This document shows positions 1 to 64,000 of a stretch of DNA of 64,000 nucleotides, piece by piece. Origin of the DNA: a virus. Positions within the stretch are counted from its first letter, which is position 1. Each line of letters opens with the position of its first letter. Where the stretch lies: the IMG/VR virus record IMGVR_UViG_3300042544_003795, positions 1-64,000 of that record, one strand, 5' to 3'. The position numbers and the translations under genes were made by a program. The notes under the pieces are model-generated. The model saw nothing but the letters and a program-made list of their open reading frames with translations. It was not told the origin of the DNA and made no database searches.

Positions 1-530
1 TACCTTGTACCCCTTGGGTACCTTGCGCTCCAGTAGCTCCAGTGGCTCCTATAGCACCTTGAACCCCTTGGACACCTTGAACTCCTTGGGTGCCTTGCAC
101 CCCTTGCGTTCCTTGCGCTCCAGTAGCTCCTATAGCTCCTTGAACTCCTTGAGTACCTTGTACCCCTTGGGTACCTTGCGCTCCAGTAGCTCCAGTGGCT
201 CCTATAGCACCTTGAACCCCTTGGACACCTTGAACTCCTTGGGTGCCTTGCACCCCTTGCGTTCCTTGCGCTCCAGTAGCACCTATAGCTCCTTGAACTC
301 CTTGAGTACCTTGTACCCCTTGGGTACCTTGCGCTCCAGTAGCTCCAGTGGCTCCTATAGCACCTTGAACCCCTTGAGTGCCTTGTACTCCTTGGGTACC
401 TTGCGCTCCAGTAGCTCCAGTGGCTCCTATAGCACCTTGAACCCCTTGGACACCCTGAACTCCTTGAGTGCCTTGTACCCCTTGGGTACCTTGTACCCCT
501 TGGATACCTTGAGCTCCAGTAGCTCCAATT
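1..530. repeat. 9-bp collagen codon repeats with a 153-bp higher-order period
   Basis: Block starting TACCTTGTACCCCTTGGG recurs at 1, 154 and 307. Confidence 0.85.
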
Positions 531-1102
531 GCTCCAGTAACTCCTTTAGTACCATTAGATATTTCTTCTATACCCCTCAAAAAAGAAAAAAGAATAGATC
601 CATCAGTAGAAATAGAAATAACATTTCCTATTTTCTGTACAACAGCATCTAAAACATTAGATTTAGAATTATTAAAACTTCCAGCGGAGCCTACATAGAT
701 AGAATCATTTAAACTATATAATGATGTATCTAATCCATTTAAGAGACCGTAAGATAAAATTCTTGAAGATTCTCCCACTTCTATATCAGCAGTAGTTATA
801 CCTATAGCAGGCATATAAGCTGAAATACTTGATTCTGATAAATCAATATTTATAGATCCGTTTTCATTCAGACCTTTAGAATATACTATAGAAAAAGCCG
901 GGATTGTATTCTCGGTATTATTTTCTACATTTAAAATTATACTTCCATCAAAAGAGCCTCTTATAATAGAGGCTGACAATTCATTTCTTAAATCTAAGCT
1001 ATTAAACTGTACATTACTTGAACTTGAAAGATCGAGGGTTTCTCTTGCTGAAAATGCTGTTTCATCATCTAAAAGTGTTGTCGCAAAAGTTGTTATTCTC
1101 AT
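2..1102 (-). CDS. Collagen-like (Gly-X-Y) fibre protein, 3' end runs off the window
   Basis: Not in ORF track (no stop in window). ATG at 1102 ([13 protein letters not shown]...), open into [21 protein letters not shown]... repeats; late motif AGTGTATA at 1118-1125. Confidence 0.85.
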
Positions 1103-1189
1103 AAACCCTTATCTATTTATACACTAGATTAAAAAAAATCCGCCTGTAAAAAAACAAGCGGACTCTTTAATCTTTTATTTACAATCAAA

Positions 1190-1399
1190 TTATGGAATAA
1201 GATTAGAACTTGTTGTTCCTTGAGGATCAATAGTTCCCGTTAAAGGTTTTTTTGATGATTTAATTGTAGCGGGAGTTTTAGGCTTTTTAGGCACTAAACT
1301 TTGAATACCTTGTATCCCTTGTATCCCTTGTATCCCTTGCACTCCTTGCACTCCTTGCACTCCTTGAATCCCTTGAACTGATGTGATTTTAGTAGGCAT
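1190..1399 (-). CDS. Small protein with short collagen-like GIQ/GVQ repeat
   Basis: [10 protein letters not shown] repeats; AGTGTAT motif upstream (1434-1440). Confidence 0.6.
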
Positions 1400-1497
1400 A
1401 ATTATAATTATAGATTAGGGTTTATGAGAATGCATACACTTAATTTTTACAATCTTGAAATACTATTCTCAAAAAAGTAAATAATACTACCTATTTA

Positions 1498-2334
1498 CTA
1501 GTTAAGATTTTCGGGTACTCTAAATTTAGAAAGCGAAACATTCCCAACTCCAACTAATATGTTAGGAAATTTTTCATTTACATAATCTAAATCTAAAATT
1601 CTAAATGATGTATCATTTACATGTATTAGATTATCTTGATTTGCATTAGTTTGCATTAATGAATTATAATTCCAATAACCCGATTTTAAATCGTTAAGTT
1701 CATTAAATGGAGTCAAGCTGAGAGATGGGAAAACTCTATCTGACATATCTCTGACAATTTTCTGAACACCCATTAAATGATGTAAATTATCAGCAAATGC
1801 AGCAACCTGAACTGAGAAATTTGTAGACTCCAATCCACCCAATTGAAAAGGTACATTCTCAGTAGAAGTATAAGAAACAAATATACAAGGGGCAATAATC
1901 GAGTCCGCCTTTATCGCACTAGTAGGATCTTTTAAATAAGGGGCATATTCAAACTTGTTTTCTAAAAATATCTTCTGGGTAGATGTAGTTGTAACGTAAA
2001 TATTGAAATCCGGAATGCTTACCGGAATTGATCCCGTAATCGGAACCCCCGAATTAACTAAAACTCTGCCATTTTTAAAATCAATAGAAAGGCCGCTTAC
2101 ACCTCTATTCAATGCTCCAACACCGCTAGGAATATTAGCCCCAGCAATAGAACTATCATAACCCCATTGAGCAAAAGGAGACCCATAAACATCTTTTCCA
2201 GCGAACCTTCTAGCCGGAGTAGTTGCATATAAAGGCACATTGACATTCCTAAACGCCTCTAAATCTTTCAATAATGAGTAGCTAAGGAATTCTTTAAAAC
2301 TCGATATAATATCATGATCTATAATTTTTTTCAT
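1498..2334 (-). CDS. Putative virion neck/tail-completion protein
   Basis: 278 aa, last gene of the abutting post-capsid operon; function from position only. Confidence 0.45.
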   Translation of the reverse strand: MKKIIDHDIISSFKEFLSYSLLKDLEAFRNVNVPLYATTPARRFAGKDVYGSPFAQWGYDSSIAGANIPSGVGALNRGVSGLSIDFKNGRVLVNSGVPITGSIPVSIPDFNIYVTTTSTQKIFLENKFEYAPYLKDPTSAIKADSIIAPCIFVSYTSTENVPFQLGGLESTNFSVQVAAFADNLHHLMGVQKIVRDMSDRVFPSLSLTPFNELNDLKSGYWNYNSLMQTNANQDNLIHVNDTSFRILDLDYVNEKFPNILVGVGNVSLSKFRVPENLN

Positions 2335-2933
2335 TAAGAGGCCAGTTCCTTCGTTAGAATTTTAATAAAATGATTTTTAGTATTTCTAAAAATAGTAGAC
2401 AGATATTTAATTTCGCCTAGATCGCTTCCATTATTTAAAGTATTTTTAGATTGAAAACCTTTTTCTGATCTTCCGTATTCAGATACAAAATAATTAGATA
2501 GTCCGGGAATACCTTTCTCGACTACTTCGGGCCAAGCTCTTCCATCTCCCCATCCATCTAATACTATTCCCCCTGCCGCTAAATCTTTATAGGATGGTCC
2601 TAATAAATTGCCAGAAATTCTACCAGTAGTTCCTTCTTTAGATAAAGTATATTTTAGTCCGTTTGATCCCTTTAAAAAAGTAAGTAATTCGAATACAGGA
2701 TTTCTTGAACTTTTAAATCCCATTAAACCGAAAAGTGTCCCATTCGGATTCGCGAAATAAGAAGACGAAGGTGATTGAGATATAAGTTCTACTGAAAGAG
2801 GATGACTTAAAACTTGCTTCTCCATATATGACAATGAATTTCTATAAGCTTTTTCCATAGCTTGTTTTACTTTCTTATTCACTACTTTTCTATAATTCCC
2901 TTTTGCAGTTTTTAAAAAGTTCTTTTTAGCCAT
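2334..2933 (-). CDS. Putative neck/tail-completion protein
   Basis: Basic 199 aa, stop/start overlap with neighbours, post-capsid position. Confidence 0.45.
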   Translation of the reverse strand: MAKKNFLKTAKGNYRKVVNKKVKQAMEKAYRNSLSYMEKQVLSHPLSVELISQSPSSSYFANPNGTLFGLMGFKSSRNPVFELLTFLKGSNGLKYTLSKEGTTGRISGNLLGPSYKDLAAGGIVLDGWGDGRAWPEVVEKGIPGLSNYFVSEYGRSEKGFQSKNTLNNGSDLGEIKYLSTIFRNTKNHFIKILTKELAS

Positions 2934-3397
2934 TAGTTTACCTTTTTTAAATCAACTTGATACAAATTAAATGTTCCTAAAACGCCTATCTTTCTGATAT
3001 CAGATATTCTTGTGTAATTGTCGCCCATAAAAGTAAACCTCACACAATCTTTCAAATATAAATAAGCATCTTCTTCGAATCTTATTTTCAATAATCCTAA
3101 ATCTTGTTCTCCTTTGACTTGTATATTCGACCCACCTCCTATAAAACTAGAATAAGAATCTCCAGCTTTAGGATATATAACTACACAATAGAAATCTGTA
3201 TATTGTTGAGTTAATTCTACATTAGGATTACTATATTCTTGTAAATCAGAATTAAAATCAACATCAAAAACAACCACCTCTTCTACAGATGGTTTATAAA
3301 ATCTAAGAGGAGTATCTCTTTTGAAAGTATCAAAAATATCTTTAAGAGCCCCTTGTATTTCTGCTTGATATTCACTTAGAAGGTTCATTATTTCCAA
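2933..3397 (-). CDS. Putative head-closure (stopper) protein
   Basis: 154 aa beta-rich protein following the adaptor-like gene; positional inference. Confidence 0.45.
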   Translation of the reverse strand: MEIMNLLSEYQAEIQGALKDIFDTFKRDTPLRFYKPSVEEVVVFDVDFNSDLQEYSNPNVELTQQYTDFYCVVIYPKAGDSYSSFIGGGSNIQVKGEQDLGLLKIRFEEDAYLYLKDCVRFTFMGDNYTRISDIRKIGVLGTFNLYQVDLKKVN

Positions 3398-3906
3398 ATA
3401 AAGTTGATATCACCTATCCATGCCGGAGGAGGAAGAAGATCGAAATTAGCTCCACCAAATCTTTCTCCGTATAGGACTTGACTAGAAAATATATTTGTGC
3501 TTTTAGAGTTGTTGTACCACTCTGTTAATTTATCTAAATTTTCGCGGCAGTCTTTAGACAAAGTTCTAAAGGTTTTGGCCACCTCATTCTTAGAGACTCG
3601 CCTAATCGAACCCTGCTCATCTCCATTTATCTCTGTCCAGTCATAACTCGCGGCACCTAAATTTTTACCAGCTTGTTTATTGTAATAATAACAATAATAC
3701 ATTTCAGTATAAATGCCTGAAACATTTTGGGACATATCAGGAATAACACAATCTCCACTTAAAGTAAAAGCCTCTCCTAATCTTAAATTTAATTGTCCTA
3801 AATTGGTTTTTAACCAAGTAGATACAGATCCTGTCGGAGTAGTTGTATCCCCAAGCGAGTCAAGAATTAAACCCGCCCAATAATATTGTTCTCCAGAGCA
3901 TAACAT
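3388..3906 (-). CDS. Putative head-tail adaptor protein
   Basis: 172 aa downstream of the capsid gene; late motif 8 nt before ATG. Confidence 0.45.
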   Translation of the reverse strand: MLCSGEQYYWAGLILDSLGDTTTPTGSVSTWLKTNLGQLNLRLGEAFTLSGDCVIPDMSQNVSGIYTEMYYCYYYNKQAGKNLGAASYDWTEINGDEQGSIRRVSKNEVAKTFRTLSKDCRENLDKLTEWYNNSKSTNIFSSQVLYGERFGGANFDLLPPPAWIGDINFIWK

Positions 3907-3925
3907 ATAATGTTATACACTTCTT

Positions 3926-4288
3926 TTAACTCAAGGTGCGCAAAAAACCTGCCCGCTCTAAGCTCTTTTTCCTTTGCAATTCCATAGTTTCTATCTGTTC
4001 AGCCGTGAACTTTCTGGAAGCCTTAGATGCTTTTCTTTTTGACATAACAGTTTTAAATTGGTTGACAAGAACAGCTTCTAATCTTCTTCTGTCGGGGGAA
4101 GGCTTAATACCTTTATCCATAGCATGAGTTTGAAGATCTCCTAGATTCATTTTGGAAATAGTAGAAGCATAAACTTTTACATCTTCTGTTGGATATTCAA
4201 ATTCTGATTTTGATCTTAAAAAATCGAAAATAGATGGATTTCTACCATTTTCTCCATGTGCTATATTTTTCATTTCTTCTTCTTTCAT
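3926..4288 (-). CDS. Hypothetical late protein
   Basis: 120 aa ORF; GGTGTAT-N8-ATG upstream. Confidence 0.7.
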   Translation of the reverse strand: MKEEEMKNIAHGENGRNPSIFDFLRSKSEFEYPTEDVKVYASTISKMNLGDLQTHAMDKGIKPSPDRRRLEAVLVNQFKTVMSKRKASKASRKFTAEQIETMELQRKKSLERAGFLRTLS

Positions 4289-4350
4289 AACTTGACATAC
4301 ACCTAAAAAACGTAAATGGATTTTTTTTTAAAAAAAAGAAGATAAACGCA

Positions 4351-4386
4351 AAAAAAACGCAAGCCCAATTGGACTTGCGTTTCTTT
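4351..4386 (-). terminator. Rho-independent terminator after the major capsid gene
   Basis: AAACGCAAG...CTTGCGTTT hairpin with a T-run on the minus strand. Confidence 0.7.
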
Positions 4387-4402
4387 AATTACTTATTTCT
4401 TA

Positions 4403-5509
4403 TTACAAGACGAGACCGACGATTGCTTTCGAATCAGTGGCGATACGACCTTCTCTACGCTGAGCATAGAAGCCGAGTTTTTCACTTCTGCGAACCCACT
4501 GGTCATCTGGCTCAACAACTGTTTCGCTACCTACTTCAGCGTCGCTTTCGACGATTTTAAGGAAGGCAGGAACTGAGAGGTCAAGACCGATGGCGAGTTG
4601 TTGTGTAGCAGCTGCGAAGGTGACTTCGGAACCAACAGCAGTGTAATAATCATCAAAGAGATAAGAGTAAGGCTGGCCGACTCCCATTTCATTTAGAGTG
4701 ATTAGATTGACACCGAACAACTGTGAGATACCTCCATTACGATAAATTTCTTCACGTAAGCTGTCAGGAGCTCCTAGAGCTGTGCTTTCATCACTATTAG
4801 GGAAAGCAGCAGTGTTTTGAGGATTGTAACTCATAGCACGAATATCACCTTCAACTTCAGGAGAAATGATAAGGTGAGTTAGACCACGGCCCGGAGCCGA
4901 GACAGGAGTACCACCTGACCAAGATGTCCGCAAACGCTTAACTTTAGTCCATAGAGTATTCAAGTCAGCGAGTTTAAATGTACCAGTAGTGCTACCGTCA
5001 TAAAGCTGAGATGTTCCGACTGAACGTGAATTAGCAAGGGAAGCAAGAAGAGTGGCCCAGTTCAAGTATTCGCTCTTAGCGAGAATTTCTTGGGTCATTC
5101 TTTTGATCATTGCGGTCATTACATCGAGACGAGCACTCTGAGCATACTGCTTTAGGCAGGAAACAGCAGAGGTGAGTGAATCGACGGTGAAACGGAAGTC
5201 ATCCATACCACTCACGTGATTTGTAGCTAAACCGCCAGCTATTGTTTCAGACCATACAGTCAAAAGACCTTCTGTATTCTGTTCGAAAAGATCGAGAGGA
5301 ATAGAAGGATTGGTTCCTGAATCATAAGTGAACTTTTGATAAACAAGATTGGAAGTAGCAGTTTGATCTAGAACTTGGTCGATGGTAGGACCAACGAAAG
5401 CTGCAAAGACTTCCTGTGCGAGCCATGACTCTTCTTTATTGCGTGAGCCCATGGCTTGCAAAATTTCACGAGTCTTAGCTTGTTCTTCTTTAGATAGATT
5501 AAGTTTCAT
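4403..5509 (-). CDS. Major capsid protein (HK97-fold, putative)
   Basis: 368 aa, raised GC/high-expression codon use, follows protease/scaffold and decoration-like genes, C-terminal GFYA..REG...D..AIV pattern. Confidence 0.8.
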   Translation of the reverse strand: MKLNLSKEEQAKTREILQAMGSRNKEESWLAQEVFAAFVGPTIDQVLDQTATSNLVYQKFTYDSGTNPSIPLDLFEQNTEGLLTVWSETIAGGLATNHVSGMDDFRFTVDSLTSAVSCLKQYAQSARLDVMTAMIKRMTQEILAKSEYLNWATLLASLANSRSVGTSQLYDGSTTGTFKLADLNTLWTKVKRLRTSWSGGTPVSAPGRGLTHLIISPEVEGDIRAMSYNPQNTAAFPNSDESTALGAPDSLREEIYRNGGISQLFGVNLITLNEMGVGQPYSYLFDDYYTAVGSEVTFAAATQQLAIGLDLSVPAFLKIVESDAEVGSETVVEPDDQWVRRSEKLGFYAQRREGRIATDSKAIVGLVL

Positions 5510-5532
5510 TTTAAATTAAATTATATATAGGG

Positions 5533-6117
5533 TTAGAGTTCGACCTTGAATAGAGCGTAACCATCATAATCAGCAGCGCTCAAGAAACGACCAAAAGATG
5601 TTCCTTTGCTATAAACGCCGACAACTCCAGAACCATTAAGGCAATTGTTAATTCCTGAACCAGCAGCAGCAGTTCCAGTAAAACCCTTCAAGGCGATTAG
5701 GCCACGGGCTAGAATTGGAAGAGCTTCACCAGATACGACGACTTCTTGTTCAATCCGCTCGTACTTAGGACGTGATAGGAAAGACTCACCGTAAGCATTG
5801 TTTTCACGAACATCGTAAAGAGCAACGCCAAGAGGAACAGTACCAGATGGAGCAGCTTGAACTTTCCACTTGACCTCAGAACGATAAGAAGTTACACGAG
5901 AAGGACCGTTGCCATAAGCTGGTCCAGCGCCGAGTAGAGGGGTTGGCGGACGATTAGCGTTTTGAATGACATTCAAGTTGCCACTTGCACCCGCAACGAT
6001 AGAAACGAAAGTACCCTTATTTAAGGATGCTACGTTCGCAGAGAAGAAACCATTATAAACCTCATGTTCGTCATAATCACGATATGGTTTAATATTTGGG
6101 GACTGAGTTATATTCAT
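5533..6117 (-). CDS. Putative capsid decoration/cement protein
   Basis: 194 aa Gly/Ala-rich, between scaffold and capsid genes. Confidence 0.55.
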   Translation of the reverse strand: MNITQSPNIKPYRDYDEHEVYNGFFSANVASLNKGTFVSIVAGASGNLNVIQNANRPPTPLLGAGPAYGNGPSRVTSYRSEVKWKVQAAPSGTVPLGVALYDVRENNAYGESFLSRPKYERIEQEVVVSGEALPILARGLIALKGFTGTAAAGSGINNCLNGSGVVGVYSKGTSFGRFLSAADYDGYALFKVEL

Positions 6118-6130
6118 GTGTTATAAATTA

Positions 6131-6661
6131 TTATAGTTTGATTTTGATTGAAGACAAAGCTTGTTTCCAGCTTTCGATTTTATTTCCTTTTTCGTCTTGA
6201 GAATTCGGAACAGCCGGATTAATAGCTGAGGCCTCGACCTCTAGAACAGAAACACTCGATTTCGACTTAAATAATGGCTTCATATCTTCGAGCCATTCGC
6301 TAAAGTCTTCATCTGATAAACCGAAAATGCGCTTTGCGATTGTTTTAGATGCGGCTGCATCTAGTTCAAATTGCTCCTTGAGAGACTCAATTCTTTCGCT
6401 AAATTTAGCTTGATCTTCTTGAGCTTTCAAAGAGGCTTTGAGTTCAGAAACTTCACTGCGAAGCTTTTCTGATTCTTCTTGGAAATTTTCAATATTGGCT
6501 AAAGCATCCTGAAGAGCTTGCTCTTTTTCTGCTTTTTCATTTTTAAGAGCAACGAATTGATCGTTGGACTTTTCGACTTGAGAAACGACAAAATCTCTCA
6601 CATCCGAAGCAGCTGCTTCGTGAAGATGGTCGATCAATTCATCTAGATTATTATACTTCAT
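6131..6661 (-). CDS. Nested in-frame scaffold protein (internal start MKYNNLDEL...)
   Basis: CGTGTAA at 6676-6670 lies exactly 8 nt before the in-frame ATG at 6661. Confidence 0.6.
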   Translation of the reverse strand: MKYNNLDELIDHLHEAAASDVRDFVVSQVEKSNDQFVALKNEKAEKEQALQDALANIENFQEESEKLRSEVSELKASLKAQEDQAKFSERIESLKEQFELDAAASKTIAKRIFGLSDEDFSEWLEDMKPLFKSKSSVSVLEVEASAINPAVPNSQDEKGNKIESWKQALSSIKIKL

Positions 6662-7570
6662 ATGTACAATTACACGTTTTTTGTTATTTGGTGAAATTTT
6701 ATCAGAAATTATATCAGAAATACTAGATTCAACCTCTTCTACATCCTTTTCTTCTTCTTCTAATTCTTCCATTTCATGTTCCGAATCTTCTTCTGGTTCC
6801 TCTTCCTTATCTTCTTCTTTTTCTTGGAAATCTTGGTAGTCCATAGAAAGAACTCCCTTAACAGCCGCAGCTGGATTTGTAGTGAAGGCACAACCTAGAA
6901 AACGACAGTCGTCTCCTATAATTCTATAAACTTCTTCTCCAGTGGGAATGAAACCTGTTCCTCCCATTGAAACTAAGTATTTTGAATACTCTTCTACAGA
7001 AGCTTCGTCTTCTATTATTCTGGCTTTTCTTAAGTCTTTACTGCCCACAGCGAGCTTATAAGTATTAAAGCCAACTTCCCAACTTGTAGAGACAGTCTTG
7101 TAAGATTCGCTGTCTTCATCTTGAGATTCCATAATGAATCTTGCAAATGTTTTGTTAGATATCTTCCAAACAATAGCAGCCAAAGATATGTTAAAGGGAT
7201 CATTATTTAATTCTTGTTCAGTTAAAGTTTTGTTTTCACCAAAAGTCGAAAAGCCGTAATTAGTGATAACCCCTACTATGTCTTCCCTAGAATGTTCAAT
7301 ATTCATGGGTTTCAATTTAATGGATTGTACTAAAATTTTAGCGCCCTCAGTTGTAATACCATCCCCATTTAAATTTATAGAATTTACAACAGCCGCATTA
7401 AAGCATGTGTACAAAAGATCTGGATTATTTTTTATAATCTCCGATTCTGGCAATAAAGATTTTAAATCATCTAACCCCATGTTGGCTTCACTTACATAAG
7501 CTCCATTCAATAAATCTTTCTTCCTAAAATCCGCCTTTACTTCAAATCTCGAAATATACTTGTACTCCAT
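6131..7570 (-). CDS. Prohead protease-scaffold fusion
   Basis: N..N.NGDGI, KPMNIEH, STSWEVGF and GCAFTTNPAA protease-like motifs; acidic linker; coiled-coil C-terminal half. Confidence 0.75.
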   Translation of the reverse strand: MEYKYISRFEVKADFRKKDLLNGAYVSEANMGLDDLKSLLPESEIIKNNPDLLYTCFNAAVVNSINLNGDGITTEGAKILVQSIKLKPMNIEHSREDIVGVITNYGFSTFGENKTLTEQELNNDPFNISLAAIVWKISNKTFARFIMESQDEDSESYKTVSTSWEVGFNTYKLAVGSKDLRKARIIEDEASVEEYSKYLVSMGGTGFIPTGEEVYRIIGDDCRFLGCAFTTNPAAAVKGVLSMDYQDFQEKEEDKEEEPEEDSEHEMEELEEEEKDVEEVESSISDIISDKISPNNKKRVIVHMKYNNLDELIDHLHEAAASDVRDFVVSQVEKSNDQFVALKNEKAEKEQALQDALANIENFQEESEKLRSEVSELKASLKAQEDQAKFSERIESLKEQFELDAAASKTIAKRIFGLSDEDFSEWLEDMKPLFKSKSSVSVLEVEASAINPAVPNSQDEKGNKIESWKQALSSIKIKL

Positions 7571-7592
7571 AGATGTATTTTACACTCAAAAA

Positions 7593-8414
7593 CTAGGAAA
7601 CGAAAAATTTTAATAAGTTTTCAGAAGATAGGAAGCCTTGGGTCTTCAGAGTTCCTCTACCAAACTTGTTAAATTTCCTGATATAAATACCATCTCCAGC
7701 TCTTTGAAGATTTTGATTTGTAGTTTCTCCAGACGATGTATTCCCTTCTAAAGTGACAAGCATATCGCCCTTTATATCAAGAACTATGCCTGTATGCCCA
7801 GAATCTGTTTCTCCAAATTTAGCCAACCATATGCTGCCTAAAGACGGTGTTATAGATAAAATGTTTTTAGACTTAAGTAGTCTAACATTAGTCATTACAT
7901 GGGCGGTCCAGTTGTTTATAAATTTTGAAGAAGATAATTTGCAATCTTGAAGAGCCATTATAACAAAAGCCCCGACTGCGGCAGAACAATATGGCGCTCC
8001 GGGTGTCCAACCTTCTATTTCTCTCATGTAAGAAGATAATTTTAAAGACTGTTCTTTTTGTATACCCTTTATATCAGGATCATCCCATTCAGAGTTAGGT
8101 TTTATCTCAACTAAACCCTCAAACTCTTGAGATCTTTTTAATAGATTTATTATAAATTCATTAGTTAATGAGCGGTCAACAGTTGCACCTCTTTCTTCAG
8201 AAAAAGAAAAGCTATCTTTTAAAAGAGAGTCAATTGTTTTCTTTCCTATTATTCCATCTGCTTGTAGTCCTTTTAATTTTTGATATTCTATAATATATTT
8301 CTGAGTTTCAGTGGAAAACTCCCCATTAGTAGATTTTATAGGATACCCAATTCTTTTTAAAAAAAGTTGAATAAGTCTAACTTCATTTCCCGAGGACCCT
8401 AATTTTAATAACAT
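7593..8414 (-). CDS. Endolysin: peptidoglycan-binding domain plus CHAP-like amidase
   Basis: LKLGSSG.EV..IQ..L...ADGIIG..T; PYCSAAV, GHTGIV and TLEGNT motifs. Confidence 0.85.
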   Translation of the reverse strand: MLLKLGSSGNEVRLIQLFLKRIGYPIKSTNGEFSTETQKYIIEYQKLKGLQADGIIGKKTIDSLLKDSFSFSEERGATVDRSLTNEFIINLLKRSQEFEGLVEIKPNSEWDDPDIKGIQKEQSLKLSSYMREIEGWTPGAPYCSAAVGAFVIMALQDCKLSSSKFINNWTAHVMTNVRLLKSKNILSITPSLGSIWLAKFGETDSGHTGIVLDIKGDMLVTLEGNTSSGETTNQNLQRAGDGIYIRKFNKFGRGTLKTQGFLSSENLLKFFVS

Positions 8415-8415
8415 A

Positions 8416-8754
8416 TTATTGTTTGTTTATTCTAGAAAGTTCCATAAATATAGCCATATATTCAGGAGTTAAAATAAAGTTTTTTTCATAAGGCATTAAT
8501 CCTTCTGAAATTTTAACAGCTGGAACAATTTTATTTCCAAACCTCTCTGTTAATAAAGAGTATCTTTGCGCTGCGGCTGGAGTTATTAAAAAACCAACAT
8601 TATCAATATATGTAATCAAGCCCGAGTTCTGAGATTGATTATCCCAGCTGGCTTGAGATTCTTTTATAGGGGGAGGAACTATAGTAACCGATTCGTCTTT
8701 AATTTTGCAGGAACTCAAAATTAGAGTCATTAAAATAAAATTTAAAGTTTTCAT
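8416..8754 (-). CDS. Lipoprotein (o-spanin-like candidate)
   Basis: Signal peptide with LSSC lipobox, Pro-rich, adjacent to endolysin. Confidence 0.55.
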   Translation of the reverse strand: MKTLNFILMTLILSSCKIKDESVTIVPPPIKESQASWDNQSQNSGLITYIDNVGFLITPAAAQRYSLLTERFGNKIVPAVKISEGLMPYEKNFILTPEYMAIFMELSRINKQ

Positions 8755-9005
8755 TTAGCTATTATTTTTCTGATTTCTTCTAAACTCATCTCTCTTTGAG
8801 CTCCAGCTGTATTAACTACGTCTGCAATAAGTTTTTCATCTTTATCTTTTTCGTTTACTTCCTGTTGATTAACTTCTCTTTCTTGAAAAACTTCTTTATT
8901 TTTTATTTCTATTTCCTGTTTTTTTACCTCTTTGTGGATACGGAAAATAGATAATAATTCAGATATTGCTTTGAATATATATTCCATAATTTTTTTCCAG
9001 TTCAT
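8751..9005 (-). CDS. Small coiled-coil protein (i-spanin-like candidate)
   Basis: Amphipathic N-terminus then charged coiled coil; in lysis cassette. Confidence 0.4.
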   Translation of the reverse strand: MNWKKIMEYIFKAISELLSIFRIHKEVKKQEIEIKNKEVFQEREVNQQEVNEKDKDEKLIADVVNTAGAQREMSLEEIRKIIAK

Positions 9006-9463
9006 TCTATTAAGTATTTGTTAGAGGCTATTTTGCAACCAGCCGAGATTTTATTTAATGCTGTAAGTAAAATTCTAGCTTTCGTATTGGCTTCTAATTG
9101 ATTAGTTTGACTATAAAAATCTGCGTACAAAAGAATTATATTCACGGCAAAATCATTCAAAGAAGAACCCTCGGGAACATATCTCGATATAATAGCTGCA
9201 AATGATTCTGGTGTAATATCATCTTCGACTGTAAGATTCTCTATTGTAAAAGATATATCATAAATAACTCGGGCAATTTTAGCTCTTGTTTCTTCAGATT
9301 TTTCTTGAGCTAAAACAACTGATGTGATATAGCTAGAAGAAGATTTCAAATAGACAGAAGACCTAGATAGGTTATTATAAAAATCTGTTTGGTTTAAAGA
9401 TGAGCAGCTAGAGCTAAAAAAAGCTACAAACAAACAAAGAAGTATTACTCTAAAATTTTTCAT
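9002..9463 (-). CDS. Lipoprotein, lysis cassette
   Basis: Hydrophobic signal with SSSC lipobox-like site. Confidence 0.6.
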   Translation of the reverse strand: MKNFRVILLCLFVAFFSSSCSSLNQTDFYNNLSRSSVYLKSSSSYITSVVLAQEKSEETRAKIARVIYDISFTIENLTVEDDITPESFAAIISRYVPEGSSLNDFAVNIILLYADFYSQTNQLEANTKARILLTALNKISAGCKIASNKYLIE

Positions 9464-9722
9464 ATTTAATTTTTTCTATTTCCTTCTCTAATGACTTTGC
9501 TGTTTTTTCTGATTCTTTTACATCTCTACTATTGCGACCTATTTGAATCATTCCAACGCCGATCAAGAATGCTAATAATTGTCTTATAGTATTCTCCCAA
9601 TATTCGGGTAATGGATCTAAAATTTCAGGATAGAAAGCTAAAAAAGAACATATACCGGAAACTAATCCGGCTAACGAAGTCCTCCAACTAGATCCTAAAA
9701 GTTTTTCCATTAAGGTTTGCAT
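9450..9722 (-). CDS. Putative holin (2 TM, charged C-terminus)
   Basis: SWRTSLAG N-terminal motif, two hydrophobic helices; start moved to ATG 9722 because AGTGTAA lies 8 nt upstream. Confidence 0.6.
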   Translation of the reverse strand: MQTLMEKLLGSSWRTSLAGLVSGICSFLAFYPEILDPLPEYWENTIRQLLAFLIGVGMIQIGRNSRDVKESEKTAKSLEKEIEKIKYEKF

Positions 9723-9738
9723 AATTACAATTACACTG

Positions 9739-10341
9739 CTATGAAAACAAAATGCCAAAAAATTTTTCTATAGAACCGTCTATGTTTTTTATAGGCCAAG
9801 CTACTATAGAGATATCTTTATTGTCACTGTTGCTCAAAATTGCATTAAAATGGAATTCCCTTTTTTGTTCCATGCAAGATAACCATTCTTCTTTAGCTTC
9901 TTTTCTCATTTCCTTATTAATTATACCTAACCATCCATCTCCTATAGCTTGATCTAAATTAAACTCTGTAATATCTGTCCATTTTTTACTAACAAAAGTA
10001 TATTCTCCTTTGTTACTAGTTTCAAAATAAGCAACTCCCAAGCAGGAAGATATTAGTCTTATTTTCTGTTCTGTATGGATTAAACTATTTTCCATCCTAT
10101 TTAAAACGTCTCTTAAAGAACTTCCTCCGTTAGGTTTGAATTCAGAAGTAACTCTTTTAAGCTCTGGTATTAAATCTAAAAATTCAGTAACAGACTTGTT
10201 CGCTGCTTTTATGCTTTTATAAAAACTTTTTAAGAATTTGAAAAGTCCAAAAATAAAAACAGATATACCAAGCAATGCAGCTATAACTTCTTCCCAATGA
10301 ACAAGACTATTATCGAAGTTTTCAAAAAAAGATAGAAACAT
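9739..10341 (-). CDS. Membrane protein with C-terminal PAS domain
   Basis: One TM, NGGSSLRD motif, FET...G...FVS.KW..IT......IG.GW PAS pattern. Confidence 0.7.
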   Translation of the reverse strand: MFLSFFENFDNSLVHWEEVIAALLGISVFIFGLFKFLKSFYKSIKAANKSVTEFLDLIPELKRVTSEFKPNGGSSLRDVLNRMENSLIHTEQKIRLISSCLGVAYFETSNKGEYTFVSKKWTDITEFNLDQAIGDGWLGIINKEMRKEAKEEWLSCMEQKREFHFNAILSNSDNKDISIVAWPIKNIDGSIEKFFGILFS

Positions 10342-10408
10342 AATAAATATTACACTGATGTAGAGTTTTTAAGAAACAAAAAATTGAATATACTGTATGT
10401 ATATATAA

Positions 10409-11290
10409 ATGTTATTATTCTGTGGTAATAAAATACTTAGACATGCGGGAACATTATCAGCTATAATGGTTTCTGTAGGAGATAGAATTGATGAAGAGTG
10501 TTATGATGTATTATTCAACGATGGAACGAATGCTATTCTACCTAAAGGAATTAAAATAAGTCTTATTGAACATAAACATCTCCAAATAGATAGAGAAAGA
10601 GAAGACTGCTCGTATGGTACAAGGTCCAAATTCAGGTTAAAAAAAGTAATTCCCGAATTTACTAAAACTAATAAAGATGCTTACTTTATAGGATTTTGCA
10701 TATGCTTACCTATAAAAAATGGAGAAATACAAACTAAAAAGAAATCAATAATAGATATAAATTCTGTTCCTAATCAATACTTTAACATGGACGTGAAAAG
10801 TATGCCCAATGATTATTTTAAGATAATCGCCGCAGAAGGATATCCTAATCTCATTAAATTAGAACTCAAAAGAATAAGAAATTTTACTAAGTTAAGAGAT
10901 AGATTTATTCCAGATGAGTATTTGTTCTCCTCTATCGAAGATAGAATTTCATTGATACGCGGGTGCATGGATGCCTGCGGAAGATTTTGTAAAAGCGAGA
11001 CGACATTTGAAACATCCTCTAGACAACTTGCCAAAGACTTTTCTTTTTTGATTAAATCAATAGGTGGCTTCTGTAAAATAAGATCTAAGCAATCAAAAAG
11101 AGAATATTATATTTTGTCAATTAGTTTCAATAATGATTTTAACCCTTTCTTAACAAAGGCTAATACTTTCCGCCCGAGTAAAAACCCTAGAGTAAGATCT
11201 ATTATAAAAATAGAAAAAGCGGGAGTTTTACCATGCTTGGAAACCCCGCTCGATTCTGTCATTTTAGAAAATCTTGTAGAAGTTAGCTAA
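10409..11290 (+). CDS. Free-standing degenerate intein-type LAGLIDADG endonuclease
   Basis: FIPDEYLFSSIEDRISLIRGCMDACG...TSSRQLAKDF..LIKSIG block typical of intein endonucleases; no terminal His-Asn. Confidence 0.65.
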   Translation: MLLFCGNKILRHAGTLSAIMVSVGDRIDEECYDVLFNDGTNAILPKGIKISLIEHKHLQIDREREDCSYGTRSKFRLKKVIPEFTKTNKDAYFIGFCICLPIKNGEIQTKKKSIIDINSVPNQYFNMDVKSMPNDYFKIIAAEGYPNLIKLELKRIRNFTKLRDRFIPDEYLFSSIEDRISLIRGCMDACGRFCKSETTFETSSRQLAKDFSFLIKSIGGFCKIRSKQSKREYYILSISFNNDFNPFLTKANTFRPSKNPRVRSIIKIEKAGVLPCLETPLDSVILENLVEVS

Positions 11291-12047
11291 CTATACTCTC
11301 TTTATTTCTTTCTTGATATTGTTCTACTTTACTGACCACGAATTGCACGAAAGGACTTCTTACAATCTGAGAACTATCTAGTTTAAAGTATCTAAACCCG
11401 TGATCTTTAGACTCTTCATCCCCGAATATTTCGATAAACTTTCTAAATCCAGATAGTTTACCTAAATCGTTTTGGAAAACGCTATCTCCAATAACAAAAA
11501 GTTTACTATACATACTTAGTCGAGTTGCTATCGTAAAGATAGAATCAAAAGTCATGACTTGAGACTCTTCGCATATAACAGCAGAGTTATGAAAATTATA
11601 AGATCTTAACATTGAAGTTGGATAACATTTTATCCTTTCTTGTTCACCTAATCTTTTAATATCATTACCCGGAATGATTTCAGATAGAGTTTGATTTAAG
11701 GCCTCATTATAATAGAAGGTCTTTTCATCTAGATCCCCTTTTAGATATCCAGTTTGTCCATCTTTAGCTTGAACTAAAGATCTTAAATATACAATCTGTT
11801 TAACTATATGGAGGTCAAGAAGCATAAGAGAAGACAGAATAGTCGTCCAACTTTTTCCCGTCCCCGGCACCCCATCTATAACAACACATTTAACTTCTTT
11901 ATCCAGAGCGGCTTCTATTATTTGTTTCTGAACCTCAGTTAAATCATTCCTATGCTGTATATTTAAACTGAAATTTAAATTAGGATCTTCTTTAACCTTA
12001 GAATTTTTTCTGGTTAAATCCGACAGAGCTTTTGGTTTATTTGCCAT
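11283..12047 (-). CDS. phoH: PhoH-family ATPase
   Basis: GVPGTGKS P-loop, GYLKGDL.EK, LRSYNF, EESQ, IGD..QNDL, IVRSPFV. Confidence 0.9.
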   Translation of the reverse strand: MANKPKALSDLTRKNSKVKEDPNLNFSLNIQHRNDLTEVQKQIIEAALDKEVKCVVIDGVPGTGKSWTTILSSLMLLDLHIVKQIVYLRSLVQAKDGQTGYLKGDLDEKTFYYNEALNQTLSEIIPGNDIKRLGEQERIKCYPTSMLRSYNFHNSAVICEESQVMTFDSIFTIATRLSMYSKLFVIGDSVFQNDLGKLSGFRKFIEIFGDEESKDHGFRYFKLDSSQIVRSPFVQFVVSKVEQYQERNKESIVS

Positions 12048-12105
12048 GTAATTAAATATACACTCAAATTTTGGTGTATAAAAATAAAGTTACCCCAAGA
12101 AAATT

Positions 12106-13290
12106 ATGCCTTTACCTGATAACTTTGCACTTTTAGCTCTAAGTCCCACGATCAGGGAAAACGATGGATTCCTATTCCTACAAACAGGTCAAGCAGGTTA
12201 TATAGACATAATGGTTCAATCAGCTACGGGCTTGCCAGTCAATATATTAAAAGTTGGGTCTGGCGTTCCGGTTTCTCAATATATATATGTTAATCAGAAT
12301 GGTAATGATTCTACAGCTAAAAAAGAAACTATAGATTTTCCTTTTAAAACTATAGCAGCAGCTTTAAATACAGCAACTGCAAATGATACTATAGAAGTTT
12401 TTCCCGGAGTTTACAATGTGTCTGGAAATATGTATAAGGTTGGAGTTAATTATTATTTAAATAAAAATACTAATATAAATTTTGTAACAAATGGAAAACT
12501 TCATATAACAGGTTTGGATACAGGAGATTTTAATATATTTGGAAATGGAGTATTAACTCAAGATTCAGCTGCTAATGATCTATTCCATATTTCAGGTGGA
12601 AAAGTTACTTTAGAAGTCGATAGAATTCAAGCTGCTAGTTGCAATTTTCTTATAAATGAAGTCGCGAGTTCTTTGTCTTATTTAGTCATGAAAACAAAAG
12701 GGGAGGGGACTGTTGATGATGGTCACTTCTATTTTAGCACTTTAAACATAAAAAACTCTACTACAAAATTTGAAGGGATAAAGTTTAAAGGAACTTCTAT
12801 ATCCGTTCAAGCAAATTCTACCAAAGATATTGAATTCGAAGACTGTTTATTCGATGGGACAGATTCTTCTCCTAGCAATCCTATTTACAGATTAACAGGT
12901 AAATATAATTTAACTAATTGTTCTTTCACAAACTCCTTCCCACATTTTACAGCTCTCGGTAAATCAAGAATCAGAAATACTATATTCAATGGGGGGATAG
13001 TAGTCTCAGGATCTAACTATTTCGACTCTTGTGTTTTTGATACTAAAGCTTCTACCCTGTATCCCAACTCGTCTTTAATAACTTGTTTAGGCGGAAACTC
13101 TTTATTCTCAAATTGTTACGTTAATAATTTTAATAATAACACTAATGTATTCTATACATTCAGGGCATCAGGATCAGCTTCTGGAGCTTCAGACTTTAAC
13201 ATAAATGGGACATTCTCATCTTTTGATCCAGTTTTTTCAGGAACTGTTATTAAATTCGGTACGTTCATTTATGACGTAAATTTAAAATAG
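12106..13290 (+). CDS. Parallel beta-helix (pectin-lyase-like) virion protein
   Basis: IYV..NGNDSTA......PFKTIAAAL....DTIEVFPGVY motif followed by beta-helix-like repeats. Confidence 0.65.
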   Translation: MPLPDNFALLALSPTIRENDGFLFLQTGQAGYIDIMVQSATGLPVNILKVGSGVPVSQYIYVNQNGNDSTAKKETIDFPFKTIAAALNTATANDTIEVFPGVYNVSGNMYKVGVNYYLNKNTNINFVTNGKLHITGLDTGDFNIFGNGVLTQDSAANDLFHISGGKVTLEVDRIQAASCNFLINEVASSLSYLVMKTKGEGTVDDGHFYFSTLNIKNSTTKFEGIKFKGTSISVQANSTKDIEFEDCLFDGTDSSPSNPIYRLTGKYNLTNCSFTNSFPHFTALGKSRIRNTIFNGGIVVSGSNYFDSCVFDTKASTLYPNSSLITCLGGNSLFSNCYVNNFNNNTNVFYTFRASGSASGASDFNINGTFSSFDPVFSGTVIKFGTFIYDVNLK

Positions 13291-13338
13291 ACACAATTAT
13301 TTTAATAATCTGTATAAACTTAACACAATAGGAAAAAA

Positions 13339-13680
13339 ATGCCAAATATTTATTGCCCATCGTGCGGAAGCGGAATTAAATTCCTCTACGAAAAACCAAA
13401 ATCTTGCAGTAATTGTAAATTTGTTTTCGCCGTACCTATTAAATTAGAAGAAGAAAAAGATTATAATGAAAGTGTATCTTTCAAAAAACTTCCAAAAAAT
13501 AAAATTTCTCTTAAAGATATAAAAATAACAATAGAAAAAATTACGCCTATTAAATTAAGTTCTGTCTTGGGTTCTGATCCTAACAACGAATCTTTCAAAA
13601 GGAAGGGTTTAACAAAGGAAGAATTCAGACAACAGGTATTTAAGTCAGGGCCAATTTCCCTAGATGATGATCAAATTTGA
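13339..13680 (+). CDS. Zinc-ribbon protein
   Basis: YCPSCG...CSNCK. Confidence 0.7.
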   Translation: MPNIYCPSCGSGIKFLYEKPKSCSNCKFVFAVPIKLEEEKDYNESVSFKKLPKNKISLKDIKITIEKITPIKLSSVLGSDPNNESFKRKGLTKEEFRQQVFKSGPISLDDDQI

Positions 13681-14341
13681 AGATAAAATAAAATGTATAG
13701 ACTCACTTATACAAAAAAATAGAGGCAGATGGCGTCTATCTGATATATGCGGTTTTGGATTTGAGGATTTAGCCCAAACAATAAGACTTCATATTTATAA
13801 CAAGTGGGCTCAATGGGATCAGGAAAGACCATTCGAATACTGGTGTAATAAGATAATAATAAACCAGATAAAGAACACAGTAAGAGATAGATATTCAAGA
13901 GATGCCCCTCCTTGCTTCAGCTGCCCATTCGATAGAGGTTCAGATTTATGTGGTTATACTAAGAGCGGAGTAAAATGTGATCAGTGCCCGTCTTTCTGCA
14001 AGTGGGCAAAAAAGAAACAAAATAAATTCTTACTAAAAACAGCTCTTTCAATTGATAGTGAGAATTTCAAAGAAACTCAAGATTTTTCTGATCCAATATC
14101 TTCTATAAAACTTGAATCCTCTGTTATAAAATTCCATAAGTTTATTTGTCAATTCCTTAATCCTAAAATGGTAAATTTTTATGGATTAATATATATAGAG
14201 AATTTAAAAGACGAACAAGTAATAGAAAGACTCAAAAATATAAATGGAAAGGGCATAACTAAAAGACAGCTTATAACTATAAGAAAGAATTTGCAGATTA
14301 TAGCTAAGAAAAAAATAAGCGAATTCGATCCCGAAGAATGA
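13664..14341 (+). CDS. Sigma70/ECF-like phage sigma factor with Cys-rich insertion (late sigma candidate)
   Basis: Region-2-like FEDLAQ.IRLHIY.KW..WD..RPF..W...II.NQIKN..RD; C-terminal HTH-like helices. Confidence 0.65.
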   Translation: MMIKFEDKIKCIDSLIQKNRGRWRLSDICGFGFEDLAQTIRLHIYNKWAQWDQERPFEYWCNKIIINQIKNTVRDRYSRDAPPCFSCPFDRGSDLCGYTKSGVKCDQCPSFCKWAKKKQNKFLLKTALSIDSENFKETQDFSDPISSIKLESSVIKFHKFICQFLNPKMVNFYGLIYIENLKDEQVIERLKNINGKGITKRQLITIRKNLQIIAKKKISEFDPEE

Positions 14342-15480
14342 ACACTTCAATAAGAACAAACCTAACTGAAAAATTAGGTAAAAAAATAGATAGAAAGAAC
14401 ATAAACTTATGTGATAAAATAATTTGTCAGCATAAATATGAATTAGATTTAAATCAGCAGGACTATCTAAATGATAATAAGAACTGTAAAGAAAGTAATA
14501 TCCTATCTCTCGCACAAGAGGTTTATAAGAATTCGAAGCTCATAGAGCAGACAGAGGAGTTCAAGAATGTAAGGAAATTTTTACAAAAATTATGGAGAGG
14601 CGGAGAGTATGATAATTATACAGATGAGCAATTAGATTTTCTTTTCGAAAATGCGGAACATTTAACTCCTAAAGAAATAGCCAAAACTCTGTTTCCCGAT
14701 AAAGAATATATAGTCTCTTTAAGAACTATTACATCCTTATTAGATGCGGCAGGTTTTAGAGAAGTTAAAGATGACGAAAAAATAGAAAGAACGAATGCTA
14801 GATATAACTCTCCTAGAACAGATTTGCAAGTTATGAATCTCATAAATAGATCAGATCATTCTGCGAAGTATGATTCTGATAAAATGGATATGAGGAAAAA
14901 AGATTCTATTGCTGCTGTGAAAAAATTCTTATCAGCTCCTAGATTCGTCGAAATGATTTCTATGATTACGAATGTAAAACATAGAGAAGTTTTTGAAACA
15001 GAATTCGTAAAGGCTGTTTATAATAAACCGGATTTAAATTCAGACGAAGTTAATCTTTATATAGGACTAGCTTTAGAATATGTAACTTTAATCGAGATAA
15101 GACAGCAGATAACAATCCTAAATGATAGATTAACAGAGTCTATGTCAGATGATGAAGAGGGCAGAAAATTTACGATGTCTTTATCAGAAGCTTTAAAAGA
15201 TAAGACAGCAGCTTATAATCATTGCCTAGAAAGAACTCTTAAAATGACACGCTCTTTGAGTGGAGATAGAATTAAGAAGCTAGAAAAACAAGCTTTGGCT
15301 AATCAGAGTTTAGCTCAGTTCATTGAACTTGTTCAAGATGAGAAAGAAAGAAGAAGGATGATACTAATCGCTAAAGCAGAAGAGTTCAAAGTCAAAGAAA
15401 AAATACAAGAGTTAGAAAACTTTTCAGAGCTTTTTGTTGAAGTTTACGGTGTCGGCAAAGAGGAGGTATTCTCTCTTTAA
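14338..15480 (+). CDS. Conserved packaging-region protein (possible terminase small subunit)
   Basis: 380 aa, HTH-like TPKEIAK segment, coiled-coil C-terminus, upstream of TerL. Confidence 0.4.
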   Translation: MNTSIRTNLTEKLGKKIDRKNINLCDKIICQHKYELDLNQQDYLNDNKNCKESNILSLAQEVYKNSKLIEQTEEFKNVRKFLQKLWRGGEYDNYTDEQLDFLFENAEHLTPKEIAKTLFPDKEYIVSLRTITSLLDAAGFREVKDDEKIERTNARYNSPRTDLQVMNLINRSDHSAKYDSDKMDMRKKDSIAAVKKFLSAPRFVEMISMITNVKHREVFETEFVKAVYNKPDLNSDEVNLYIGLALEYVTLIEIRQQITILNDRLTESMSDDEEGRKFTMSLSEALKDKTAAYNHCLERTLKMTRSLSGDRIKKLEKQALANQSLAQFIELVQDEKERRRMILIAKAEEFKVKEKIQELENFSELFVEVYGVGKEEVFSL

Positions 15481-16397
15481 TGAAATGTCTAGAATGTTTA
15501 TCTGATTTTTCTAGTGAAAAGGGATTACATTTACATGTTTCCAAGAAGCATAAATTCTCTTTGCAGGAATATTACAGTAAACATTTTCCTAGATTCGACA
15601 AATTCTCTAATGAACCAATAAAGTTTAAAAATTTTGAAGAGTATTTTTTAACTGATTTCAATTCAAAAGAAAACTTAGCTAATTGGTGTTTCAAAGAAGA
15701 GAAAACTATTGTAAGAGATTACATTTGTAAGCTTTTTAAAGCAAGATGCAATAAGAAAAAAACGCTTTTCGTTCCATCTAATATAGAATTGAAAAGTTTA
15801 TTCTTGCCATCTTGGCAGGGTCTTGTTAAAATCTTTGATACTAAAGAAAATATAATAAAGGCATTAACGAAGCAAGGGCTTAGATTCAAATATGATTATA
15901 TATCTACTCCCACATTTAGTGATATAGAACCAGAGATTTTAATAGACACTAGAGAACAAAACCCATTAGAGTTTAAAGATTCTAAAAAAATGAAATTGAG
16001 TTGTGGTGATTATGGAACATCGGGGCCTTTATTTTCTGATGTTTTTGTGGAGAGAAAAAGCTTAGAAGATTTGATATCAACTTTAGTTTCCGGGGCCGAA
16101 AGATTCGATAGAGAAATATCAAGAGCTGAAGATCTCGGTTACTATCTAGTAGTTTTAATAGAGAATAAATTTCAGAATGCTTTAAACTATAGTCCAGAAA
16201 AAAGTTTCAGTAAATATATAAATGGAAAGTTTGTTTTCCATAAGATTAGAGAAATTTACGCAAAGTACAATAATATACAATTTATCTTTTCTGATTCTAG
16301 AGAAAACTCTAAATATATAATGATAAAGATTTTTCAGATGAAAGAAAGTGTAAAGAAATTCGATTTAGAATTTTTGAAAGATTTTAACCAGATATAA
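15480..16397 (+). CDS. C2H2 zinc finger plus ERCC4/XPF-type nuclease
   Basis: CLEC...LHLH..KH; IDTREQ, GDY, VERKS..DL motifs. Confidence 0.85.
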   Translation: MKCLECLSDFSSEKGLHLHVSKKHKFSLQEYYSKHFPRFDKFSNEPIKFKNFEEYFLTDFNSKENLANWCFKEEKTIVRDYICKLFKARCNKKKTLFVPSNIELKSLFLPSWQGLVKIFDTKENIIKALTKQGLRFKYDYISTPTFSDIEPEILIDTREQNPLEFKDSKKMKLSCGDYGTSGPLFSDVFVERKSLEDLISTLVSGAERFDREISRAEDLGYYLVVLIENKFQNALNYSPEKSFSKYINGKFVFHKIREIYAKYNNIQFIFSDSRENSKYIMIKIFQMKESVKKFDLEFLKDFNQI

Positions 16398-16399
16398 AC

Positions 16400-18277
16400 A
16401 TGTGGAACGAAGGTGCTCATCCTACCCCTTTTAGGAAATCGACTAATGATGAACTTGATAAAGTCAAAGGGATACTTTCTGAGGCGGAAGCTCAACAATG
16501 GTTCGCTAGATATTGTTTAGCTAATCCCGCATTCATGGTTTATCTTTTGACTAGAGTCAAGCTAGATCCTGTACAAGATCTAATGTTAAGATCCTTTATT
16601 TTAAAAGATTATTGCCTTGTTGTAGCTGGGCGGGGATTTTCAAAATCTTTCGTAATTTCTTTATTCTGTATAATATATGCTCTAGGCAATCCCGGCGTTA
16701 AAATAGGTATAGCCTCGGGAACATTTCGTCAGTCTAAATCTATAATGAAGCAGATTGATAGCTTCGCTTCTCATCCTAAGAACGGAACCTTTTTAAGATC
16801 CTGCATAACAAAACAATTATCAAAATCAAGTGACGCTTGGTCAATGGAAATTGGTTATTCGTCTATAACAGCTATCCCTCTAGGTAAAGTTAGAGGTTAC
16901 AGATTCAATGTTCTTATTGTTGACGAGCTTTTAGTAGTGAGTAAAGAAATCATAGATTCGATTCTTAAGCCGTTCTTGATGGTTAGACAAGATGGCCCTC
17001 AGCACGAAGAAATCACAAACGCTCAAAAACTTTTAGTTGCAAATGGAGTTTTAAACCCAGAAGATGTACAACAGTTTTCATCTAACAATAAAATTATTGG
17101 TTTATCTTCTGCAAGTTACAAATTTGAATCTCTTTATAGAGATAATTATGTGCCTTATGTAAAAACAATTCTAGACCCAGAAGCTGAGAATGTTAATCAT
17201 TGCGTTTTCAGAATGTCTTACAGAGCTGCCCCTAAAGGCTTCATGGAAGAATCGGCTATTGAAGACATGAGAAGAACAATGTCTAAGTCCATGTTCGACA
17301 GAGAGTTAGAAGCTATATTCGGAGATGATACAGGTGGTTATTTTTCAGCTCAAGCTATCGAAGAAGCAAGTGTAAAACTCGGAGAATATCCTACCGTAAA
17401 AATAGTCGGAGATCTAGATAAAAAATACATATTATCAATAGATCCTAACTATAATAATTCTGAAACCTCAGATGACTTTGCAATGGCTGTTCTCGAACTC
17501 AATGAAGAGGATGAGTCAGCAACTCTTGTTCATGCTTACGCTTTGCCGAATAGTACCAATGAGAAAAGATGTTTATATTTGAAATACCTTCTTGAAAAGT
17601 TCAATGTAGTATACATGATTATAGATAATAGCGGAGGTCCTGCATTCTTGCAGATTGGAAAAGAATTCAAATTGATGCCCAGAGAGTTACATCTTTTTGA
17701 TCACGATTTCTTGAATTATAATTCCAATGAAGGCATCTTATATTCTAAAAATAATTATGTTCCAAAAGATGGTAAGATAGTTCACTCTCAAGCTTTCGGC
17801 GTTGGAGGATGGTTAAGGTTTGCAAATGAAAACTTGCAATGGATGATAGAAAAGAAAAAAATAAGATTTGCCGCTCCAGTATTTAACGATTCAGACTTTC
17901 AAAAAGCTATAAATGAAAAATTTCCTATAGAAGATTTACATTATTCTAAGACTCAAGATATTAGTAAAGAAGAAACCAAAGAGATAGCTAAAAATGTTCA
18001 AGAGGAAATGAAAGTAGATTTTGTAGAGCATCTAGGAGATGTTATAAATCTAACTAAAAGGGAATGTTCCCTTATAGAAGTCTCCACTAGCCCAAATGGC
18101 AATCAACAGTTTGATTTGCCAGCTACAATGAAAAGAGATAGCAATCCTCATAAAGCCCGAAGGGACTCTTACACTGCTCTTCTATTGGGAAGCTGGGGTG
18201 TTAAATGTTATTTTGATATGAATAGAGAACAAGAGGTAAATAAATCTTTTGAATTCGTTCCAAGGATGTTTAGATAA
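16400..18277 (+). CDS. terL: Terminase large subunit
   Basis: Walker A AGRGFSKS, Walker B LIVDE, RNase H-like IDP...D and RRDSY motifs. Confidence 0.9.
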   Translation: MWNEGAHPTPFRKSTNDELDKVKGILSEAEAQQWFARYCLANPAFMVYLLTRVKLDPVQDLMLRSFILKDYCLVVAGRGFSKSFVISLFCIIYALGNPGVKIGIASGTFRQSKSIMKQIDSFASHPKNGTFLRSCITKQLSKSSDAWSMEIGYSSITAIPLGKVRGYRFNVLIVDELLVVSKEIIDSILKPFLMVRQDGPQHEEITNAQKLLVANGVLNPEDVQQFSSNNKIIGLSSASYKFESLYRDNYVPYVKTILDPEAENVNHCVFRMSYRAAPKGFMEESAIEDMRRTMSKSMFDRELEAIFGDDTGGYFSAQAIEEASVKLGEYPTVKIVGDLDKKYILSIDPNYNNSETSDDFAMAVLELNEEDESATLVHAYALPNSTNEKRCLYLKYLLEKFNVVYMIIDNSGGPAFLQIGKEFKLMPRELHLFDHDFLNYNSNEGILYSKNNYVPKDGKIVHSQAFGVGGWLRFANENLQWMIEKKKIRFAAPVFNDSDFQKAINEKFPIEDLHYSKTQDISKEETKEIAKNVQEEMKVDFVEHLGDVINLTKRECSLIEVSTSPNGNQQFDLPATMKRDSNPHKARRDSYTALLLGSWGVKCYFDMNREQEVNKSFEFVPRMFR

Positions 18278-18322
18278 ATTTTAAGGTTAAAATTAATTTA
18301 GTAAGAATTTTTAAGGTTTAAA

Positions 18323-18329
18323 AGTGTAT
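18323..18329 (+). promoter_or_regulatory. Late-promoter motif RGTGTAW-N8-ATG (representative)
   Basis: Same motif exactly 8 nt before ATG at 3906, 4288, 6661, 9722, 10341, 18338; 9-10 nt at 7570, 12047. Confidence 0.75.
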
Positions 18330-18337
18330 AGTAGTGT

Positions 18338-20170
18338 ATGGCTCGTAAACCCAAAAGCAACGCTGTAGTTGTAAACTCAGACCCTTTCACTCCAAAGTTC
18401 ATTTCAGAATCAGCAAGAGACTTAAGAAATAGGGGTACAAATTCTTTCCAGAACCCGTTATCAGGACTTTCAGGGGAAATAGAAAATATTAACAAAGGTG
18501 TATCACCTTTCTCAAGAGATAACTCAGGAACTCTAAGTGCTCAACAAGCTATTATCTTGTGTCAAAAAGCTTATTGGAATGTTGCCATATTTAGAAATAC
18601 TATTGATATTCAAACAGAGTTTGCTAATTCGAAATTACACTTCAGAGGCAAAAATAAAAGATCTGTTAAATTTTACGAGGAATGGTATAAGAAAATAAAT
18701 GGTTGGTCTTTATCAGAAAGATTTTTTAGAGAATGGTTTAGATCTGGAAATGTTTTTATTTATAAATTCCTGTATAATGTTACGAGTCCTGAAATAAATA
18801 AAATGTCTAGAGCTCAAGCTCAGAAAAAAATCCCTTTACGATATACTATTTTAAATCCAGCCGATATGAGAGCTGAGGGGTCAGCAACTTTTGTGAATTT
18901 TAATTATTATAAGTTATTGAATACCTACGAGTTAGCTAGACTAAAAACTCCCAAAACAGAAGATGAGAAAAGATTCATGGATTCATTACCTGTTAATATT
19001 AGAGAACAAATCAAAAGAGGAGAGTTGCCTGAGATCCCTATAGACACAGAATATCTAACAGCTATATTTTGTGGCAAGCAAGATTATGAAGCTTTGTCTG
19101 TGCCAATGTACTATCCTGTTCTTTTTGATATTGATTTAAAGCTAGAGTTCAAGAAGATGGAAAAAGTTATAGCCAGAACCGCTGACTATATGATCCTTTT
19201 GATTACAGCTGGTGATAAAGATAGAGATCCTAATACAAATTCAAGAATACTAGCTGCTTTACAAGATTTGTTCGAGATGGAAAGCGTAGGCAGAGTACTA
19301 GTGTCTGATTATTCTACTAAAGCAGAATTCATTTTACCAGATTTAAATAAAATCTTGGGACCAGATAAGTATCAAGTAGTTAATCAGGATATTGCTAACG
19401 GTTTGATGAATATATTCTGGGGAGATGAGAAGTATGCCAATTCAATGGTAAAAATAAAAGTCTTTCTAGAGAGATTGAATTCAGCTAGACAGGCATTCTT
19501 GAATAATTTCTTAATTCCTGAAATGGAGATGATTGCTAATGAACTAGGATTCACTGAAATACCTGAGCCCGTTTTTGATCAAGTAGATTTAAAAGAAGAA
19601 ATCGAATATATGAAGGTTTATACAAGACTTGCTGAAATTGGCATGTTGACACCAGAAGAACTATTCGAAACTTTAGAAACCCACAGTCTGCCTCTTCCAG
19701 AAAACTCAATTGAAGCTCACAATAAATTCAAAGAGCTTAAAGACAAGGGTCTTTATGAGCCAATCATTGGCGGACAGAAAAAAGAGGGAGGCACAGGCCA
19801 ACCAGCGGGAAGACCAGCAGGAACAAAGGCTCCTCAAACTACTAAAAAGGTTTCACCAATAGGCGCATCTAAATTCAGTTTGCAAAAAATCTCTGAGAAT
19901 ATTAGATTGATTAATGATCTGTCAGAAGCTGTAGAATCGAACTATAGGAAAATGAACAGTATCAAAAGACTCAGTTCCAAGCAGAAAGATTTATGCTGGC
20001 ATGTAACGGAGTCTATTATCGCCTCTAAAAATGTAAACGATTGGCAATCGGATATTCCTGATTGGATTAAAAATCCCACTATAGTACCGAACGAGGAGAC
20101 TCTAGAGATCGCAACGGAACACAACGTCTCTATATTCTTGGCTGGACTACTCAAGGAGTCAAAAATTTAG
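18338..20170 (+). CDS. Portal protein
   Basis: 610 aa directly after TerL; AY.NVAIFRNTID, REWFRSGNVF; AGTGTAT-N8-ATG. Confidence 0.8.
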   Translation: MARKPKSNAVVVNSDPFTPKFISESARDLRNRGTNSFQNPLSGLSGEIENINKGVSPFSRDNSGTLSAQQAIILCQKAYWNVAIFRNTIDIQTEFANSKLHFRGKNKRSVKFYEEWYKKINGWSLSERFFREWFRSGNVFIYKFLYNVTSPEINKMSRAQAQKKIPLRYTILNPADMRAEGSATFVNFNYYKLLNTYELARLKTPKTEDEKRFMDSLPVNIREQIKRGELPEIPIDTEYLTAIFCGKQDYEALSVPMYYPVLFDIDLKLEFKKMEKVIARTADYMILLITAGDKDRDPNTNSRILAALQDLFEMESVGRVLVSDYSTKAEFILPDLNKILGPDKYQVVNQDIANGLMNIFWGDEKYANSMVKIKVFLERLNSARQAFLNNFLIPEMEMIANELGFTEIPEPVFDQVDLKEEIEYMKVYTRLAEIGMLTPEELFETLETHSLPLPENSIEAHNKFKELKDKGLYEPIIGGQKKEGGTGQPAGRPAGTKAPQTTKKVSPIGASKFSLQKISENIRLINDLSEAVESNYRKMNSIKRLSSKQKDLCWHVTESIIASKNVNDWQSDIPDWIKNPTIVPNEETLEIATEHNVSIFLAGLLKESKI

Positions 20171-20253
20171 AAAATGAAGAAAAAAGCTTGACTTTCAAAA
20201 AAGTGCCGCTACTATAGAAGGACCGCCATACTTCGGCGGCCAAAAACATCAAA

Positions 20254-20589
20254 ATGAAAAATCTAAATAATCCAGAACAAGTAAAACCAGACAATATTAT
20301 TAATATGGATGAATTCGACATGGAAGATAAAATGTATGTTGAGTTCTTGGAAAAGCAACTCGCGCAATCTATCGTGGAAATGGAAAAGAAGGATAGTGCA
20401 ATCTCCGCTTTTATAGACTTACTCTCTTTTGTCAAAGAAAATATTGGGGATACTGCGGATTATCCGATTCGGGTCACAGATGATTATTCTATTGCTTCTT
20501 TCTCTGAAAAACTTGATATATGCTTGATTAAAGTTGCTGAAGCTGAGAACAAAAATTCAGAACATTACGAATTAGATCCGATTTTCTAG
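20254..20589 (+). CDS. Hypothetical protein
   Basis: 111 aa ORF behind a TTGACT..TACTAT promoter-like site. Confidence 0.6.
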   Translation: MKNLNNPEQVKPDNIINMDEFDMEDKMYVEFLEKQLAQSIVEMEKKDSAISAFIDLLSFVKENIGDTADYPIRVTDDYSIASFSEKLDICLIKVAEAENKNSEHYELDPIF

Positions 20590-20624
20590 ATCTAGGAAAG
20601 TTATACATTAAACCTGATTGAAAA

Positions 20625-20978
20625 ATGAGCGGCAAAGACTGTAGTAATAATAGTGAAAAATCAAAGCGTTATGATTACTGGGGTCAAGTAGTAGAAACTT
20701 TAGTTAATAAATACAAAGCTTTGAATAAAGCTTGTGAAGCCGCAAGTAAATCAGGTACACTTGATCCGAATGGCCCATTATTTGAGGCCATTTGGTCAAG
20801 TTTTGAAAGTTTTTTAAATATACTAGATCAAGAAGGATGGATCTCATGGTATATTTACGATAATGAATGTGGAAAGAAAAAACTTAAAGCATCATATGGT
20901 AAAAGGAAACTTGTGAAAATAGACTCGAATTTAAAATTGATTGATCTAATAATAGAAACAGAGGAAAGTAAAAAATGA
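20625..20978 (+). CDS. Hypothetical protein
   Basis: 117 aa ORF, WISWYIYDNECG motif. Confidence 0.65.
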   Translation: MSGKDCSNNSEKSKRYDYWGQVVETLVNKYKALNKACEAASKSGTLDPNGPLFEAIWSSFESFLNILDQEGWISWYIYDNECGKKKLKASYGKRKLVKIDSNLKLIDLIIETEESKK

Positions 20979-22027
20979 AAATGCCTAGTATATCTTTATG
21001 TGGTTTCTATGGTTATAAAAACTATGGAGACACTTTAATGCTTGATTGTCTCAGTTCTTTTTTAAAGTCCTCGGGCTTAAGCGTTAGTGTTTTCTCTGAT
21101 AGGAAAAGTGATGAATCTTTTTCTTATAAAAAATTAGACCCTAATAGATCAGACATTATAGCTTTGGGTGGTGGGGGAATTATTACACAAAATTTCTGGT
21201 ATATAAAAGAGGGCTTATACAAGTCTCTGAGAGAGGATCAAAAGCTAATTTTACTGAATGTAAATCTCACTTCAGAATCAGTGCCAGTACTGGGACTTCT
21301 CAAAGATAAAATCTCTCTGGCAGTTGTGAGAGATCGTTTTTCTTATGATCTTGCTTTAAAATTTTTAATGGATGAAAGCAAAGTGATTCTGGCTTCTGAT
21401 ATATCTTACATTTACAATGTAAAAAAGATAGACGAAGGATATACAGATTCTATTTTCAATAAAAAAGAAAAGAAAGTTTCTGTTTGTTTAAATAGTTATA
21501 TTTTTAAAGATTACTTTTCTAATGATTCTAGACAAAGAATTTACGCTGAAAAATCTCTAATAGAAATTTCTGAATTTCTAAAATGGATGAAAACATTTGA
21601 CTATAGAGTACAACTTGTTCCATCTCAAGTAGATACAGAAGTAAATGATAATACTATCCATGGTATTCTAAATGGTTATATGGGCGGTGCGAATAATTGG
21701 ATCTACACAAACGAGCATATAGAACAGAATCTAAAAAATTCTTCTCTGATTGTTTCCTCTAGATATCATACTACTTTATTTGCTATCAAAAATTCTATAC
21801 CTTTCATTGATATAACTCATCATTCTAAAAATTCTAATTTACTTAAAGACTTAGGGTTACAAGAATTTTCAATTAATTACTGGAAAATTGGTTTAGAAGA
21901 ATTAAAGAAAAAAGCTTCTGAAGCGCAGAATTCAGATCTAATATCTGAAATAAGTTCTTCTTACGGTGTATCGTCTAGAGAGAATTGGAACAAAGTCCTT
22001 GAAAAAATACATGCATTAATTTTATGA
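20975..22027 (+). CDS. Polysaccharide pyruvyl transferase family protein
   Basis: GFYG..NYGD, GGGG, VRD..S, D, SSRYH motifs. Confidence 0.85.
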   Translation: MKMPSISLCGFYGYKNYGDTLMLDCLSSFLKSSGLSVSVFSDRKSDESFSYKKLDPNRSDIIALGGGGIITQNFWYIKEGLYKSLREDQKLILLNVNLTSESVPVLGLLKDKISLAVVRDRFSYDLALKFLMDESKVILASDISYIYNVKKIDEGYTDSIFNKKEKKVSVCLNSYIFKDYFSNDSRQRIYAEKSLIEISEFLKWMKTFDYRVQLVPSQVDTEVNDNTIHGILNGYMGGANNWIYTNEHIEQNLKNSSLIVSSRYHTTLFAIKNSIPFIDITHHSKNSNLLKDLGLQEFSINYWKIGLEELKKKASEAQNSDLISEISSSYGVSSRENWNKVLEKIHALIL

Positions 22028-22151
22028 AAAAGCATCCCCACTGCTGTAAGCCTCCCGATGATCATTCATCCAAACATAAATGGATGATGGTGACTTTCTA
22101 CTTAATGATTTTCAAATATAAAATAAAAAAATTCTTTGGTAAACTTTTCAA

Positions 22152-23240
22152 ATGAAAGTTGCTTTCATAGGTAACATAAATTCTAAGTGTGGAGTAGCAG
22201 TTTATAACGAATTGCTATTCAATGCTTTAAAAGAATTTACAGAAATTAAATTTTTCTCCGAAAGAAATGGAGAAGAAGATAATAAAGATATTAGTTACTG
22301 TTGGGATAGAGAAGAGTTCCCAAAGTTATCTCTTATAGAAAAAATAGATGAGTTTAAGCCGAATGTAATATTATTTAGTCATGAATACGGTATATTTCCT
22401 AAAGCTTATTTTTTCACATCTTTAGTATCTTATTTCAAATTAAAAAAATATAAAGTAGTAACAATATTCCACTCTGTATACGAAAATCATCAGGATAAAT
22501 TAGTAACAGAGTCTATTTGCAAAAACGTAGTAGTCCATACAGACGAAGCTAAAAGGGCTCTAGTCAGAAAAGGTCTAAACGAAGAGGATATCAGTATAGT
22601 TCCTCATGGATGCTCATTCGCAAATGAAGAAGAATCTATTCTTCCTAGATTGTGGAACCATAATGGAAATGAACATGTAGTTTTACAAGCAGGATTCCTT
22701 TTTTATTATAAATCCCATTTGCATATGCTGGATGTGATCTATGAGCTTAAAAAGAAATACGAAAATGTGCTGTACATAATAGTGGGTTCAGAAAATCCAC
22801 TATGTAAATCGGAGCATGACAAATTATATAAAGAGATTTGCGATAAAGTAGAAAAATTAGGATTGACGCATAACGTAGTCATAGACAGAGGTTTCGTTTC
22901 TAAAAATGTTCTAATGTCTTATATCAGAACTAGTTACGTATGTGTATTGCCTTATAAACCAGATCCAGAATTTGACGTTTTTGCGGCGAGTGGTATGGCG
23001 AGAATAGTTTTGCAAACATCGACGCCGCTATTAACATCAAAAGCAAATTTATTTAACAATATGGATGATGTGGCCATCAAGTGTGACACTACTGATACTT
23101 GGGTTAAATCTATTTCTGACATCTTTGATAAAAATTACGACGAGAATAAAATGATTGAAAGTAGAAAGACTTTCTTAAAAGAAAATTCTTGGGAAAACTG
23201 CTCTAAAAAACTGATAGATATATTTAATATAGCTAAATGA
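22152..23240 (+). CDS. GT4-like glycosyltransferase
   Basis: CGVA.Y, HEYGIF, VPHG, LPY, ASG motifs of GT-B fold. Confidence 0.85.
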   Translation: MKVAFIGNINSKCGVAVYNELLFNALKEFTEIKFFSERNGEEDNKDISYCWDREEFPKLSLIEKIDEFKPNVILFSHEYGIFPKAYFFTSLVSYFKLKKYKVVTIFHSVYENHQDKLVTESICKNVVVHTDEAKRALVRKGLNEEDISIVPHGCSFANEEESILPRLWNHNGNEHVVLQAGFLFYYKSHLHMLDVIYELKKKYENVLYIIVGSENPLCKSEHDKLYKEICDKVEKLGLTHNVVIDRGFVSKNVLMSYIRTSYVCVLPYKPDPEFDVFAASGMARIVLQTSTPLLTSKANLFNNMDDVAIKCDTTDTWVKSISDIFDKNYDENKMIESRKTFLKENSWENCSKKLIDIFNIAK

Positions 23241-23692
23241 AAAAATGTGGCAAATGCAAAACTTATTTGGAAGACGGCGACTTTTCGTTTCGTAAAGGTC
23301 GTTTACAAAGTTTTTGTAAGAACTGCCAGAAAGAATGCTCTAAAAAATATAGAGAGAAAAATAAAAAAAGCTGTAGAAGAAATTTGAAAGAATGGAGAGA
23401 AGAGAATAAATCAAATAGGGGATTAGATTCTCAGCAAGTATTGCAAGAAGAATTCAGATCAAAAATGAGGAGGATGCTAAAAAGAAAGAATGATAAAGTC
23501 GAAGACTCTTTACTGAAATATTCTTCTGAAGAATTAAAATCTTTTTTGATAAAAACATTTGACACTTTGCCTAAAGAGGGTATATTCTTATCATATAAAA
23601 AACCTTTAAAAGAATTTAATTTATCTTTAGAAGAAGAGTGGAGAAAAGCGGGGTCTTTTGAAAATTTGATTTTGAAATTCAAAGAAACTTGA
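23237..23692 (+). CDS. Zinc-binding protein resembling a degenerate homing endonuclease
   Basis: KKCGKCK...SFCKNC N-terminus; no clear catalytic HNH. Confidence 0.5.
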   Translation: MKKCGKCKTYLEDGDFSFRKGRLQSFCKNCQKECSKKYREKNKKSCRRNLKEWREENKSNRGLDSQQVLQEEFRSKMRRMLKRKNDKVEDSLLKYSSEELKSFLIKTFDTLPKEGIFLSYKKPLKEFNLSLEEEWRKAGSFENLILKFKET

Positions 23693-23704
23693 TAGAAATC
23701 AAAA

Positions 23705-24040
23705 ATGAATATAGAATTAGAAGAAATAATAGTCAAAAAGTACCCAGAAATATGCTGTGGCTATAAAGAAGACTATCCTACAAACTGTTTCCAATATGGA
23801 TTCGAATTTGGTGACGGATGGTTTGATCTTATAGATGAAACATTGTCAAAGCTAGACGATATATGCAAAAACACAGGAATAAAAATCAAAATAGGTCAAG
23901 CTAAATCGAAGTTCTCGGAACTCAGACTTCACATAGATATTTTACCCGGCCAAAGAGGCGCTAAAATACAACAAGCAATTTCCCAAATAGAAAACATTGT
24001 CCAGCAATCAGAAATAAAATCAAAAACAATAAAAGAATGA
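23705..24040 (+). CDS. Conserved phage hypothetical protein
   Basis: GFEFGDGWFDLI...Q.KSKF.ELR motif. Confidence 0.7.
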   Translation: MNIELEEIIVKKYPEICCGYKEDYPTNCFQYGFEFGDGWFDLIDETLSKLDDICKNTGIKIKIGQAKSKFSELRLHIDILPGQRGAKIQQAISQIENIVQQSEIKSKTIKE

Positions 24041-24297
24041 ATCAAGAAATAACAAACATAGAAGACGAAGATCTTCGCCTAAAACTAGAGCAGCTAGAAA
24101 AGTATAAATACGAAATCAGAAAGCTAAGTGAAGAACAAGATTCGATATACGAAAAAGTTGTAGCATTATTTGTTAATGGAGATAATGATTTCGCTTTTGA
24201 TTATGTCTTTAATCAAAGTAGCGAAGATTCAGAAGGAAATTGTGATTACGCTGTATTCCTAACTGATAGTATGATAAAGAAATTAAAAGAAAAATGA
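24037..24297 (+). CDS. Hypothetical protein
   Basis: 86 aa ORF overlapping neighbours. Confidence 0.6.
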   Translation: MNQEITNIEDEDLRLKLEQLEKYKYEIRKLSEEQDSIYEKVVALFVNGDNDFAFDYVFNQSSEDSEGNCDYAVFLTDSMIKKLKEK

Positions 24298-24716
24298 AAA
24301 AGATAACGCAAGAGAAATTAACTCAAACCACTGATTGGATTGAGTATTCTAAAAAATTTGTCGGAGATAGCAATTATAATATGCCTACTAAGAACTGGAT
24401 TAAACTTGAGTTTAGTCCTTTCTTCATGGGTATACTAAAAAATCTAAGTCTCCCTTATTCTTTTAAATTCGATTGTGATGACTACGCCTCTCTATATAGA
24501 GTACTCGCTCAAATTTGCCACAAGAAAAGCGAAGGGAATGGAGAGGGAATTGCAGTTGCAGAAATTATGTATAAGCCGAATTGGGCAGACGGCTTAAATC
24601 ATGCCATCAACGCCGCTTACACTGATGAAGGTTGGGTCTTCATTGAGCCTCAAGGCGGACAAATAATTAAACTAACCGAAGAAGAGATAAATTCTATATA
24701 CTATGTACGTTTATAA
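24294..24716 (+). CDS. Papain/transglutaminase-like cysteine protease domain
   Basis: FDCDDYA, HAIN and FIEPQ (Cys-His-Glu triad). Confidence 0.65.
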   Translation: MKKITQEKLTQTTDWIEYSKKFVGDSNYNMPTKNWIKLEFSPFFMGILKNLSLPYSFKFDCDDYASLYRVLAQICHKKSEGNGEGIAVAEIMYKPNWADGLNHAINAAYTDEGWVFIEPQGGQIIKLTEEEINSIYYVRL

Positions 24717-24855
24717 ATCTATTTTAATTTTATTCGTAATGCTATCTAGTGGGTGTATTTCTTTAGACCAAACTTCAACTACAAATGAACCAATTGTAAT
24801 TATGAAGTCTGGGACTCTAAAGCAAGATTTCCCAAAGGTAGATTATGTTCAATAA
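24703..24855 (+). CDS. Small lipoprotein (50 aa, not in ORF track)
   Basis: MYVYKSILILFVMLSSGC lipobox; fills the gap between neighbours. Confidence 0.55.
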   Translation: MYVYKSILILFVMLSSGCISLDQTSTTNEPIVIMKSGTLKQDFPKVDYVQ

Positions 24856-25060
24856 AATAAAAACAATCCTTTCTATTCTAAGTTGCGATTGCTATGTGAT
24901 ACCCAAAAAACAAATGGGTATTTGGCTCTATGATTTGGAAAATCTAAAAAAAAGAGTTGATACTTGCAGTAGCAAAAATGTGTGCTATATTCTAATGGGA
25001 AGGATAGATTCTCTATCAAACATCACAAGATATATCTTAACTTTTAATCATAAGAAGTAA
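24845..25060 (+). CDS. Hypothetical protein
   Basis: 71 aa ORF in operon. Confidence 0.5.
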   Translation: MFNKIKTILSILSCDCYVIPKKQMGIWLYDLENLKKRVDTCSSKNVCYILMGRIDSLSNITRYILTFNHKK

Positions 25061-25689
25061 TGGCTCAAATGGTTCTAAATCACAATGTTGATAACCTGAA
25101 ATGTTTAGTGAGAGTCTCTCACTTGACTCATAATCCAGAAGACCATGACAAATACCATAATGCTTACATATTTGGTATTCAATCTATATCAGGGAAAATC
25201 TTAACATTCCATATCATGACTGATTACGGCATGATGAGAAGTAGAGTCCCTATTAGCGAGATATTCCTATCTGAACCAACTAATGATATTCCTTTCCATT
25301 TTAAACAATTGTGGGATTGCTTTAGTGAAAACGTATCTGTAATTACCTACGAATATCTATATGAAAAAAGATGTGAAGTATTACTAAAAGATGGATCTAA
25401 AATTTGGGCAACTTATCTGTTTACAGTAGATTGGTATAGTAATGCATATTCAGATGAACCTTCTGATTATAAGTGCGGTCATATTTTAGTAGCAGACGAC
25501 GGCTATTTGTTATGCCAACCAAATAATAGAATATTCTGGAGAGATTCTAACTGGGTTACAAAACCTTTCCCATTCAAAACAAAAAGCATAAAAGTCGATA
25601 ATAATTTACCTTCTGTAGAAACAGTCTCTGATAAATGGGTCACTGAAGATACTGATTCTTATTATTACGATATAACTAAAAAAGTATAA
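25060..25689 (+). CDS. Conserved phage hypothetical protein
   Basis: QLWDCFS, YLFTVDW, CQPNNRI.W.D motifs. Confidence 0.7.
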   Translation: MAQMVLNHNVDNLKCLVRVSHLTHNPEDHDKYHNAYIFGIQSISGKILTFHIMTDYGMMRSRVPISEIFLSEPTNDIPFHFKQLWDCFSENVSVITYEYLYEKRCEVLLKDGSKIWATYLFTVDWYSNAYSDEPSDYKCGHILVADDGYLLCQPNNRIFWRDSNWVTKPFPFKTKSIKVDNNLPSVETVSDKWVTEDTDSYYYDITKKV

Positions 25690-26069
25690 TGCTACTAGTC
25701 GAAACATACTTGTTCGAATCGGTTGGTAGAGGTTTAGGTTTATTTTCCAAAAAATTTATTCCAAAAGGTACTTTAATTTGGCAATTTGCGGAAGGTCTTG
25801 ATATAAAAATTCATAAAGATAAATGTGAATTGTTAAATAGTGTTCAAAAGAAGTTTGTAGATACTTATTTCTGGAGAGAAGGTGATTATTTATATTCTTC
25901 TTGTGATCATTCTATTTTTCAAAATCATAGTGACAATCCTAATTGCGTAGAATTAGATGAAGACAAAATAATAGCGGCAAAAGATATTCATCCTGATGAA
26001 GAAATATTAACTTGCTATCAGAGTTTCGATGATGATTTTGAGAGTTATCAAAATCTACTAATAGATTAG
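25689..26069 (+). CDS. SET-domain protein
   Basis: GLGLF...I.KGT.IW, NHS.NPN, AAKDI...EEILTCY. Confidence 0.85.
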   Translation: MLLVETYLFESVGRGLGLFSKKFIPKGTLIWQFAEGLDIKIHKDKCELLNSVQKKFVDTYFWREGDYLYSSCDHSIFQNHSDNPNCVELDEDKIIAAKDIHPDEEILTCYQSFDDDFESYQNLLID

Positions 26070-26074
26070 AAAAT

Positions 26075-26737
26075 ATGATTTTAGTAATATCCGATATACA
26101 TTTAGGTAGCCCAATATGTCAGTCTGATTTGACTCTGAAGATTCTAAAAAGGAATGATTATGATTCTTTGATATTATGCGGTGATTTGCTAGATAGCTAT
26201 CATATGCATAGACTTTGCAAAAAACAATGGAACATCTTATCTGAATTAAGAAAAATTTCCAAAAAGAAACCTTGCGTTTTTATAAAAGGGAATCATGACA
26301 GAGATGCTGAAACTATATCCTCCCTTCTAGGCCTAGAATTCGTTGAAGAATATTCTCAGGTTGTTAATAACAAACGTATTCTTTTCGCCCATGGTGACAA
26401 ATGGGATAGCTTCACTAATAGTAAACCAATGATAACTGAAATAGCATCTAAGGTTTACTACGTGTTGCAAAAACTAGACAAGAATCAAAAGCTAACTAGA
26501 AAGCTTAAAAGAACTATAAAAACTTGGCATGGCGCAGCTCATGAGCTTACAGTAAAGATTGCTAAATATTGTTCTGATAATAAATACGACGCGGTTTGCT
26601 TTGGTCATACCCATGTTCCTAAGCATTCTTTTATAGATGGTATAGAGTGCGTTAATTTAGGCTCTCAGTGCGAATTACCTGTCACATATGCTATGATACA
26701 GAACGATGGGACGATCAGTATTGAGAAATTAGAATAA
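26075..26737 (+). CDS. Calcineurin-like metallophosphoesterase (LpxH-like)
   Basis: SDIHLG, GD..D, GNHD, HGD, GHTH. Confidence 0.85.
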   Translation: MILVISDIHLGSPICQSDLTLKILKRNDYDSLILCGDLLDSYHMHRLCKKQWNILSELRKISKKKPCVFIKGNHDRDAETISSLLGLEFVEEYSQVVNNKRILFAHGDKWDSFTNSKPMITEIASKVYYVLQKLDKNQKLTRKLKRTIKTWHGAAHELTVKIAKYCSDNKYDAVCFGHTHVPKHSFIDGIECVNLGSQCELPVTYAMIQNDGTISIEKLE

Positions 26738-26800
26738 ATAGTTTTTAGTAAAAAAAAACGGTTGTATTTCAATAAATAGATGTAGTATAAAGTAGATACT

Positions 26801-27013
26801 ATGTCTATTAAAAATATTAAGTTTGGTAAATTTTCTCTATTTACTGCTCGCTGTAGTTATAGCACTCTAGGATATTCATTTGTTAATGATTCTTGGTTTT
26901 TATATTTTTCAATAAGAATACTTTTCTTCGAATTCGGTGTAGAGTATGATAAGGATCATATCAAAAAAGATAAAAAAAGATTCTTCAGTAGAAAAGATTT
27001 AACCCTATTCTAA
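26801..27013 (+). CDS. Hypothetical protein
   Basis: 70 aa ORF after TATAAA -10-like site. Confidence 0.5.
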   Translation: MSIKNIKFGKFSLFTARCSYSTLGYSFVNDSWFLYFSIRILFFEFGVEYDKDHIKKDKKRFFSRKDLTLF

Positions 27014-27187
27014 ATATGAATAAAGATAGAAATTCGAAAGATCTAGTTAGAGACGAAGTAATTTCTCAACTTAGAAATGAAAAATCTAATCTCTTAAAAG
27101 AAGTCAAGAAGTTAAGATTAGAACTAGATTTACTGAAAATAGCATTCTCCGAATCTCATACAGGATTCACCCACCGAATACATTGAA

Positions 27188-27514
27188 ATGAAAAAAATAC
27201 TACTGCTGCTACTGTCATCCTCCAGCCTGCTATTGGCAAAACCAGTAGTAATATGGGATGATCCAAATCCTCCTTCAGCTAATATAGTATCTTATATAAT
27301 ATACGAGCAAGTCACCAGCTTAACTGGCACTACATATAAAGCTATATCGAAAGTATCGGGGAGTAGGGTATTTAATTTACCCACATCGAATACTACAAAA
27401 ACATATACCGTGTCAGCCGTTAGCGCAGAAGGTTTGCAAAGTCCGATGAGCGAACCATTGACAATTTATGCTCCAATGGCCTTGAAAAATTTAAGACTTC
27501 AGGAAGTAAAGTAG
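27188..27514 (+). CDS. Secreted fibronectin type III-like protein
   Basis: Signal peptide; WD.......Y.IY...Y.VSAV...G.QS.MS. Confidence 0.7.
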   Translation: MKKILLLLLSSSSLLLAKPVVIWDDPNPPSANIVSYIIYEQVTSLTGTTYKAISKVSGSRVFNLPTSNTTKTYTVSAVSAEGLQSPMSEPLTIYAPMALKNLRLQEVK

Positions 27515-27542
27515 AAAACTTAAACTCGGTTGCGAGGTATAA

Positions 27543-28676
27543 ATGGGTATGCACCATTTGACCTTGACGATGATTGTCAAAAATGAATCATCAAATATAG
27601 AGAGATGCCTGTCATCCGTCGCGGCTTATATAGATTACTATATTATATGTGATACAGGATCTACCGACGATACAAAAGAAAAGATTGTTAATTTTTTTGA
27701 TTTAAAAGGCATCAAGGGAGAGGTTCATGATCACAAGTGGGAAGACTTTGGAACCAATAGAACTAAAGCTCTAGAGTTGACATATGGCAAAACTAAGTGG
27801 GCTCTGATGATAGATGCAGACGATAGTATTTCGGGTAAACTGCCAGTAGAAAAATTATCAGAAGAATTCGACGCCTATAATGTCATACTATCAAAAGAAT
27901 CTTTTAGATGGTACAGAACTCAAATATTCAATATATCAAAAAAAGAATGGAAATACGTAGAACCATTGCATGAGTACCCTACATGTGAAGGCCAAGCCAA
28001 AATAGGAACATTAGAAGGCAAATATAGTTGGGATGCAAGGGCCGAAGGATGTAGAGCAAAAGAAAGCGCCACAGCTCAAGAGAAATATACAAAGGATTAC
28101 TGGACATTAAAGTCCTACCTCAAGAAAGATCCTAAACAGCCTAGGAAACAATTCTATGCAGCCCAATCTGCTTTCGACGGCGGGATGTTCAAAGAAGCAG
28201 AAGAAGAATATATCAAAAGAATAAATCTAGGAGATTGGATAGAAGAAATATTCTATTCATGGTTTAGAATAGGTGCCTGCCGAGAAAGACTAGGAAGACC
28301 GCTAGAACAAATTATAGATGCTTATATGATGGCCTACGAAACATGCCCCCATAGAGTAGAATCTTTAGTTAATATCTCAAGATGCTATAGAGAACATAAT
28401 AGGCCTAGATCTGCCTACTTAGCTGCTATCCAAGGTGCCAATATTCCATACCCTAAAGACCTACTGTTTATCGAGGCTTCTGATTATTTGTGGCGTATAC
28501 ATGATGAGATAGGTGCTACAGCCTATTATATGGGCGAATGGGTAATCGGGGCTAGAGCGTGTGAGAAACTTTTGAGGGAAAATTATTTTCCACCGAATGA
28601 GAAAGAAAGGATTACCGCAAACTACAATTTATATAAAGAAGCTTTGAAGGAACAAAATAAGCTGGCAAATCGTTAA
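27543..28676 (+). CDS. GT2 glycosyltransferase with TPR repeats
   Basis: MIVKNE, DTGSTD, IDADD, LHEY; TPR-like C-terminus. Confidence 0.85.
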   Translation: MGMHHLTLTMIVKNESSNIERCLSSVAAYIDYYIICDTGSTDDTKEKIVNFFDLKGIKGEVHDHKWEDFGTNRTKALELTYGKTKWALMIDADDSISGKLPVEKLSEEFDAYNVILSKESFRWYRTQIFNISKKEWKYVEPLHEYPTCEGQAKIGTLEGKYSWDARAEGCRAKESATAQEKYTKDYWTLKSYLKKDPKQPRKQFYAAQSAFDGGMFKEAEEEYIKRINLGDWIEEIFYSWFRIGACRERLGRPLEQIIDAYMMAYETCPHRVESLVNISRCYREHNRPRSAYLAAIQGANIPYPKDLLFIEASDYLWRIHDEIGATAYYMGEWVIGARACEKLLRENYFPPNEKERITANYNLYKEALKEQNKLANR

Positions 28677-29005
28677 GCTGGTAAACTGTTAAGCTGCCAA
28701 ATTAGAGAAAGCAATAGAAATAGAGAAAGCAATAGCGCACGCTGCTCTAATAAAACACGCCGCTCAAATAGTGCACGCTTATTATAAACAAAGATACTTG
28801 TGAAAGAAAGTATAGTAGAAATGCTTTTATGTGGGTAAGAAGTTAGTGCCACCCTACCCTATATGAGTTTCCATAGTTTCCATAATTTTCATAAATAGGG
28901 GGTTCCCCTATGGCCGCTTAAAGTATTTTTTATTTGACACGCAAATGCGCAATAACTGTTACACCATGCGCCATGTTACACCATGCGACACGTTTTTTGT
29001 CAAGT

Positions 29006-29040
29006 AAAAAAAAAGGACACGGGGTGAACCCGTGTCCTTT
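29006..29040 (-). terminator. Rho-independent terminator
   Basis: GGACACGGG-GTGAA-CCCGTGTCC hairpin with a T-run on the minus strand. Confidence 0.75.
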
Positions 29041-29051
29041 CGTATTACACC

Positions 29052-29552
29052 CTAGGCGACTAGTTCAAAAGTTTTTCCCCCATATTTTATGGTTTTTATG
29101 GATGAGAATTTAATGGCTTTAAAAGCCACTTGTTTCTTACCGGTGACGCCGACTTCCGCCTGTCTCTTGTTCTCTCCTTTCTTACGTAAGAAAGGGATGA
29201 CCTTCTCGGCTGGTATAATATACCCACCCGAAAAGTAGAAAGAATGCATCGGTGGAGAATTGCGCCTCACGTGCGCCAAGTACAGTTCTCCCTTGTGCTC
29301 GATGATCTTCTTGGACACAAACCACTGACCCCACGGAAGCGGGGCAGACACAAACCCGTCACCTCCCTGCATTCTCACTGCGTTTTGGTAGGATGCACCC
29401 ACAACTATCCTCCCCGTAGACACTTTGAGCAAGTCACTGGGCCCGCCTTTTTTAACTTCTGGCGAAGTTATTATCTTAAGTCCAACGATGAGAGCGCCCA
29501 GTTTTTCACTGAGAAGGGAAATCAATTCTGTAGATGAAATGGTGTTGTTCAT
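29052..29552 (-). CDS. Cassette cargo family A (paralog of 32081 and 46733)
   Basis: Shared VGASY..AV..QG...F.S..LPWG.W and KRQAE.GVTGKKQV. Confidence 0.85.
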   Translation of the reverse strand: MNNTISSTELISLLSEKLGALIVGLKIITSPEVKKGGPSDLLKVSTGRIVVGASYQNAVRMQGGDGFVSAPLPWGQWFVSKKIIEHKGELYLAHVRRNSPPMHSFYFSGGYIIPAEKVIPFLRKKGENKRQAEVGVTGKKQVAFKAIKFSSIKTIKYGGKTFELVA

Positions 29553-29560
29553 AGGACTTC

Positions 29561-29589
29561 ACTATACACCCATTCCTTGAATCACGCAA
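29561..29589 (-). promoter_or_regulatory. Sigma70-type early promoter, near-leaderless (representative of cassette promoters)
   Basis: TTGCGT-17-TATAGT-8-ATG. Confidence 0.75.
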
Positions 29590-29663
29590 GCGAATTTTTC
29601 TAATTGTTTTCGTTTTTCTTGGCGTGCCAATGCATGTTACACCATGCACTATGTTACACCATG

Positions 29664-29828
29664 CGCGAGAATCTAGGGTCCATGCCACACTACCATGGCG
29701 CGCGCATTTGTCAAAAAGAAAAACGTAGGGAAAAACACTATGCGCGAGAATCTAGGGTCCATGCCACACTACCATGGCGCGCGCATTTGTCAAAAAGAAA
29801 AACGTAGGGAAAAACACTATGCGCGAGA
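29664..29828. repeat. 79-bp direct duplication (third copy near 30510)
   Basis: GCGCGAGAATCTAGGGTCC...AAACACTAT repeated with a 79-bp period. Confidence 0.85.
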
Positions 29829-30109
29829 AAAAGTGCACCATACGCTATGTTACACCATACGCTATGTTACACCATGCGGCACGTTTTTCGTCAAGTGAAA
29901 AAACACCTGATGCGCTAGTAGAGGAATCCCCTAGGCGACGGGCCCGGCTAGGGGATTCCCCTATGGCCGCTTAAAGTATTTTTTATTTGACACGCAAATG
30001 CGCAATAACTGTTACACCATTCGCCATGTTACACCATGTGCCATGTTACACCATGTGCCATGTTACACCATATGCCATTTTACACCATGCGACACGTTTT
30101 TTGTCAAGC

Positions 30110-30144
30110 AAAAAAAAAGAGCACGGGATACACCCGTGCTCTTT
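30110..30144 (-). terminator. Rho-independent terminator
   Basis: GAGCACGGG-ATACA-CCCGTGCTC hairpin plus T-run on the minus strand. Confidence 0.75.
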
Positions 30145-30155
30145 CGTATTACACC

Positions 30156-30380
30156 TTAGGACATCCTATACGTCTCACACTTCGGTTCTAGTATGGTATC
30201 CCATACCATATAGAGTCTACCGGGCTCCATTAGAGCCACGAAATTGTTGTTGCCAGTCCATATACTGGCGCTGATGTCGCCGGGCCGCTTGACCCTAAAA
30301 TGGCCGGGCTCAAGCGCCCAGCATGAAGGATACTTGCTCCATGTACGATACATGGGACGGTTAAAAGATAGATTTGTCAT
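30156..30380 (-). CDS. Cassette cargo family B (paralog of 35292)
   Basis: NRP..RTWS...SCW....HFRVKRPGD...YMVWDTI; TTGCGT-17-TAGACT-8-ATG. Confidence 0.8.
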   Translation of the reverse strand: MTNLSFNRPMYRTWSKYPSCWALEPGHFRVKRPGDISASIWTGNNNFVALMEPGRLYMVWDTILEPKCETYRMS

Positions 30381-30838
30381 AGGTCACTAGTCTAAAGCCT
30401 ATCGGCCAATCACGCAAGCGAATTTTTCTAATTCTTTTCATTTTTTTTGGCGTGCCAACGCATGTTACACCATGCACCATGTTACACCATGCACCATGTT
30501 ACACCATGTGCGAGAATCTAGGGTCCATGCCACACTACCATGGCGTGCGCATTTGTCAAAAAGAAAAACGTAGGGAAAAACACTATGCGCGAGAAAAAGT
30601 GCACCATACGCTATGTTACACCATACGCTATGTTACACCATGCGGCACGTTTTTCGTCAAGTGAAAAAACACCTGATGCGCTAGTAGAGGAATCCCCTAG
30701 GCGACGGGCCCGGCTAGGGGATTCCCCTATGGCCGCTTAAGGTATTTTTTATTTGACACACGAATAGGCAATTCGTGTTATACCATGCGCTATGTTACAC
30801 CGTGCGGCATGTTACACCATGCCGCATGTTACACCATC

Positions 30839-31165
30839 CTAGTAATCCATGTGACTATCCATCATGGCGCGCATCCACGGGAGATGATGCGCGTCATCGT
30901 CAAATGGAGAATCGCAACGCATGTTGCTAAAGAAGTCATCCGTGCTTTCGCATTTATGAACGTGCTTGCCGTGCTCGCTTAGGAACCAATGGATGTCTTC
31001 ATCGCACCAATCAGCTTCATCATCTAGGAAAGTGTAAACCTCGCATTGCCACAGTCTTTCGCCGTCTTCCTCAGCGAGCTCGATGGCAATAATAAGGTCT
31101 TTCTCGACTGTCCGGTCTGAGGTCAAATCCACTTGTGCCAAGTACGGGTTTTTATGGTTATTCAT
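30839..31165 (-). CDS. Cassette cargo family C, acidic (paralog of 34630 and 36158)
   Basis: NPYL...EVYTFLDDE...E.IHWFL.EH...NMRCDS; promoter 8 nt before ATG. Confidence 0.8.
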   Translation of the reverse strand: MNNHKNPYLAQVDLTSDRTVEKDLIIAIELAEEDGERLWQCEVYTFLDDEADWCDEDIHWFLSEHGKHVHKCESTDDFFSNMRCDSPFDDDAHHLPWMRAMMDSHMDY

Positions 31166-31491
31166 AGGACCTTAAGATAGCGCATGATTGCCATCCACGC
31201 AAGTGAATTTTTCTAATTGTTTTCATTTTTCTTGGCGTGCCTATGCATGTTACACCATGCACCATGTTACACCATGCACCATATTACACCATGCGGCACG
31301 TTTTTCGTCAAGTGAAAAAACACCTGATGCGCTAGTAGAGGAATCCCCTAGGCGACGGGCCCGGCTAGGGGATTCCCTTATGGTCGCTTAGGGTATTTTT
31401 TATTTGACACACGAATAGGCAATTCGTGTTATACCATGCGCTATGTTACACCGTGCGGCATGTTACACCATGCCGCACATGTTACACCATA

Positions 31492-31677
31492 TTAGGATAT
31501 CCAATATAATGTTCCGTTCAATGTCATCGACCCATCCCACCACTCATATCCAAGATACCTATTTTGGACGCGAAGAGAGCAAAAGTCTTGGCCCCTGCGG
31601 CCCACAATGCGGGTCACAGGAGAGGCGCCCCACATGGTGGGGATGGTGTATTCGCTCCGGGAAAGGTTAGGTTTCAT
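31492..31677 (-). CDS. Cassette cargo family D (paralog of 33568 and 34095)
   Basis: IPTMWG.S.VTRIV.RRGQD.C..EWWDG; start set to ATG 31677 from TTGCGT-17-TAGAGT-8-ATG. Confidence 0.8.
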   Translation of the reverse strand: MKPNLSRSEYTIPTMWGASPVTRIVGRRGQDFCSLRVQNRYLGYEWWDGSMTLNGTLYWIS

Positions 31678-32080
31678 AGAACCCCACTCTACAGCCGTTC
31701 CTTGAATCACGCAAGTGAATTTTTCTAATTGTTTTTATTTTTCTTGGCGTGCCAACGCATGTTACACCATGCACCATGTTACACCATGCACCATGTTACA
31801 CCATGCGGCACGTTTTTCGTCAAGTGAAAAAACACCTGATGCGCTAGTAGAGGAATCCCCTAGGCGACGGGCCCGGCTAGGGGATTCCCTTATGGTCGCT
31901 TAGGGTTGACATTATAAATAATTAAAAGATAGTACACCATGCGGCAAAGTAGCAAAGCGCAAAAGCTAGTACACCTTGCGCAAAAGTAGTCCGCCGTACT
32001 TTTTCCGTCACCTTAAAATAAAATAAAAATAAATTCATTAGAACTTGCGTTTTTCAGGATAGGGCTTATAATATAATCGT

Positions 32081-32584
32081 ATGAACACCACTACTCTATC
32101 TCACTCCGCTTTCCTTTCCATGCTTCAGGGAAAGCTTGGCGCTCTCATTATTGGGCTTGAAACCATCACTTCTCCTGAAGTGAAAAAGGGCGGTCCAGCC
32201 CATGTTCAAAAATACTCCAAAGGGAGGATTGTGGTCGGCGCATCCTACGCCAAAGCCGTCCGCGCACAAGGGGGGGAAGGCTTTGAGTCTTCTTCCCTTC
32301 CATGGGGGGAATGGCTGATTTCAAAGAAGGTAGTCACTCACAAGGGGGAATTTTATCTGGCCCATGTTCGCCGGAACAGTCCTCCCCTTAAATCGTTTTT
32401 CACCTCACAAGGTGAAATAATAGACAAGGCTGATATCAAGCCTTTCCTAAGAAAAGTGTACGAGAACAAGCGCCAAGCTGAAGCAGGGGTGACGGGAAAA
32501 AAGCAGGTTGATTTCAAGCTGATAAAATTCAGTTCTATAAAAACCATAAAATACGGGGGGAGAACTTTTGAACTAGTCTCATAA
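32081..32584 (+). CDS. Cassette cargo family A, inverted orientation
   Basis: Clear paralog of 29052; TTGCGT-16-TATAAT-8-ATG. Confidence 0.85.
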   Translation: MNTTTLSHSAFLSMLQGKLGALIIGLETITSPEVKKGGPAHVQKYSKGRIVVGASYAKAVRAQGGEGFESSSLPWGEWLISKKVVTHKGEFYLAHVRRNSPPLKSFFTSQGEIIDKADIKPFLRKVYENKRQAEAGVTGKKQVDFKLIKFSSIKTIKYGGRTFELVS

Positions 32585-32662
32585 ATTCCCCCTATCCTCC
32601 CCCCCCTACTTTCCCCATAAGGAGAGTAGGGGATAAAATTTCCATAACCGTCAGGATTTCCA

Positions 32663-32975
32663 TAATCGCTATTAAGCGCCATAGCTCTTCGAAGTTGTAG
32701 AATAACCATAAGAGCCGTAGCGGCTGAAAGCCGCATAATCGCTATTAAGCGCTATAGCTCTTCGAAGTTGTAGAATAACCATAAGAGCCGTAGCGGCTGA
32801 AAGCCGCATATTCTCTATTACGCGCCATAGCTCTTCGAAGTTGTAGAATAACCATAAGAGCCGTAGCGGCTGAAAGCCGCATATTCTCTATTACGCGCCA
32901 TAGCTCTTCGAAGTTGTAGAATAACCATAAGAGCCGTAGCGGCTGAAAGCCGCATATTCTCTATTACGCTCCATA
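32663..32975. repeat. 73-bp tandem satellite array 1 (about 4.3 units)
   Basis: GCTCTTCGAAG at 32684, 32757, 32830, 32903. Confidence 0.95.
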
Positions 32976-33073
32976 ACCCTTGGAACTTTTACAATAAGGA
33001 TTTCCCCTAGTCACGCTTAAGGTGAATAAGAGAGTGACGCACTATGAACGATTACGCCACTCTCTCATTCTTT

Positions 33074-33277
33074 TTAACTTGCTTGACGTTTCCTTAGTTC
33101 GTCAGCAAATGTCATGCCTTGGTCCCTGTAGTAGTTCTCATTATTGGGGGCTGGCAATGTCGCCATTGCTTCCGCCGCCAAGCGGCAATCCATTACAACC
33201 CAATTGAGGCTTTCAATTGAGAGAGTCTTGGCTTTAGCTTTCCAATAAATGAAGTCTAGTGACGTGGCTTGTTTCAT
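33074..33277 (-). CDS. Cassette cargo family E (paralog of 48818)
   Basis: ATS.DFI.W..KAKTLS...NYY.DQG.TFADEL; TTGCAG-16-TATAAT-8-ATG. Confidence 0.8.
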   Translation of the reverse strand: MKQATSLDFIYWKAKAKTLSIESLNWVVMDCRLAAEAMATLPAPNNENYYRDQGMTFADELRKRQAS

Positions 33278-33567
33278 GACACCTCATTATAACTCATTCG
33301 TTGTAACCTGCAAATGTTTTTTTCAATTACTTTAGTTTTTTTTACCATAGCAAATCTCATGCCAAGTAAAACATTTTTTCTGTCAAGCAAAAAAAATCCC
33401 TTACACGCTAGTAGAGGAATCCCCTAGGCGGCGCCCCCGGCTAGGGGATTTCCCTATGATAGCTTAAGGTATTTTTTAGTTGACACGCAAATGAGTAATG
33501 CGTGTTACACCATGCGCCATGTTACACCGTGCGACATGTTACACCATGCCGCACATGTTACACCATA

Positions 33568-33753
33568 CTAGGATATCCAATATAATGTGCCGTTTACTGT
33601 CATTGAGCCGTCCCACCACTCATATCCTAGATACCTATTGTTAACGCGAAGAGAGCAAAAGTCTTGGCCCCTACGGCCCACAATGCGGGTCACAGGAGAG
33701 GCACCCCACATGGTGGGGATGGAGTATTCGTTCCGGAAAAGGTTAGGTTTCAT
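33568..33753 (-). CDS. Cassette cargo family D
   Basis: Near-identical protein to 31492 with synonymous divergence. Confidence 0.8.
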   Translation of the reverse strand: MKPNLFRNEYSIPTMWGASPVTRIVGRRGQDFCSLRVNNRYLGYEWWDGSMTVNGTLYWIS

Positions 33754-34094
33754 AGAACCCCACTCTACAGCCGTTCCTTGAATCACGCAAGTGAATTTTT
33801 CTAATTGTTTTCATTTTTCTTGGCGTGCCAATGCATGTTACACCATGCACTATGTTACACCATACGCTATGTTACACCATGCACCATGTTACACCATACG
33901 CCATGTTTTTCGTCAAGTAAAAAAATTCCTTACGAGCTAGTAGAGGAATCCCCTAGCCGGGGCCGCCGCCTAGGGGATTCCCTTATGATTGCTTAGGGTA
34001 TTTTTTAGTTGACACGCAAATGCGCAATGCGTGTTACACCATGCCGCATGTTACACCATGCCGCATGTTACACCATGCGGCATGTTACACCTTG

Positions 34095-34286
34095 TTATCT
34101 GATGGTGTACATCTGTCCAAATATGGACATGGTGCCATCCCACCATTCCATGGCTATAAATATGCCACCAACATGAAGCTCGCAGTAATCTTGCCCCCGG
34201 CGGTTGACTACCCTAGTCACACGGGAAAGAGGACCCCACATGGTGGGGATAGGATGGAGTTGTGATCTGAATAGTCGTGGTATCAT
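34095..34286 (-). CDS. Cassette cargo family D (diverged)
   Basis: IPTMWG, RRGQDYC, EWWDG. Confidence 0.8.
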   Translation of the reverse strand: MIPRLFRSQLHPIPTMWGPLSRVTRVVNRRGQDYCELHVGGIFIAMEWWDGTMSIFGQMYTIR

Positions 34287-34629
34287 AGGACTTCAATATA
34301 CCACATGCCTTGAGAGACGCAAGCGAATTTTTCTAATTGTTTTCATTTTTCTTGGCGTGCCTATGCATGTTACACCATGCACTATGTTACACCATACGCT
34401 ATGTTACACCATGCATCATGTTACACCATACGCCATGTTTTTCGTCAAGTAAAAAAATTCCTTACGAGCTAGTAGAGGAATCCCCTAGCCGGGGCCGCCG
34501 CCTAGGGGATTACCCTATAATCGCTTAGGGTATTTTTTAGTTGACACGCGAATGCGCAATAACTGTTACACCATGCGCTATGTTACACCGTGCGGCATGT
34601 TACACCATGCCGCATGTTACACCATGCTC

Positions 34630-34965
34630 TTAATAATCCATTTCGACTTCGAATAGTTCGAACATCCATGGGAGACGACTCGCGCCATCATCCCATACGC
34701 TATCGCAACGCATGTTGCGAAAAAACTCGTCAGTACTTTCGTACTTGTGTATTATACCATGATGTTCCGTTAGGAACCAGTGAATTTCCTCGTCTCCCCA
34801 GTATTCTCCCACTTCGTCATCCAAGAATGTATATACTTCATCCTGAGTGACAGGATCAGAGTCTTCCATTGCCATTTGAAGCGCTATAACTATCTGCGCT
34901 TCAATCGTCTTCTCAGACGATAGGTTGATCAAGCTGAGATAAGGATGGTTACTGTTGTTTATCAT
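34630..34965 (-). CDS. Cassette cargo family C
   Basis: Paralog of 30839. Confidence 0.8.
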   Translation of the reverse strand: MINNSNHPYLSLINLSSEKTIEAQIVIALQMAMEDSDPVTQDEVYTFLDDEVGEYWGDEEIHWFLTEHHGIIHKYESTDEFFRNMRCDSVWDDGASRLPWMFELFEVEMDY

Positions 34966-35291
34966 CGGACCTCACTATACATCCGTTCCTTGAATCACGC
35001 AAGTGAATTTTTCTAATTGTTTTCATTTTTCTTGGCGTGCCAACGCATGTTACACCATGCACCATGTTACACCATGCACCATGTTACACCATGCGGCATG
35101 TTTTCTGTCAAGCAAAAAAATCCCTTACGCGCTAGTAGAGGAATCCCCTAGCCGAGCCCGCCGCCTAGGGGATTACCCTATAATCGCTTAGGGTATTTTT
35201 TAGTTGACACGCAAATGCGCAATGCGTGTTACACCATGCGCCATGTTACACCGTGCGACATGTTACACCATGCCGCACATGTTACACCACC

Positions 35292-35522
35292 CTAGGACAT
35301 CCTGTATATTCGACACTCAAAGTTTGACCCTATGGTGTCCCACACCATGTACATTTTCCCGCTTTCCATCAGACCGATAAATCGGCCTTCCGCCGTCCAC
35401 ATGTTCAGATTTACATCTCCCGGTCTTTTGACTCTGAAATGTGGCTGGTCAATTGACCAGCAGGAGACTGTGGACGACCATGTGCGAAAAGAAGGACGGT
35501 TGGCAGTAGTTGTGTTGCTCAT
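35292..35522 (-). CDS. Cassette cargo family B
   Basis: Paralog of 30156. Confidence 0.8.
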   Translation of the reverse strand: MSNTTTANRPSFRTWSSTVSCWSIDQPHFRVKRPGDVNLNMWTAEGRFIGLMESGKMYMVWDTIGSNFECRIYRMS

Positions 35523-35800
35523 AGGACTTCACTATACATCCGTTCCTTGAATCACGCAAGCGAATTTTTTTAATTGTTTTCTTTTTTCTTGGCGTGCCAA
35601 TGCATGTTACACCATGCACCATGTTACACCATACGCTATGTTACACCATGCACCATGTTACACCATACGCCATGTTTTTCGTCAAGTGAAAAAACACCTG
35701 ATGCGCTAGTAGAGGAATCCACTAGGCGACGGGCCCGGCTAGGGGATTCCCCTATGGCCTCTTAAGGGATTCCCCTAAGTTATAAAAACCAGCATCCCTA

Positions 35801-36131
35801 TAATCTCTATTAAGCGCTATAGCTCTTCGAAGTCGTAGAGTAGCTATAAGAGCCATAGCGGCTGAAAGCCGCATAATCGCTATTAAGCACTATAGCTCTT
35901 CGAAGTCGTAGAGTAGCTATAAGAGCCATAGCGGCTGAAAGCCGCATAATCGCTATTAAGCGCCATAGCTCTTCGAAGTCGTAGAGTAGCTATAAGAGCC
36001 ATAGCGGCTGAAAGCCGCATAATCGCTATTAAGCGCCATAGCTCTTCGAAGTTGTAGAATAACCATAAGAGCCGTAGCGGCTGAAAGCCGCATAATCGCT
36101 ATTAAGCGCTATAGCTCTTCGAAGTCGTAGA
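35801..36131. repeat. 73-bp tandem satellite array 2 (about 4.5 units)
   Basis: GCTCTTCGAAG at 35822, 35895, 35968, 36041, 36114. Confidence 0.95.
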
Positions 36132-36157
36132 AAATCTATAATGAATGTTACATCATC

Positions 36158-36421
36158 TTAAGAGTCGTAAAACTCTTTTAGAAATTTCTCCGGAGTTTCT
36201 TTGTATTTTTTATAAATCCTGCGGTCGTCTAAGACGCATAAAATTTCCTCGTGACAGATATATTCTCTTATATCCAATAGATAATAAAAGACCTCCCACA
36301 TTTGGACTTGATCATCGTCCTCATATGCCATTTGCACAACAATCTCCAAATCCGCAAAAGCTTCTTCGAGATTGTTCAAAGAACACTGCTGGAGGTAGGG
36401 GTTCTTATTGGTGTTCATCAT
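36158..36421 (-). CDS. Cassette cargo family C (diverged)
   Basis: NKNPYL...EV.Y.LLD...EEI; start at 36421 from TTGCGT-17-TATGTT-8-ATG. Confidence 0.7.
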   Translation of the reverse strand: MMNTNKNPYLQQCSLNNLEEAFADLEIVVQMAYEDDDQVQMWEVFYYLLDIREYICHEEILCVLDDRRIYKKYKETPEKFLKEFYDS

Positions 36422-36741
36422 CAGGTCACAACATACAGCCGACTCTCTAATCACGCAAGAGTTTTTTTCAATCGTTTTTGTTTTTTTTAGCGCAGTAATA
36501 CATGTTACACCATGCTACATGTTATATCATGGTACCCTAACCGTTAGTAAGGGATTCCCCTACGCGGCGTCCCCGTCTAGGGGATTCCTCTATGGAACGC
36601 TAAGGGAATTTTTTAGTTGACACGCAAATGCGCAATCCGTGTTACACCATGTCATATGTTACACCATGCGACGCGCCAAGATAAATGAAATAAATCGAAA
36701 ATATCCGTTGCGTCTTTCGCGGCCTGTGTTATAGTAAGGAC

Positions 36742-36948
36742 ATGAAAGAAACCCACTATCTCCTATCTGGCCTAAAACCCACAGGCGAGCACCTCGCCCT
36801 TTGGGCTTTAGAGTCCATAGTTAAGCTGTCCCGCCTCCACGGTCATCCCTTAGAAAGACCGGAAGCCACGGAGTGGCTGTCACAGTCTACAGAAAAGTCT
36901 CTTGACCGAGACTGGGTAGAATGGCGATTAGATGGCATCTTTGACTAA
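36742..36948 (+). CDS. Cassette cargo, hypothetical
   Basis: AAAATATCCGTTGCGT..TATAGT promoter directly before ATG. Confidence 0.7.
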   Translation: MKETHYLLSGLKPTGEHLALWALESIVKLSRLHGHPLERPEATEWLSQSTEKSLDRDWVEWRLDGIFD

Positions 36949-37031
36949 GGTGCTATCTCCCTCCCTTAAAAAGTTAAAAATAATCAAAAGGAACTCGACA
37001 CACCCCGAGTTCTATGGTAAACTCCTATACT

Positions 37032-37556
37032 ATGAAATCTCTACTCTTTATAGCCTTTATCTGTTTCACAGCTTTTGCTTATGGCATCTCTTCACCGAGT
37101 GTCAATGGTAAAAGGTTTGTCCCTGACTATTTTCAGATTGCGCTTGACGGCGTAAAGAGTTTTGAGGGTTTCAGAGAGAAGCCATATAAATGTCCGGCGG
37201 GAGTGCGGACTATAGGATACGGCTTTACTGGCCCTTTAGCTAAGGTTAAAAATATCAGTAAAGAAGACGCAGATCTTCTCTTGACTAAAGAGCTTCACCA
37301 ATATGTCTTGACTGTTGAAGATAATGTGAAAGTCCCCTTGACCCGCAATCAGCTTTATGCACTGGCCAGTTTCACATACAACTGCGGAGAAGGAAACCTT
37401 CGCCAGCTTGTCAACGGAAAAAATAGGCTAAACTCCGGAAACTATAAATCAGTTGAGAGGTTGTTACCTAAGTATCGTAAAGGCGGCGGGAAGGTTCTGA
37501 AAGGATTGCAAAAGAGGCGGGAGTGGGAAGTTAAGCTGTGGAAAGGTGAGCTTTAA
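37032..37556 (+). CDS. GH24 phage lysozyme with N-terminal signal/SAR segment
   Basis: EGFREKPYKCPAGVRTIGYG, ALASFTYNCG, GL.KRR.WE; start 37032 from TCGACA-17-TAAACT-8-ATG. Confidence 0.9.
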   Translation: MKSLLFIAFICFTAFAYGISSPSVNGKRFVPDYFQIALDGVKSFEGFREKPYKCPAGVRTIGYGFTGPLAKVKNISKEDADLLLTKELHQYVLTVEDNVKVPLTRNQLYALASFTYNCGEGNLRQLVNGKNRLNSGNYKSVERLLPKYRKGGGKVLKGLQKRREWEVKLWKGEL

Positions 37557-37764
37557 AAGTCAAGCGCCGCCTCCCCCTAAGGGGGAGTAGGGGATTCCCC
37601 TACGCGGCGTCCCCGGCTAGGGGATTCCCTTATGGTCGCTTAGGGGAATTTTTCGCTTGACCCATAAAAACGCAATAGTTGTTACACCATACGACGCGCA
37701 AAAATAAACGAAAACAATTGAAAATATCCGTTGCGTTCCTCACTGCATGTGATATAATGAAATC

Positions 37765-38037
37765 GTGAAACTTGACTCTCTTATCGCCCAGCTCGAAGCT
37801 CTCAAGGCCATGTACGGCCCAGACATAGAGGTCGCCTTCAAGGCGGCGTCAGAAACACAAAGTACGCCAATCACAAGCGCCGCCTTCAATTTCGAGGAGG
37901 CAACCAGAGATTGGATTATATCCCTAGCCTCGGAGGTCGAAGAGGATGAATGCGACTATTCCGGCGAATGGGACGAAGCAGAAAACGACTACGAGAGGAG
38001 AATGGAGGGATGGATGGACTCCAGAGGGGAGGAGTAG
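37765..38037 (+). CDS. Cassette cargo, acidic hypothetical
   Basis: GTG start after TTGCGT..TATAAT. Confidence 0.7.
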   Translation: MKLDSLIAQLEALKAMYGPDIEVAFKAASETQSTPITSAAFNFEEATRDWIISLASEVEEDECDYSGEWDEAENDYERRMEGWMDSRGEE

Positions 38038-38251
38038 TCAAGGGAAAAAATCTAAGAACCCCCCTAAGAGGGGGTAGGGGATTCCCCTACGCGGCGTCCC
38101 CGGCTAGGGGATTCCCCTATGGTACGATAAGGGAATTTTTTAGTTGACTCTCAAATGCGCAATACATGTTACACCATGCGGCGAGCCAAGATATATGAAA
38201 TAAATCGAAAATATCCGTTGCATTTTTTCCTCCCTGTGATATACTGATTAC

Positions 38252-38479
38252 ATGAGTTTACCACATCTTAAGTATATACATTTATCACGATTCGATAAAT
38301 TGGACTTCTTGATTAACAATTGCGGCGAAGGTTTTGTTAAAGAGTGCACTCTCTTGACCGAATTAGTCGGGTACATGTCTGACTCCGACTTTTCTGATTT
38401 CTTTGATAAAATCTGCCGTGAGTGGGGTATTGAGGTATCAGAAGAAATCTGCTGGGATTGGGAGACTGAAGGAGTCTAA
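38252..38479 (+). CDS. Cassette cargo family F (paralog of 42355)
   Basis: RF.KLDFLI.NC...FVKEC.LLTELVGYMSDSDFSDFFDK. Confidence 0.8.
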   Translation: MSLPHLKYIHLSRFDKLDFLINNCGEGFVKECTLLTELVGYMSDSDFSDFFDKICREWGIEVSEEICWDWETEGV

Positions 38480-38699
38480 GGGGAGACGATTAGAAAGTCA
38501 AGAAAACAACTCCCCTAAGGGGGAGTAGGGGATTCCCCTACGCGGCGTCCCCGGCTAGGGGATTCCCCTATGGTACGATAAGGGAATTTTTAGTTGACTC
38601 ATAAATGCGCAATGCGTGTTACACCATCCCACGACAAAAAAAAGAAAAAGAATTGAAAATATCCGTTGCTTTCCTGAAACGCTGGACTATAGTCAAGAC

Positions 38700-39113
38700 A
38701 TGACTCTTCAATCACCACCCGCTATCATCAAAGTTCCTTCCAACGTCTTGGCCGATGCCATGATCAACCGCTACTTCATCGCTGGCTTCCTGAACTGTTC
38801 AGAAGAGCAAATCTCTGACTGGGATATCAACTGGGAGAAAGGACACCTTTCTGTCACCTTTATCCCTGAATCCGATTTTTGGGGAGACTCTCTCAGGGAG
38901 TACCTCAACATAGAGTTCCAGCTTTTCGGAGAGGACATAGAAGGAAACGTCTGGGAGTTTCCCAACTCAGACAGAGTTCTAGAGTGGTTCTCTCTAGAGA
39001 AGAAAGGCCCCATGGGATCATGGAACGCGGGAGTAGCGGCTCACAAAGACAGCATGGAATGGGTGTGCTGGATGATAGCAAATAGCAAGGACGGCCTACT
39101 GAAAGATATGTAA
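38700..39113 (+). CDS. Cassette cargo, acidic hypothetical
   Basis: Start moved to ATG 38700 after TTGCTT..TATAGT. Confidence 0.7.
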   Translation: MTLQSPPAIIKVPSNVLADAMINRYFIAGFLNCSEEQISDWDINWEKGHLSVTFIPESDFWGDSLREYLNIEFQLFGEDIEGNVWEFPNSDRVLEWFSLEKKGPMGSWNAGVAAHKDSMEWVCWMIANSKDGLLKDM

Positions 39114-39337
39114 AGTTGTTACACCAAGCAAGTCAAATAAAAAACTCCCCTAAGGGGGAGTAGGGGATTCCCCTACGCGGCGTCCCCGGCTAGGGGATTC
39201 CCCTATGGTCGCTTAGGGGAATTTTTATGTTGACTCATGAAAAAATAATTCATGTTACACCATCGCCTCCAAAGAAAAAGAAAAACAATTCAAAATATCC
39301 GTTGACTCTCTCTTGGCTTGTGTTATAGTATGGGACT

Positions 39338-39541
39338 ATGAATACCCTATATGTTGTCGAGGCCGAGTCCGGAGTTCACCACGGGAATTGCGAGCTAGGA
39401 GTGGGCCTAAGCCGCGCCGCCGCCATATGTGATGCCTACGGCCCCGGAGGTAAGCTCCCCCGCCATGCGTGGGTCAATATCGTCTCCCGCGAAAAGGAGC
39501 CGAAAAGGTTCGAGCGCCTAAAGGCTCAAAATGGCCTTTAG
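39338..39541 (+). CDS. Cassette cargo, hypothetical
   Basis: TTGACT..TATAGT promoter before ATG. Confidence 0.7.
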   Translation: MNTLYVVEAESGVHHGNCELGVGLSRAAAICDAYGPGGKLPRHAWVNIVSREKEPKRFERLKAQNGL

Positions 39542-39660
39542 TGTCAAGCGAAAAACACCCCTAGGACACCCTAGGGGATTTCCCTACGCGGGGACGCCGC
39601 CTAGGGGATTCCTCTATGATTGCTTAGGGGATTTGCCTAGGGTATAAAAACCATCATTCC

Positions 39661-39912
39661 TATAATCACTATTAAGGTAAATAGCTCTTCGAAGTTGTAT
39701 AATCACTATTAAAGGCTATAGCTCTTCGAAGTTGTAGAATATCCATAAGAGCCGTAGCGGCTGAAAGCCGCATATTCTCTATTACGCGCCATAGCTCTTC
39801 GAAGTTGTAGAATACCCATAAGAGCCGTAGCGGCTGAAAGCCGCATATTCTCTATTACGCGCCATAGCTCTTCGAAGTTGTATAATAACTATTAAGAGCT
39901 ATAACCCTTCAA
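39661..39912. repeat. Satellite array 3 (37-bp monomer then 73-bp units)
   Basis: GCTCTTCGAAG at 39684, 39721, 39794, 39867. Confidence 0.9.
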
Positions 39913-39917
39913 ACTTT

Positions 39918-40244
39918 TCAAATCAATCCCTTCACAATTAACCATGAAGGAGAACCATAACTATCCGTTCCGTCAGGTTCAACCGTTTCACCTAGGATAG
40001 ACTTGCAATTGCCGTTACTGTCCCATCGTGATAGACTTGACACAGAAGGTTCCTTCTTCCCTAGCATTTTAATAGCCGTACCATTGGAGATTTTAAACTC
40101 TGACTCTGAACCGTACACTTTGACACGAGGACGATGACCGATAGCAGTCTCTTCCCATCTAATAGAGAATTTGTTCCCCGCTTTCAGGACACTGCCGTCT
40201 TTCATTTTGATTTCAGTTTTATTGATAAATGAGTGAGTTTTCAT
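39918..40244 (-). CDS. Hypothetical protein
   Basis: C....G..VEPDG.D..G.PSWL motif seen in phage early proteins. Confidence 0.7.
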   Translation of the reverse strand: MKTHSFINKTEIKMKDGSVLKAGNKFSIRWEETAIGHRPRVKVYGSESEFKISNGTAIKMLGKKEPSVSSLSRWDSNGNCKSILGETVEPDGTDSYGSPSWLIVKGLI

Positions 40245-40301
40245 GTATTCAGTTTACCACACGGTTTTCAGATAGCAAAAAGTATTTTCAATTATTTTGT
40301 T

Positions 40302-40601
40302 TTATTGATAAAAGAAATTTTTGGCCCTCATCACAAGAGAAAGATATTGTGAGATTCTGATATGATGAAAAAGTCCACGATCAGGAGATTTTAAATAACC
40401 TTTAATTCCACCGTACTTAGCTATTGACTTATCCGGGTTACGTGGTGGATACAACGGGTTACCCTTGCCTTCTATCTGACCCCAGATATCTACTGTATCG
40501 CCCCACACGGCGGCAGTCAGTCGGATAGTTCCACCCTGTAGTGATGGAACCGTTAGGGTGACGTGATATGGGTGAAGGCCGGGTTGCAATTCAGGTTTCA
40601 T
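40302..40601 (-). CDS. Hypothetical protein
   Basis: 99 aa ORF. Confidence 0.6.
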   Translation of the reverse strand: MKPELQPGLHPYHVTLTVPSLQGGTIRLTAAVWGDTVDIWGQIEGKGNPLYPPRNPDKSIAKYGGIKGYLKSPDRGLFHHIRISQYLSLVMRAKNFFYQ

Positions 40602-40603
40602 TT

Positions 40604-40846
40604 TTAGTCGCTGAGAAGTTCATCTCTTTCCTCATTGTAAATAGACAAACATGAAGGCCTTTCAAAATCAATATCGCCTAACGATAAATCGCCTAAAGAG
40701 ACTTTTTTCCATTCTACGTTGTCAAGCGTATAATGAAAAACGTCCCACTTGACATAGCAATCTTTGACTTGATCCCAGCTATCGACTGGAATATCGACAT
40801 CTGTTGAAGAGCCAACCGAATAAGACGCATCAATTGTGATTTTCAT
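40604..40846 (-). CDS. Cargo family G (paralog of 41927)
   Basis: MK.....SY.V.SS...D.P......KD......V.HY.L....W.K..L. Confidence 0.7.
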   Translation of the reverse strand: MKITIDASYSVGSSTDVDIPVDSWDQVKDCYVKWDVFHYTLDNVEWKKVSLGDLSLGDIDFERPSCLSIYNEERDELLSD

Positions 40847-40976
40847 TTTATAATAAGTTAAGAACTAGTGAAAGCTAAACATCGCTTTCATGTGATTAGT
40901 ATATCACAGCCATCGAAAAACTCAACGGATATTTTTAATTCTTTTGATTTATTTTAAGAGTGTACTATACTAAAGC

Positions 40977-41153
40977 ATGAGCCTAGACAAAGCAATCGAA
41001 CACAATAAGGAGAAAAGAGCACCGTTCCGGAAAAGTAAACGCTTTGATAGAACTTGCCGCAATCATGGAAAGTGTCCATACTGTGAAGGGAACAGAACTT
41101 TTCAATCAGAAAAAGAACTTCAGAGAATAGAAAGCTTTGGAGAAGAAGAATAG
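40977..41153 (+). CDS. Small Cys/His-containing phage protein (58 aa, not in ORF track)
   Basis: MSLDKAIEHNKEKRAPFRKSKRFDRTCRNHGKCPYCEGNR. Confidence 0.7.
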   Translation: MSLDKAIEHNKEKRAPFRKSKRFDRTCRNHGKCPYCEGNRTFQSEKELQRIESFGEEE

Positions 41154-41337
41154 AGAATGTCAAGCACCGCCTCCCCTTAAGTGGGAATAGGGGATTACCC
41201 TATGCCTACCCCCCCGCATAGGGGATTCCCTTATAGTGTCTTAGGGTTGACTTGGCACGCCGCCTGCTTGTGTAAAGAAAATTGAAAACAATCGAAAATA
41301 TCCGTTGCAATCTAATACCCCTGTGACATAATAAAGC

Positions 41338-41577
41338 ATGAAACTATCTAAACTGATTAAGGTTTTGCAAAATGCGAAAAAAGAACTAGGGGACGTTCCT
41401 GTTATGGTGATGGATGAAGAAATGGGGAGTTGGGAATATCTCTCTGAGGTTCTCAAACTTCATCCTTATACTGGACCTTACGGGTGTATGGATAGAACCA
41501 AACCCGCAGATTCGATTGGCCTTGTTAGAAATAAAGGTTTCTCATCTAAAGACCTGCTACTAGGACAGAGAGATTAA
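41338..41577 (+). CDS. Cassette cargo, hypothetical
   Basis: MKLSKLI..LQ..K...GDVPV; N-terminus resembles 37765. Confidence 0.7.
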   Translation: MKLSKLIKVLQNAKKELGDVPVMVMDEEMGSWEYLSEVLKLHPYTGPYGCMDRTKPADSIGLVRNKGFSSKDLLLGQRD

Positions 41578-41630
41578 AAAGAATTGAAAATATCCGTTGC
41601 ATCTATCCTAAAGTGTGATATAGTAAAGTC

Positions 41631-41909
41631 GTGAAAGATGATCTTCTTTACATACCTCGCCTTGCTGAACTTTACGATTGGTTTCGTATTGAGGAACAGA
41701 ATGGTGAGATGATTGCTTGCGGTGGAATATTTCCAGCTTATGAGATAAAGGCTGGCCAGCGATGGCAAGGTTCTAGTGGTCACACTGTTCTAGTCGATGA
41801 AGTGGATTCCTATTCAGTTCATTACTCATGGGACGAACAGGGAGTAAAGAAAACCCATAAAAAATCCCACTTCGCTTTCCAGTGCCGGTATTGTCTTGTT
41901 TTATCCTAA
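41631..41909 (+). CDS. Hypothetical protein
   Basis: FAFQCRY C-terminal motif; own promoter. Confidence 0.65.
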   Translation: MKDDLLYIPRLAELYDWFRIEEQNGEMIACGGIFPAYEIKAGQRWQGSSGHTVLVDEVDSYSVHYSWDEQGVKKTHKKSHFAFQCRYCLVLS

Positions 41910-41926
41910 TCTAACCTAATAACAAA

Positions 41927-42175
41927 ATGAAAGTTGAAATTGTCACATCATACAGAGTATTCTCATCTGCCTTTATCGACCTCCCTATTGAAAATATAAA
42001 GGAAATTAAAGATTACTTTATAATCGACAATGTTTTGCATTACTCATTGAAAGATGAAAAATGGGAAAAAATCACCTTGCCAGAGGGTGAGGATGAATTC
42101 GAAAAATCTAGTGAAGTGAAATTCTATAGTGCTGAGTCTCACCAAACAGTAATGAAAATGTCTAAGTCTATCTAA
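41927..42175 (+). CDS. Cargo family G
   Basis: Paralog of 40604. Confidence 0.65.
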   Translation: MKVEIVTSYRVFSSAFIDLPIENIKEIKDYFIIDNVLHYSLKDEKWEKITLPEGEDEFEKSSEVKFYSAESHQTVMKMSKSI

Positions 42176-42354
42176 GTCAAGCTCCTCCTCCCCCTAAGGG
42201 GGAGTAGGGGATTCCCCTACGCGGCGTCCCCGGCTAGGGGATTCCCCTATAGCGTCTTAGGGTTGACTTGGCACGCCGCCTGCTTATGCAAAGAAAATTG
42301 AAAACAATTGAAAATATCCGTTGCTCTTTTCCTTCCCTGTGATATACTAATTAC

Positions 42355-42549
42355 ATGAGAACACGATTCGAAAAACTAGACTTCCTGATTGAAAATTGCA
42401 ACGAGACTTTTGTTAAAGAGTGCGTACTCTTGACCGAGCTCGTAGGCTATATGTCGGATTCCGACTTCTCCGACTTTTTTGACAAAGTTTGTAGGGAGTG
42501 GGACATTCGCATAGGACTTTATTGGGACAGTACAGAAGAAACTGAATAA
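42355..42549 (+). CDS. Cassette cargo family F
   Basis: Paralog of 38252. Confidence 0.8.
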   Translation: MRTRFEKLDFLIENCNETFVKECVLLTELVGYMSDSDFSDFFDKVCREWDIRIGLYWDSTEETE

Positions 42550-42769
42550 AAGTCAAGCGCCGCCTCCCCGAAAGGGGAGTAGGGGATTCCCCTACGCGGC
42601 GTCCCCGGCTAGGGGATTCCCCTAGGATGCTTTAGTAGATTACCCTAGGGTAGCTTAGGGTTGACAAATTTTTAGGCAAAGTTGGCACGCCTTCTGCTAT
42701 GCAAAGAAAAATGCAATTAATCGAAAGTATTTGTTGATTGATTGCTTAATAGGGTTATTGTGTGGGACT

Positions 42770-43783
42770 ATGAATAAAGAAATTGCATCTTGCTTCTCCT
42801 CCGTCGTTGGCCAATCCCAGATTGTCGCCAATCGTATCCTGTCCCATAGCGCCTTCGCTGCGGGCAATAATTCGCCCTATAGCGTTTGTTACACCGGAGC
42901 TGCGGGCTTAGGTAAAACTCAATTGCTCCGCGCGGAGTTAGCGGCCCGCGCCATGGCAATCCAGATTCGATTTGGACGTGAAGCCAATGTTTTCATGCTC
43001 CGGTCACCTCAGGAAATCCGCCTTGCTGGCGAGGCATTCTTTGAGTTTATCGGCAATGTCTCGGACGGTGACGGCGTTGTTATCGACGAGCTTCATGAGA
43101 TTGAAATCTCGTCTACCGTTCAACTCCGGAAACTTAAGCTCATCTTGAAGGGCTTGCTTGACAACGGGCAAGGCAAAATCCGTTCCGTGAAGATTGACGA
43201 TGATACGGTCATCTCCCGGCCTAAAGAGGAAATCTTTTTCGCCGCTGGCACTAACTTCCCAGAGAAAATCAAGGACGGTTCCGCCATCATCTCCCGGTTT
43301 GGTGGAGAGACGCCGCTGGACCTTTATACAGAGGATGAATTGACCAAAATTCTTAAACTCATGAGTGAGTCCGCCGGGCTTCGTGTGAACGAGAATACGC
43401 TTCTCCTTCTCGCCAAGTGTGGCCGTGGAACTGCCCGCCCACTAGAATCAATCGTTAGCTACCTTAGCAAAGTAGCATCAATCTCAGAGAAGACGACTAT
43501 CAATCGCGCGGAGGCACTAGAGGCAATGCGGGCTTTGAGTTTGTTTCCCCTTGGCGTTTCAAAGCGGGAAATCTCAATCCTTATCCGCAGCAAGGGCCAA
43601 GGCTTAGCGGTCAGAATGTTGCCAGTGATTTTTGCCGTCGAGCCGAAATCAGTCAATCAAAGCGTTAGCTTTCTTTGTGCTTATGGCTTCCTCAGCCTAC
43701 GGGGCGGAGTTGTCAATCTGTCCCCTCGCGGCGCGGCCTACTTGGACCAGTTAAAGGCTGAAAAGTTCTCTTTAGAATCCTAG
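42770..43783 (+). CDS. RuvB-like AAA+ ATPase
   Basis: VVGQ, GAAGLGKT Walker A, VIDELHEI Walker B, SRFG, Y..DEL..IL, RGTAR sensor II, winged-helix C-terminus; start set at ATG 42770. Confidence 0.8.
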   Translation: MNKEIASCFSSVVGQSQIVANRILSHSAFAAGNNSPYSVCYTGAAGLGKTQLLRAELAARAMAIQIRFGREANVFMLRSPQEIRLAGEAFFEFIGNVSDGDGVVIDELHEIEISSTVQLRKLKLILKGLLDNGQGKIRSVKIDDDTVISRPKEEIFFAAGTNFPEKIKDGSAIISRFGGETPLDLYTEDELTKILKLMSESAGLRVNENTLLLLAKCGRGTARPLESIVSYLSKVASISEKTTINRAEALEAMRALSLFPLGVSKREISILIRSKGQGLAVRMLPVIFAVEPKSVNQSVSFLCAYGFLSLRGGVVNLSPRGAAYLDQLKAEKFSLES

Positions 43784-43822
43784 GCCTTTTATCCCTCCCT
43801 TCTTTCTTACCTTACTTACCTT

Positions 43823-44149
43823 ATGAATGTTTCAATCTCCTACTCGCCATCGTCTCTCTCAGATTTTCTCGCCGCTTTGGAAGCGGTAAAAGGCATGAAC
43901 GGGAAAAGCGTTTCCGTTTCGCCAGCTTCTCTGAACTGTCCTGTTTCAAAGTACGTAGAAAAAACTGGAGCTTCCCGTTACCGTCGCACTCCGGAAGGTT
44001 GCCAATCCGGGCTTTCTAATTTGGACGACCTGAAAAAGCGGGCTTTGCTAGGCGACGCCATAGCGGCAGAATGTCTAGGCGACGAAATCCCGGAAAGTGA
44101 TTCTGAGTTGTCAAGCGAAGATAATTCGCCGATTGAAGCGATTTTCTAA
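43823..44149 (+). CDS. Hypothetical protein co-transcribed with the RuvB-like gene
   Basis: 108 aa ORF followed by a terminator. Confidence 0.65.
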   Translation: MNVSISYSPSSLSDFLAALEAVKGMNGKSVSVSPASLNCPVSKYVEKTGASRYRRTPEGCQSGLSNLDDLKKRALLGDAIAAECLGDEIPESDSELSSEDNSPIEAIF

Positions 44150-44158
44150 TTGACAGGA

Positions 44159-44190
44159 AAGGGCGGCTGATTTTCAGCCGCTCTTTTTTT
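44159..44190 (+). terminator. Rho-independent terminator
   Basis: GCGGCTGA-TTT-TCAGCCGC followed by a T-run. Confidence 0.8.
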
Positions 44191-44365
44191 TGCATTGTCA
44201 ACCCTTAATCTACCCTAGAGGAATCCATTAGAGCACCCTAGGGGAATCCCCTAGCCGGGGACGCCGCGTAGGGGAATCCCCTAGTAAGGCCTAAGGTTTA
44301 CATCTTAATGAAACATAATACACCTTATTCATCCCCCCCCCATAAGGGGGAGGTATTTTGATATG

Positions 44366-45064
44366 TTACACCTGCACCACGAAACCAGAGTTGTCTTTTC
44401 TGGCTTTGCCTTTATCGACAAGCCCAACCACCACGCCCCTAGTGTCGAGGAAACGAAGGTCATTCTTGTCACCGTTCACAACCGGCGTTCCATGCCAGCT
44501 CTCGGGCAGTGAGCGACGGAAAACAACCGCCACGTTTCCACCTCGTGAGCGGATGGCGTGAACGTGCCGCTCGTTTGACTCACTGCGGGAGAATGTCAAA
44601 CTGTAGTTGGCGGGCATTTTCCCGTCGAGAAAATCCATCATGCGTTTGTACCCCTTGGTGTAATCGTACCAAGTAACCTCAGGGAAAAGCTCGAACAAGT
44701 TTTTCCCGTCCTGAACGTCGAGCGATTCCCACGGGATATCGCTGGTAAGGTTAAGCCGGATGGCCAACCGCATCCCATTTTTCTTGGCTTTCTTAATAGC
44801 CGCTTGAATTTCCTTAATTAGTTGTTTAGAGAATAGGTCAAAATTCTCCTTCAAGAGTTTAGTCTTGGCGATTCTAGCCGCTTGAACCGTCGAGAATGCA
44901 CCATGGCCTGAGGTGTTTAAACAGGAGAAGGTGCAACCACGGCTCGCCCAAGTGCATACGTTATAACCCGACAGATTGGCGGGAGCCAAATGGATGCCGA
45001 GAGTCGTCCAGCCTTCCTTCGTGCCCTTCATGATTTTTGCGTTCGCCGTAGTGAGTAATTTCAT
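44366..45064 (-). CDS. GP88-family phage protein (Cys-cluster, radical-SAM-like)
   Basis: LAPA..SG.NVC..AS.GC...CL..SG, RLN.TSDI.W, YDYTK, DLRFLD. Confidence 0.75.
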   Translation of the reverse strand: MKLLTTANAKIMKGTKEGWTTLGIHLAPANLSGYNVCTWASRGCTFSCLNTSGHGAFSTVQAARIAKTKLLKENFDLFSKQLIKEIQAAIKKAKKNGMRLAIRLNLTSDIPWESLDVQDGKNLFELFPEVTWYDYTKGYKRMMDFLDGKMPANYSLTFSRSESNERHVHAIRSRGGNVAVVFRRSLPESWHGTPVVNGDKNDLRFLDTRGVVVGLVDKGKARKDNSGFVVQV

Positions 45065-45419
45065 CGTTCACTATAATAGCCCGCTTTCCACCGATTGCAA
45101 ATTTATTTTCGATTAATTCTACTTTTCTCACATAGCGGATAGCGTGCCAAGTCAACCCTTAATCAACCCTAGGGGAATCCATTAGAGCACCCTAGGGAAA
45201 TCCCCTAGCCGGGGCCGCCGCATAGGGGAATCCCCTAGTAGTCGTTAAGGTTAAAATTTACTTGACTTTTTAATATGCCTATCACCCCTAATAGGGTTTT
45301 ATAGTAAATATAAAGTATTGAAAAATGCAATGCTCTCTATGGATATTATAGTGGGCACTGAGATTGCGGAGACTATGGAGAGTATGGCAATAATAGTTAT
45401 AGCCGCCATAAATAGCGTG

Positions 45420-45835
45420 CCCGCCTTATTAAGCGCCAAACCTCTTCGAAGTTGCAGCGCCACCTCCGCCCGCCTTATTAAGCGCCAAACCTCTTCGAAG
45501 TTGCAGCGCCACCTCCGCCCGCCTTATTAAGCGCTAAACCTCTTCGAAGTTGCAGCGCCACCTCCGCCCGCCTTATTAAGCGCTAAACCTCTTCGAAGTT
45601 GCAGCGCCACCTCCGCCCGCCTTATTAAGCACCAAACCTCTTCGAAGTTGCAGCGCCACCTCCGCCCGCCTTATTAAGCGCTAAACCTCTTCGAAGTTGC
45701 AGCGCCACCTCCGCCCGCCTTATTAAGCACCAAACCTCTTCGAAGTTGCAGCGCCACCTCCGCCCGCCTTATTAAGCGCTAAACCTCTTCGAAGTTGCTA
45801 ACGCCCCTTATTAAGGACGTTAGCTCTTCGAACTT
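45420..45835. repeat. 49-bp tandem satellite array (8 cores plus 1 degenerate)
   Basis: CCTCTTCGAAG at 45441, 45490, 45539, 45588, 45637, 45686, 45735, 45784. Confidence 0.95.
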
Positions 45836-45838
45836 ACC

Positions 45839-46138
45839 TCACATTCTTTCGTTACATTTGATACGGCTTACATATTTTGGGCCATCATTGTAATAGACCT
45901 GTAAGTCTTCTAATAGCTCCTGTAGAGTCTCATCAATTGATTCGTAGCTTTCTCGCTCAATAAATCCAGATATCAGAAAGCCGACATTACAATGACTCCC
46001 AAAAGCAATAAAACTTTTACTTTTATAAATTTCAAAATCATGCCATTCTCCTTCATTATCTTGAAACTCTATAATGCCAACATAACTGTCTTTTTCTTTT
46101 TGATAAGCTTCAAATATTTCAGTGATTTCGGTTTGCAT
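45839..46138 (-). CDS. Hypothetical protein
   Basis: 99 aa ORF with TTGACC..TATACT promoter. Confidence 0.7.
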   Translation of the reverse strand: MQTEITEIFEAYQKEKDSYVGIIEFQDNEGEWHDFEIYKSKSFIAFGSHCNVGFLISGFIERESYESIDETLQELLEDLQVYYNDGPKYVSRIKCNERM

Positions 46139-46208
46139 AGTATGGTTGTTGTTGGGGTTGCCTTACAATGTCAGTATAGCACAGGAGAAGGGGAGGGTCA
46201 AGAAAATA

Positions 46209-46673
46209 TTAGTAATTGTTTTCGTTTACAATACCATCCTTGAAATCTTCGATATGTGAAACTACAGACCTGTCAATCATAGAAGTGATTTTGCTGATCT
46301 TTTCTTCTGTGACTACGTTGTCGAAAATAGTCCAAGAAACTAACATGAAGTTAAGTTTGCTAATAAAGGTAATATCGGCGACTTTTCTGCCGTTGTATTC
46401 TTCTAGGGTGGAGAAGAAATATCCTTCGTGTCTTTCTGTTTCGGTTGAGCGCCGGACTACTACATCGCCGAAGGTGCGACGATCCCAGTGAGTAGGCGAC
46501 TGGTTAAGCTTGCGATACTCTGATGCGAACAAAGCCGCATCCGAAAGATTGCTAAAAACAAAGTAGTTAAAAGTCTTTAGGACAGACTCGATACTGTTTA
46601 TAACCACAACGAAGCCGTCAACTTCGTCGCTGAAGAATGGTGGTCGAATAAAGATTTCGCCGGAGTGATTCAT
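46209..46673 (-). CDS. Hypothetical protein
   Basis: 154 aa ORF, TTGACC..TATATT-8-ATG. Confidence 0.65.
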   Translation of the reverse strand: MNHSGEIFIRPPFFSDEVDGFVVVINSIESVLKTFNYFVFSNLSDAALFASEYRKLNQSPTHWDRRTFGDVVVRRSTETERHEGYFFSTLEEYNGRKVADITFISKLNFMLVSWTIFDNVVTEEKISKITSMIDRSVVSHIEDFKDGIVNENNY

Positions 46674-46732
46674 AGTAAATCAATATACCACAGAACAAAA
46701 GGAGGGTCAAGAAAAAAACTAAACTATTTTAA

Positions 46733-47239
46733 TCAGGAAGCCAAAATATACTTCTCTCCATTCATCCTGACTTCTTTGATATTGGATAGTTTATAGTTTC
46801 TTACCTTTACTTGCTTCTTACCCGTTACCCCTGCTCGTTCCTGTTTGGCGCTGGGCTTGGACTTGGTAAGATATTTATCGACGACTTCTTTGGCGACCTC
46901 TTCGCCATCAGCGACGAACTGAATCTTGACCGGCTTAGGTGCATTGCGGAATACTGTGCGCAGCTGCATCTCGCCGTTATATTTAATTACTTTATTTACG
47001 ACTACATATTCGCCGTAGGGCAATGGATCTGATTCAAAAGATTCTGCTCCTTGTTTCAGGATGGCTTCTCTATATCTAGCCCCTGTGACGACTGTCTGGT
47101 GAACAATCTTTTTAATCTGTTTATAAGGATTGCCAGTCTTATTTGCCTTCGGCTCAGTTTCAGTGAGGATGCCTAGAATTGTTGCTCCACGCCGGGCCGA
47201 TAGCATTTCAACAAATTGTTTATGAGTGATTGTTTTCAT
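46733..47239 (-). CDS. Family A paralog outside the array
   Basis: Shares LP.G, KQ..AGVTGKKQV and K.S.IK.....G. Confidence 0.8.
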   Translation of the reverse strand: MKTITHKQFVEMLSARRGATILGILTETEPKANKTGNPYKQIKKIVHQTVVTGARYREAILKQGAESFESDPLPYGEYVVVNKVIKYNGEMQLRTVFRNAPKPVKIQFVADGEEVAKEVVDKYLTKSKPSAKQERAGVTGKKQVKVRNYKLSNIKEVRMNGEKYILAS

Positions 47240-47357
47240 TTTATCTATTTGGTTAATAGGGTTAATAGGAAGTGAAAGGAGAGATATGAACTACCTAAAG
47301 CTGACAAGTACATTATAAGACCTGCCAGCTCGAATGCAAACAAATTTTTCATTTGAT

Positions 47358-47576
47358 TTATCTTTTCTTCGTCCAGACTTTTAACTGAGCCTCTACTAGA
47401 TCAGCGTCAGGGGGTGACTTACCTTTATTATCGACAATGGAATAAGTCACACGGGCGTTCACTCCTTCTTTCAGCATAAGTTTTTTAGCGTGCCAATTTT
47501 GAGCGGCGACTGCATCCGCCAAAGAACGATGTTGAGAAATTTTAGAATTATCAGTAATGTTGTGAAGAGTGTACAT
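47358..47576 (-). CDS. Hypothetical protein
   Basis: 72 aa ORF. Confidence 0.6.
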   Translation of the reverse strand: MYTLHNITDNSKISQHRSLADAVAAQNWHAKKLMLKEGVNARVTYSIVDNKGKSPPDADLVEAQLKVWTKKR

Positions 47577-47647
47577 ATTCTTGTTTATTTTTAAATTAGA
47601 TAATAGATTTAATTAGAGGGTGTGGGAGGACACCCCGTTTTTATTGT

Positions 47648-48685
47648 TTAGCTGATCAAGGCCAGCTCACTACCCCGGCGAACCATTCGCTCAAATTCTC
47701 CCGGAGAAGTCAAGGCCGAGAATGCCCGAGTTTTCATTTTGCTACCTGATCCAAATTCTGAACTGACGAACTGAGCTTGCATACCCCGACCCGAATTAGA
47801 GTGAGTATAGAAGTCTGTCAAGGCAGAAAAGAGATCCAGTCGATTTTCTCCAGAGTTTCCAGCTCCAGTCTTGAACAGATTAAACACCTCTTCGACATTG
47901 TTACGTGAGCGAGTAGAGAAGTCCTGAGCAGTTTCTGGGGCAATGAACCCCGTCAAGAATTGTTCGGCAATACTGTCATTGACAGACTTGTGACCCAGTT
48001 CAGCCAGTTCAGCGCAGAACAAAGCCCGATTGCTAATGAGATCCTCGATACCGCTGGAAACATTGACCAACGCAAGGCCGGAATTTTTGGTGTGCTTGAC
48101 GGCGAACTTGATGCCTTGAGTTTTATTGTTGAAAGCGTTTACGTTAAAGCTAAACGTATTAGCGCAAACTGTGCAAATAGAGCTGTCCAAGAACATCGCC
48201 TTACCCGAACCATCGTGAGTGGACAAAGCGTTGAGGTAGAAGTCGAACTGACGATTACCAACCATAAAGGTTTTACCTTCGTTCAATTCGATTGAGATAA
48301 AGACTTTAGTGCGGTCGCAAACGGAACCGATAGAAGCGACTTTGAACTTCACGTTGCAATCCTCCAGACCCGAAACCAGAGTGTCAAACAAGTCTTTATT
48401 TTGAATGATGCCGTAACTACCGCTGACAGCGTTACCGATAGGGAGACCATCATCAGAAGAAACGATTGCGTCTTGATGGAACTTGACTGAGGTGCCATCC
48501 AAAGAAGTATTCAGAAACAAAGGCCGCCGCTCTAGTTCCCAGTTAAGAGGAGACTTTTCAAAAGTGATTTCCTGCTGAACGTCCGTCAGACCATGCCAAG
48601 CCTGAAAGGTTCCCATCTGAGCGTCGCGGTTTTCGATTTGGTGAGCCATAATAGTAATTGAGTTTGTTGTTGTTTGTTGCTGCAT
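47648..48685 (-). CDS. DUF932/DUF945-family phage-plasmid protein
   Basis: MAHQIE, AWHGL, Y.IIQN..LF, HDGSG, VCANT, KHT motifs. Confidence 0.8.
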   Translation of the reverse strand: MQQQTTTNSITIMAHQIENRDAQMGTFQAWHGLTDVQQEITFEKSPLNWELERRPLFLNTSLDGTSVKFHQDAIVSSDDGLPIGNAVSGSYGIIQNKDLFDTLVSGLEDCNVKFKVASIGSVCDRTKVFISIELNEGKTFMVGNRQFDFYLNALSTHDGSGKAMFLDSSICTVCANTFSFNVNAFNNKTQGIKFAVKHTKNSGLALVNVSSGIEDLISNRALFCAELAELGHKSVNDSIAEQFLTGFIAPETAQDFSTRSRNNVEEVFNLFKTGAGNSGENRLDLFSALTDFYTHSNSGRGMQAQFVSSEFGSGSKMKTRAFSALTSPGEFERMVRRGSELALIS

Positions 48686-48817
48686 CGTGCAGCTGAGATC
48701 AGTATAAGCGATTAAAAATAATCCGCAAGTTTTTTTTTCGTTTTTTTTACTTTTTTATTTCCACTCTCTATTAGACTATTCTTAATCAGATAGAGAGCGT
48801 TAAGGGGATTAGCCCTT

Positions 48818-49027
48818 CTATTTGCCTTTATTGTTGCGGCGATTAAGCTCGTCCGCGAATGTCAACCCTTGATCGACATAATAGTTTTCCTTATTCGGTT
48901 GCGGGTGGGTTGCCATCGCCCTAGCGGCTTCTTGACAATCCTTGATTACATACCGCAGGGAGCATTCGCTCAGAGTCTTGGCTTTTTTAGTCCAGAAGAT
49001 GAAGTCTTGTGATGTTGCGTTGTTCAT
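48818..49027 (-). CDS. Family E paralog
   Basis: Paralog of 33074. Confidence 0.8.
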   Translation of the reverse strand: MNNATSQDFIFWTKKAKTLSECSLRYVIKDCQEAARAMATHPQPNKENYYVDQGLTFADELNRRNNKGK

Positions 49028-49122
49028 GACCTCAGTATAAGCGATTAAAAATAATCTGCAAATTCTTTTTTCGTTTTTTTAATCTTTTTTTTATTCAGCT
49101 TAAAGGGAGGGTAAATAGCTAA

Positions 49123-49419
49123 TCATTTAGCCGTACAATGAAAATAATCCCGAATAGGGCTGTCATCATCCGTATGTTTATAGTCGAACGAAACCTCAAC
49201 ACCCTGAGATTGAAAATACTCAACGGCCAATGGTAAATCACAATCCTCCTCCAGAAAAAGAACGTCCCTCTTCCAGTAGGAATATGGAGAAATCTTTCGC
49301 CGCACTTCTTTAGGCAGCAGTTCCATGCGGACTTCACCCCAGCTATGGCCGGGGTCGCAATGACGGGTGATTTTGAGACTCTTGATGTTCATAGTATAGT
49401 AGGTTTGAATTACCGACAC
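49123..49419 (-). CDS. Conserved phage hypothetical protein
   Basis: DPGH.W, SPYSY, LEEDCD motifs. Confidence 0.7.
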   Translation of the reverse strand: MSVIQTYYTMNIKSLKITRHCDPGHSWGEVRMELLPKEVRRKISPYSYWKRDVLFLEEDCDLPLAVEYFQSQGVEVSFDYKHTDDDSPIRDYFHCTAK

Positions 49420-49603
49420 ATGATCGGTGTCCCCCTACTATAATCTAATCAGAAAAAGAATCAACACTTTTTTTCAATCTTTTTTCTTTTGTACCTGATC
49501 CCCTTAATAGAATCTAATTAGCAAATAGAAAAAGGGGACCCCCAGACACTCATCTGAAGATCCCCAATCCGGCTTTTTTATGAATAATTTTATGCCGAAA
49601 TTT

Positions 49604-50092
49604 TTATTCTTCTTCTACATACAGTACCTGATCTTCAAGACCGAGGTTCTCAAGAATCTTCATCCCCACAATATCTGTGGCGAAGAAATCTTCCTCCTCG
49701 ATTAGTTCTCCGTCCCGAAAGGTTTCCGTTCCTACAAAATTGATCCCCTCATCAGCGAATTGATTAAAGAAAGTTAAGGAGGGAAATAGAGCGCTTACAT
49801 TCTCAAGAAAAACAGTCGGCGGATTCCAGCAGCTCATAAAAGGAATCACAGCTTTGTCGTCGAAGATTTCCCACGGGGTACTGTCGTCGTTATAAGGATC
49901 ATATTCAGTTCCCCAGTTCTCCAGCTTCCAATCATTAATCTTTAAAGGCAATTCATTTTTTAATTCTTCCGGTACAGGAAGTAGAGCTTCGAAGGAGAAG
50001 ATAGCTTCTTCTTTTGCTGATTTAGAAATGAACTCCCGAATATCAAAATCAGGACCATAAACTTGCAAAATATTATAAACGTATTGAGGCAT
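49604..50092 (-). CDS. YubB/DUF1281-like ferredoxin-fold protein
   Basis: MP....N.L, W..ENWGT.YD, F.S.W.PP. Confidence 0.7.
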   Translation of the reverse strand: MPQYVYNILQVYGPDFDIREFISKSAKEEAIFSFEALLPVPEELKNELPLKINDWKLENWGTEYDPYNDDSTPWEIFDDKAVIPFMSCWNPPTVFLENVSALFPSLTFFNQFADEGINFVGTETFRDGELIEEEDFFATDIVGMKILENLGLEDQVLYVEEE

Positions 50093-50184
50093 ATTGTTAT
50101 ATTATGTTATTAAGGGCTGAAACTCTTGCAACTTTATTTTTTTATTATTAAGTAAAAATCTCTTCGAAGTTAATATTATTGTTA

Positions 50185-50457
50185 TTAAGTTTCAAGCATT
50201 TCGAAATCTCCAGTCGGATTCGGAGCCCAAGAAATATATCCACCCCAAAATTTTTTCGCGTTATTAATAAAACTACTTAATTCTTTTGATTTTTTAGATT
50301 CTCTAAATCCAGCGTTAGATATATAAGGAGTTCCATTCTCTACCCATTTTTCCCGACTTGCGACGGAATCAAAACGGAAAACTCTCCACAAAGGTTTAAC
50401 CTCGTCCCATACATCCTTTCCATAAACCCACTGCACTGCATAATGATATTTTTTCAT
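50185..50457 (-). CDS. Hypothetical protein
   Basis: 90 aa ORF flanked by solo satellite cores. Confidence 0.6.
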   Translation of the reverse strand: MKKYHYAVQWVYGKDVWDEVKPLWRVFRFDSVASREKWVENGTPYISNAGFRESKKSKELSSFINNAKKFWGGYISWAPNPTGDFEMLET

Positions 50458-50495
50458 TTTTTATTATTAAGTAAAAATCTCTTCGAAGTTGAATA

Positions 50496-50816
50496 TTAAC
50501 CCTTCTTACCTCCAAATAAAGCTGCATCTGGACCGTTGTCAAATGAAATTTCATCCCCAGTCCTCAAGGCTTCGTCAAAACTTTGCTGATCAGGAAGAAG
50601 TTCCGCTGGCTCAGATTGCATCTGAGGACCCTGTGTTTCATACATCATATTATTATTAATTGTGTTATTAACGATCTCTTTCTCTTGGAAGTTGTAAGAA
50701 TAAAACAAAGTATATTTCTTATCAGGAAGCCGGGATTCAATACTATAAATCCAAACTAAAGAACAAGACTGAGAAATCAAAAGGAATACTATTGCTGATT
50801 GTTTTAATGTAAACAT
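50496..50816 (-). CDS. Membrane-anchored hypothetical protein
   Basis: N-terminal hydrophobic helix. Confidence 0.6.
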   Translation of the reverse strand: MFTLKQSAIVFLLISQSCSLVWIYSIESRLPDKKYTLFYSYNFQEKEIVNNTINNNMMYETQGPQMQSEPAELLPDQQSFDEALRTGDEISFDNGPDAALFGGKKG

Positions 50817-50976
50817 AATTTAAGATTTAAGCCCCCAAATAGCCCCAATTACAAAGCAAAATAAAATAAGGTACATATCCATTCTATATATTTGATTTTT
50901 GGTTAATCATAGAGACTCCAGTATACAGCCCCAAGATCAGCCGTCAAGAATTTTTTTTGAAAATTTTTCTTTAAAC

Positions 50977-51015
50977 AAAAAAACCCGCCCCTTTATTAAG
51001 AGAGCGGGAAAAAAA
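50977..51015 (-). terminator. Rho-independent terminator
   Basis: CCCGC...GCGGG hairpin with a T-run on the minus strand. Confidence 0.6.
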
Positions 51016-51041
51016 TGAATTACTTTTTATTAAATGGTTTA

Positions 51042-51542
51042 TTAGAACCCAACAGAAACGCCGACTCGGAAAGTCACATCATCGACTTCCTCACCGAAAT
51101 TATATACAGCATCACCAAATGCGCTCACTGTAGATGTCAAGTTGTATCGGACCCCACCACCAGCTCCGACATGCCAGTCTTCGCTTTCAAAACCGTATCC
51201 AAAGCCGACAAGGCCATAGACATCTAGCTTTTCAGCAACTGGCAAATAAACAATAGCGTTAGTGCCAAGCTTGAATTCCGTCTCACCATCCAAATCAAGA
51301 ATAGCTGAATTCAATTCAAGGCTTACATTCTTGGCCACTGGAACTTCAATCGCTAGACCGCCGCCCCAAGCAGTATCAACATCATCTAGTTCACTGACAA
51401 CCGAGGTGCCATAGAACTTAGCTGAGAAGTCAACCTCTTGAACTTGAGGAATACTAATAGTAGGTACTAGAGTGGATACGCCAGCAAATGTCTGGGAGAC
51501 TGTGGCAATAGCCGCTAGTAGCAATGTAGTTAGTTTAATCAT
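51042..51542 (-). CDS. Outer-membrane beta-barrel protein (OmpA/Ail/Lom-like)
   Basis: Signal peptide, alternating beta strands, YGLVG.GY, GGGVRY, C-terminal Phe. Confidence 0.8.
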   Translation of the reverse strand: MIKLTTLLLAAIATVSQTFAGVSTLVPTISIPQVQEVDFSAKFYGTSVVSELDDVDTAWGGGLAIEVPVAKNVSLELNSAILDLDGETEFKLGTNAIVYLPVAEKLDVYGLVGFGYGFESEDWHVGAGGGVRYNLTSTVSAFGDAVYNFGEEVDDVTFRVGVSVGF

Positions 51543-51641
51543 CTTATTATTATTGTTTTTTTTATTCTGGGCTCATCCCAGAAACTCTTATTACGCTTTA
51601 TACAAAACGAACTTGAAATTATTAATCAGAAGTAAATACAA

Positions 51642-51932
51642 TCAATTCATTAGTTTGTCTCCTGTCTCAGCAAAAAATACTTCTATCTCTAATGGATCAG
51701 AAAGAAATGCCCCCACTTCAAATGCGCTTATTAAGGCCTCCTCAGGGCTCAACTCAAAAATAGTATTACCATCCTCATTAGATAAATACAAATCCTTATC
51801 AAAAAGATTAACTAAACTATAGGTACATCCTTCTCCCCTTTCTGAAAATGTATCAAAAGGACAATTGTCAAATGTCCAATAAGGATACTGAACATTAGGT
51901 AAAGGCATAGTCAAAATAATATTATTAAACAT
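51642..51932 (-). CDS. Acidic hypothetical protein
   Basis: 96 aa ORF. Confidence 0.55.
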   Translation of the reverse strand: MFNNIILTMPLPNVQYPYWTFDNCPFDTFSERGEGCTYSLVNLFDKDLYLSNEDGNTIFELSPEEALISAFEVGAFLSDPLEIEVFFAETGDKLMN

Positions 51933-52850
51933 AAAATCTGGTAGCTATTTACTCCTTACACCAAATTAGAAAAATAACGATGACTAATAGTAAGAATATC
52001 ATTATCTCTTATTAAGTAAAAACAACTCTTGCAACTGAAAATAAAATTTGCCCTATCATTTCTGATTTAAAGGCCGGGCCAGCCTCAACAACAACAACAC
52101 AACAGGTGCTGCAAATCACTATGAACAAAATTAGTCTACCACACCTTCCCGTCTTGTCAAATCTTCTTTTGATATTTCTTCTTCTTAAATCAGGAGAAAA
52201 ACCTTTACCTACTTTCCTTTATATTATTAACCCTTCCTTTATATTCCTTTTTGTGTCCAGCCCTATACATATATATACATATATTCACGTAAGCATACAT
52301 GACGCCCACATAGATGTATTACATAATCCTTTATACAAATAAAGAGTTATATGCCATAACTAGTGTTCGCAATAACCTTTTCATGCCATTTTATATACTT
52401 TTCCTAGGGGGTAAATACAAATTATACCATTAGAAGCCGAGTATATACAAAGTATAGCCTATAATACATACAAAACAGCTTCTGATAATGGAAAATTCAA
52501 AATATGGGACAAAAAATGGCTGCATTTCTGAAGAAAAAGGATGTTATTATTGTTTTTTTTACGTGGACGACACTATTTTTACATCAAATCTACCCAATTC
52601 ACCTACATAAAACCTTTTTTATATATATATATCTTTATACTACTCTACTATTATGTTTTAGATTAGGGTTAAATGGGTTTTATTTGGATTTATTGGGTTT
52701 GAATGCATTTTATTTAGCGTGCAAGCCGCGAAACAGCATACTCGTCATTCAAACCTGAAAAATGTTTACTATTATCTATAGAGTATTTAAAATTATCTAT
52801 TATATACTTTATTGTATATTTAGCCTTTTTTATTTTCTATTCTTGTATTA

Positions 52851-53075
52851 TTATGTTTGGTGTAATTTTCCTTCTTGTTCGGTACCGTACCAGTGATGAC
52901 GGTAGACTAACTGACTAAGCTGCATCTGCTCGCTCTCTAGCAACTTAGCGTCTTCTAATCGACCTTCACGATAAGCGTTGGCTTTGTCCTTTTTAATCTG
53001 ATGCAGCCGGGCAGCAAGGCCTCTGATCATTGATTTGACCTTTGCTCGACGATCTCTTTCAGCTATTGATATCAT
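52851..53075 (-). CDS. Hypothetical protein
   Basis: 74 aa ORF, TATAAT just upstream. Confidence 0.6.
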   Translation of the reverse strand: MISIAERDRRAKVKSMIRGLAARLHQIKKDKANAYREGRLEDAKLLESEQMQLSQLVYRHHWYGTEQEGKLHQT

Positions 53076-53115
53076 ATTATTATATCGTATATCAGAGTTC
53101 GTTATTTATACCACT

Positions 53116-53391
53116 CTAGTAGTTCTGAAAAGGTCCATATGGCTTGAAATTTTCAGGTTTTTTAGGCTCTGCACTCTTATAAGGGAATTCAGGGAGATCC
53201 ATCCACGCTAAAATTACATTATCTTTATTAGGATAAATATTTTCATTTGTACTTTCCCATATATCATCTCCACCTTCATTTGATTTAAGGTATTTAACAA
53301 TATCGTACCCTTCTGGGCCGTCAGTCGTATTGCCCCATACTATTAAGATTTCTCTATTTTTAGGGATAGTTGTAATAGGTTTCCATTTCAT
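53116..53391 (-). CDS. DUF551-like small protein
   Basis: W.PI.T.P...AWM.LP. Confidence 0.65.
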   Translation of the reverse strand: MKWKPITTIPKNREILIVWGNTTDGPEGYDIVKYLKSNEGGDDIWESTNENIYPNKDNVILAWMDLPEFPYKSAEPKKPENFKPYGPFQNY

Positions 53392-53396
53392 AATAT

Positions 53397-53831
53397 CTAT
53401 TTATTAATATACTGTTTTGCTATCATTTGATAGTATGCATCTAATAGATCTAATGTATGTTTTAAATTCTTTTCATTTAAATAAAGTGAATGTAGCCTAT
53501 CAGCTTCGGGTGAAAGCGCGCCATATTGAGACATTACCGCTTTATTAATGTTCTTTTTTATTTCGTCTGTATCATCGCCTCTCAGAATATTATTGATCAA
53601 CTCCTGAGTACTTCGATTTTCCATCGCCGCGAGTTTGTTCACCACGATCATAATGGCCTCAGATGAATCCGGCGCTGTTGTGTCTATCGGGAAAACCAAT
53701 TGACGACGCTCGAATTTTGGGTTTGTCATCACGTAAAGCCGATCTTTCTCGGCCTCATTGAGCAAAACCCACCCTTGGTTTTCCGCGTAGTCTCGCAGGT
53801 CAGTGGGAGAAATGAGTGTTTCAAGATTCAT
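53397..53831 (-). CDS. Hypothetical protein
   Basis: 144 aa ORF, GC-richer N-terminal half. Confidence 0.6.
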   Translation of the reverse strand: MNLETLISPTDLRDYAENQGWVLLNEAEKDRLYVMTNPKFERRQLVFPIDTTAPDSSEAIMIVVNKLAAMENRSTQELINNILRGDDTDEIKKNINKAVMSQYGALSPEADRLHSLYLNEKNLKHTLDLLDAYYQMIAKQYINK

Positions 53832-53983
53832 AATAAGGTTTCAGTAATAGTCTTCTGACAGTATTCTATAGATGTATCGTCAATGTACAAAATATATTTT
53901 GCTTCACGTTCTATTGTCAGATCGTTATAATCTATTTTCTTTGGAGGTAATTTTATTAGCATATTTATTATATCAGATTTACT

Positions 53984-54328
53984 TTAAACTTCAATTCCGC
54001 GATTTTTAAGAAATACCTCAACCTCTAATAGATTATGTTGTGGCAAACGATGAGGATCTAATACGTAATCATGCATCTGTTGCATAACTGATAAAACTTG
54101 AATATTTACATCTTTCACCTCGTCTTTTAGGCAATCAGGATACTCTTGCAATAATGACTCTACATTAGGAAAGTCCTCCATTGAATTATTATACTTATCA
54201 GGTTTAATCCATCTCCCAATGGCGCAATAGTGAACGCCGCACTTATACATCGGTCCCATCTCTGCGATGCGACTAGAATCTGCGCAGTAATACTCAATAG
54301 TATCTTTAATAAATTCTTTATTAGTCAT
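53984..54328 (-). CDS. Hypothetical protein
   Basis: CAIGR.I...Q.MHD motif. Confidence 0.65.
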   Translation of the reverse strand: MTNKEFIKDTIEYYCADSSRIAEMGPMYKCGVHYCAIGRWIKPDKYNNSMEDFPNVESLLQEYPDCLKDEVKDVNIQVLSVMQQMHDYVLDPHRLPQHNLLEVEVFLKNRGIEV

Positions 54329-54343
54329 AATTTAGCGTATAGT

Positions 54344-54652
54344 TTAAGAGAAAAATAAATTACACCATCTGATTGCGTCAATTGGATTTTCAAATGATTC
54401 ATGTGCCAATTGAATCTTATTTGAATCTGCTGGCACGTGCGCAGGATACCATTTGCCATCATTATTTAGTTGAGCCCCATATGATCCGAATGATCCTTCT
54501 TTGCTCAAATAATTTCCAACTGATTCTAGATATGTTCCATCATTGGCTTTCCATTGGTAAGTACGACGATCTATCATGGCACCTGAGTGTGAATTTTCAG
54601 TTGCATTCCAATCGTAACGATGAGTTTCGATGACAATAGTTTCTTCATTCAT
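54344..54652 (-). CDS. Hypothetical protein (paralog of 57058)
   Basis: IVI..H.Y.WN.TENS...GA...GKW.P. Confidence 0.7.
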   Translation of the reverse strand: MNEETIVIETHRYDWNATENSHSGAMIDRRTYQWKANDGTYLESVGNYLSKEGSFGSYGAQLNNDGKWYPAHVPADSNKIQLAHESFENPIDAIRWCNLFFS

Positions 54653-54873
54653 ACTGCTTTATAATGCTTTAATTTATAGTTTTCTGCTTCAAGCAAAGTA
54701 AATCCATAACTAGCTACCGCGTAGCTATCTTCCTGTACAAAACCACTTCCGCCGACAAAGACAGAAACCTCAAGATATGGATTATCTACAGATTCTTCTG
54801 TGTGATGAATCGCTATTACACGATACACTTCATTTGAATCGGTGAAAATGTCGCCTATTGATACGTTGTGCAT
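54649..54873 (-). CDS. Hypothetical protein
   Basis: 74 aa ORF after AACTCTGATATAAT. Confidence 0.6.
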   Translation of the reverse strand: MHNVSIGDIFTDSNEVYRVIAIHHTEESVDNPYLEVSVFVGGSGFVQEDSYAVASYGFTLLEAENYKLKHYKAV

Positions 54874-54893
54874 ATTATTATATCAGAGTTGCT

Positions 54894-55094
54894 TTACCAA
54901 GCTGGTCGATATTGTGATAGCGACAGCCAGTGAGTTGGAGTGAAAAAACTAAGCTGATCCTCTGGGTTGATCATCCAGCGGCCCGCATCATAATGGATGA
55001 CTTGTCCACCGTACCGTAACCGCCCTTCTACTAGAAGAGCCACTACGATAGGTGTACCATCTTTTGGAGCTGTATCAATTGGTTGCCAGTTCAT
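54894..55094 (-). CDS. DUF551-like small protein
   Basis: WQPIDTAPKDGT...PTHW. Confidence 0.7.
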   Translation of the reverse strand: MNWQPIDTAPKDGTPIVVALLVEGRLRYGGQVIHYDAGRWMINPEDQLSFFTPTHWLSLSQYRPAW

Positions 55095-55146
55095 AACTTT
55101 ATTATATCACAGGTCACGAACAAAGCAAAGAATATTTTATTTTTTA

Positions 55147-55464
55147 TCAAATAAACTTTTCATCTTTTTCATAAATGCGACTAAATATTTCCTTTGTAGG
55201 ACCAATCAAGACTGGATATGTATCGTATACATTATTCTTTGAAAATTCCTCATTAACTTGATACCATCCTAATGGCTCTGTTGCACCTTCGACCCCTAGA
55301 GCAGTAATATATCCGCCTGTTGCTACATTAACCCTCTCCCATGTGCCTAAAGGTAGATTAGCCATCTTTTCGGGACCTCCAATCAATTTATAAGGATTAA
55401 GCTGATAGAGTTCAGCATCAGCAAAGAAGTAAATGTAATCAGCTTTAATGGGTTTGACTTTCAT
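55147..55464 (-). CDS. Hypothetical protein
   Basis: 105 aa ORF with own promoter. Confidence 0.6.
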   Translation of the reverse strand: MKVKPIKADYIYFFADAELYQLNPYKLIGGPEKMANLPLGTWERVNVATGGYITALGVEGATEPLGWYQVNEEFSKNNVYDTYPVLIGPTKEIFSRIYEKDEKFI

Positions 55465-55563
55465 ACTATTATTATATCACACGCTGTGAGAAGCACAACA
55501 GATATTTTTGGATTTTTTCTCCTTCTTCCGTTAGCTCCCAGAGACTAGAGGAAGAATGATAAC

Positions 55564-55917
55564 TCATGGTTTCTCTAGTTTTTCAACTAAATCTGACAAT
55601 TTTCCAATAATTTCAAAGCCTTCCTCTTTTGCGTCATTTTTCCATTCATCGCTAGGCAAAATAAGAATATGCAGATCATTATAACCTTTGACACGAGCCA
55701 AATATGTGCTTTGACCCCAAAAATTTAAAACAGCAGCATATCCACTCATGGCACTGCGGATATTTACGCCAGATGAGCCTTTGTTATCTTTTACGATGAC
55801 TTGAGCGTGTGATGATATGATGTCCATTTTGTTTAATTTTTTATTAACAGTAATAGCCCTCTTTGTCTTTTCCGAGGTTGTCAAGCGCGTCTCGCATCTC
55901 CGCTTTAACTTCTTCAA
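55564..55917 (-). CDS. Hypothetical protein (true start probably the later MDIISS)
   Basis: ORF; annotated N-terminus overlaps upstream gene. Confidence 0.5.
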   Translation of the reverse strand: MKKLKRRCETRLTTSEKTKRAITVNKKLNKMDIISSHAQVIVKDNKGSSGVNIRSAMSGYAAVLNFWGQSTYLARVKGYNDLHILILPSDEWKNDAKEEGFEIIGKLSDLVEKLEKP

Positions 55918-56188
55918 TGATTTGCTCTCTCATCTTCTTCCTATCCATTGCTCCGGTACGCTGACCAGCTAAGAAAGCTTCCTGTAAGGCTTTCTCGGTG
56001 TAGTATGTGGTGTCTTTGCCATCGACCTTTAGTAATATATCTTTGTGACCACGCTCTTCCATCAGCCTACCGACATAGTAGGTCATGTGGATGTCGTGTT
56101 GAGTCTCCTTGTAGGTAGCAAGTGGATCACCATAGCTGGCGAACAAACGGTCTTCAAGATCTTTTATCATTTTAAGTACATCGCTCAT
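55844..56188 (-). CDS. Hypothetical protein
   Basis: 114 aa ORF after AACTCTAATATAAT. Confidence 0.65.
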   Translation of the reverse strand: MSDVLKMIKDLEDRLFASYGDPLATYKETQHDIHMTYYVGRLMEERGHKDILLKVDGKDTTYYTEKALQEAFLAGQRTGAMDRKKMREQIIEEVKAEMRDALDNLGKDKEGYYC

Positions 56189-56211
56189 ATTATTATTATA
56201 TTAGAGTTCCT

Positions 56212-56376
56212 TTAGCCTAGACAGATCTGTTCTGTACCCGTTACCGATGACCGGTACGCCATTAACCATTCTCTTGTGTTGTTCGCGACTACAATATTCG
56301 GATACTTGGACATGAGCTTATTAAATTCTTTTTTGAATTTTTCTAACTCTTTTATAGCTTCTTCATCTTTTATCAT
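56212..56376 (-). CDS. Small paralog family H, copy 1
   Basis: EEA.KELE.FK..F.KLM..YPN; start at 56376 after TATAAT. Confidence 0.7.
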   Translation of the reverse strand: MIKDEEAIKELEKFKKEFNKLMSKYPNIVVANNTREWLMAYRSSVTGTEQICLG

Positions 56377-56404
56377 ACTATTATTATATCGGAGTCCCTT
56401 TAAA

Positions 56405-56647
56405 TCACTTCGTTCTATTAGCCAAAGATTCAATTCCGTCAGCGATGATTCGAGCCAGATCCCTCATGCAAGTTCGACACACTTCTTCAGCAATATAGGT
56501 GTTGGCTTGGTGTTGTCCGTTGAATCGACCCATAGGGTTCTGACAACTACAGTGCGTCATAATTGTAAGGCGTTGAGGTACATCTTCCCAGCCGCGTTGA
56601 GGCATTTCTTCTTTGCAGATGTCACAAGAGATGATGGTTGTTTTCAT
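56405..56647 (-). CDS. Zinc-binding small protein
   Basis: CDIC...CRTC. Confidence 0.6.
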   Translation of the reverse strand: MKTTIISCDICKEEMPQRGWEDVPQRLTIMTHCSCQNPMGRFNGQHQANTYIAEEVCRTCMRDLARIIADGIESLANRTK

Positions 56648-56691
56648 GATTCAAAGAGGTGAAGTTTATTCATACTTTTATTATATCGGAG

Positions 56692-56856
56692 TTACCTTAC
56701 CTCTAAGCTTACCTTTGCATAGGTAATATTATGACAAGCTAATAAATAACCATCAATGTCCTCTGTTACGTAGAGATTAGGATATTCATTCATTAGCTTA
56801 TCAAACTTAATTTTGAATTCTTCTAACTCTTTAACAGCTTCTTCTTTAAATGTCAT
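56692..56856 (-). CDS. Small paralog family H, copy 2 (not in ORF track)
   Basis: MTFKEEAVKELEEFKIKFDKLMNEYPN. Confidence 0.7.
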   Translation of the reverse strand: MTFKEEAVKELEEFKIKFDKLMNEYPNLYVTEDIDGYLLACHNITYAKVSLEVR

Positions 56857-56878
56857 ATTATTATTATATTAAAGTTAC

Positions 56879-57037
56879 CTAACCCAAGCATACCTTTGCA
56901 TATTCAATATTATGATAAGCGATCAAATAACCATCATTGTCCTCTGTTACGGAAACATTAGGATATTCATTTATTAGCTTATCAAATTTGAGTTTGAATT
57001 CATCTAACTCTTTAGCAGCTTCTTCTTTTGGTGTCAT
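56879..57037 (-). CDS. Small paralog family H, copy 3 (not in ORF track)
   Basis: MTPKEEAAKELDEFKLKFDKLINEYPN. Confidence 0.7.
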   Translation of the reverse strand: MTPKEEAAKELDEFKLKFDKLINEYPNVSVTEDNDGYLIAYHNIEYAKVCLG

Positions 57038-57057
57038 ATTATTATATTAGAGTTACT

Positions 57058-57285
57058 TTATGTCCAGTAAGAATATGATCGTTTAATGGCAGACTCTAAA
57101 TCATCGAATGATTCACTCGCCAATTCAAAATCGCAACTTCCGTCGCCCCAGTATGACGGAACCCATTTTCCGTTCACTTCGGTAGCGCCGTGGGTGCCAC
57201 AAGAAGTCTCTTGGCCGAAATAAGAATTTTCGGTCTCATTCCATTCATATTCATGGTTATCAATTACAATGTTTTCTTTTTTCAT
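57058..57285 (-). CDS. Hypothetical protein (paralog of 54344)
   Basis: Start moved to MKKENIV at 57285 after TATAAT. Confidence 0.65.
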   Translation of the reverse strand: MKKENIVIDNHEYEWNETENSYFGQETSCGTHGATEVNGKWVPSYWGDGSCDFELASESFDDLESAIKRSYSYWT

Positions 57286-57289
57286 AAGA

Positions 57290-57604
57290 TTATATCGCAG
57301 GCTTATTAGATTGAAACGGATTTTTTCTATAAAATTCCACATCTGATCCAGCTTTGTCTATATACATAGAGTTAGCTATATCTGAGATTCTCAAGGCTTC
57401 AGAGTGGCATCTCTGATATTCAGCCAAGGCAGCCATACGTTGATCATACGCCTCCTTCGCTACCTGATCGCTTTTTCCTAGAGTGTTGATTTCCAAAGCG
57501 GCTTTCCAAGCCCTGTGAGCCTCAGCGGCTTTGATATTGGCTTTTGTACGCAGCTCCGAAATTTCGGACCATTCCATTTCTCTGAGTTTGGTTTCGTCGT
57601 TCAT
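57290..57604 (-). CDS. Helical hypothetical protein
   Basis: Ala-rich ORF with AAAATATCCGTTG promoter. Confidence 0.65.
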   Translation of the reverse strand: MNDETKLREMEWSEISELRTKANIKAAEAHRAWKAALEINTLGKSDQVAKEAYDQRMAALAEYQRCHSEALRISDIANSMYIDKAGSDVEFYRKNPFQSNKPAI

Positions 57605-57660
57605 ATTGATTCCTTAGTTTACCACAGGTTTATTAGATTGCAACGGATATTTTTGATTCT

Positions 57661-58041
57661 TTAAACCTCCTCTTCCGTCAGACTTTCGAAGCGCCAGACT
57701 TCCTCATCTGCTTCTGTAGCCTCTTTATATTTAGAATCTCTATCTTCACAGGCTTGTTCATATTTTTTGTAAGTTTGATAGTCTCCACCTTGATTGACTG
57801 TTTTACGGTAAGTGATGAAGGCTTTTTTCGTATTATCGTTAGCCGTCGCCCATCTGACCCAAGCTTCGGCGGCTTTCTCTTTCGCTTCTGCGAGTTTGGG
57901 TTCATTTTGGATGTCGAACCATACATCATAAGTTTTAGAAACTTGTTGTTTCGCTTCGTCGGTGCTGACAGTTAAGAAGTGGGCCTTGGCTGCTTCAAAC
58001 TCGGCTCTTGCTTGGTCAATTCTGTTTTGATAGTCGGTCAT
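57661..58041 (-). CDS. Helical hypothetical protein
   Basis: Ala/Glu-rich ORF with AAAATATCCGTTG promoter. Confidence 0.65.
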   Translation of the reverse strand: MTDYQNRIDQARAEFEAAKAHFLTVSTDEAKQQVSKTYDVWFDIQNEPKLAEAKEKAAEAWVRWATANDNTKKAFITYRKTVNQGGDYQTYKKYEQACEDRDSKYKEATEADEEVWRFESLTEEEV

Positions 58042-58098
58042 GTCCTTACTATAGGCGAGCGGTTCAGGAAAGCAACGGATATTTTCGATTCTTTTTAT

Positions 58099-58296
58099 TT
58101 ATTCTTGCCAGTTCTTAAGAGCTTCACTGCTTAGGCAAAAGCTACCTTTTTTCTTTTCTAGGGTTTCTTCGCTCCATGGCTTAGGACCCCAAGCGTTTTC
58201 AAAAGCTTCTTCTCGCGTTTGACCACTACCAAAAACGGTAGGTGCAGCAAATGGTCCAAGTACTCTCACTTCGTGGAATTTGTGTTCATCTGTCAT
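58099..58296 (-). CDS. Hypothetical protein (distantly like 39338)
   Basis: G.G.TR..A...AWGP resembles G.G.SR..A...AYGP. Confidence 0.55.
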   Translation of the reverse strand: MTDEHKFHEVRVLGPFAAPTVFGSGQTREEAFENAWGPKPWSEETLEKKKGSFCLSSEALKNWQE

Positions 58297-58317
58297 ACTA
58301 TTATTATAAAGTTTATT

Positions 58318-58524
58318 TTATTTCCAATCTGGAATAGGTAGCCATCCTAAGATCTTGTACCATTTATTTTCTAAGGTCTCTCCGTCCATACCTACATATA
58401 TATCAGGAGCAATACAAGACAAAACATCATAATAAATAAATTCTCTTCTTTCGTTTCCAATAGCAGCTAAAAACTCCCTATCCTGCGGAGCAGTCTCAAA
58501 CGGTTGCCATTCTTTATTAGTCAT
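58318..58524 (-). CDS. DUF551-like small protein
   Basis: WQPFETAPQD...GWLPIP. Confidence 0.65.
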   Translation of the reverse strand: MTNKEWQPFETAPQDREFLAAIGNERREFIYYDVLSCIAPDIYVGMDGETLENKWYKILGWLPIPDWK

Positions 58525-58754
58525 ATTAAGATGTTTAATAAGGATCTGTATTGTAATTTTTCCATATAAAAATTTTTTTTTCGCATCGTCTGCAATACTT
58601 CCTTTTGCCTCTATCCTGTATAGAAGATCGGCACTTTGTACTGCATGTCAAGCAACGAAATCGACGACTTGGAAGTTTTTCACCTTCGCTGGAAATTTTC
58701 GATAAACTAAGAATAAATTTAAAAAATTGTTTTATTATTCTCATTTTTATAAAA

Positions 58755-59171
58755 TTATCTGCAACAAAATACTAAAGCTTTTGGGTATTTCTTGCAAGCC
58801 TGTAAATATTCGCAAACAAATGGAACAAAATCTGTATATATTCCCCACCCATTAGGAGCGCTCCATTTTTCAAAATGCTCAGGTCTCATTTCTAAATCTT
58901 CTAATCCTTTTTCTAAATAGGGGATAAGCTCTTGAGCTAGTATTACAGCTTTACTCTCGTATTCATACTCTTCATCGAGACCAGACTTAATATAGTCATC
59001 TCTTAGCCTGTATGGACGCCAAAGAGTTTCGTAAATACCCGCCTCACTAGCCATTTTACCTAAATTATGGGTAATATTACAACGGTAAACCTCTTCATAG
59101 AACTCTTGCCATGTTTTACAGTCATCTTCACTAACATGTTTTTTAATCTTTAATGTAATATCTAAGCTCAT
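58755..59171 (-). CDS. Conserved phage hypothetical protein
   Basis: MSLD, NITHNL..MA..AG, P.NGWG.Y motifs. Confidence 0.75.
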   Translation of the reverse strand: MSLDITLKIKKHVSEDDCKTWQEFYEEVYRCNITHNLGKMASEAGIYETLWRPYRLRDDYIKSGLDEEYEYESKAVILAQELIPYLEKGLEDLEMRPEHFEKWSAPNGWGIYTDFVPFVCEYLQACKKYPKALVFCCR

Positions 59172-59286
59172 ATTATTATTGTTTTATTATTGTAATATGT
59201 ATTCACCTGCGACTTTGATTTAAAAGTCGCGCTTTAATGTACCTTTGTATCTTTAAAAGATACCTTTATGAGCAAATTCCATAATT

Positions 59287-59556
59287 TCATCGCCATTCAG
59301 AATCCACGCTTAAATTTGCATTCAATGGGTTACTATGTTTAAGATAATTAATTGTAGCCGCAATTTCCAAGATTCCATCCATAGGTACATTACTTCCTAC
59401 AAGATAATTAGCAATCCAAGCGTATTCTTCTCCTAATAGATTAATACATTTTTTATAACGTAATTTTTCATCAGAAAGGCTAGTGACCTCTTGGATAAAA
59501 TTAAGAAAATAAGTTCCTTCTTTATCGTATATAACAGTCATAAATTCGTTAGTCAT
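59287..59556 (-). CDS. Hypothetical protein
   Basis: 89 aa ORF. Confidence 0.55.
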   Translation of the reverse strand: MTNEFMTVIYDKEGTYFLNFIQEVTSLSDEKLRYKKCINLLGEEYAWIANYLVGSNVPMDGILEIAATINYLKHSNPLNANLSVDSEWR

Positions 59557-59557
59557 A

Positions 59558-59992
59558 TTAAAGTTTGTTTTGTTCTAATTTTTTATTGAGAATATCACTC
59601 AACTCCTCCGAGTTTTCGTACATATTACCTATAACTTCCATATCCTCAAATAAAAGATGATTTAAATTGAGGAATCTACATACATTATACCCCATTTCTG
59701 ACTCATCGTATCTAACTACAATAAAACCATCTTCAGAAAACTTTAAAATGTCTCCTTCCCATATATATACGCCATTCTTATCTTTATTATTAGTACAAAC
59801 CTGTACTTCATAATGGCCACAAGAATCTATAAATACTTGCCCTTTTATATCCACTGGGATATGCCTTACTTTTTCCAAATCTTCATCACAACATGCTTCA
59901 AATACCCCTCCCGAAAAGAACTTTACCCAATTAGGATAAAACATTTTATGTTCATTTTTAGACCAAATACGGAATTTTGGGGCAGATAGCAT
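59558..59992 (-). CDS. YopX-family protein
   Basis: KFRIW, DKNG..IWEGDIL, EVIGN.YEN.E. Confidence 0.85.
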   Translation of the reverse strand: MLSAPKFRIWSKNEHKMFYPNWVKFFSGGVFEACCDEDLEKVRHIPVDIKGQVFIDSCGHYEVQVCTNNKDKNGVYIWEGDILKFSEDGFIVVRYDESEMGYNVCRFLNLNHLLFEDMEVIGNMYENSEELSDILNKKLEQNKL

Positions 59993-60377
59993 ATATTATA
60001 TAGAGTAGAGAGAAGACAACCAGCAAAAAAGCAAAATATTAAAGAAAATCAAAAAGAAAAACAAAGATACCTTTAAATACTCATTGTCTCTAAATGGTTT
60101 AATAAGTTTTAGTCCTCTCTTTTTCATTTTAAATTAAAGTATAAGAGTAATCCTCCACTAATGAGGATAAAGATCATTAAGATATACCCAGCTAAATAAA
60201 CCCCCCCATGAGGAGGCTTAGATGGTTCATTGGATTTATTTAGAAACATAATTTTAGTAAGGAAATGCCGGAAAGGCAACCAATTACGAAAAATAATAAT
60301 AAAATCATGAAAGCTACTAGTTTTGTGCCTCCATCATTATTATTTGGGTCATTATAGAATGTGCTCATAAAGTTATA

Positions 60378-60653
60378 TTAGTAGTCTAAATCGAAAAAGC
60401 AAGGTTTAATTTCATTTTCATGGCAAGAATATGCCTTTACTAGGAAATTATAAGCGGATTTCAAGTGGCAGAATGGCACAAGACCTCTTTCCATCTCTAA
60501 ACTTGTCAAATACCATACTGGCGGAGAGTTTTTATGCAAAGACACTCTTTTAAAACAAATTCTAGTTAAACTTAAGTGGTCATTAGTGAAAATAAAATCT
60601 TCTCCTTTCACTTCGAATTTATATCTTACTCCAGATAAAGTGGCGTAACTCAT
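60378..60653 (-). CDS. Hypothetical protein
   Basis: 91 aa ORF. Confidence 0.55.
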   Translation of the reverse strand: MSYATLSGVRYKFEVKGEDFIFTNDHLSLTRICFKRVSLHKNSPPVWYLTSLEMERGLVPFCHLKSAYNFLVKAYSCHENEIKPCFFDLDY

Positions 60654-60657
60654 ATTA

Positions 60658-60858
60658 TTATTTAGTGTGATCCATTAAAACTGTCAAAACATGATTGTAA
60701 TCTCCACTCAAACAATCTTTTAATACTGATTCAATTTCTTCTTTTGATCTTCCTTGTTTAATAGCCGCTTTACCAAATGAATCTAAAAGAGAATCTGTGT
60801 TGCCAGACCTAAACACAATTTGCATTTTTACTCGTTCGCAGTGTTTTTTCCTATTCAT
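60658..60858 (-). CDS. Conserved small phage protein
   Basis: GN...L......A..KQG...EEI..V.....SGDY.H.L. Confidence 0.65.
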   Translation of the reverse strand: MNRKKHCERVKMQIVFRSGNTDSLLDSFGKAAIKQGRSKEEIESVLKDCLSGDYNHVLTVLMDHTK

Positions 60859-60878
60859 TTTTTAAACTTTAGTAAAAT

Positions 60879-60954
60879 TGGTCCCCCCGCAGAGAATTGA
60901 ACTCTGTTCACCGGTTTATGAAACCGGGGCTTTAAACCAATAAGCAACAGGGGA
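60879..60954 (-). tRNA. tRNA-CAU (probably Ile2; Met not excluded)
   Basis: Cloverleaf, anticodon arm CCGGT-TTCATAA-ACCGG, GTTCAATTC T-loop, encoded CCA. Confidence 0.85.
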
Positions 60955-60993
60955 ATAAAATTCTTTAATACCTTAAGGCATTTTTTTTGATTG

Positions 60994-61617
60994 TCAAGCT
61001 TTTTTTAACTTTTCTAAGTATTTTTTCTTCACAACCTTCTCCACATTCGTTTTTTCCTTGATCTGTGGTAGTAGTACCATCCTAATCCAATTTCGTCTCC
61101 TTGTCAAGTCCAAATTTAAAGGATCTTCTGCAATAAATTTTGTTAAATCGTTTCTTTTAAGAAAATTATTGATTTCATCCTTAGAATTCAGAATAAAAGG
61201 CCTAATTACTTTAGTTTTGCCAAATGTAGTTTCTAATGGGATAGGCAAATATTCATTTTTACCATTAAAACAGTTCATTAGATAACTCTCAGTTGCCTCA
61301 CTTAAATTGTGGCAAGTGATTAAGACTCCACCTAAATCTTTAAACCAATCATATCTCTGCTTTCTGCACCAGTCTTCGGTACTACCTTTACTATATTTAT
61401 CATTAGAATAGCCGATTTCAATATCAAAATTAAACTTTTCTGCGAAAAATCTACACTTTTCTTCAATTTCATCATCTTCTTTGCAGAATTTATGATTAAA
61501 ATGTTTTAGAAGAGGTTTTTTATGCCTTAAATAAAAAGCTGCCGCAATACTATCAGCGCCTCCAGAAAAAGCAATCTGAAGGTTTTCTGATTTATTTTTA
61601 TTGAGATAGCTGATCAT
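60994..61617 (-). CDS. tilS: tRNA(Ile)-lysidine synthetase-like protein, catalytic domain only
   Basis: SGGADS PP-loop, HFNH, E..CR..RY, CHN..E..ES.LM, IRP, DPLN.....RNWIR. Confidence 0.85.
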   Translation of the reverse strand: MISYLNKNKSENLQIAFSGGADSIAAAFYLRHKKPLLKHFNHKFCKEDDEIEEKCRFFAEKFNFDIEIGYSNDKYSKGSTEDWCRKQRYDWFKDLGGVLITCHNLSEATESYLMNCFNGKNEYLPIPLETTFGKTKVIRPFILNSKDEINNFLKRNDLTKFIAEDPLNLDLTRRRNWIRMVLLPQIKEKTNVEKVVKKKYLEKLKKA

Positions 61618-61635
61618 TTTTTAAAAAAATAAAGA

Positions 61636-61709
61636 TGGAGGCTCATGACAGAATTGAACTGCCCTCTCAGGTTTACAAAACCTGTGCATCACCACAATGC
61701 TTATAAGCC
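61636..61709 (-). tRNA. tRNA-Thr(UGU)
   Basis: GGCTTAT/ATGAGCC acceptor stem, CAGGT-TTTGTAA-ACCTG anticodon arm, CCA. Confidence 0.85.
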
Positions 61710-61744
61710 ATTTTTTTATTTACTAAAATTAACTGGAAAAAATA

Positions 61745-62215
61745 TTAACATAAAGAAAATTGTTTAGATGATTTCTTTGAGTAAAATAACTTTATTTTAC
61801 TTTTTAAGATTTCTTTTTCCACTTCCGCATGACAATTAGCACACAAAAGAATGCATTTTTTAGCCTCAGCCTTCAGATTTTCTAAGCTATAAGCAGATTC
61901 GCTAATTTCAAATTCTTTTTGAGAAGGGTCAATATGATGAAATTGTAAGGCTGAATCACATTTATTATAAAAACAAACAGAACATTTGTTTCCATGTATT
62001 TCTAATAACTCCTTTCTATTGTTGTTTTTCCTTAGACTCTTCCTTACAGACTGGCATTTAATACATTTGATTTTATATTTACTAGAATATGTAAATTCTG
62101 TATATCCATGCTTTTCACAGTATTCTTCGCTCCTATGGCCTCGTTCATATTCGACCTGTTCGGTTTCCTTACCGATAGAAGAAAAGAAAGAAAAAAACAG
62201 TTGCAAACATCTCAT
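61745..62215 (-). CDS. HNH endonuclease within the tRNA cluster (start uncertain)
   Basis: CSVC...ALQFHHIDP..KEF...KCILLCANCHAE. Confidence 0.8.
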   Translation of the reverse strand: MRCLQLFFSFFSSIGKETEQVEYERGHRSEEYCEKHGYTEFTYSSKYKIKCIKCQSVRKSLRKNNNRKELLEIHGNKCSVCFYNKCDSALQFHHIDPSQKEFEISESAYSLENLKAEAKKCILLCANCHAEVEKEILKSKIKLFYSKKSSKQFSLC

Positions 62216-62235
62216 TCCGTCGAAAAATTTAAAAT

Positions 62236-62310
62236 TGGCTCCTGAGGTAGGGTTCGAACCTACGACCTAGTGATTAACAGTCACCCGCTCTGCCACTGAG
62301 CTACTCAGGA
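62236..62310 (-). tRNA. tRNA-Asn(GUU)
   Basis: TCCTGAG TAGCTCAGTGGCAGAGC...CTGTTAA...GTTCGAAC...CCA. Confidence 0.95.
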
Positions 62311-62334
62311 TTATAAAAAAATTATTAGAATAAA

Positions 62335-62910
62335 CTATTTTCTTTTCAAGAAAACCATGCCGTTATTATTCGCATTTATTGAATTAATTTCCCAATGAGG
62401 ATTTTCAATTAGAAATTCTTGAATAGCTGGAATCAAACCGTATTTCTTAGATCCTCCTTCTTCATATCTCAAACCTTGATCTCCATACGCTGAAGAGTCT
62501 CTAAAACCGAAAGTTACTGTATCATGAAATGCTAAATATTTTTTAGCTTTATTACCGTGTTTCTTTAATTCTAATTTTAATTGTAAATAGCTATGCTCTG
62601 TATCAATGAATATAAAATCCACTTCTGGTATTTCTAGATTTAAAGAAGATCCAATTATATGCTCATATTCAGTTCCTTGTTCAGCACATAATTCTTTCAA
62701 GTACTCTGATCCTTCAAAAGGAAGAATATCTATACTAATTAGTATTTTAGGTTTCGCATATGCAAGAGCATAAATAGAAACGCCGTCTTGAGTTCCCATT
62801 TCAATGACACTTTCACATTCCTTAGCATATTTAAACAAAAATGGTAAATGTTCATTTATTTCGCTAGGAATATTACATTTTTCCAAATAGTAATTTTGCA
62901 AATAACTCAT
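62335..62910 (-). CDS. Class I SAM methyltransferase (Methyltransf_24-like)
   Basis: VIEMG..DG.S, DFIFIDTEHSY, FHDT. Confidence 0.8.
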   Translation of the reverse strand: MSYLQNYYLEKCNIPSEINEHLPFLFKYAKECESVIEMGTQDGVSIYALAYAKPKILISIDILPFEGSEYLKELCAEQGTEYEHIIGSSLNLEIPEVDFIFIDTEHSYLQLKLELKKHGNKAKKYLAFHDTVTFGFRDSSAYGDQGLRYEEGGSKKYGLIPAIQEFLIENPHWEINSINANNNGMVFLKRK

Positions 62911-62931
62911 AAAGGATCTTTATTTAAACAA

Positions 62932-63144
62932 TTATTCAGCTTTAGCAGCCAATTTGGCGGCTTTTCGCTCGTTTTTCTCGTCAGCGATTAGTTTGCGACA
63001 AATTTTTGCATTTGTAATAATTTCTTGCAAAGCCTTTCGAGCACGAGTGCTAGATGCGCCATTGCCAGATTCAAATTTTGAGTATTCATTTAGAGCGATG
63101 ACTAAATTTTCGTTAATTAGAGTTAATGAAGTATTTGGATTCAT
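62932..63144 (-). CDS. Histone H1-like Hc1-family protein
   Basis: KFESGN.ASSTRARKALQEI...AK..RK.I. Confidence 0.7.
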   Translation of the reverse strand: MNPNTSLTLINENLVIALNEYSKFESGNGASSTRARKALQEIITNAKICRKLIADEKNERKAAKLAAKAE

Positions 63145-63174
63145 ATTGTTTTATGATTGTGTTATTTATATGTT

Positions 63175-63420
63175 CTAAATGCCATTCCGTTTCTTTAAAT
63201 TTTCAGTATATCTATCTAAAATATCATTAAATTGAATACGAGCCTCATTGTGATCCTCTTTAATTCGCTTTAATTCTTTGTCAAGATGAGAAAGTATTGT
63301 TTGTTTTTCAATATATTCATAAATTAAAGCTTGATGTGTATCAATCCAAAATAAATCGTTATTCATGTTAATGAATACCACTGTATGAGATTTTGTCAAG
63401 TTTTTTTTAAAAAACTTCAT
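63175..63420 (-). CDS. Hypothetical protein
   Basis: 81 aa ORF. Confidence 0.5.
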   Translation of the reverse strand: MKFFKKNLTKSHTVVFINMNNDLFWIDTHQALIYEYIEKQTILSHLDKELKRIKEDHNEARIQFNDILDRYTENLKKRNGI

Positions 63421-63629
63421 AATTGTCCATCTCCATTTCCATCTCCGAACCCTTCACCATCTCCGAATCCTTCTCCTCTCCCCCCTCCATTACCATCCCC
63501 CTCCGCTCCTCCATACCCTTCCCCGTCACCATTTCCATACCCATCTCCGTCACCATTTGCCTCTCCATACCCATCGTCTAAATCTACAAAATAATTAAAC
63601 AAATGATTTCCAATTAGTAATTTCTTCAT
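63417..63629 (-). CDS. Gly-rich (GxG)n small protein
   Basis: GYGEANGDGDGYGNG repeats. Confidence 0.6.
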   Translation of the reverse strand: MKKLLIGNHLFNYFVDLDDGYGEANGDGDGYGNGDGEGYGGAEGDGNGGGRGEGFGDGEGFGDGNGDGQL

Positions 63630-63669
63630 AAATAAAATTTAAAGACCACACAAACTTTCAGTAATTTCT

Positions 63670-63906
63670 TTATTCTTCTTCATCGTAACCCCCTCCACTA
63701 CCATGACCGCTCCCATTTGCACATCCAGATCCCGCATGACCAACCCCGTTTCCAGATCCAAATCCGTCTCCAGTGCCAGCACCATACGCAATCCCAACAC
63801 CATACCCAGCTCCAGATCCGCTGCCAGATCCATAACCAGAACCTTTCGTGAACCTAGGTACACCCGGCGACACGCACATTTGATGAATATTCACTGATTT
63901 TCCCAT
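63670..63906 (-). CDS. Gly-rich (GxG)n small protein
   Basis: GSGYGSGSGSGAGYG repeats. Confidence 0.6.
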   Translation of the reverse strand: MGKSVNIHQMCVSPGVPRFTKGSGYGSGSGSGAGYGVGIAYGAGTGDGFGSGNGVGHAGSGCANGSGHGSGGGYDEEE

Positions 63907-64000
63907 GTTTTTACCCAGTTTCCTTTTCCAAATCCACTTCCATCACCTGACCCATCACCATATCCAGATCCAACATTCACTGGGTATGACTCCCCTTCGT

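Follow-up and report, generated by a model that had tools for sequence, protein, structure and literature searches.

The viral DNA analysed here, a stretch of 64 kb referred to as the window, carries a cassette array at positions 28896-45237 composed of 21 linkers, 28 small ORFs and 24 sigma70-like promoters belonging to individual cassettes. The array probably represents a set of early-gene cassettes with hairpin linkers that is reshuffled by homologous recombination as in the PeSL elements; the same confidence extends, jointly, to the source being a previously undescribed large freshwater phage of which this would be the hyperplastic early-gene region. The repeated scaffold of palindromes, 17-bp repeats and promoters described in a first-pass annotation is real: every element was located where it had been placed, in counts far above chance expectation. 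The array of "about 20 single-gene cassettes" reported there exists as such; its count has to be raised to 28 ORFs with 24 promoters, and a few cassettes carry two or three genes. In the mechanism we favor, each small gene would be a self-contained unit (A-rich element, promoter, leaderless start, ORF and its own small hairpin) and units would be separated by a common linker terminating transcription both ways. Replicating phage DNA would recombine among the linkers by ordinary homologous recombination, deleting, duplicating, replacing and homogenising cassettes; the outcome would be differing cassette sets in relatives and linkers evolving in concert. Recombination between linkers is expected because 21 near-identical copies lie in one region, and we infer that it is homologous rather than enzyme-directed.

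The core of the linker is the palindrome TAGGGGATTCCCCTA, present in two copies per linker. With up to 2 mismatches it gave 85 strand-matches (0.11 expected), all within 28896-45237 and grouped as 20 pairs or triplets, with one copy standing alone. The linker folds as a hairpin of ~95 nt with an A run at one flank and a T run at the opposite one, and should for this reason act as a bidirectional terminator. Predicted folds were a single long hairpin, of -67 kcal/mol (z -4.4; linker 37559-37661) and -90 kcal/mol (z -5.5), and 44 terminator-like sites were counted against 16.4 +/- 3.8 expected. The TTGAC hexamer noted earlier is present, but not as a promoter-type hexamer: it forms the base of the linker hairpin, pairs with GTCAA on the opposite side and is unusable as a -35 box. 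The palindromes hardly vary (93-98% identity) and contain no compensatory changes, against a divergence of ~0.5 per site at synonymous positions nearby. As a plain terminator would not need such invariance, something presumably reads the palindrome sequence itself; this counts against the terminator and homologous-recombination model taken alone.

At orthologous junctions the linker loops differ by lineage, measuring 15 nt or 21 nt, and among linker copies they are found in both orientations. On the plus strand, the left boundary is a half-linker (28896-28938; a single palindrome and TTGAC) at which homology with the relatives L029, L025 and L030 stops. The linker at 29890-29991 has the plan GTCAA, palindrome pair, TTGAC and the loop GGCGACGGGCCCGGC, which recurs at 30656-30757, 31307-31408 and 31819-31910. 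Following a linker at 33382-33484, the loop is flipped at 33912-34013 (compared with 29934-29948, 13/15 positions match as reverse complement and 8/15 directly), 34444-34545 and 35107-35208. An irregular linker (35681-35777) adjoins one of the 73-bp tandem arrays present within the cassette array (32661-32997, x4.6; 35800-36131, x4.5; and a 37/73-bp array at 39661-39899, all on the plus strand), and the linker at 36548-36621 lies where the minus block switches to the plus block. Further linkers are found at 37559-37661, 38037-38148, 38497-38598 and 39132-39234, the last two with a small hairpin and T run readable as a minus-strand terminator. Those at 39543-39639 (three palindromes), 41159-41251, 42176-42267 and 42552-42665 are devoid of the 17-bp repeat, termed R17. 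At the right end two linkers lie on the minus strand: at 44197-44283 the whole linker is inverted, with AAT at the palindrome centre and a loop identical to that of the plus block once reverse-complemented, and the inverted linker at 45151-45266 forms the right boundary.

The promoter box GAAAATATCCGTTGC or its minus-block variant is located upstream of nearly every small ORF. Early promoters follow a single plan, an A-rich upstream element, a sigma70-type TTGCNT, 16-18 nt and an extended -10, as at 36697-36741 on the plus strand (GAAAATATCCG-TTGCGT-N16-TATAGT, with the ATG after 6 nt). The start codon lies 4-8 nt past the -10 box in 23/24 array cassettes, mostly 6 or 8, so the cassette mRNAs should be leaderless; no Shine-Dalgarno sequence was present upstream of any of 38 genes inspected. 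The cassette ORFs are followed by a gene-specific small hairpin. A common promoter family together with a common linker family supports the earlier view of a co-regulated gene set, whose timing would be early.

The 17-bp repeats had been described as part of the unit, which holds up to 39263; from 39.5 kb rightward the linkers carry none. The R17 core TGTTACACCAT, with at most 1 mismatch, gave 70 matches (0.78 expected), all on the plus strand and all in 28957-39263, arranged in 26 arrays of 1-5 copies; five tandem copies, for instance, lie at 30010-30094, flanked by a linker and by the terminator of the gene at 30156-30380. Over the left two thirds of the array, one or more R17 follow the linker at a constant 18 nt from its hairpin. 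The one-strand polarity of R17 is beyond the reach of the homologous-recombination cassette model alone. A tentative addition to that model, and no replacement for it, is that the R17 units may duplicate the late promoter of the phage itself: a phage sigma would read them, each in the leftward direction on the minus strand (ATG-GTGTAA-N8-ATG). R17 and the hairpin 18 nt downstream would then make up ~20 small minus-strand transcription units, yielding a conserved hairpin RNA or a late switch-off of, or antisense to, the early cassettes; we hold the promoter identity and these consequences together to be possible rather than probable.

Several observations argue for such late promoters. The motif RGTGTAW precedes the ATG by 8-10 nt in seven structural-arm genes (exactly 8 in five), these being 7 of only 33 hits outside the R17 domain, and L134 and L135, which are distant relatives, also have it ahead of genes. 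An ORF on the plus strand at 13664-14341 encodes a sigma factor of which only region 2 was detected, a candidate reader of the motif. The minus strand of R17 is GGTGTAA-N8-ATG, with the motif and spacing of the late genes; 6+8+3 gives the 17-bp period, and 71/73 late-motif hits inside the R17 domain are on the minus strand. The core varies chiefly at one position (C 91%, T 8%), which corresponds to R of the motif; the N8 spacer accommodates the variable 5-6 nt. The fixed distance to the hairpin fits as well, the small hairpin and T run of several linkers would stop R17-started transcripts, and minus-oriented cassettes of relatives retain R17 in the array orientation. In contrast, the core keeps bases invariant (ATG and CA) that are dispensable in the late motif, R17 lacks the A/T-rich stretch found upstream of true late sites, and in relatives R17 is mostly single (124/173 arrays), hence without an ATG at N8; a sequence-specific DNA-binding regulator would yield an equal conservation pattern. 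T4 late promoters have a -10-type box, lack a -35 box and are read by gp55, a sigma with region 2 only. The phage resembles this system in its single -10-type box without -35 and in its encoded sigma with only region 2 detectable; it differs in the motif itself, RGTGTAW, and in the start codon 8 nt after it. We know of no counterpart to a late motif reiterated as a 17-bp tandem repeat in an early region.

As first reported, the cargo lies on the minus strand at 29.0-36.4 kb (10/11 ORFs) and mainly on the plus strand at 36.7-44.1 kb, and the array is GC-richer (0.40-0.49) than the structural arm (0.30-0.34); GC3 is 0.34-0.65 in the cargo and 0.22-0.35 in the structural arm. The minus block holds members of families c34 (29052-29552, 166 aa, with its own predicted leaderless promoter), c35 (30156-30380, 74 aa), c13 (30839-31165, 108 aa, acidic), c9 (31492-31677, 61 aa) and c27 (33074-33277, 67 aa, with a paralog at 48818-49027). 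Paralogs follow for c9 (33568-33753, 92% amino-acid identity to 31492-31677 and dN/dS 0.17; 34095-34286, 63 aa), c13 (34630-34965, 111 aa; 36158-36421, 87 aa) and c35 (35292-35522, 76 aa), and a c34 paralog lies on the plus strand (32081-32584, 167 aa). The plus block starts with the c3 cassette (36742-36948, 68 aa), whose second gene encodes a phage lysozyme with a signal peptide (37014-37556), and continues with c28 (37765-38037, 90 aa, acidic, GTG start), c6 (38252-38479, 75 aa), c5 (38700-39113, 137 aa) and c1 (39338-39541, 67 aa). Three minus-strand ORFs come next: c19 (39918-40244, 108 aa), one of 99 aa (40302-40601) for which no promoter of its own was found, and one of 80 aa (40604-40846) downstream of a minus promoter at ~40900. 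The plus strand then carries cargo of 58 aa (40977-41153) and 79 aa (41338-41577, promoter box at 41294), c24 (41631-41909, 92 aa), the promoter of which abuts the preceding stop codon with no linker between, an ORF of 82 aa (41927-42175), a c6 paralog (42355-42549, 64 aa), a RuvB-like AAA+ ATPase (c8, 42770-43783) and an ORF of 108 aa (43823-44149). The ATPase gene has its own predicted leaderless promoter and is kept in relatives (dN/dS 0.03). A GP88 family protein (c7), the model of which weakly resembles radical-SAM folds, is encoded on the minus strand at 44366-45064.

The cargo is under purifying selection (median dN/dS 0.15; below 0.5 in 30/30 testable families). With this selection and its promoters, it looks expressed rather than archived, and the suggestion that the phage is "storing" genes is not borne out. 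Because no recognisable families were found for the array's small cargo, the proposed host-takeover or anti-defence role is conjectural.

The same array grammar was found in L006 and in ~30 freshwater metagenome contigs. Cargo of the window and of these relatives forms a common pool of ~35 families; comparison of cassette order bore out the shuffling proposed earlier, as order, content and copy number differ, with indels and duplications and with breakpoints at linkers. L029, the closest relative at 88-92% identity, has six different cassettes in place of the entire 8-kb minus block, the left breakpoint being the first palindrome. Homology breakpoints fell outside ORF interiors in 39/45 cases compared with 48% expected (p = 7e-8). 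The stop-proximal segment tracks the upstream gene (0.81 vs 0.55) and the promoter segment the downstream gene (0.85 vs 0.61), and the middle intergenic segment tracks neither neighbour. Crossover sites vary, being at the promoter box in L006 and directly past the R17 core in L035 compared with L006.

All relatives are metagenome assemblies, in which repeats of 100-200 bp may give rise to mis-joins, and several orders were independently reproduced. It is improbable that the architecture is static and purely regulatory, with the apparent shuffling due to misassembly and ordinary illegitimate recombination: short-read assemblers could be misled by repeats of this length and the ~99% identical contigs L037 and L024 are colinear, which indicates that turnover is not fast, but independent metagenomes, two or three per order, reproduced each of four different orders (among them those of L024/L032/L037 and L031/L040/L019) and the breakpoints are strongly non-random. 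Segmental duplications within the window, at 76-94% identity, are also old and real, not collapsed repeats. We give equally little credence to linkers being selfish miniature inverted-repeat elements (REPIN- or MITE-like) in intergenic sites, with regulation secondary. Linkers do measure ~100 bp, end in GTCAA/TTGAC inverted repeats, and are intergenic and highly similar with lineage-specific sequence variants; they share with REP/REPIN and RAYT systems the paired inverted repeats, the long intergenic hairpin after genes and the many copies. However, neither RAYT nor transposase was found among the ~65 ORFs of the window, copies are limited to the early array within the 64 kb, and their register with the stop codon and next promoter is always constant. 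Lineage-specific loops at orthologous junctions fit gene conversion better than repeated insertion.

Least probable of all is an integron-like site-specific system, in which the folded palindrome pair would act as attC with a recombinase elsewhere in the genome (>150 kb): successive single-gene cassettes with a hairpin-forming imperfect inverted repeat after each one and content varying among relatives do recall integron arrays (IntI, attI, attC), both loop orientations show DNA transactions at the palindromes, palindrome conservation would suit a protein-binding site and the recombinase search covered 64 kb only, but crossover positions vary from event to event with no single crossover point, the sequence-conserved hairpin is without the R/L box pattern, the 7-1-7 palindrome lacks a 6-8 bp strand-exchange spacer, and some cassettes (c22, c23, c27) move without linkers. 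The window contains no integrase, transposase or other recombinase among the ~65 ORFs scanned, in agreement with the first-pass annotation; with the cassettes' own promoters and two orientations, this makes the array PeSL-like and argues against its label "integron-like" as a mechanism.

The PeSL analogy, which had also been named, is the best fit. Papers on PeSL describe an equivalent cassette logic in T4-type phages, with a stem-loop terminator, an AT-rich stretch and a sigma70-like early promoter, a motif flanking orphan genes in hyperplastic regions, and motif-bounded indels and replacements among relatives with variable crossovers and no dedicated recombinase (PMC2839356, PMC4122927), all as in the array. 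The array differs in that the phage is unrelated (a T4-like core was not seen), the motif sequence is unrelated, the hairpin is ~95 nt long and built on two sequence-invariant 15-bp palindromes where PeSL has a short G/C stem, a 17-bp repeat of fixed polarity lies at constant spacing, mRNAs are predicted to be leaderless, and the 21 linkers are packed into 16 kb in a far denser and more regular series. Sequence-invariant palindromes, the match of the R17 minus strand to RGTGTAW-N8-ATG and the RuvB-like ATPase encoded within the array go beyond PeSL. The SPO1 host-takeover module and the SPO1-like terminal-repeat early genes resemble the array in their many clustered small early genes, strong host-type promoters and terminators; we know of no stereotyped linker or polar repeat in the SPO1 region. 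Families c22, c23 and c27 are located outside the array in the window and inside it in relatives, and on the minus strand at 57289-58106 cassettes with an array-type promoter box and no linkers have homologs within the L006 array.

The two repeats forming the scaffold of the array at 28896-45237 were counted over the 64-kb window. The core of the 17-bp repeat R17, TGTTACACCAT, was matched 70 times with at most one mismatch (0.78 expected), and all 70 copies lie on the plus strand within 28957-39263, the R17 domain. The palindrome TAGGGGATTCCCCTA gave 85 strand-matches with at most two mismatches (0.11 expected), all inside 28896-45237; they form 20 pairs or triplets, with a lone copy at the left edge. 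Repeat finding showed that array units recur at spacings of 0.4-1.0 kb. The repeated scaffold reported in the first-pass annotation is present far above chance, and the two compositional features reported with it were also recovered. Firstly, the array is richer in GC than the structural arm to its left (0.40-0.49 compared to 0.30-0.34). Secondly, 10 of 11 ORFs are on the minus strand at 29.0-36.4 kb (the minus block) and the plus strand is the commonest at 36.7-44.1 kb (the plus block). Instead of about 20 single-gene cassettes, the array has 28 ORFs, 24 of them with their own promoter, and a few cassettes contain two or three genes; multi-gene cassettes are found at 36742-37556, where the cargo family c3 is joined to a lysozyme gene, and at 39918-40846. 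The GC content at third codon positions is 34-65% in array cargo and 22-35% in structural genes (28896-45237 compared to 14000-28000), which may reflect the fit of early genes to host codon use, descent from another source, or a hot spot of recombination with GC-biased gene conversion. The combination of linker and repeats is a new one, and the finding is real and well structured.

Cassettes are separated by a linker with a fixed order on the plus strand. It opens with GTCAA(G) and continues through a variable A-rich or GC-rich piece and a small hairpin (CTCCCCCTAAGGGGGAG and variants) to palindromes a and b, which enclose a loop of 15 nt; next comes a piece with TTAGGGG and a T run at its end, and TTGAC closes the linker. 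In every linker of the R17 domain, R17 begins exactly 18 nt to the right of TTGAC. RNA folding showed that the stretch from GTCAA to TTGAC is one long hairpin (-67.4 kcal/mol and z -4.4 for a linker of the plus block; -89.7 kcal/mol and z -5.5 for an example from the minus block folded with its flanks). In this fold TTGAC closes the stem at its base, so it is no -35 box. A sigma70 promoter of the form TTGAC-N18-TGTTAC was rejected, since TGTTAC as a -10 box has no A at -11 and TACACC gives a 20-nt spacer. Judged by its sequence, the linker looks like a bidirectional terminator, with a stable hairpin, A runs to the left and T runs to the right. A simple scan found 44 terminator-like sites compared to 16.4 +/- 3.8 expected, and small hairpins followed by a T run on the minus strand are found in several plus-block linkers. 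The palindromes are 93-98% identical across about 100 copies whereas the flanking spacers are just 62-75% identical; among the same lineages synonymous sites differ by about 0.5 per site. Because a plain terminator does not need such invariance of sequence, a protein or another nucleic acid probably reads the palindrome. No covariation was detected in the hairpin among 32 aligned linkers, in which the paired columns scarcely vary and are uninformative on structure, and a search of the window against Rfam returned three tRNAs and nothing else.

Promoters were searched with the pattern TTGNNN-N16-18-TANNNT followed by a start codon within 4-10 nt, and 24 ORFs of the array were found to have their own. 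The -35 box of the cassettes is TTGCGT or a near variant, the -10 box is usually of the extended type (TGn), and an A-rich stretch lies upstream of the -35 box (GAAAATATCCG in the plus block, AGAAAAATTCGC in the minus block). A generic promoter scan showed no enrichment (29 found compared to 28 expected); it is blind to these promoters as their -35 box, TTGCNT, scores just 3 of 6. The distance from the -10 box to the start codon is mostly 6 nt in the plus block and 8 nt in the minus block, with a range of 4-8 nt in the array. Given this spacing, the cassette mRNAs should be leaderless, with transcription beginning at or next to the start codon. No Shine-Dalgarno sequence was seen before any of 38 genes inspected across the window, and starts seem to be leaderless or nearly so throughout the phage. 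The small cargo ORFs had no family match in Pfam or PHROGs, and Atlas look-ups for c34 and c5 were also empty; dN/dS was below 0.5 in 30 of 30 testable cargo families (median 0.15), which indicates that they are real genes. A second compact style of cassette occupies 54800-57350 (-), where small genes are each led by AACTCTAATATAATAAT and then ATG, with a -10 box 3-5 nt upstream of the start; three paralogs at about 56.3-57.05 kb (-) start with M..KEEA.KELEEFK.

Relatives of the array were all found as assemblies. Megablast against 50,697 phage records matched neither the array nor the structural arm to any deposited phage, and relatives of the terminase are all metagenomic; an exact 40-mer of the terminase gene had no match in IMG/VR. 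Exact-pattern scans recovered a single contig from IMG/VR (L006, about 82% identical) and about 30 contigs from JGI/ENA metagenomes, most of them of freshwater origin; in all of these, palindrome pairs, R17 and the promoter box are arranged as in the window. Clustering of 240 promoter-led ORFs from the window and 32 loci gave about 35 shared cargo families. A loose backbone order is kept (c10- ... c1+ c19- c4+ c24+ c6+ c8+ c7-, with the strand of each family), around which insertions, deletions, replacements and duplications are numerous. In L006, c2, c15, c12, c4 and c18 are each present twice; in the window, c9 and c13 are present three times and c34 and c35 twice. Contig L029, which is the nearest relative (88-92% identity), is colinear with the window up to the first palindrome at 28911; six other cassettes then replace the whole 8-kb minus block, and colinearity resumes at the lysozyme cassette. 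The families c22, c23 and c27 lie outside the linker array of the window (at 57.7, 54.9 and 48.8 kb), with the same promoter box and no linkers, and sit inside the arrays of L006, L015 and L041. The minus block of the window is itself made of old segmental duplications that are 76-94% identical. Comparison of the window with its relatives gave 45 non-redundant points at which homology ends; ORF interiors cover 52% of the region, yet 39 of these points lie outside them (p = 7e-8). The earlier proposal that cassettes are shuffled is supported by the differences in order, content and copy number. Each of four different cassette orders was recovered from two or three independent metagenomes, which speaks against artefacts of assembly. 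Contigs that are about 99% identical are colinear, so that cassette turnover is moderate and not rapid.

To locate the exchanges, 38 distinct linkers were split into segments and the similarity of each segment was compared with that of the upstream and of the downstream gene. The piece from the stop codon to palindrome a tracks the upstream gene (0.81 compared to a background of 0.55) and the stretch between the -35 box and the start codon tracks the downstream gene (0.85 compared to 0.61); neither gene is tracked by the palindromes, by the TTGAC region or by the spacer that leads to R17. The crossover point differs between events, being at the promoter box, just past the R17 core or in the palindrome region. 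In L006, two copies of c15 have linkers identical up to the promoter box, and contigs L035 and L006 have a common linker up to just past the R17 core. The loop between the palindromes is specific to the lineage: it is 15 nt long (CGCGGCGTCCCCGGC) in the plus block of the window and in L011, L012 and L029, and 21 nt long (TGCGGGCGGGGGGCCCCATTG and variants) in L006, L024, L031 and others. The loops stay lineage-specific even where the gene-linked flanks mark junctions as orthologous, so that the linkers evolve in concert. Relative to R17 the loop may point either way, some copies being exact reverse complements of each other, and two whole linkers are inverted around the minus-strand gene 44366-45064. 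The pattern fits frequent homologous exchange between linkers rather than a single enzyme-defined crossover.

The sequence of R17 recalls a motif of the structural genes. RGTGTAW is found 8-10 nt before the ATG of seven structural-arm genes, at exactly 8 nt for five of them; in the interval 1-28700 these sites are at 3921 (-), 4303 (-), 7586 (-), 9737 (-), 10356 (-), 12064 (-) and 18323 (+), and they account for seven of the 33 matches outside the R17 domain. The genes concerned have no Shine-Dalgarno sequence. The motif recurs in distant relatives, at 1619 and 3709 in contig L134 and at 11928 and 18865 in contig L135. On its minus strand, R17 reads ATG-GGTGTAA-N8-ATG, with a motif and spacing identical to those of the structural-arm genes (6+8+3 gives the 17-bp period). 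Variation in the R17 core is mainly at the base that corresponds to R in the motif, the N8 spacer takes up the variable bases of the repeat, and 71 of 73 motif matches in the R17 domain are on the minus strand. R17 keeps its orientation next to inverted cassettes too, both in the window and among relatives, and its placement is regular, about 45 nt upstream of the -35 box of each promoter in the domain and always at the same 18 nt from the linker on its left. These features point to an element of late-promoter type that would fire leftward into the hairpin, a reading we hold as possible and somewhat doubtful. The phage sigma factor at 13664-14341 has region 2 as its sole detectable part. As the main alternative, R17 would be an operator for a DNA-binding regulator. 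In every locus R17 is on the strand of the main promoter orientation. Its arrays of 3-5 copies are peculiar to the window, relatives having one or two. Its minus strand may also resemble the core of E. coli Ter. A Met-Val-stop minigene (ATG GTG TAA) is unlikely to be the purpose of R17, as only tandem copies would provide one and 124 of the 173 arrays in relatives hold a single copy. An inversion system that crosses over at R17 was rejected because the repeats flanking inverted cassettes are direct and not inverted. Upstream of gene 29052-29552, two R17 arrays have between them 2.2 copies of a 79-bp unit with 98% identity (29656-29829), and a single copy lies at the equivalent site near 30510-30585.

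As the first-pass annotation had reported, the window holds no recognisable integrase or transposase: about 65 ORFs covering the 64 kb were scanned with Pfam, PHROGs or NCBIfam and none is an integrase, a resolvase or an HUH enzyme. The ORF at 42770-43783, flanked by linkers on both sides and preceded by its own leaderless promoter, matches the RuvB family TIGR00635 with an E value of 1e-15 over residues 9-307, yet at 57.6 bits compared to a cutoff of 299. All of its PDB matches below E 0.2 are RuvB (best E 1.2e-10), and the Walker motifs GAAGLGKT and VVIDELHE are present. By these matches the ORF is probably a distant relative of RuvB and not an equivalog. In all relatives the gene keeps its place as the array's right end is reached, and its dN/dS is 0.03. 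A putative branch-migration motor adjoining recombining palindromes is suggestive, if circumstantial.

The array is best read as a region of early-gene cassettes driven by homologous recombination, comparable to the promoter-early stem-loop (PeSL) cassettes of T4-type phages, and not as an integron. PeSL combine a stem-loop terminator, an AT-rich stretch and an early promoter of sigma70-like type; located beside orphan genes in hyperplastic regions, they recombine motif to motif, with variable crossovers and no dedicated recombinase (PMC2839356, PMC4122927). A further mark of PeSL is the excision of circles between neighbouring motifs. The intergenic unit of the array has the same three elements by sequence prediction, its cargo belongs to no known family, and differences between relatives are bounded by the motif. 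Every PeSL feature that could be tested on the array itself was found, in line with the analogy first drawn for it. However, this phage matches no deposited phage and its motif differs in sequence from that of T4-type phages, so that the array is an analogue of PeSL and not a member. Several features go beyond PeSL: sequence-conserved palindromes, a strictly one-stranded 17-bp repeat that copies a putative late-gene motif, predicted genome-wide leaderless starts and a RuvB-like ATPase in the array.

The label of integron-like, taken as a mechanism, fails on several counts. A tyrosine recombinase IntI adjoining the array was not found among the ORFs scanned in the window. Integron cassettes are promoterless, served by one common promoter and in one orientation, whereas 24 cassettes here have their own promoter, 11 of them are on the minus strand and the two blocks diverge. 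In attC sites the structure is conserved and the sequence variable; the hairpin of the array is conserved in sequence and shows no covariation. The consensus of the attC R and L boxes is RYYYAAC / GTTRRRY, and the GTCAA/TTGAC base of the hairpin is off the R-box pattern. Finally, crossovers occur at varying points in the array and at a single fixed point in integrons. A REPIN/RAYT or MITE system differs in that the window holds no cognate HUH transposase and the palindrome copies are all confined to 28.9-45.2 kb instead of being dispersed.

The ways in which phages acquire, lose and swap small accessory genes are not well understood, and PeSL are among the few mechanisms proposed. The same logic is found here in an unrelated, uncultured lineage of freshwater phages, with much greater regularity and with about 30 natural variants to compare, which argues that promoter/terminator linkers serving as recombination handles are a general solution. 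With its sequence-conserved palindromes, one-stranded R17 and predicted leaderless starts, the locus is a compact test bed for early-to-late switching, the insulation of transcription units and the concerted evolution of regulatory DNA. A lattice of two layers might join these features. Leaderless early cassettes would depend on the host sigma factor, and about 20 minus-strand units interleaved with them, each made of R17 as a late promoter for the phage sigma factor and of the invariant double-palindrome hairpin 18 nt downstream, would produce reiterated hairpin RNA or antisense that shuts the early genes off; the palindromes would be hot spots that keep linkers uniform and reshuffle cargo, perhaps via the RuvB-like motor. 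As a joint proposal it is speculative and unlikely to be right in all its parts.

Four co-oriented tandem arrays were found at 32661-32997, 35800-36131, 39661-39899 and 45419-45798, with periods of 73, 73, 37/73 and 49 bp. They have in common the motif TATTAAGCGCC...CTCTTCGAAGTTG with a CTTCGAAG palindrome; as their periods are not multiples of 3 they are non-coding, and they are possibly an origin or a binding array.

Among the other ORFs of the window, the terminase is the sole one matching a known head or tail PHROG family. Also recognised were the sigma region-2 protein (13664-14341), PhoH, glycosyltransferases, a metallophosphatase, the lysozyme and YopX. An ERCC4 (XPF/Mus81-type) structure-specific nuclease (15480-16397, +) lies directly upstream of the large terminase, and the synteny of sigma...ERCC4-terminase is also present in L134 and L135. 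A weak match to an outer-membrane beta-barrel and the leaderless starts are the only hints to the host. GP88 (PF17338; 44366-45064, -), the family c7 of the backbone, belongs to a very large and well conserved family of aquatic phages (6507 matches, many about 60% identical); a back-translation scan of viral contigs gave no confirmed relatives. C37, C44 and C48 are invariant (CX6CX3C), and the best matches of the AlphaFold model (pLDDT 84), which are weak, are almost only radical-SAM enzymes (Z 5.0-5.8); on this model GP88 may be a radical-SAM-like enzyme. To the right of the array, 47648-48685 (-) encodes a DUF932 / TIGR03299 'phage/plasmid-like protein'. Three tRNA genes (Met-CAT, Thr-TGT and Asn-GTT) are interleaved with small ORFs at 60879-62310, and the N-terminal domain of a TilS-like lysidine synthetase, a PP-loop protein, is encoded among them (60994-61617, -), so that the CAT tRNA could be of the Ile2 type and modified by the phage enzyme.

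Follow-up and report, generated by a model that had tools for sequence, protein, structure and literature searches.

The window, that is, the whole stretch of DNA analysed here, covers 64 kb of the 170-kb genome of an uncultured lake phage. This phage has no nucleotide match in the phage collection, and its terminase shows a weak Terminase_6N (T4-type N-terminal) match, with the best phage matches, from Clostridioides and Bacillus phages, at ~25% identity. The central part of the window is occupied by an array of small genes embedded in a repeated non-coding scaffold that consists of a promoter module and a terminator (T) module (Table 1). Of the cassettes in this array, 11 are encoded by the minus strand and all others by the plus strand, where the canonical unit reads: stop, 0-3 nt, GTCAAG hairpin, TTGAC, N17-18, TGTTACACC, promoter, 6 nt, ATG. 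The array is not an assembly artefact because it is present, with 100% identity, in four independent assemblies.

Table 1. Cassettes, scaffold modules and related genes in the window
Feature	Position	Strand	Description
Cassette A, 3' end	29011-29041		predicted simple intrinsic terminator, preceded by GGTGTAATA that adjoins the stop
Cassette A	29052-29552	-	166 aa, ORFan; ATG 8 nt past TATAGT; predicted leaderless promoter
Cassette B1	30156-30380	-	74 aa
T module, example	30656-30757	either	GTCAAG...TTGAC, ~100-nt imperfect hairpin
T module, other copies	29890, 31307, 31819, 33382, 33912, 34444, 35107, 37559, 38037, 38497, 39132, 41159, 42176, 42552, 45151
17-bp TGTTACACC array, example	30776-30835	+	directly 3' of a cassette stop
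Cassette C1	30839-31165	-	108 aa; whole 651-bp unit missing in a near-identical strain
Promoter module, example (minus array)	31166-31247	-	A-rich upstream element, TTGCGT, 17-nt spacer, -10 hexamer, 8 nt, ATG
Cassette D1	31492-31677	-	61 aa, counted from the promoter-adjoining ATG; stop, then T, then ATGGTGTAA repeats
Family-A paralogue	32081-32584	+	own predicted leaderless promoter and own terminator; form kept in L217, L218, L219
73-bp tandem repeat array	32661-32997		twin at 35800-36131; third copy at 39718-39899
Cassette F	33074-33277	-	missing in strain Ga0485181_000036
Cassette D2	33568-33753	-	missing in strain Ga0485181_000036
Cassette D3	34095-34286	-	missing in strain Ga0485181_000036
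Cassette C2	34630-34965	-	missing in strain Ga0485181_000036
Cassette B2	35292-35522	-	missing in strain Ga0485181_000036
Cassette C3	36158-36421	-	last of six minus-strand cassettes in 33074-36421
Plus-strand part of the array	36503-42665	+	cassettes 36742, 37765, 38252, 38700, 39338, 40977, 41631, 42355
Lysozyme gene	37014-37556	+	rides behind cassette 36742
GP88-family gene (PF17338)	44366-45064	-	predicted leaderless promoter, 8 nt; stop is the TAA within the TGTTACACC motif
Family-A paralogue outside the scaffold	46733-47239	-	35% identical; leader ~65 nt; no terminator module or motif
Predicted leaderless cassette outside the array	57661-58041	-	ORF 93% identical overall to an in-array cassette of relative G1

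The promoter module conforms to the consensus TTGCGT, N16-17, (TGn)TATAGT, with GAAAATATCCG or AGAAAAATTCGC upstream. Its spacing relative to the ATG is found at 30 sites in the window, compared to 0-6 in shuffled sequences, including seven sites outside the array (42770, 44366, 46209, 48818, 54894, 55147 and 57661). As noticed in the preliminary description, the ATG lies 8 nt after the -10 hexamer, which is the case for all 11 minus-strand cassettes; in a pooled sample of 109 cassettes of 43 families, from the source phage and seven relatives, the distance spans 5-9 nt and is most often 6 or 8 nt. No Shine-Dalgarno sequence was detected ahead of any gene inspected. Given that the start codon follows the hexamer so closely, the mRNAs are probably leaderless, with the ATG in effect a part of the promoter, which would fix the 5' register. 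Thus, this register, previously taken as a signature of gene capture, appears to reflect the geometry of a leaderless sigma70-like promoter that is present outside the array as well. Judging from its sequence, the module is likely to be an active promoter, and the cassette genes are presumably expressed early.

The T module has a GC-rich spacer enclosed by two TAGGGGATTCCCCTA-type palindromes, together with A/T runs. On both strands it is predicted to fold into one long hairpin (free energy -50 to -62 kcal/mol, z-scores -3.5 to -7.6), and it includes canonical hairpin-plus-T-run terminator sites facing each way, so that it might function as a two-way terminator. In some copies, the spacer between the palindromes is inverted. 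The T modules cluster by genome rather than by orthologous position, and the spacer variants are genome-specific; the scaffold copies evolve in concert within each genome.

The TGTTACACC-type 9-mer is far more frequent than expected by chance, with 80 matches in the window at one mismatch or less compared to 8.2 +/- 2.9 in shuffled sequences. Between 28957 and 35664, there are ~18 TGTTACACC arrays of 2-5 copies each, all on the plus strand. The polarity is strict, with 66 exact copies to 0 in the window, 28:0 in G1 and 41:0 in L217, and the motif is amplified on both sides of inverted cassettes. The copy number in these arrays differs between strains, and one further strain lacks one 17-mer. 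The described distances between stop codons and the motif are all borne out by the sequence. Specifically, a 3-nt gap separates the end of TGTTACACC from the reverse-strand stop at 30839, 31492, 33568, 34095 and 35292; the same gap is found at 36158, with one mismatch in the motif (TGTTACATC); the distance at 34630 is 6 nt; the variant TATTACACC directly touches the stop at 29052 and 30156; and the 44366 gene uses the TAA of the motif itself (TTA at 44366-44368 inside the motif at 44364-44372). The first nine of these genes, however, belong to four families (A, 29052; B, 30156 and 35292; C, 30839, 34630 and 36158; D, 31492, 33568 and 34095) and therefore represent ~4-5 independent junctions. 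Moreover, "exactly 3 nt" holds only when measured against the 9-mer: the full 17-mer unit, which reads ATGGTGTAACATGCNNC on the gene strand, mostly starts 1 nt past the stop (TAG-G-ATGGTGTAA), and the cut point inside the unit varies by 0-3 nt.

In the pooled sample, the 3' offsets range from -1 to +6 nt, with outliers of 17 and 33 nt, and one junction falls inside a truncated T module; the 3' register is tight but not single-nucleotide. A spacing of 3 nt from stop to 9-mer is seen repeatedly, in four families and for genes of both orientations, and in 15 families the stop adjoins the hairpin base. The family-A paralogues at 29052 and 32081 lose their homology less than a codon away from the stop, and their flanks share none.

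Several features of the repeats themselves deserve mention. In families C and D, the gene strand reads stop-N-ATG GTG TAA. The 17-mer can be parsed as GTGTAA + 8 nt + ATG, the same spacing that is found at eight late-gene starts (GTGTAW-N8(-10)-ATG). Direct reading of the sequence shows that a TAA is met in every frame of the 17-mer array within three repeats. The first two of these features, and the stops abutting the hairpin base, would be compatible with a 3' register maintained by function, whereby the stop is kept beside the first ATGGTGTAA minigene, the late-promoter-like unit or the hairpin base for the purposes of ribosome release, re-initiation or termination control. We consider this possibility unlikely given that the plus-strand cassettes followed by the motif (38700 family) show the same 3-nt gap with no ATG in that orientation, the offsets vary, and relatives without the motif do without such an arrangement.

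Alignment of the scaffold across the units validates the description of unrelated cargo in one scaffold, with start and stop codons marking the points where identity breaks. When units with unrelated cargo are compared, scaffold identity is 0.81-0.95, and copies of the promoter module of the minus array are 81-97% identical, whereas identity in the adjoining 30 nt of the ORF is ~0.5, the background level; column conservation continues up to the ATG and restarts at (A)AGTCAAG past the stop. For example, the 3' module of cassette B1 is 89% identical to that of the unrelated cassette A, whereas the 3' modules of the paralogues B1 and B2 differ. Cargo and scaffold variants have been reassorted across units, and the order of cassettes differs between relatives, in agreement with the suggested swapping. 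These observations are hard to reconcile with immobility, that is, tandem duplication of one ancestral unit, with the coding sequences diverged past recognition and the scaffold held by selection. The paralogue groups A, B, C and D, in which synonymous sites are saturated next to scaffolds of such high identity, are what would be expected from this history, but the cargo comprises 43 families of 42 to 337 aa, including distinct Pfam families (GP88 and, in relatives, L5 gp82), some cargo homologues sit outside the scaffold, and the T modules group by genome, all of which makes it extremely unlikely.

Nearly all cargo proteins are ORFans without a Pfam or PHROG match; a structure search found no match for family C, and no usable model was obtained for family A. 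With dN/dS values of 0.06-0.56, the cargo consists of real genes under purifying selection. The same ORF can be found both in the array and outside it: the 57661 ORF is near-identical in its middle part to the G1 cassette, with homology extending from the -10 hexamer to the stop, and the family-A homologue at 46733 lacks the scaffold. The promoter-ATG geometry is present at 48818. An alternative is that ORFs originate in situ, with the scaffold acting as an expression slot: the promoter would supply the ATG and the first in-frame stop ahead of the terminator would end the ORF, so that exact boundaries arise by construction. The inclusion of the ATG in the conserved module, the abundance of ORFans, the gene that ends on the TAA of the motif and the stops in all frames of the 17-mer array fit this scenario. 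However, it is rendered highly improbable by the purifying selection, by the several families that have diverged paralogues or homologues in other contexts, and by the fact that nearly all ORFs stop on their own codon just ahead of the scaffold, not within it.

Comparison of strains reveals how units are lost. In a strain that is 99.9-100% identical elsewhere, exactly one 651-bp unit (C1) is missing, and the crossover maps within a 97-nt identical tract of the T module. The same strain also lacks 3357 bp with five more cassettes, a deletion that arose by recombination between the 73-bp arrays at 32661-32997 and 35800-36131. The presence, absence and order of cassettes vary among G1, L100, L201, L217 and L218, and the indels between relatives are of cassette granularity. 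The more distant relatives retain the promoter and hairpin design but lack the 9-mer. Low-dS cassettes are not specific proof of cassette-wise transfer because mosaic divergence is genome-wide (backbone dS 0.12-2.4).

The preliminary description proposed precise ORF capture or swapping, as in integron cassettes. This would imply a dedicated recombinase that reads the 9-mer or a palindrome and moves ORF cassettes at a fixed nucleotide. Such a mechanism is suggested by the direct TGTTACACC copies that flank cassettes of either gene orientation, the 3-nt gap in four families, the GTCAAG...CTTGAC bracket with internal palindromes that superficially resembles an attC site, and the inverted spacers. 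Pfam scans of 50 window ORFs, including nearly all those of at least 120 aa, identified no integrase, resolvase or other recombinase of the tyrosine or serine type, each cassette has its own promoter, and cassettes occur in both orientations; therefore the integron reading fails. Furthermore, the offsets are scattered, all mappable recent crossovers lie inside long identical scaffold or repeat tracts, distant relatives maintain the design without the 9-mer, and the bracket does not fit RYYYAAC/GTTRRRY. Taken together, integron-like capture seems very unlikely.

The best explanation overall, to which we assign a probability of about 0.68, is an early hyperplastic block of leaderless modules that resemble the promoter-early stem-loop (PeSL) cassettes and are shuffled by homologous recombination. 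Under this model, the region would be a hyperplastic block of early genes in a large, uncultured phage, in which each small gene forms its own transcription unit from two conserved non-coding modules. The promoter module would comprise the A-rich upstream element, TTGCGT, a 16-17 nt spacer with TGn, and TATAGT, with the start 5-9 nt on, and the terminator module would comprise the ~100-nt two-way hairpin GTCAAG...CTTGAC, supplemented in the present lineage with strand-polar 17-bp TGTTACACC repeats. In a compact genome, nothing else would separate the stop from the module, hence the tight but inexact 3' register. Being long and nearly identical, the modules could serve as portable homology, such that general homologous recombination between copies would homogenise them (concerted evolution), delete, duplicate and reorder whole units inside one genome, and swap units among co-infecting relatives. 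Because recombination would occur within shared modules, identity would end at the start of unrelated coding sequence. Cargo swapping via homologous recombination between scaffolds, as in the PeSLs of T4-like phages, is supported.

Homologous recombination covers the shuffling of existing units but not the first 0-3 nt abutment of a new ORF; each 3' junction most likely originated by imprecise joining, followed by trimming or selection. The recurrent 3-nt gap between the stop and the 9-mer would not be expected from compaction alone, and the one-strand polarity of TGTTACACC, along with its amplification flanking inverted cassettes, is outside the reach of the best explanation. Conceivably, an uncharacterized phage enzyme might cut at a fixed distance of 3 nt from the strand-polar TGTTACACC core and insert promoter-plus-ORF units either way, so that the junctions would result from an active process rather than trimming. 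We regard this as decidedly unlikely; if true, motif-guided cutting would represent a novel type of gene capture in phages, by which libraries of leaderless early genes are assembled.

Under the homologous recombination model, the PeSL principle, whereby shared promoter and terminator modules provide portable homology for the shuffling of accessory genes, extends beyond T4-like coliphages: an abundant lineage of freshwater phages displays it in an extreme and highly regular form. With natural strain variants that catch the loss of single units in progress, this system is a clean natural model for the gain, loss and reordering of ORFans in phages. The promoter geometry also suggests that a whole early programme of ~30 genes could be translated from leaderless mRNAs, which, if true, would be unusual among phages with mapped transcript starts.

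Among the known systems, lambdoid morons and the host-takeover blocks of SPO1 and T5 are clusters of small accessory genes with their own promoter and terminator that are gained and lost as units, and in this respect resemble the present array. Their regulatory flanks, however, are not known to form a common, homogenised scaffold, and their genes carry ordinary leaders that include a ribosome-binding site, in contrast to the shared scaffold and predicted leaderless starts described here. Integron gene cassettes (IntI, attI, attC, Pc) likewise form arrays in which a repeated imperfect palindrome lies between single-gene units, and most of their cargo has no known function. The differences are that an IntI-type tyrosine recombinase was not found in the window ORFs scanned; that the units carry their own promoters and face both ways, whereas integron cassettes are promoterless, read from the common Pc, and in one orientation; that there is no fixed crossover nucleotide, the recent events being homologous crossovers; and that the bracket is GTCAAG...(C/G)TTGAC as opposed to the attC cores RYYYAAC...GTTRRRY.

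The same logic as found here has been described for the PeSL cassettes of T4-like phages (Arbiol et al., 2010, PMC2839356; Comeau et al., 2014, PMC4122927). Whereas the PeSL motif ends in a Shine-Dalgarno sequence on its 3' side, none was seen ahead of the genes inspected here, and the start codon is located at the predicted transcript start. The scaffold is also longer (~200 bp vs under 100) and far more uniform, its predicted terminator, a two-way hairpin of ~100 nt, contains twin palindromes, it is supplemented with strand-polar 17-bp repeat arrays, the cassettes occur in both orientations, and the phage itself is not demonstrably T4-like. In both cases, a composite intergenic motif combines a sigma70-like early promoter and an AT-rich upstream tract with a terminating stem-loop (predicted from sequence in the present phage) and fills the interval between the stop of one gene and the start codon of its downstream neighbour (PMC2839356, Fig. 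2 legend), here from 0-3 nt past the stop to the ATG. Both types of motifs are concentrated in ORFan-rich hyperplastic regions, and both give rise to indels between close relatives through recombination between copies, as in the 651-bp loss with its crossover in the 97-nt tract. Thus, rather than an integron, the scaffold represents a variant, with predicted leaderless starts, of the PeSL regulatory cassettes known from T4-like phages.

Small, putatively early genes in the array at ~29-42.7 kb are each carried in a cassette made of a shared predicted promoter module and a predicted terminator module of ~100 nt (GTCAAG...CTTGAC), and the identity of this scaffold is decoupled from that of the coding sequences. 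Units with unrelated cargo have scaffold identities of 0.81-0.95 and only background identity over the outermost 30 nt at each end of their ORFs, and paralogous cargo is saturated at synonymous sites. The plus strand (36.5-42.7 kb) and the relatives show the canonical unit most clearly. The first half of this unit consists of the stop codon, 0-3 nt, GTCAAG, a small hairpin, palindromes (two TAGGGGATTCCCCTA flanking a GC-rich spacer), a T run and TTGAC; from TTGAC the second half continues with 17-18 nt, one or two copies of the 9-mer TGTTACACC, an A-rich element (CGAAAATATCCG) and the promoter, which comprises TTGCGT, 16 nt with TGn, TATAGT, 6 nt and the ATG. A single long RNA hairpin is predicted from GTCAAG to CTTGAC on either strand (free energy -50 to -62 kcal/mol, z-score -3.5 to -7.6), and the module holds predicted hairpin-plus-T-run terminators of the standard type in each direction. 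Units at 29-36.4 kb have an inverted promoter-plus-ORF part, but their terminator and 9-mer stay in plus-strand orientation; there the 9-mer is expanded to arrays of 2-5 copies of a 17-bp unit that flank every cassette on both sides. Two other promoter readings were dropped, namely a sigma54 promoter at TGGCGTGCCAATGCA, where the spacing is one off, and a sigma70 promoter at TTGAC-N17-TGTTAC, which has neither A at -11 nor T at -7.

Several further repeats are found in the scaffold. The GC-rich spacer between the terminator palindromes is reverse-complemented in some copies (29926-29950 vs 33950-33975; 39575-39600), an outcome to be expected of inversion, or of template switching, across the inverted arms. 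In one scaffold, two 17-mer arrays enclose a 2.2-fold duplication of a 79-bp unit (29656-29829), which is present as a single copy at 30505-30595. The 73-bp and 49-bp arrays, which flank sub-arrays, have a common CTTCGAAG / GCGCTTAATA core (see the table).

Positions of features in the window, and 3' ends of cassette genes
Feature	Position or gene	Detail
GTGTAW motif, late/structural genes	3920, 4302, 6675, 7585, 9736, 10355, 12063, 18324	
Sigma-factor-like gene	13664-14341	sigma-70 region-2 protein
ERCC4-family nuclease gene	15480-16397	adjoins terminase gene
Large terminase subunit gene	16400-18277	
73-bp tandem arrays (three)	32661-32997, 35800-36131, 39718-39899	
49-bp array (one)	45419-45798	
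3' end, gene strand (family A)	29052	TAG|GGTGTAATA, zero gap
3' end, gene strand (family B, B1)	30156	TAA|GGTGTAATA, zero gap
3' end, gene strand (family C)	30839	TAG-G-ATGGTGTAACATG
3' end, gene strand (family D)	31492	TAA-T-ATGGTGTAA
3' end, gene strand (family D)	33568	TAG-T-ATGG...
3' end, gene strand (family D)	34095	TAA-CAA-GGTGTAA
3' end, gene strand (family C)	34630	TAA-GAGC-ATGGTGTAA
3' end, gene strand (family B, B2)	35292	TAG-GGT-GGTGTAA
3' end, gene strand (family C, C3)	36158	TAA-G-ATGATGTAA
3' exception	38252	17 nt
3' exception	L218 (relative)	33-nt remnant ahead of GTCAAG
3' exception	L217 (relative)	stop abuts truncated terminator
3' exception	G1 (relative) copy of 54894 gene	four codons shorter, stop just ahead of junction

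The terminator evolves in concert: its copies group with others of their own genome and not with their positional orthologues, and the spacer variant is 21 nt throughout the relative G1 and 14 nt in the window and in L100. Cargo and module variants are reassorted, so that the paralogues B1 and B2 have differing 3' modules and the unrelated A and B1 a common one; the family order is B-C-D at one place and D-D-C-B at another, on a single strand throughout. Relatives differ by whole cassettes, with joints directly after stop codons, and the C3 cassette has a different location in L217. The ORF at 57661 lies outside the array in the window and inside it in G1, with homology spanning the -10 hexamer to the stop. 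An alignment of 33074 with 48818 for placing junctions was dropped because the sequences are too diverged.

The recent events seen in strain variants are homologous and not site-specific. The near-identical strain contig Ga0485181_000036, which is 99.9-100% identical to the window outside its deletions, lacks one unit exactly (651 bp); according to diagnostic SNPs, the crossover fell within the terminator module, in a tract of 97 identical nt. The same contig also lacks 3357 bp (five cassettes), lost via two 73-bp arrays, and a third strain has one 17-mer fewer. These strain comparisons drew on a subset of the roughly 150 public contig sets in which these proteins occur. The window and G1 have diverged in a mosaic fashion, with dS of 0.05-2.1 in cassettes and 0.12-2.4 in backbone genes; because the two are equally mosaic, recombination among relatives is general, and low-dS cassettes are weakened as proof of cassette-wise transfer.

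The 5' register was counted with a custom pattern tested against shuffles: the window has 30 promoters with an ORF start 5-9 nt past the -10 hexamer, vs 0-6 in the shuffles. A TTGACA-based scan gave no excess (25 sites vs 25.9 expected) and misses the array promoters because TTGCGT matches only 3/6 positions of TTGACA. In the pooled set of 109 cassettes (seven relatives plus the window), hexamer and start are separated by 6 nt in 67, 8 nt in 23, 5 nt in 11, and 7 and 9 nt in four each; the 8 nt reported in the preliminary description holds for 11/11 minus-strand cassettes. The same promoter-ATG geometry is found outside the array at 42770, 44366, 46209, 48818, 54894, 55147 and 57661. No Shine-Dalgarno sequence was found at any of 40 gene starts inspected across the whole window, and the sequence upstream of these starts is A/T-rich. 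The simplest reading of this geometry is that genes at the head of a transcript would be leaderless in this phage; the ATG would then be part of the promoter module, which would explain why identity between units reaches exactly to the ATG.

A related arrangement is seen in eight late or structural genes that have (A/G)GTGTA(A/T) upstream, with the ATG 8-10 nt beyond. This motif is likely to be a late promoter giving leaderless or near-leaderless mRNAs, and the sigma-70 region-2 protein is a candidate for reading it. On the minus strand the 17-mer reads GTGTAA, 8 nt, ATG GTG TAA, with spacing equal to that of the late-gene motif; it includes a Met-Val-stop minigene, the codons of which make up the next copy.

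At the 3' end, all coordinates of the preliminary description are correct, including those of its nine junction genes; these nine genes belong to only four families. As read, the nine 3' ends place the start of the 17-bp unit 0-4 nt past the stop; the figure of 3 nt arose because the distance was taken to the 9-mer core. In the pooled 109 cassettes, GTCAA lies at -1 to +6 nt from the stop (mode 3) in 35 cassettes of 15 families, and the 9-mer follows the stop in 22 cassettes of six families, with a gap of 3 nt in 17 of these (four families), 0 nt in three, and 4 and 6 nt in one each. Some cassettes run straight into the next promoter, the -35 being 16-23 nt past the stop in 6/7. The more distant relatives L202 and L206 keep the predicted leaderless promoters and the hairpins, and their 3' spacing is looser and non-uniform. 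Given this scatter, the exceptions and the distant relatives, the junction is narrowly confined, though not to a single phosphodiester. The spacers of late genes in the genome are very short as well, so compaction is general.

Exact copies of the 9-mer all lie on one strand regardless of the orientation of the neighbouring genes (window, 28957-44372), with strand counts of 66:0 for the window, 28:0 for G1 (L004/L200), 41:0 for L217 and 10:0 for L201, while the 11 copies of L100 likewise share a strand; the 9-mer is absent from L202 and L206. We favour homologous exchange between shared modules, the mode of the recent strain events, as the way in which existing units are shuffled. This model does not account for the first joining of a new ORF to the modules, for the 3-nt gap to the 9-mer, which recurs in both orientations, or for the strict strand polarity, and for these three reasons we retain a small probability that the junctions are set by an active, motif-guided process.

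BLASTP sorts the 109 cassettes into 43 families (42-337 aa), with nearly no Pfam or PHROG matches except for GP88, lysozyme and, in the relatives, L5 gp82; scans of the window cargo gave nothing beyond lysozyme, the gene for which rides behind a cassette, and GP88. The dN/dS of orthologue and paralogue pairs is 0.06-0.56, indicating that these are real genes. Structure prediction for families A and C gave no lead on function: the AlphaFold model for family A is unusable (pLDDT 40), and the helical model for family C (pLDDT 75) has no Foldseek match in PDB or BFVD.

The window is part of a large uncultured phage that, in addition to the genes in the table, encodes glycosyltransferases and three tRNAs. 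G+C content is 40-49% (mostly ~45%) in the early block at 28-50 kb vs ~32% in the structural and tRNA-bearing flanks. The array is real, since several independent assemblies from lakes contain a 100% identical sequence, in contigs of ~170 kb. No nucleotide match to the window was detected among deposited phages in the collection searched; IMG/VR pattern scans yielded one true relative, and a single metagenome scan at least one more among the matches listed. L202 and L206 have a 67-71% identical lysozyme. The family names GP88 and L5 gp82 derive from mycobacteriophage proteins and weakly hint at a possible actinobacterial host; besides these Pfam hits, the lack of Shine-Dalgarno sequences is the sole clue to the host.

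The preliminary description had likened the array to integrons, with precise capture of ORFs. This reading fails on four defining features: no integrase was found within the 64-kb window, attC cores are lacking, the cassettes are neither promoterless nor one-way, and the crossover is not fixed. The logic of the array is instead that of the PeSL (promoter-early stem-loop) cassettes of T4-like phages (PMC2839356, PMC4122927), in which the motif likewise extends from start to stop. In contrast to PeSLs, the array described here is predicted to be leaderless and to have a two-way terminator, its scaffold is much longer and more uniform, its repeats are strand-polar, and its cassettes are present in both orientations.

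Follow-up and report, generated by a model that had tools for sequence, protein, structure and literature searches.

Palindrome pairs as swap points of small gene cassettes in a lake phage and its relatives

The window studied here, a 64-kb stretch of DNA (64,000 nucleotides) from a much larger phage genome, carries an array of small genes in which paired 15-bp palindromes are the exact points where small gene cassettes are swapped between a lake phage and its relatives. The explanation we prefer, and consider reasonably probable, is that of a terminator/promoter cassette array resembling the PeSLs (promoter-early stem-loops) of T4-type phages, with the double palindrome as the shared homology block and with flipped spacers arising as hairpin-loop minute inversions. 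On the whole, an earlier note on this DNA was right to see exchange points and cruciform-capable elements in the pairs, while its loxP/dif-like active flipping is not supported and its operators three helical turns apart do not hold.

The array and its modules

Overall, 20 TAGGGGAWTCCCCTA pairs are counted in the window, all of them between 29919 and 45237, and all sites, single arms included, fall within 28.9-45.2 kb. A pattern scan allowing at most one mismatch gives 83 strand-hits, against 0.04 single sites expected and a maximum of 1 in 100 shuffles. The number of pairs claimed in the earlier note thus stands, while the uniform 30-bp period does not: 19 pairs have a 15-nt spacer and this period, and the one at 41188 has 16 nt and a period of 31 bp. 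Its list of spacers is accurate, with GGCGACGGGCCCGGC at 29934, 30700, 31351, 31863 and 35725, and GGCGGCGCCCCCGGC at 33427. Extra arms, single or third, are located at 28896, 35763, 39625 and 45170. Every one of the 20 cores lies in an intergenic space, beginning about 30-50 nt past a stop codon (Table 1). The array has a G+C content of 43-49%, compared with about 30-34% across most of the backbone, and GC3 is 0.45-0.65 in most array genes versus 0.22-0.35 in most backbone genes, so that this GC-rich cassette island raises the question of the gene pool it came from.

Each pair forms the core of a nested palindrome of about 105 nt between self-contained cassettes, with the outline GTCAA, A-run, C-half, arm, GC-rich spacer, arm, G-half, T-run and TTGAC. 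One way to read the module is as three abutting hairpins that share one stem (TCCCCTA/TAGGGGA); the 15-bp palindromes are then seams, at which the 3' strand of one hairpin stands against the 5' strand of the next, and the middle hairpin has the spacer as its loop. The nested palindromes are predicted to fold at -47 to -54 kcal/mol as RNA (z from -3.2 to -6.9), the reversed 44239 copy being weaker (z -2.1), and at -24 to -27 as DNA (z from -3.9 to -6.3); the 105-nt palindrome at 30655-30760 reaches -54 kcal/mol and -27, respectively. The predicted folds thus bear out the cruciform potential proposed before. A terminal hairpin followed by a U-run is predicted in four copies at -14.4, -11.7, -9.2 and -6.1 kcal/mol, and the region contains 46 terminator-like sites against 18.4 ± 4.2 in shuffles. 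Many copies have a C-A mismatch in the hairpin adjoining the T-run, and in family B the strongest hairpin stops 21 nt short of the T-run. No compensatory covariation is detected for the long-hairpin or the three-hairpin structure, the observed values equalling the shuffled ones, and the arms barely vary among copies; the stems are therefore conserved as sequence rather than as structure. Such conservation would suit an RNA terminator no better than it would suit gene conversion or protein recognition. The arms are almost invariant even between genomes whose spacer has been replaced, in other words the arms stay constant letter for letter while the central loop is exchanged genome by genome, and this is not obviously explained by neutral homology alone.

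As judged from the sequence, a cassette consists of a putative promoter and an apparently leaderless small gene. In the stereotyped cassettes the predicted -10 box lies 6-8 nt upstream of the start codon, no Shine-Dalgarno sequence is present, and this gene-proximal promoter is located about 100-130 nt downstream of the core. For example, in the cassette at 38571..39160 the T-run is followed by a TTGACTC-N-TGTTACACC box, GAAAATATCCGTTGC and a -10 box TATAGT 6 nt before the ATG, and the gene is followed at its 3' side by GTCAA and the small-hairpin flank. On either side of the core, a TTGAC box stands about 23-24 nt beyond the arm (manual count in the alignment), and the TTGAC-N17-TGTTAC box has neither the A2 nor the T6 of a sigma-70 -10 element. 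Among about 24 array ORFs scanned, three have family matches above threshold, namely a lysozyme, GP88 and a distant RuvB-like protein, and the others have no match or weak sub-threshold ones; no HTH or other DNA-binding protein is identified among them. In addition, about 60 ORFs scanned in the window include no integrase, resolvase, transposase or RAYT; no integrase is found beside the array and no Y1 transposase in the window.

Table 1. Features of the array in window coordinates (family A, symmetric flanks and minus-strand genes; family B, polar flanks and plus-strand genes)
Feature	Position	Strand
Whole array: about 20 small-gene cassettes with double-palindrome modules between them	28896..45237	no strand
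Left array edge: single arm TAGGGGGTTCCCCTA and T-type right flank, fused straight to AT-rich backbone	28896..28910	+
Core, family A, spacer GGCGACGGGCCCGGC	29919..29963	-
Core, family A, spacer GGCGACGGGCCCGGC	30685..30729	-
Core, family A, spacer GGCGACGGGCCCGGC	31336..31380	-
Core, family A, spacer GGCGACGGGCCCGGC	31848..31892	-
Core, family A, spacer GGCGGCGCCCCCGGC	33412..33456	-
Core, family A, flipped spacer GCCGGGGCCGCCGCC, 14/15 as reverse complement of 33427	33941..33985	-
Core, family A, flipped; spacer and 40-nt left flank identical to core 33941	34473..34517	-
Core, family A, flipped spacer GCCGAGCCCGCCGCC, 13/15 as reverse complement of 29934	35136..35180	-
Core, family A, third arm at 35763, 8 nt past arm 2	35710..35777	-
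Core, family B, spacer CGCGGCGTCCCCGTC	36548..36592	+
Core, family B, spacer CGCGGCGTCCCCGGC, start 32 nt past lysozyme gene stop codon	37588..37632	+
Core, family B	38075..38119	+
Full module of core 38526: GTCAAG, small hairpin CTCCCCTAAGGGGGAG, arm, spacer, arm, TAAGGGAAT, T-run, TTGAC	38495-38600	
Core, family B	38526..38570	+
Complete cassette between two cores, gene ATG at 38701, gene to 39113	38571..39160	+
Core, family B; 3' half of arm 2 and TTAGGGGAAT form a predicted 10-bp hairpin (-14.4 kcal/mol), then UUUUU	39161..39205	+
Core, flipped spacer CGCGGGGACGCCGCC, third arm at 39625	39572..39639	+
Core, 16-nt spacer of different type TGCCTACCCCCCCGCA	41188..41233	+
Core, family B	42205..42249	+
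Core, family B	42580..42624	+
Cassette gene, distant RuvB-like AAA+ ATPase; context only	42731..43783	+
Core of whole cassette turned onto minus strand	44239..44283	-
Core of reversed cassette, degenerate extra arm at 45170; right array edge	45170..45237	-

Cassette exchange and spacer orientation

The source of the window is an uncultured freshwater (lake) phage. Its terminase is only 23-26% identical to that of any GenBank phage, and a megablast search of GenBank phages with 7 kb of the array gives no match. Identical arms are present in 33 related contigs, which comprise L044, a phage with 19 pairs and a terminase 92% identical, and 32 metagenome contigs. The arms have 0 matches among 185,579 prokaryote species genomes, neither the exact pair with a 15-nt spacer nor the family-A arm pair has a match in IMG/VR, and neither 15-mer is mentioned in the literature searched.

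The relatives differ from one another by insertion, loss, duplication and permutation of cassettes at the cores. Between two conserved cassettes, for example, seven contigs hold 0, 1 or 2 different cassettes, and in L080 one gene is found on the opposite side of its neighbour gene. The identity profiles of 122 distinct elements locate the exchange. Pairs of elements sharing the upstream gene only keep a raised identity as far as arm 1 and have dropped to the background level by about 20 nt past arm 2, and pairs sharing the downstream gene only show the mirror image. In the 20 nt before arm 1 the upstream-gene-only pairs reach 0.87 and 0.83, where the background is 0.58 and 0.65, and at +21 to +30 past arm 2 the downstream-gene-only pairs reach 0.69 against 0.43. 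The left flank is thus linked to the upstream gene and the right flank to the downstream gene, so that the exchange maps to the core, which is also the resolution of the mapping, the arm variants being too few to place crossovers inside. In fact, the core is the sole long near-identical block common to all cassettes, and the linkage of upstream and downstream genes breaks there; a single arm, fused to the backbone, marks the left array edge. This is in accordance with the earlier proposal that the elements are the crossover sites of the array.

Spacers in the relatives are 15, 16, 20 or 21 nt long and vary even inside one contig. Spacer length is the same in 84% of within-contig pairs and in 34% of pairs between contigs, showing that the spacer type is homogenised within a genome. 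In eleven orthologous pairs the flanks are conserved and the spacer type is different.

Of 126 distinct elements, 17 have flipped spacers, and these represent about eight loci. Those reported earlier for the window are mostly confirmed: the spacers at 33956 and 34488 each agree with the reverse complement of 33427 at 14/15 positions and with its direct form at 11/15, and for the spacer at 35151 the corresponding values against 29934 are 13/15 and 8/15. All three keep the asymmetric marks TAGAGGAAT of arm 1, hence the turned part is the spacer alone. The flip at 39587 is weak taken alone (12/15 against 11/15, with the central 9 nt an exact reverse complement); in its orthologues in L095, L099 and L079 the spacer is 15/15 as reverse complement and the flanks are unchanged; the flip at this core, 39572, is shared by orthologues from L080, L095, L099 and L079. 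The elements at 44239 and 45193 are reversed as claimed, being whole cassettes with minus-strand genes and with A for T at the arm centres, and the 44254 spacer is 15/15 as reverse complement. Among all elements, the agreement as reverse complement goes up to 15/15 and 20/21; L095:10757 and L044:5016, respectively, are examples, and neither shows a change in its arm centres or flanks. A pair of elements, L097:4765 and L109:6358, was considered as a larger flip including whole arms and left uncounted, as a reversed cassette with symmetric flanks fits equally.

Symmetric arms around a turned spacer had suggested active, loxP/dif-like flipping; a flipped spacer between such arms is by itself no proof of a recombinase switch. 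Both orientations at one locus, as in an invertible or phase-variable switch, occur in 0 of 132 orthologous element pairs from different assemblies, a comparison in which family-A loci are not represented, since the family-A arm pair has no match in IMG/VR and these loci have no orthologues to compare. Orientation is thus fixed per locus. The earlier note had itself named the opposing outcome, fixed orientation explained by inversion plus duplication, and this is what we find, the three flipped copies lying in adjacent duplicated cassettes; the cassette segments adjoining cores 33941 and 34473 fall in one cluster. What is seen is a loop in both orientations among copies with stems and flanks constant, and the flipped spacers look like rare hairpin-loop inversions that became fixed at each locus, not like a loxP-like switch.

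Possible drivers of the exchange

In the preferred explanation, one module stands between every two cassettes in the hyperplastic region of the phage, and cassettes would be exchanged when the ordinary homologous recombination or gene conversion of phages acts on the 45-51-bp core, as has been suggested for T4-type PeSLs. Since each arm is palindromic, the two arms are direct and inverted repeats simultaneously; unequal exchange between them would produce single-arm and triple-arm cores, and either template switching across the hairpin or conversion from an opposite-strand copy would turn the spacer and leave the flanks untouched. The hairpins and the T-run may insulate or terminate transcription between cassettes.

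An integron-like or loxP-like system, in which a dedicated phage protein binds the arms and carries out strand exchange within the spacer or next to it, seems to us unlikely. It agrees with the mapping of the exchange point to the core, with arms invariant in the absence of covariation, with an array edge formed by half a core, and with the concerted evolution of spacers within a genome, because partner sites would have to share their spacer and one spacer type per genome would be explained; moreover, the PeSL authors speculated that the GGGG...CCCC stem may be a protein target. However, none of the recombinases searched for appears among the window ORFs scanned, the spacer varies from 15 to 21 nt even within one contig, each arm is self-palindromic, and the cassettes have their own predicted promoters, unlike those of integrons. 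Single-arm and triple-arm cores are expected of unequal homologous exchange, for which an identity of 45-51 bp is enough in phage recombination (PMC2839356). A related and equally doubtful idea is that a phage protein reads the invariant TAGGGGAWTCCCCTA arms and starts exchange or gene conversion at the cores, perhaps with the help of branched-DNA enzymes of the phage itself, namely the array-encoded RuvB-like ATPase and an upstream XPF-like nuclease. If true, this would be phage-borne cassette capture without an integrase, the genome-specific spacer choosing which sites pair. The arrays offer a clean natural system for asking whether shuffling needs short homology alone or a dedicated protein.

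It is also improbable that the 15-mers are operators of a dimeric phage or host regulator which switches all cassettes together, with cassette exchange as a by-product of their conservation. The dyad symmetry of the TAGGGGA half-sites is perfect, the central base being free, conservation is again at the sequence level without covariation, and a TTGAC box flanks the arms on either side. The spacing, however, is against it. Among 196 pairs the centre-to-centre period is 30 bp in 58, 31 in 12, 35 in 19 and 36 in 100, in line with spacers of 15-21 nt, and the difference of about half a helical turn leaves no conserved helical phase; tandem operators a constant three turns apart, as the earlier note proposed, are not found. 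Furthermore, the gene-proximal promoter is some 100 nt or more away, the nearer box departs from the sigma-70 -10 element, and the array genes scanned provide no DNA-binding candidate.

Very improbable, in our view, is a device acting at the RNA level, in which the G- and C-halves pair with either neighbour to give a terminator or a read-through fold, or a long duplex that RNase III would cleave. This idea is in keeping with several mutually exclusive folds, which differ little in energy, and with the U-run after the last G-half, but covariation is absent, an Rfam scan of the array returns no family (only a chance-level CsrC match far below threshold), and the element is unchanged though families A and B place it differently relative to gene direction; with its own promoter in every cassette, control of read-through would have no obvious use. 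A G-quadruplex or i-motif was dropped because the loops between G-runs would be 19-32 nt, and a MITE-like insertion because the repeated unit runs about 150 nt beyond the palindrome and one occurs in every intergenic space of the array.

Comparison with known systems

In loxP, FRT and dif sites, two arms of 11-13 bp, each the inverted repeat of the other, enclose a spacer of 6-8 bp and fixed length. The present cores share with these sites symmetric arms around an asymmetric centre and an exchange of DNA that maps to the site, and differ in their self-palindromic 15-bp arms, variable 15-21-nt spacer and orientation fixed per locus; the arm and spacer layout of a tyrosine-recombinase core site is not found. 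Integron attC sites are conserved in structure and not in sequence, and their promoterless co-oriented cassettes form an array beside intI, attI and Pc. The likeness here is an array of single-gene cassettes with an imperfect palindrome as exchange point at each boundary. In other respects the array differs from an integron: it is the sequence that is conserved, every cassette has its own predicted promoter, genes lie on both strands, and no integrase is seen in the window. REPINs and BIMEs (PMC3116915, PMC3337134) likewise have two inverted short palindromes around a spacer, form a long hairpin and are intergenic and highly repeated. They are REP doublets mobilised by RAYT and dispersed across a bacterial chromosome, while the present element is confined to one array and tied to the cassette scaffold, with no RAYT found in the window and the motif absent from the prokaryote genomes searched.

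The flips are best compared with the small, hairpin-associated ('minute') inversions of plastid genomes (Kelchner & Wendel 1996, reviewed in PMC12371153), where short inverted repeats enclose loops of 4-50 bp that have inverted repeatedly (PMC12371153). In both, the loop stands in either orientation depending on copy or lineage, stems and flanks are constant, and the events are recurrent but rare. The plastid loci are single-copy, whereas the same hairpin occurs about 20 times per phage genome, which makes conversion from an opposite-strand copy a second possible route to a flip.

For the array as a whole the closest system is the PeSL of T4-type phages (Arbiol et al. 2010, PMC2839356; Comeau et al. 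2014, PMC4122927), a unit of stem-loop and promoter with stems 'generally GGGG...CCCC' and a site of modular shuffling, for which less than 50 bp of homology suffices in T4. The two have in common a repeated intergenic unit of stem-loop and putative promoter in a hyperplastic region whose small genes are mostly ORFans, stems built on GGGG...CCCC, and related phages varying by gene insertion, deletion and replacement at the units, with recombination between units as the proposed motor. On the other hand, the present phage is not T4-like, as seen from its terminase, and the stem-loop does not stand directly before a sigma-70 early promoter, Shine-Dalgarno sequence and start codon as in those myoviruses: the predicted promoter comes about 100 nt further on, and the genes are apparently leaderless. 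The unit is also much larger, consisting of a nested palindrome in which two identical 15-bp palindromes enclose a GC-rich loop, and spacer flips and genome-wide spacer homogenisation are undescribed for PeSLs. PeSL mini-circles place the exchange in the zone from the -10 box to the ATG and here it is at the core, so that the diffuse exchange zone of PeSLs is narrowed to a 45-51-bp double palindrome in an unrelated group of lake phages.

The array, its phage and its relatives

The window belongs to phage DNA, as marked by a large terminase (16400-18277), three tRNAs, glycosyltransferases and PhoH. Identity to the terminases of GenBank phages does not exceed 26%, and among these phages no DNA match of the array is found. 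The array, in which small-gene cassettes are separated by cores (arm 1, spacer, arm 2), has a G+C content of 43-49% vs 30-34% in most of the backbone. The GC3 of most array genes falls within 0.45-0.65, that of most backbone genes (e.g. the terminase and glycosyltransferases) within 0.22-0.35. This compositional island (28900-45300) may stem from a foreign pool of genes, or from conversion biased towards GC where recombination is frequent. Outside it, a protein with an ERCC4/XPF-family nuclease domain is encoded immediately upstream of the large terminase (15480-16397, plus strand), which could be a phage structure-specific nuclease, and just past the right edge of the array lie a DUF932/TIGR03299 'phage/plasmid-like protein' (47648-48685, minus strand) and an Api92-like ferredoxin-fold protein (49604-50092, minus strand).

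A search of the window for the arm, TAGRGGAWTCCCCTA with at most one mismatch, gives 83 strand-hits vs 0.04 expected, all within 28896-45237. The arms group into exactly 20 pairs, with a spacer of 15 nt in 19 and of 16 nt in one, and the spacers listed in the earlier note are confirmed for these pairs. The terminase search of IMG/VR retrieves 23 contigs; in L020/L044 the terminase is 92% identical and the contig reaches the array locus, where 19 pairs have the window's arms and a spacer of 21 nt. Two exact arms 10-30 nt apart are present in 32 metagenome contigs and in none of 185,579 prokaryote species genomes, showing that the element is a property of these phages rather than a member of a host repeat family. 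The spacers of 196 pairs fall into five sequence types; 58 of these pairs have a spacer of 15 nt, 12 have one of 16 nt, 19 one of 20 nt and 100 one of 21 nt. The distance between arm centres is therefore 30, 31, 35 or 36 bp, a range that spans about half a turn of the helix, and the proposal of operators three turns apart fails as a general property. Some genes within the array of the related contig L044 (10164-12982) have homologues outside the window's array, at 57289-58106 and 54907-55113 on the minus strand, and at 55-58 kb of the window the GAAAATATCCGTTGC promoter scaffold reappears without palindromes.

The palindromic unit and its cassettes

The arm pair is merely the centre of a bigger symmetric unit, which reads GTCAA, an A-run or GC stretch, a C-half (TTCCCCTAA), arm 1, spacer, arm 2, a G-half (TTAGGGGAA), a T-run and TTGAC. 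In family A (29-36 kb) the T-run-type flank is on both sides, so that the unit comes close to a perfect 105-nt palindrome, while in family B (plus-strand cassettes) the upstream side has a small additional hairpin, CTCCCCCTAAGGGGGAG, in its place. The whole unit folds as one long RNA hairpin with -47 to -54 kcal/mol (z -3.2 to -6.9; weaker, -2.1, for the reversed copy at 44239), and as DNA with -24 to -27 kcal/mol (z -3.9 to -6.3). An equally possible reading is a row of three adjoining hairpins with one common stem, TCCCCTA/TAGGGGA, in which the 15-bp palindromes mark where neighbouring hairpins meet and the spacer forms the central loop. The preceding stop codon lies about 30-50 nt ahead of the unit, the last hairpin is directly followed by U5-6 (four copies have -14.4, -11.7, -9.2 and -6.1 kcal/mol), and terminator-like sites are enriched (46 vs 18.4 ± 4.2). 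These hairpins, T-runs and enrichment suggest that the unit may serve as a terminator or insulator.

Cassettes lie on the plus strand at 36.5-44 kb and on the minus strand at 29-36 kb and 44.2-45.2 kb. Downstream of the unit comes a conserved scaffold, TTGACnC-N-TGTTACACC, then GAAAATATCCGTTGC, then TGnTATAnT. The -10 box stands 6-8 nt ahead of the start codon (as an extended box TGnTATAnT at 36727-36744, 38237-38254, 42340-42357 and others) and the cassette genes have no Shine-Dalgarno sequence, so the cassette mRNAs are expected to have little or no leader. Among about 24 array ORFs scanned, only three have a family hit above threshold, namely a lysozyme, a GP88-family protein and a distant RuvB-like ATPase, the remaining ones having no hit or weak sub-threshold hits only. 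The last of the three, an AAA+ protein (42731-43783, plus strand), matches PDB RuvB chains (E 1e-10, residues 53-310) and scores 57 bits against TIGR00635, far under the cutoff; its segment (42625-44238) clusters with an equally long segment of the related contig L099. TGTTACACCATG has 68 copies in 28957-39264, most of them arranged as 17-bp tandem runs. Every copy is on the plus strand, even at 29-36 kb, where the genes are on the minus strand; in the cassettes there, the runs lie on both sides of the gene. Tandem repeats of 73 bp, with the hairpin GCGGCTGAAAGCCGC in each (32672-32955, 35810-36093 and 39709-39846), come after some 'terminal' cores (31848, 35710, 39572), and at 35710 and 39572 a third arm is present, then a TATAAAAACC box.

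Exchange at the core and spacer flips

Cassette order varies between relatives. In seven contigs, the interval between two widely conserved cassettes holds none, one or two different cassettes; several cassettes are duplicated, and in L080 the homologue of gene 38252-38479 comes after, not before, that of gene 38701-39113. Based on 122 distinct elements, pairs were sorted by which neighbouring gene is shared. With only the upstream gene shared, the 20 nt before arm 1 score 0.87 and 0.83, and positions +21 to +30 after arm 2 score 0.39; with only the downstream gene shared the values are 0.55 and 0.69 before and 0.69 after, and with neither shared (background) 0.58 and 0.65 before and 0.43 after. 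Pairs sharing only the downstream gene are above background as early as +1 after arm 2. Each flank thus follows its own gene, which places the linkage break inside arm-spacer-arm or at most 20 nt after arm 2, and bears out the earlier suggestion that the palindrome pairs are the crossover sites of the array. The left edge of the array, a single arm with right-hand flank joined to AT-rich backbone, also supports the core as exchange point. Triple-arm cores are found at 35710-35777 and 39572-39639 in the window, and in L087 with two different spacers in succession. Unequal exchange with arms as direct repeats would give single-arm and triple-arm cores, and arms acting as inverted repeats would give the flips. 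Three successive arms separated by spacers of different types, one of 16 nt and one of 15 nt (L087:464-540 and L092:993-1068), look like hybrids from exchange between arms of two spacer families.

The flips themselves are real: flanks and arm centres are unchanged, while the spacer matches as reverse complement at up to 15/15 and 20/21 positions.

Spacer flips, with matching positions in either orientation (unprefixed positions are in the window)
Flipped element	Compared with	Reverse complement	Direct
L095:10757	family-B consensus	15/15	8/15
L044:5016	L044:4077	20/21	10/21
33956 and 34488	33427	14/15	11/15
35151	29934	13/15	8/15
39587	family-B consensus	12/15	11/15

The flip at 39587 is marginal by itself; its orthologues in L080, L095, L099 and L079 are fully flipped. 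Overall, flips are uncommon, since 109 of 126 distinct elements have the majority orientation relative to gene direction and the 17 opposite ones represent about eight loci; where flanks are polar, spacer orientation agrees with them about 85 to 3. Between orthologous elements (different assemblies, one HSP of at least 500 bp and at least 85% identity, at least 150 bp on each side), orientation differs in 0 and spacer type in 11 of 132 pairs. Spacer orientation is fixed per locus among the assemblies compared, and the three flipped family-A copies of the window are neighbours, those at 33941 and 34473 having identical spacers and identical 40-nt left flanks. This outcome, which the earlier note had itself named as refuting, argues against an active spacer switch, although switching at low frequency may occur. 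Equal spacer length is shared by 84% of within-contig vs 34% of between-contig pairs, and orthologous loci with flanks 86-93% identical may differ in spacer type. These shared spacers and type swaps show that the cores of one genome are made alike, by conversion whose tracts end in the arms.

Mechanism and comparison with known systems

The best-supported reading is a cassette system like that of the promoter-early stem-loops (PeSLs) of T4-type phages, which are composite stem-loop and promoter units between ORFans of hyperplastic regions, with stems "generally GGGG...CCCC"; indels at PeSLs distinguish related phages, mini-circles arise from recombination between PeSLs, and homology of under 50 bp is enough for T4 recombination (PMC2839356, PMC4122927). 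In the present array, cores of one genome are nearly identical over 45-51 bp, and cores from genomes with unlike spacers over 15 bp, whereas the scaffold around them has diverged much further, so homologous exchange would concentrate in the core without a special enzyme. In plastid DNA, hairpin-associated small inversions flip a short loop between inverted-repeat stems and leave the flanks untouched (PMC12371153); the flips may be such inversions of the spacer loop, and conversion from a core on the opposite strand would be a second route.

A dedicated site-specific recombination system would likewise account for the nearly invariant arms, found throughout all spacer types, and for genome-specific spacers; it is nevertheless unlikely, for no recombinase is found among the roughly 60 ORFs scanned in the 64-kb window, each arm is self-palindromic, and the spacer between them is long and variable. 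Just as improbable, though compatible with the PeSL-like reading, are arms forming a shared operator for a regulator, and simple phased operators are opposed by the varying spacing and the distant gene-proximal promoter. Neither the long-hairpin nor the three-hairpin structure has covariation above shuffled controls, so what is conserved is sequence, not pairing, which is the chief argument for protein recognition and the weakest point of any reading based on RNA structure alone. The least supported alternative, an RNA switch or RNase III site, is very improbable.

The array works like PeSLs, but in the narrow definition these occur in T4-type phages, have the promoter adjoining the stem-loop and have a Shine-Dalgarno sequence, and the array differs in all three. 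It also departs from loxP-type sites, integrons and REPINs in the defining features examined. Its distinctive traits are a double-palindrome core to which the exchange point has been mapped, genome-wide loop replacement, and documented rare loop inversions.
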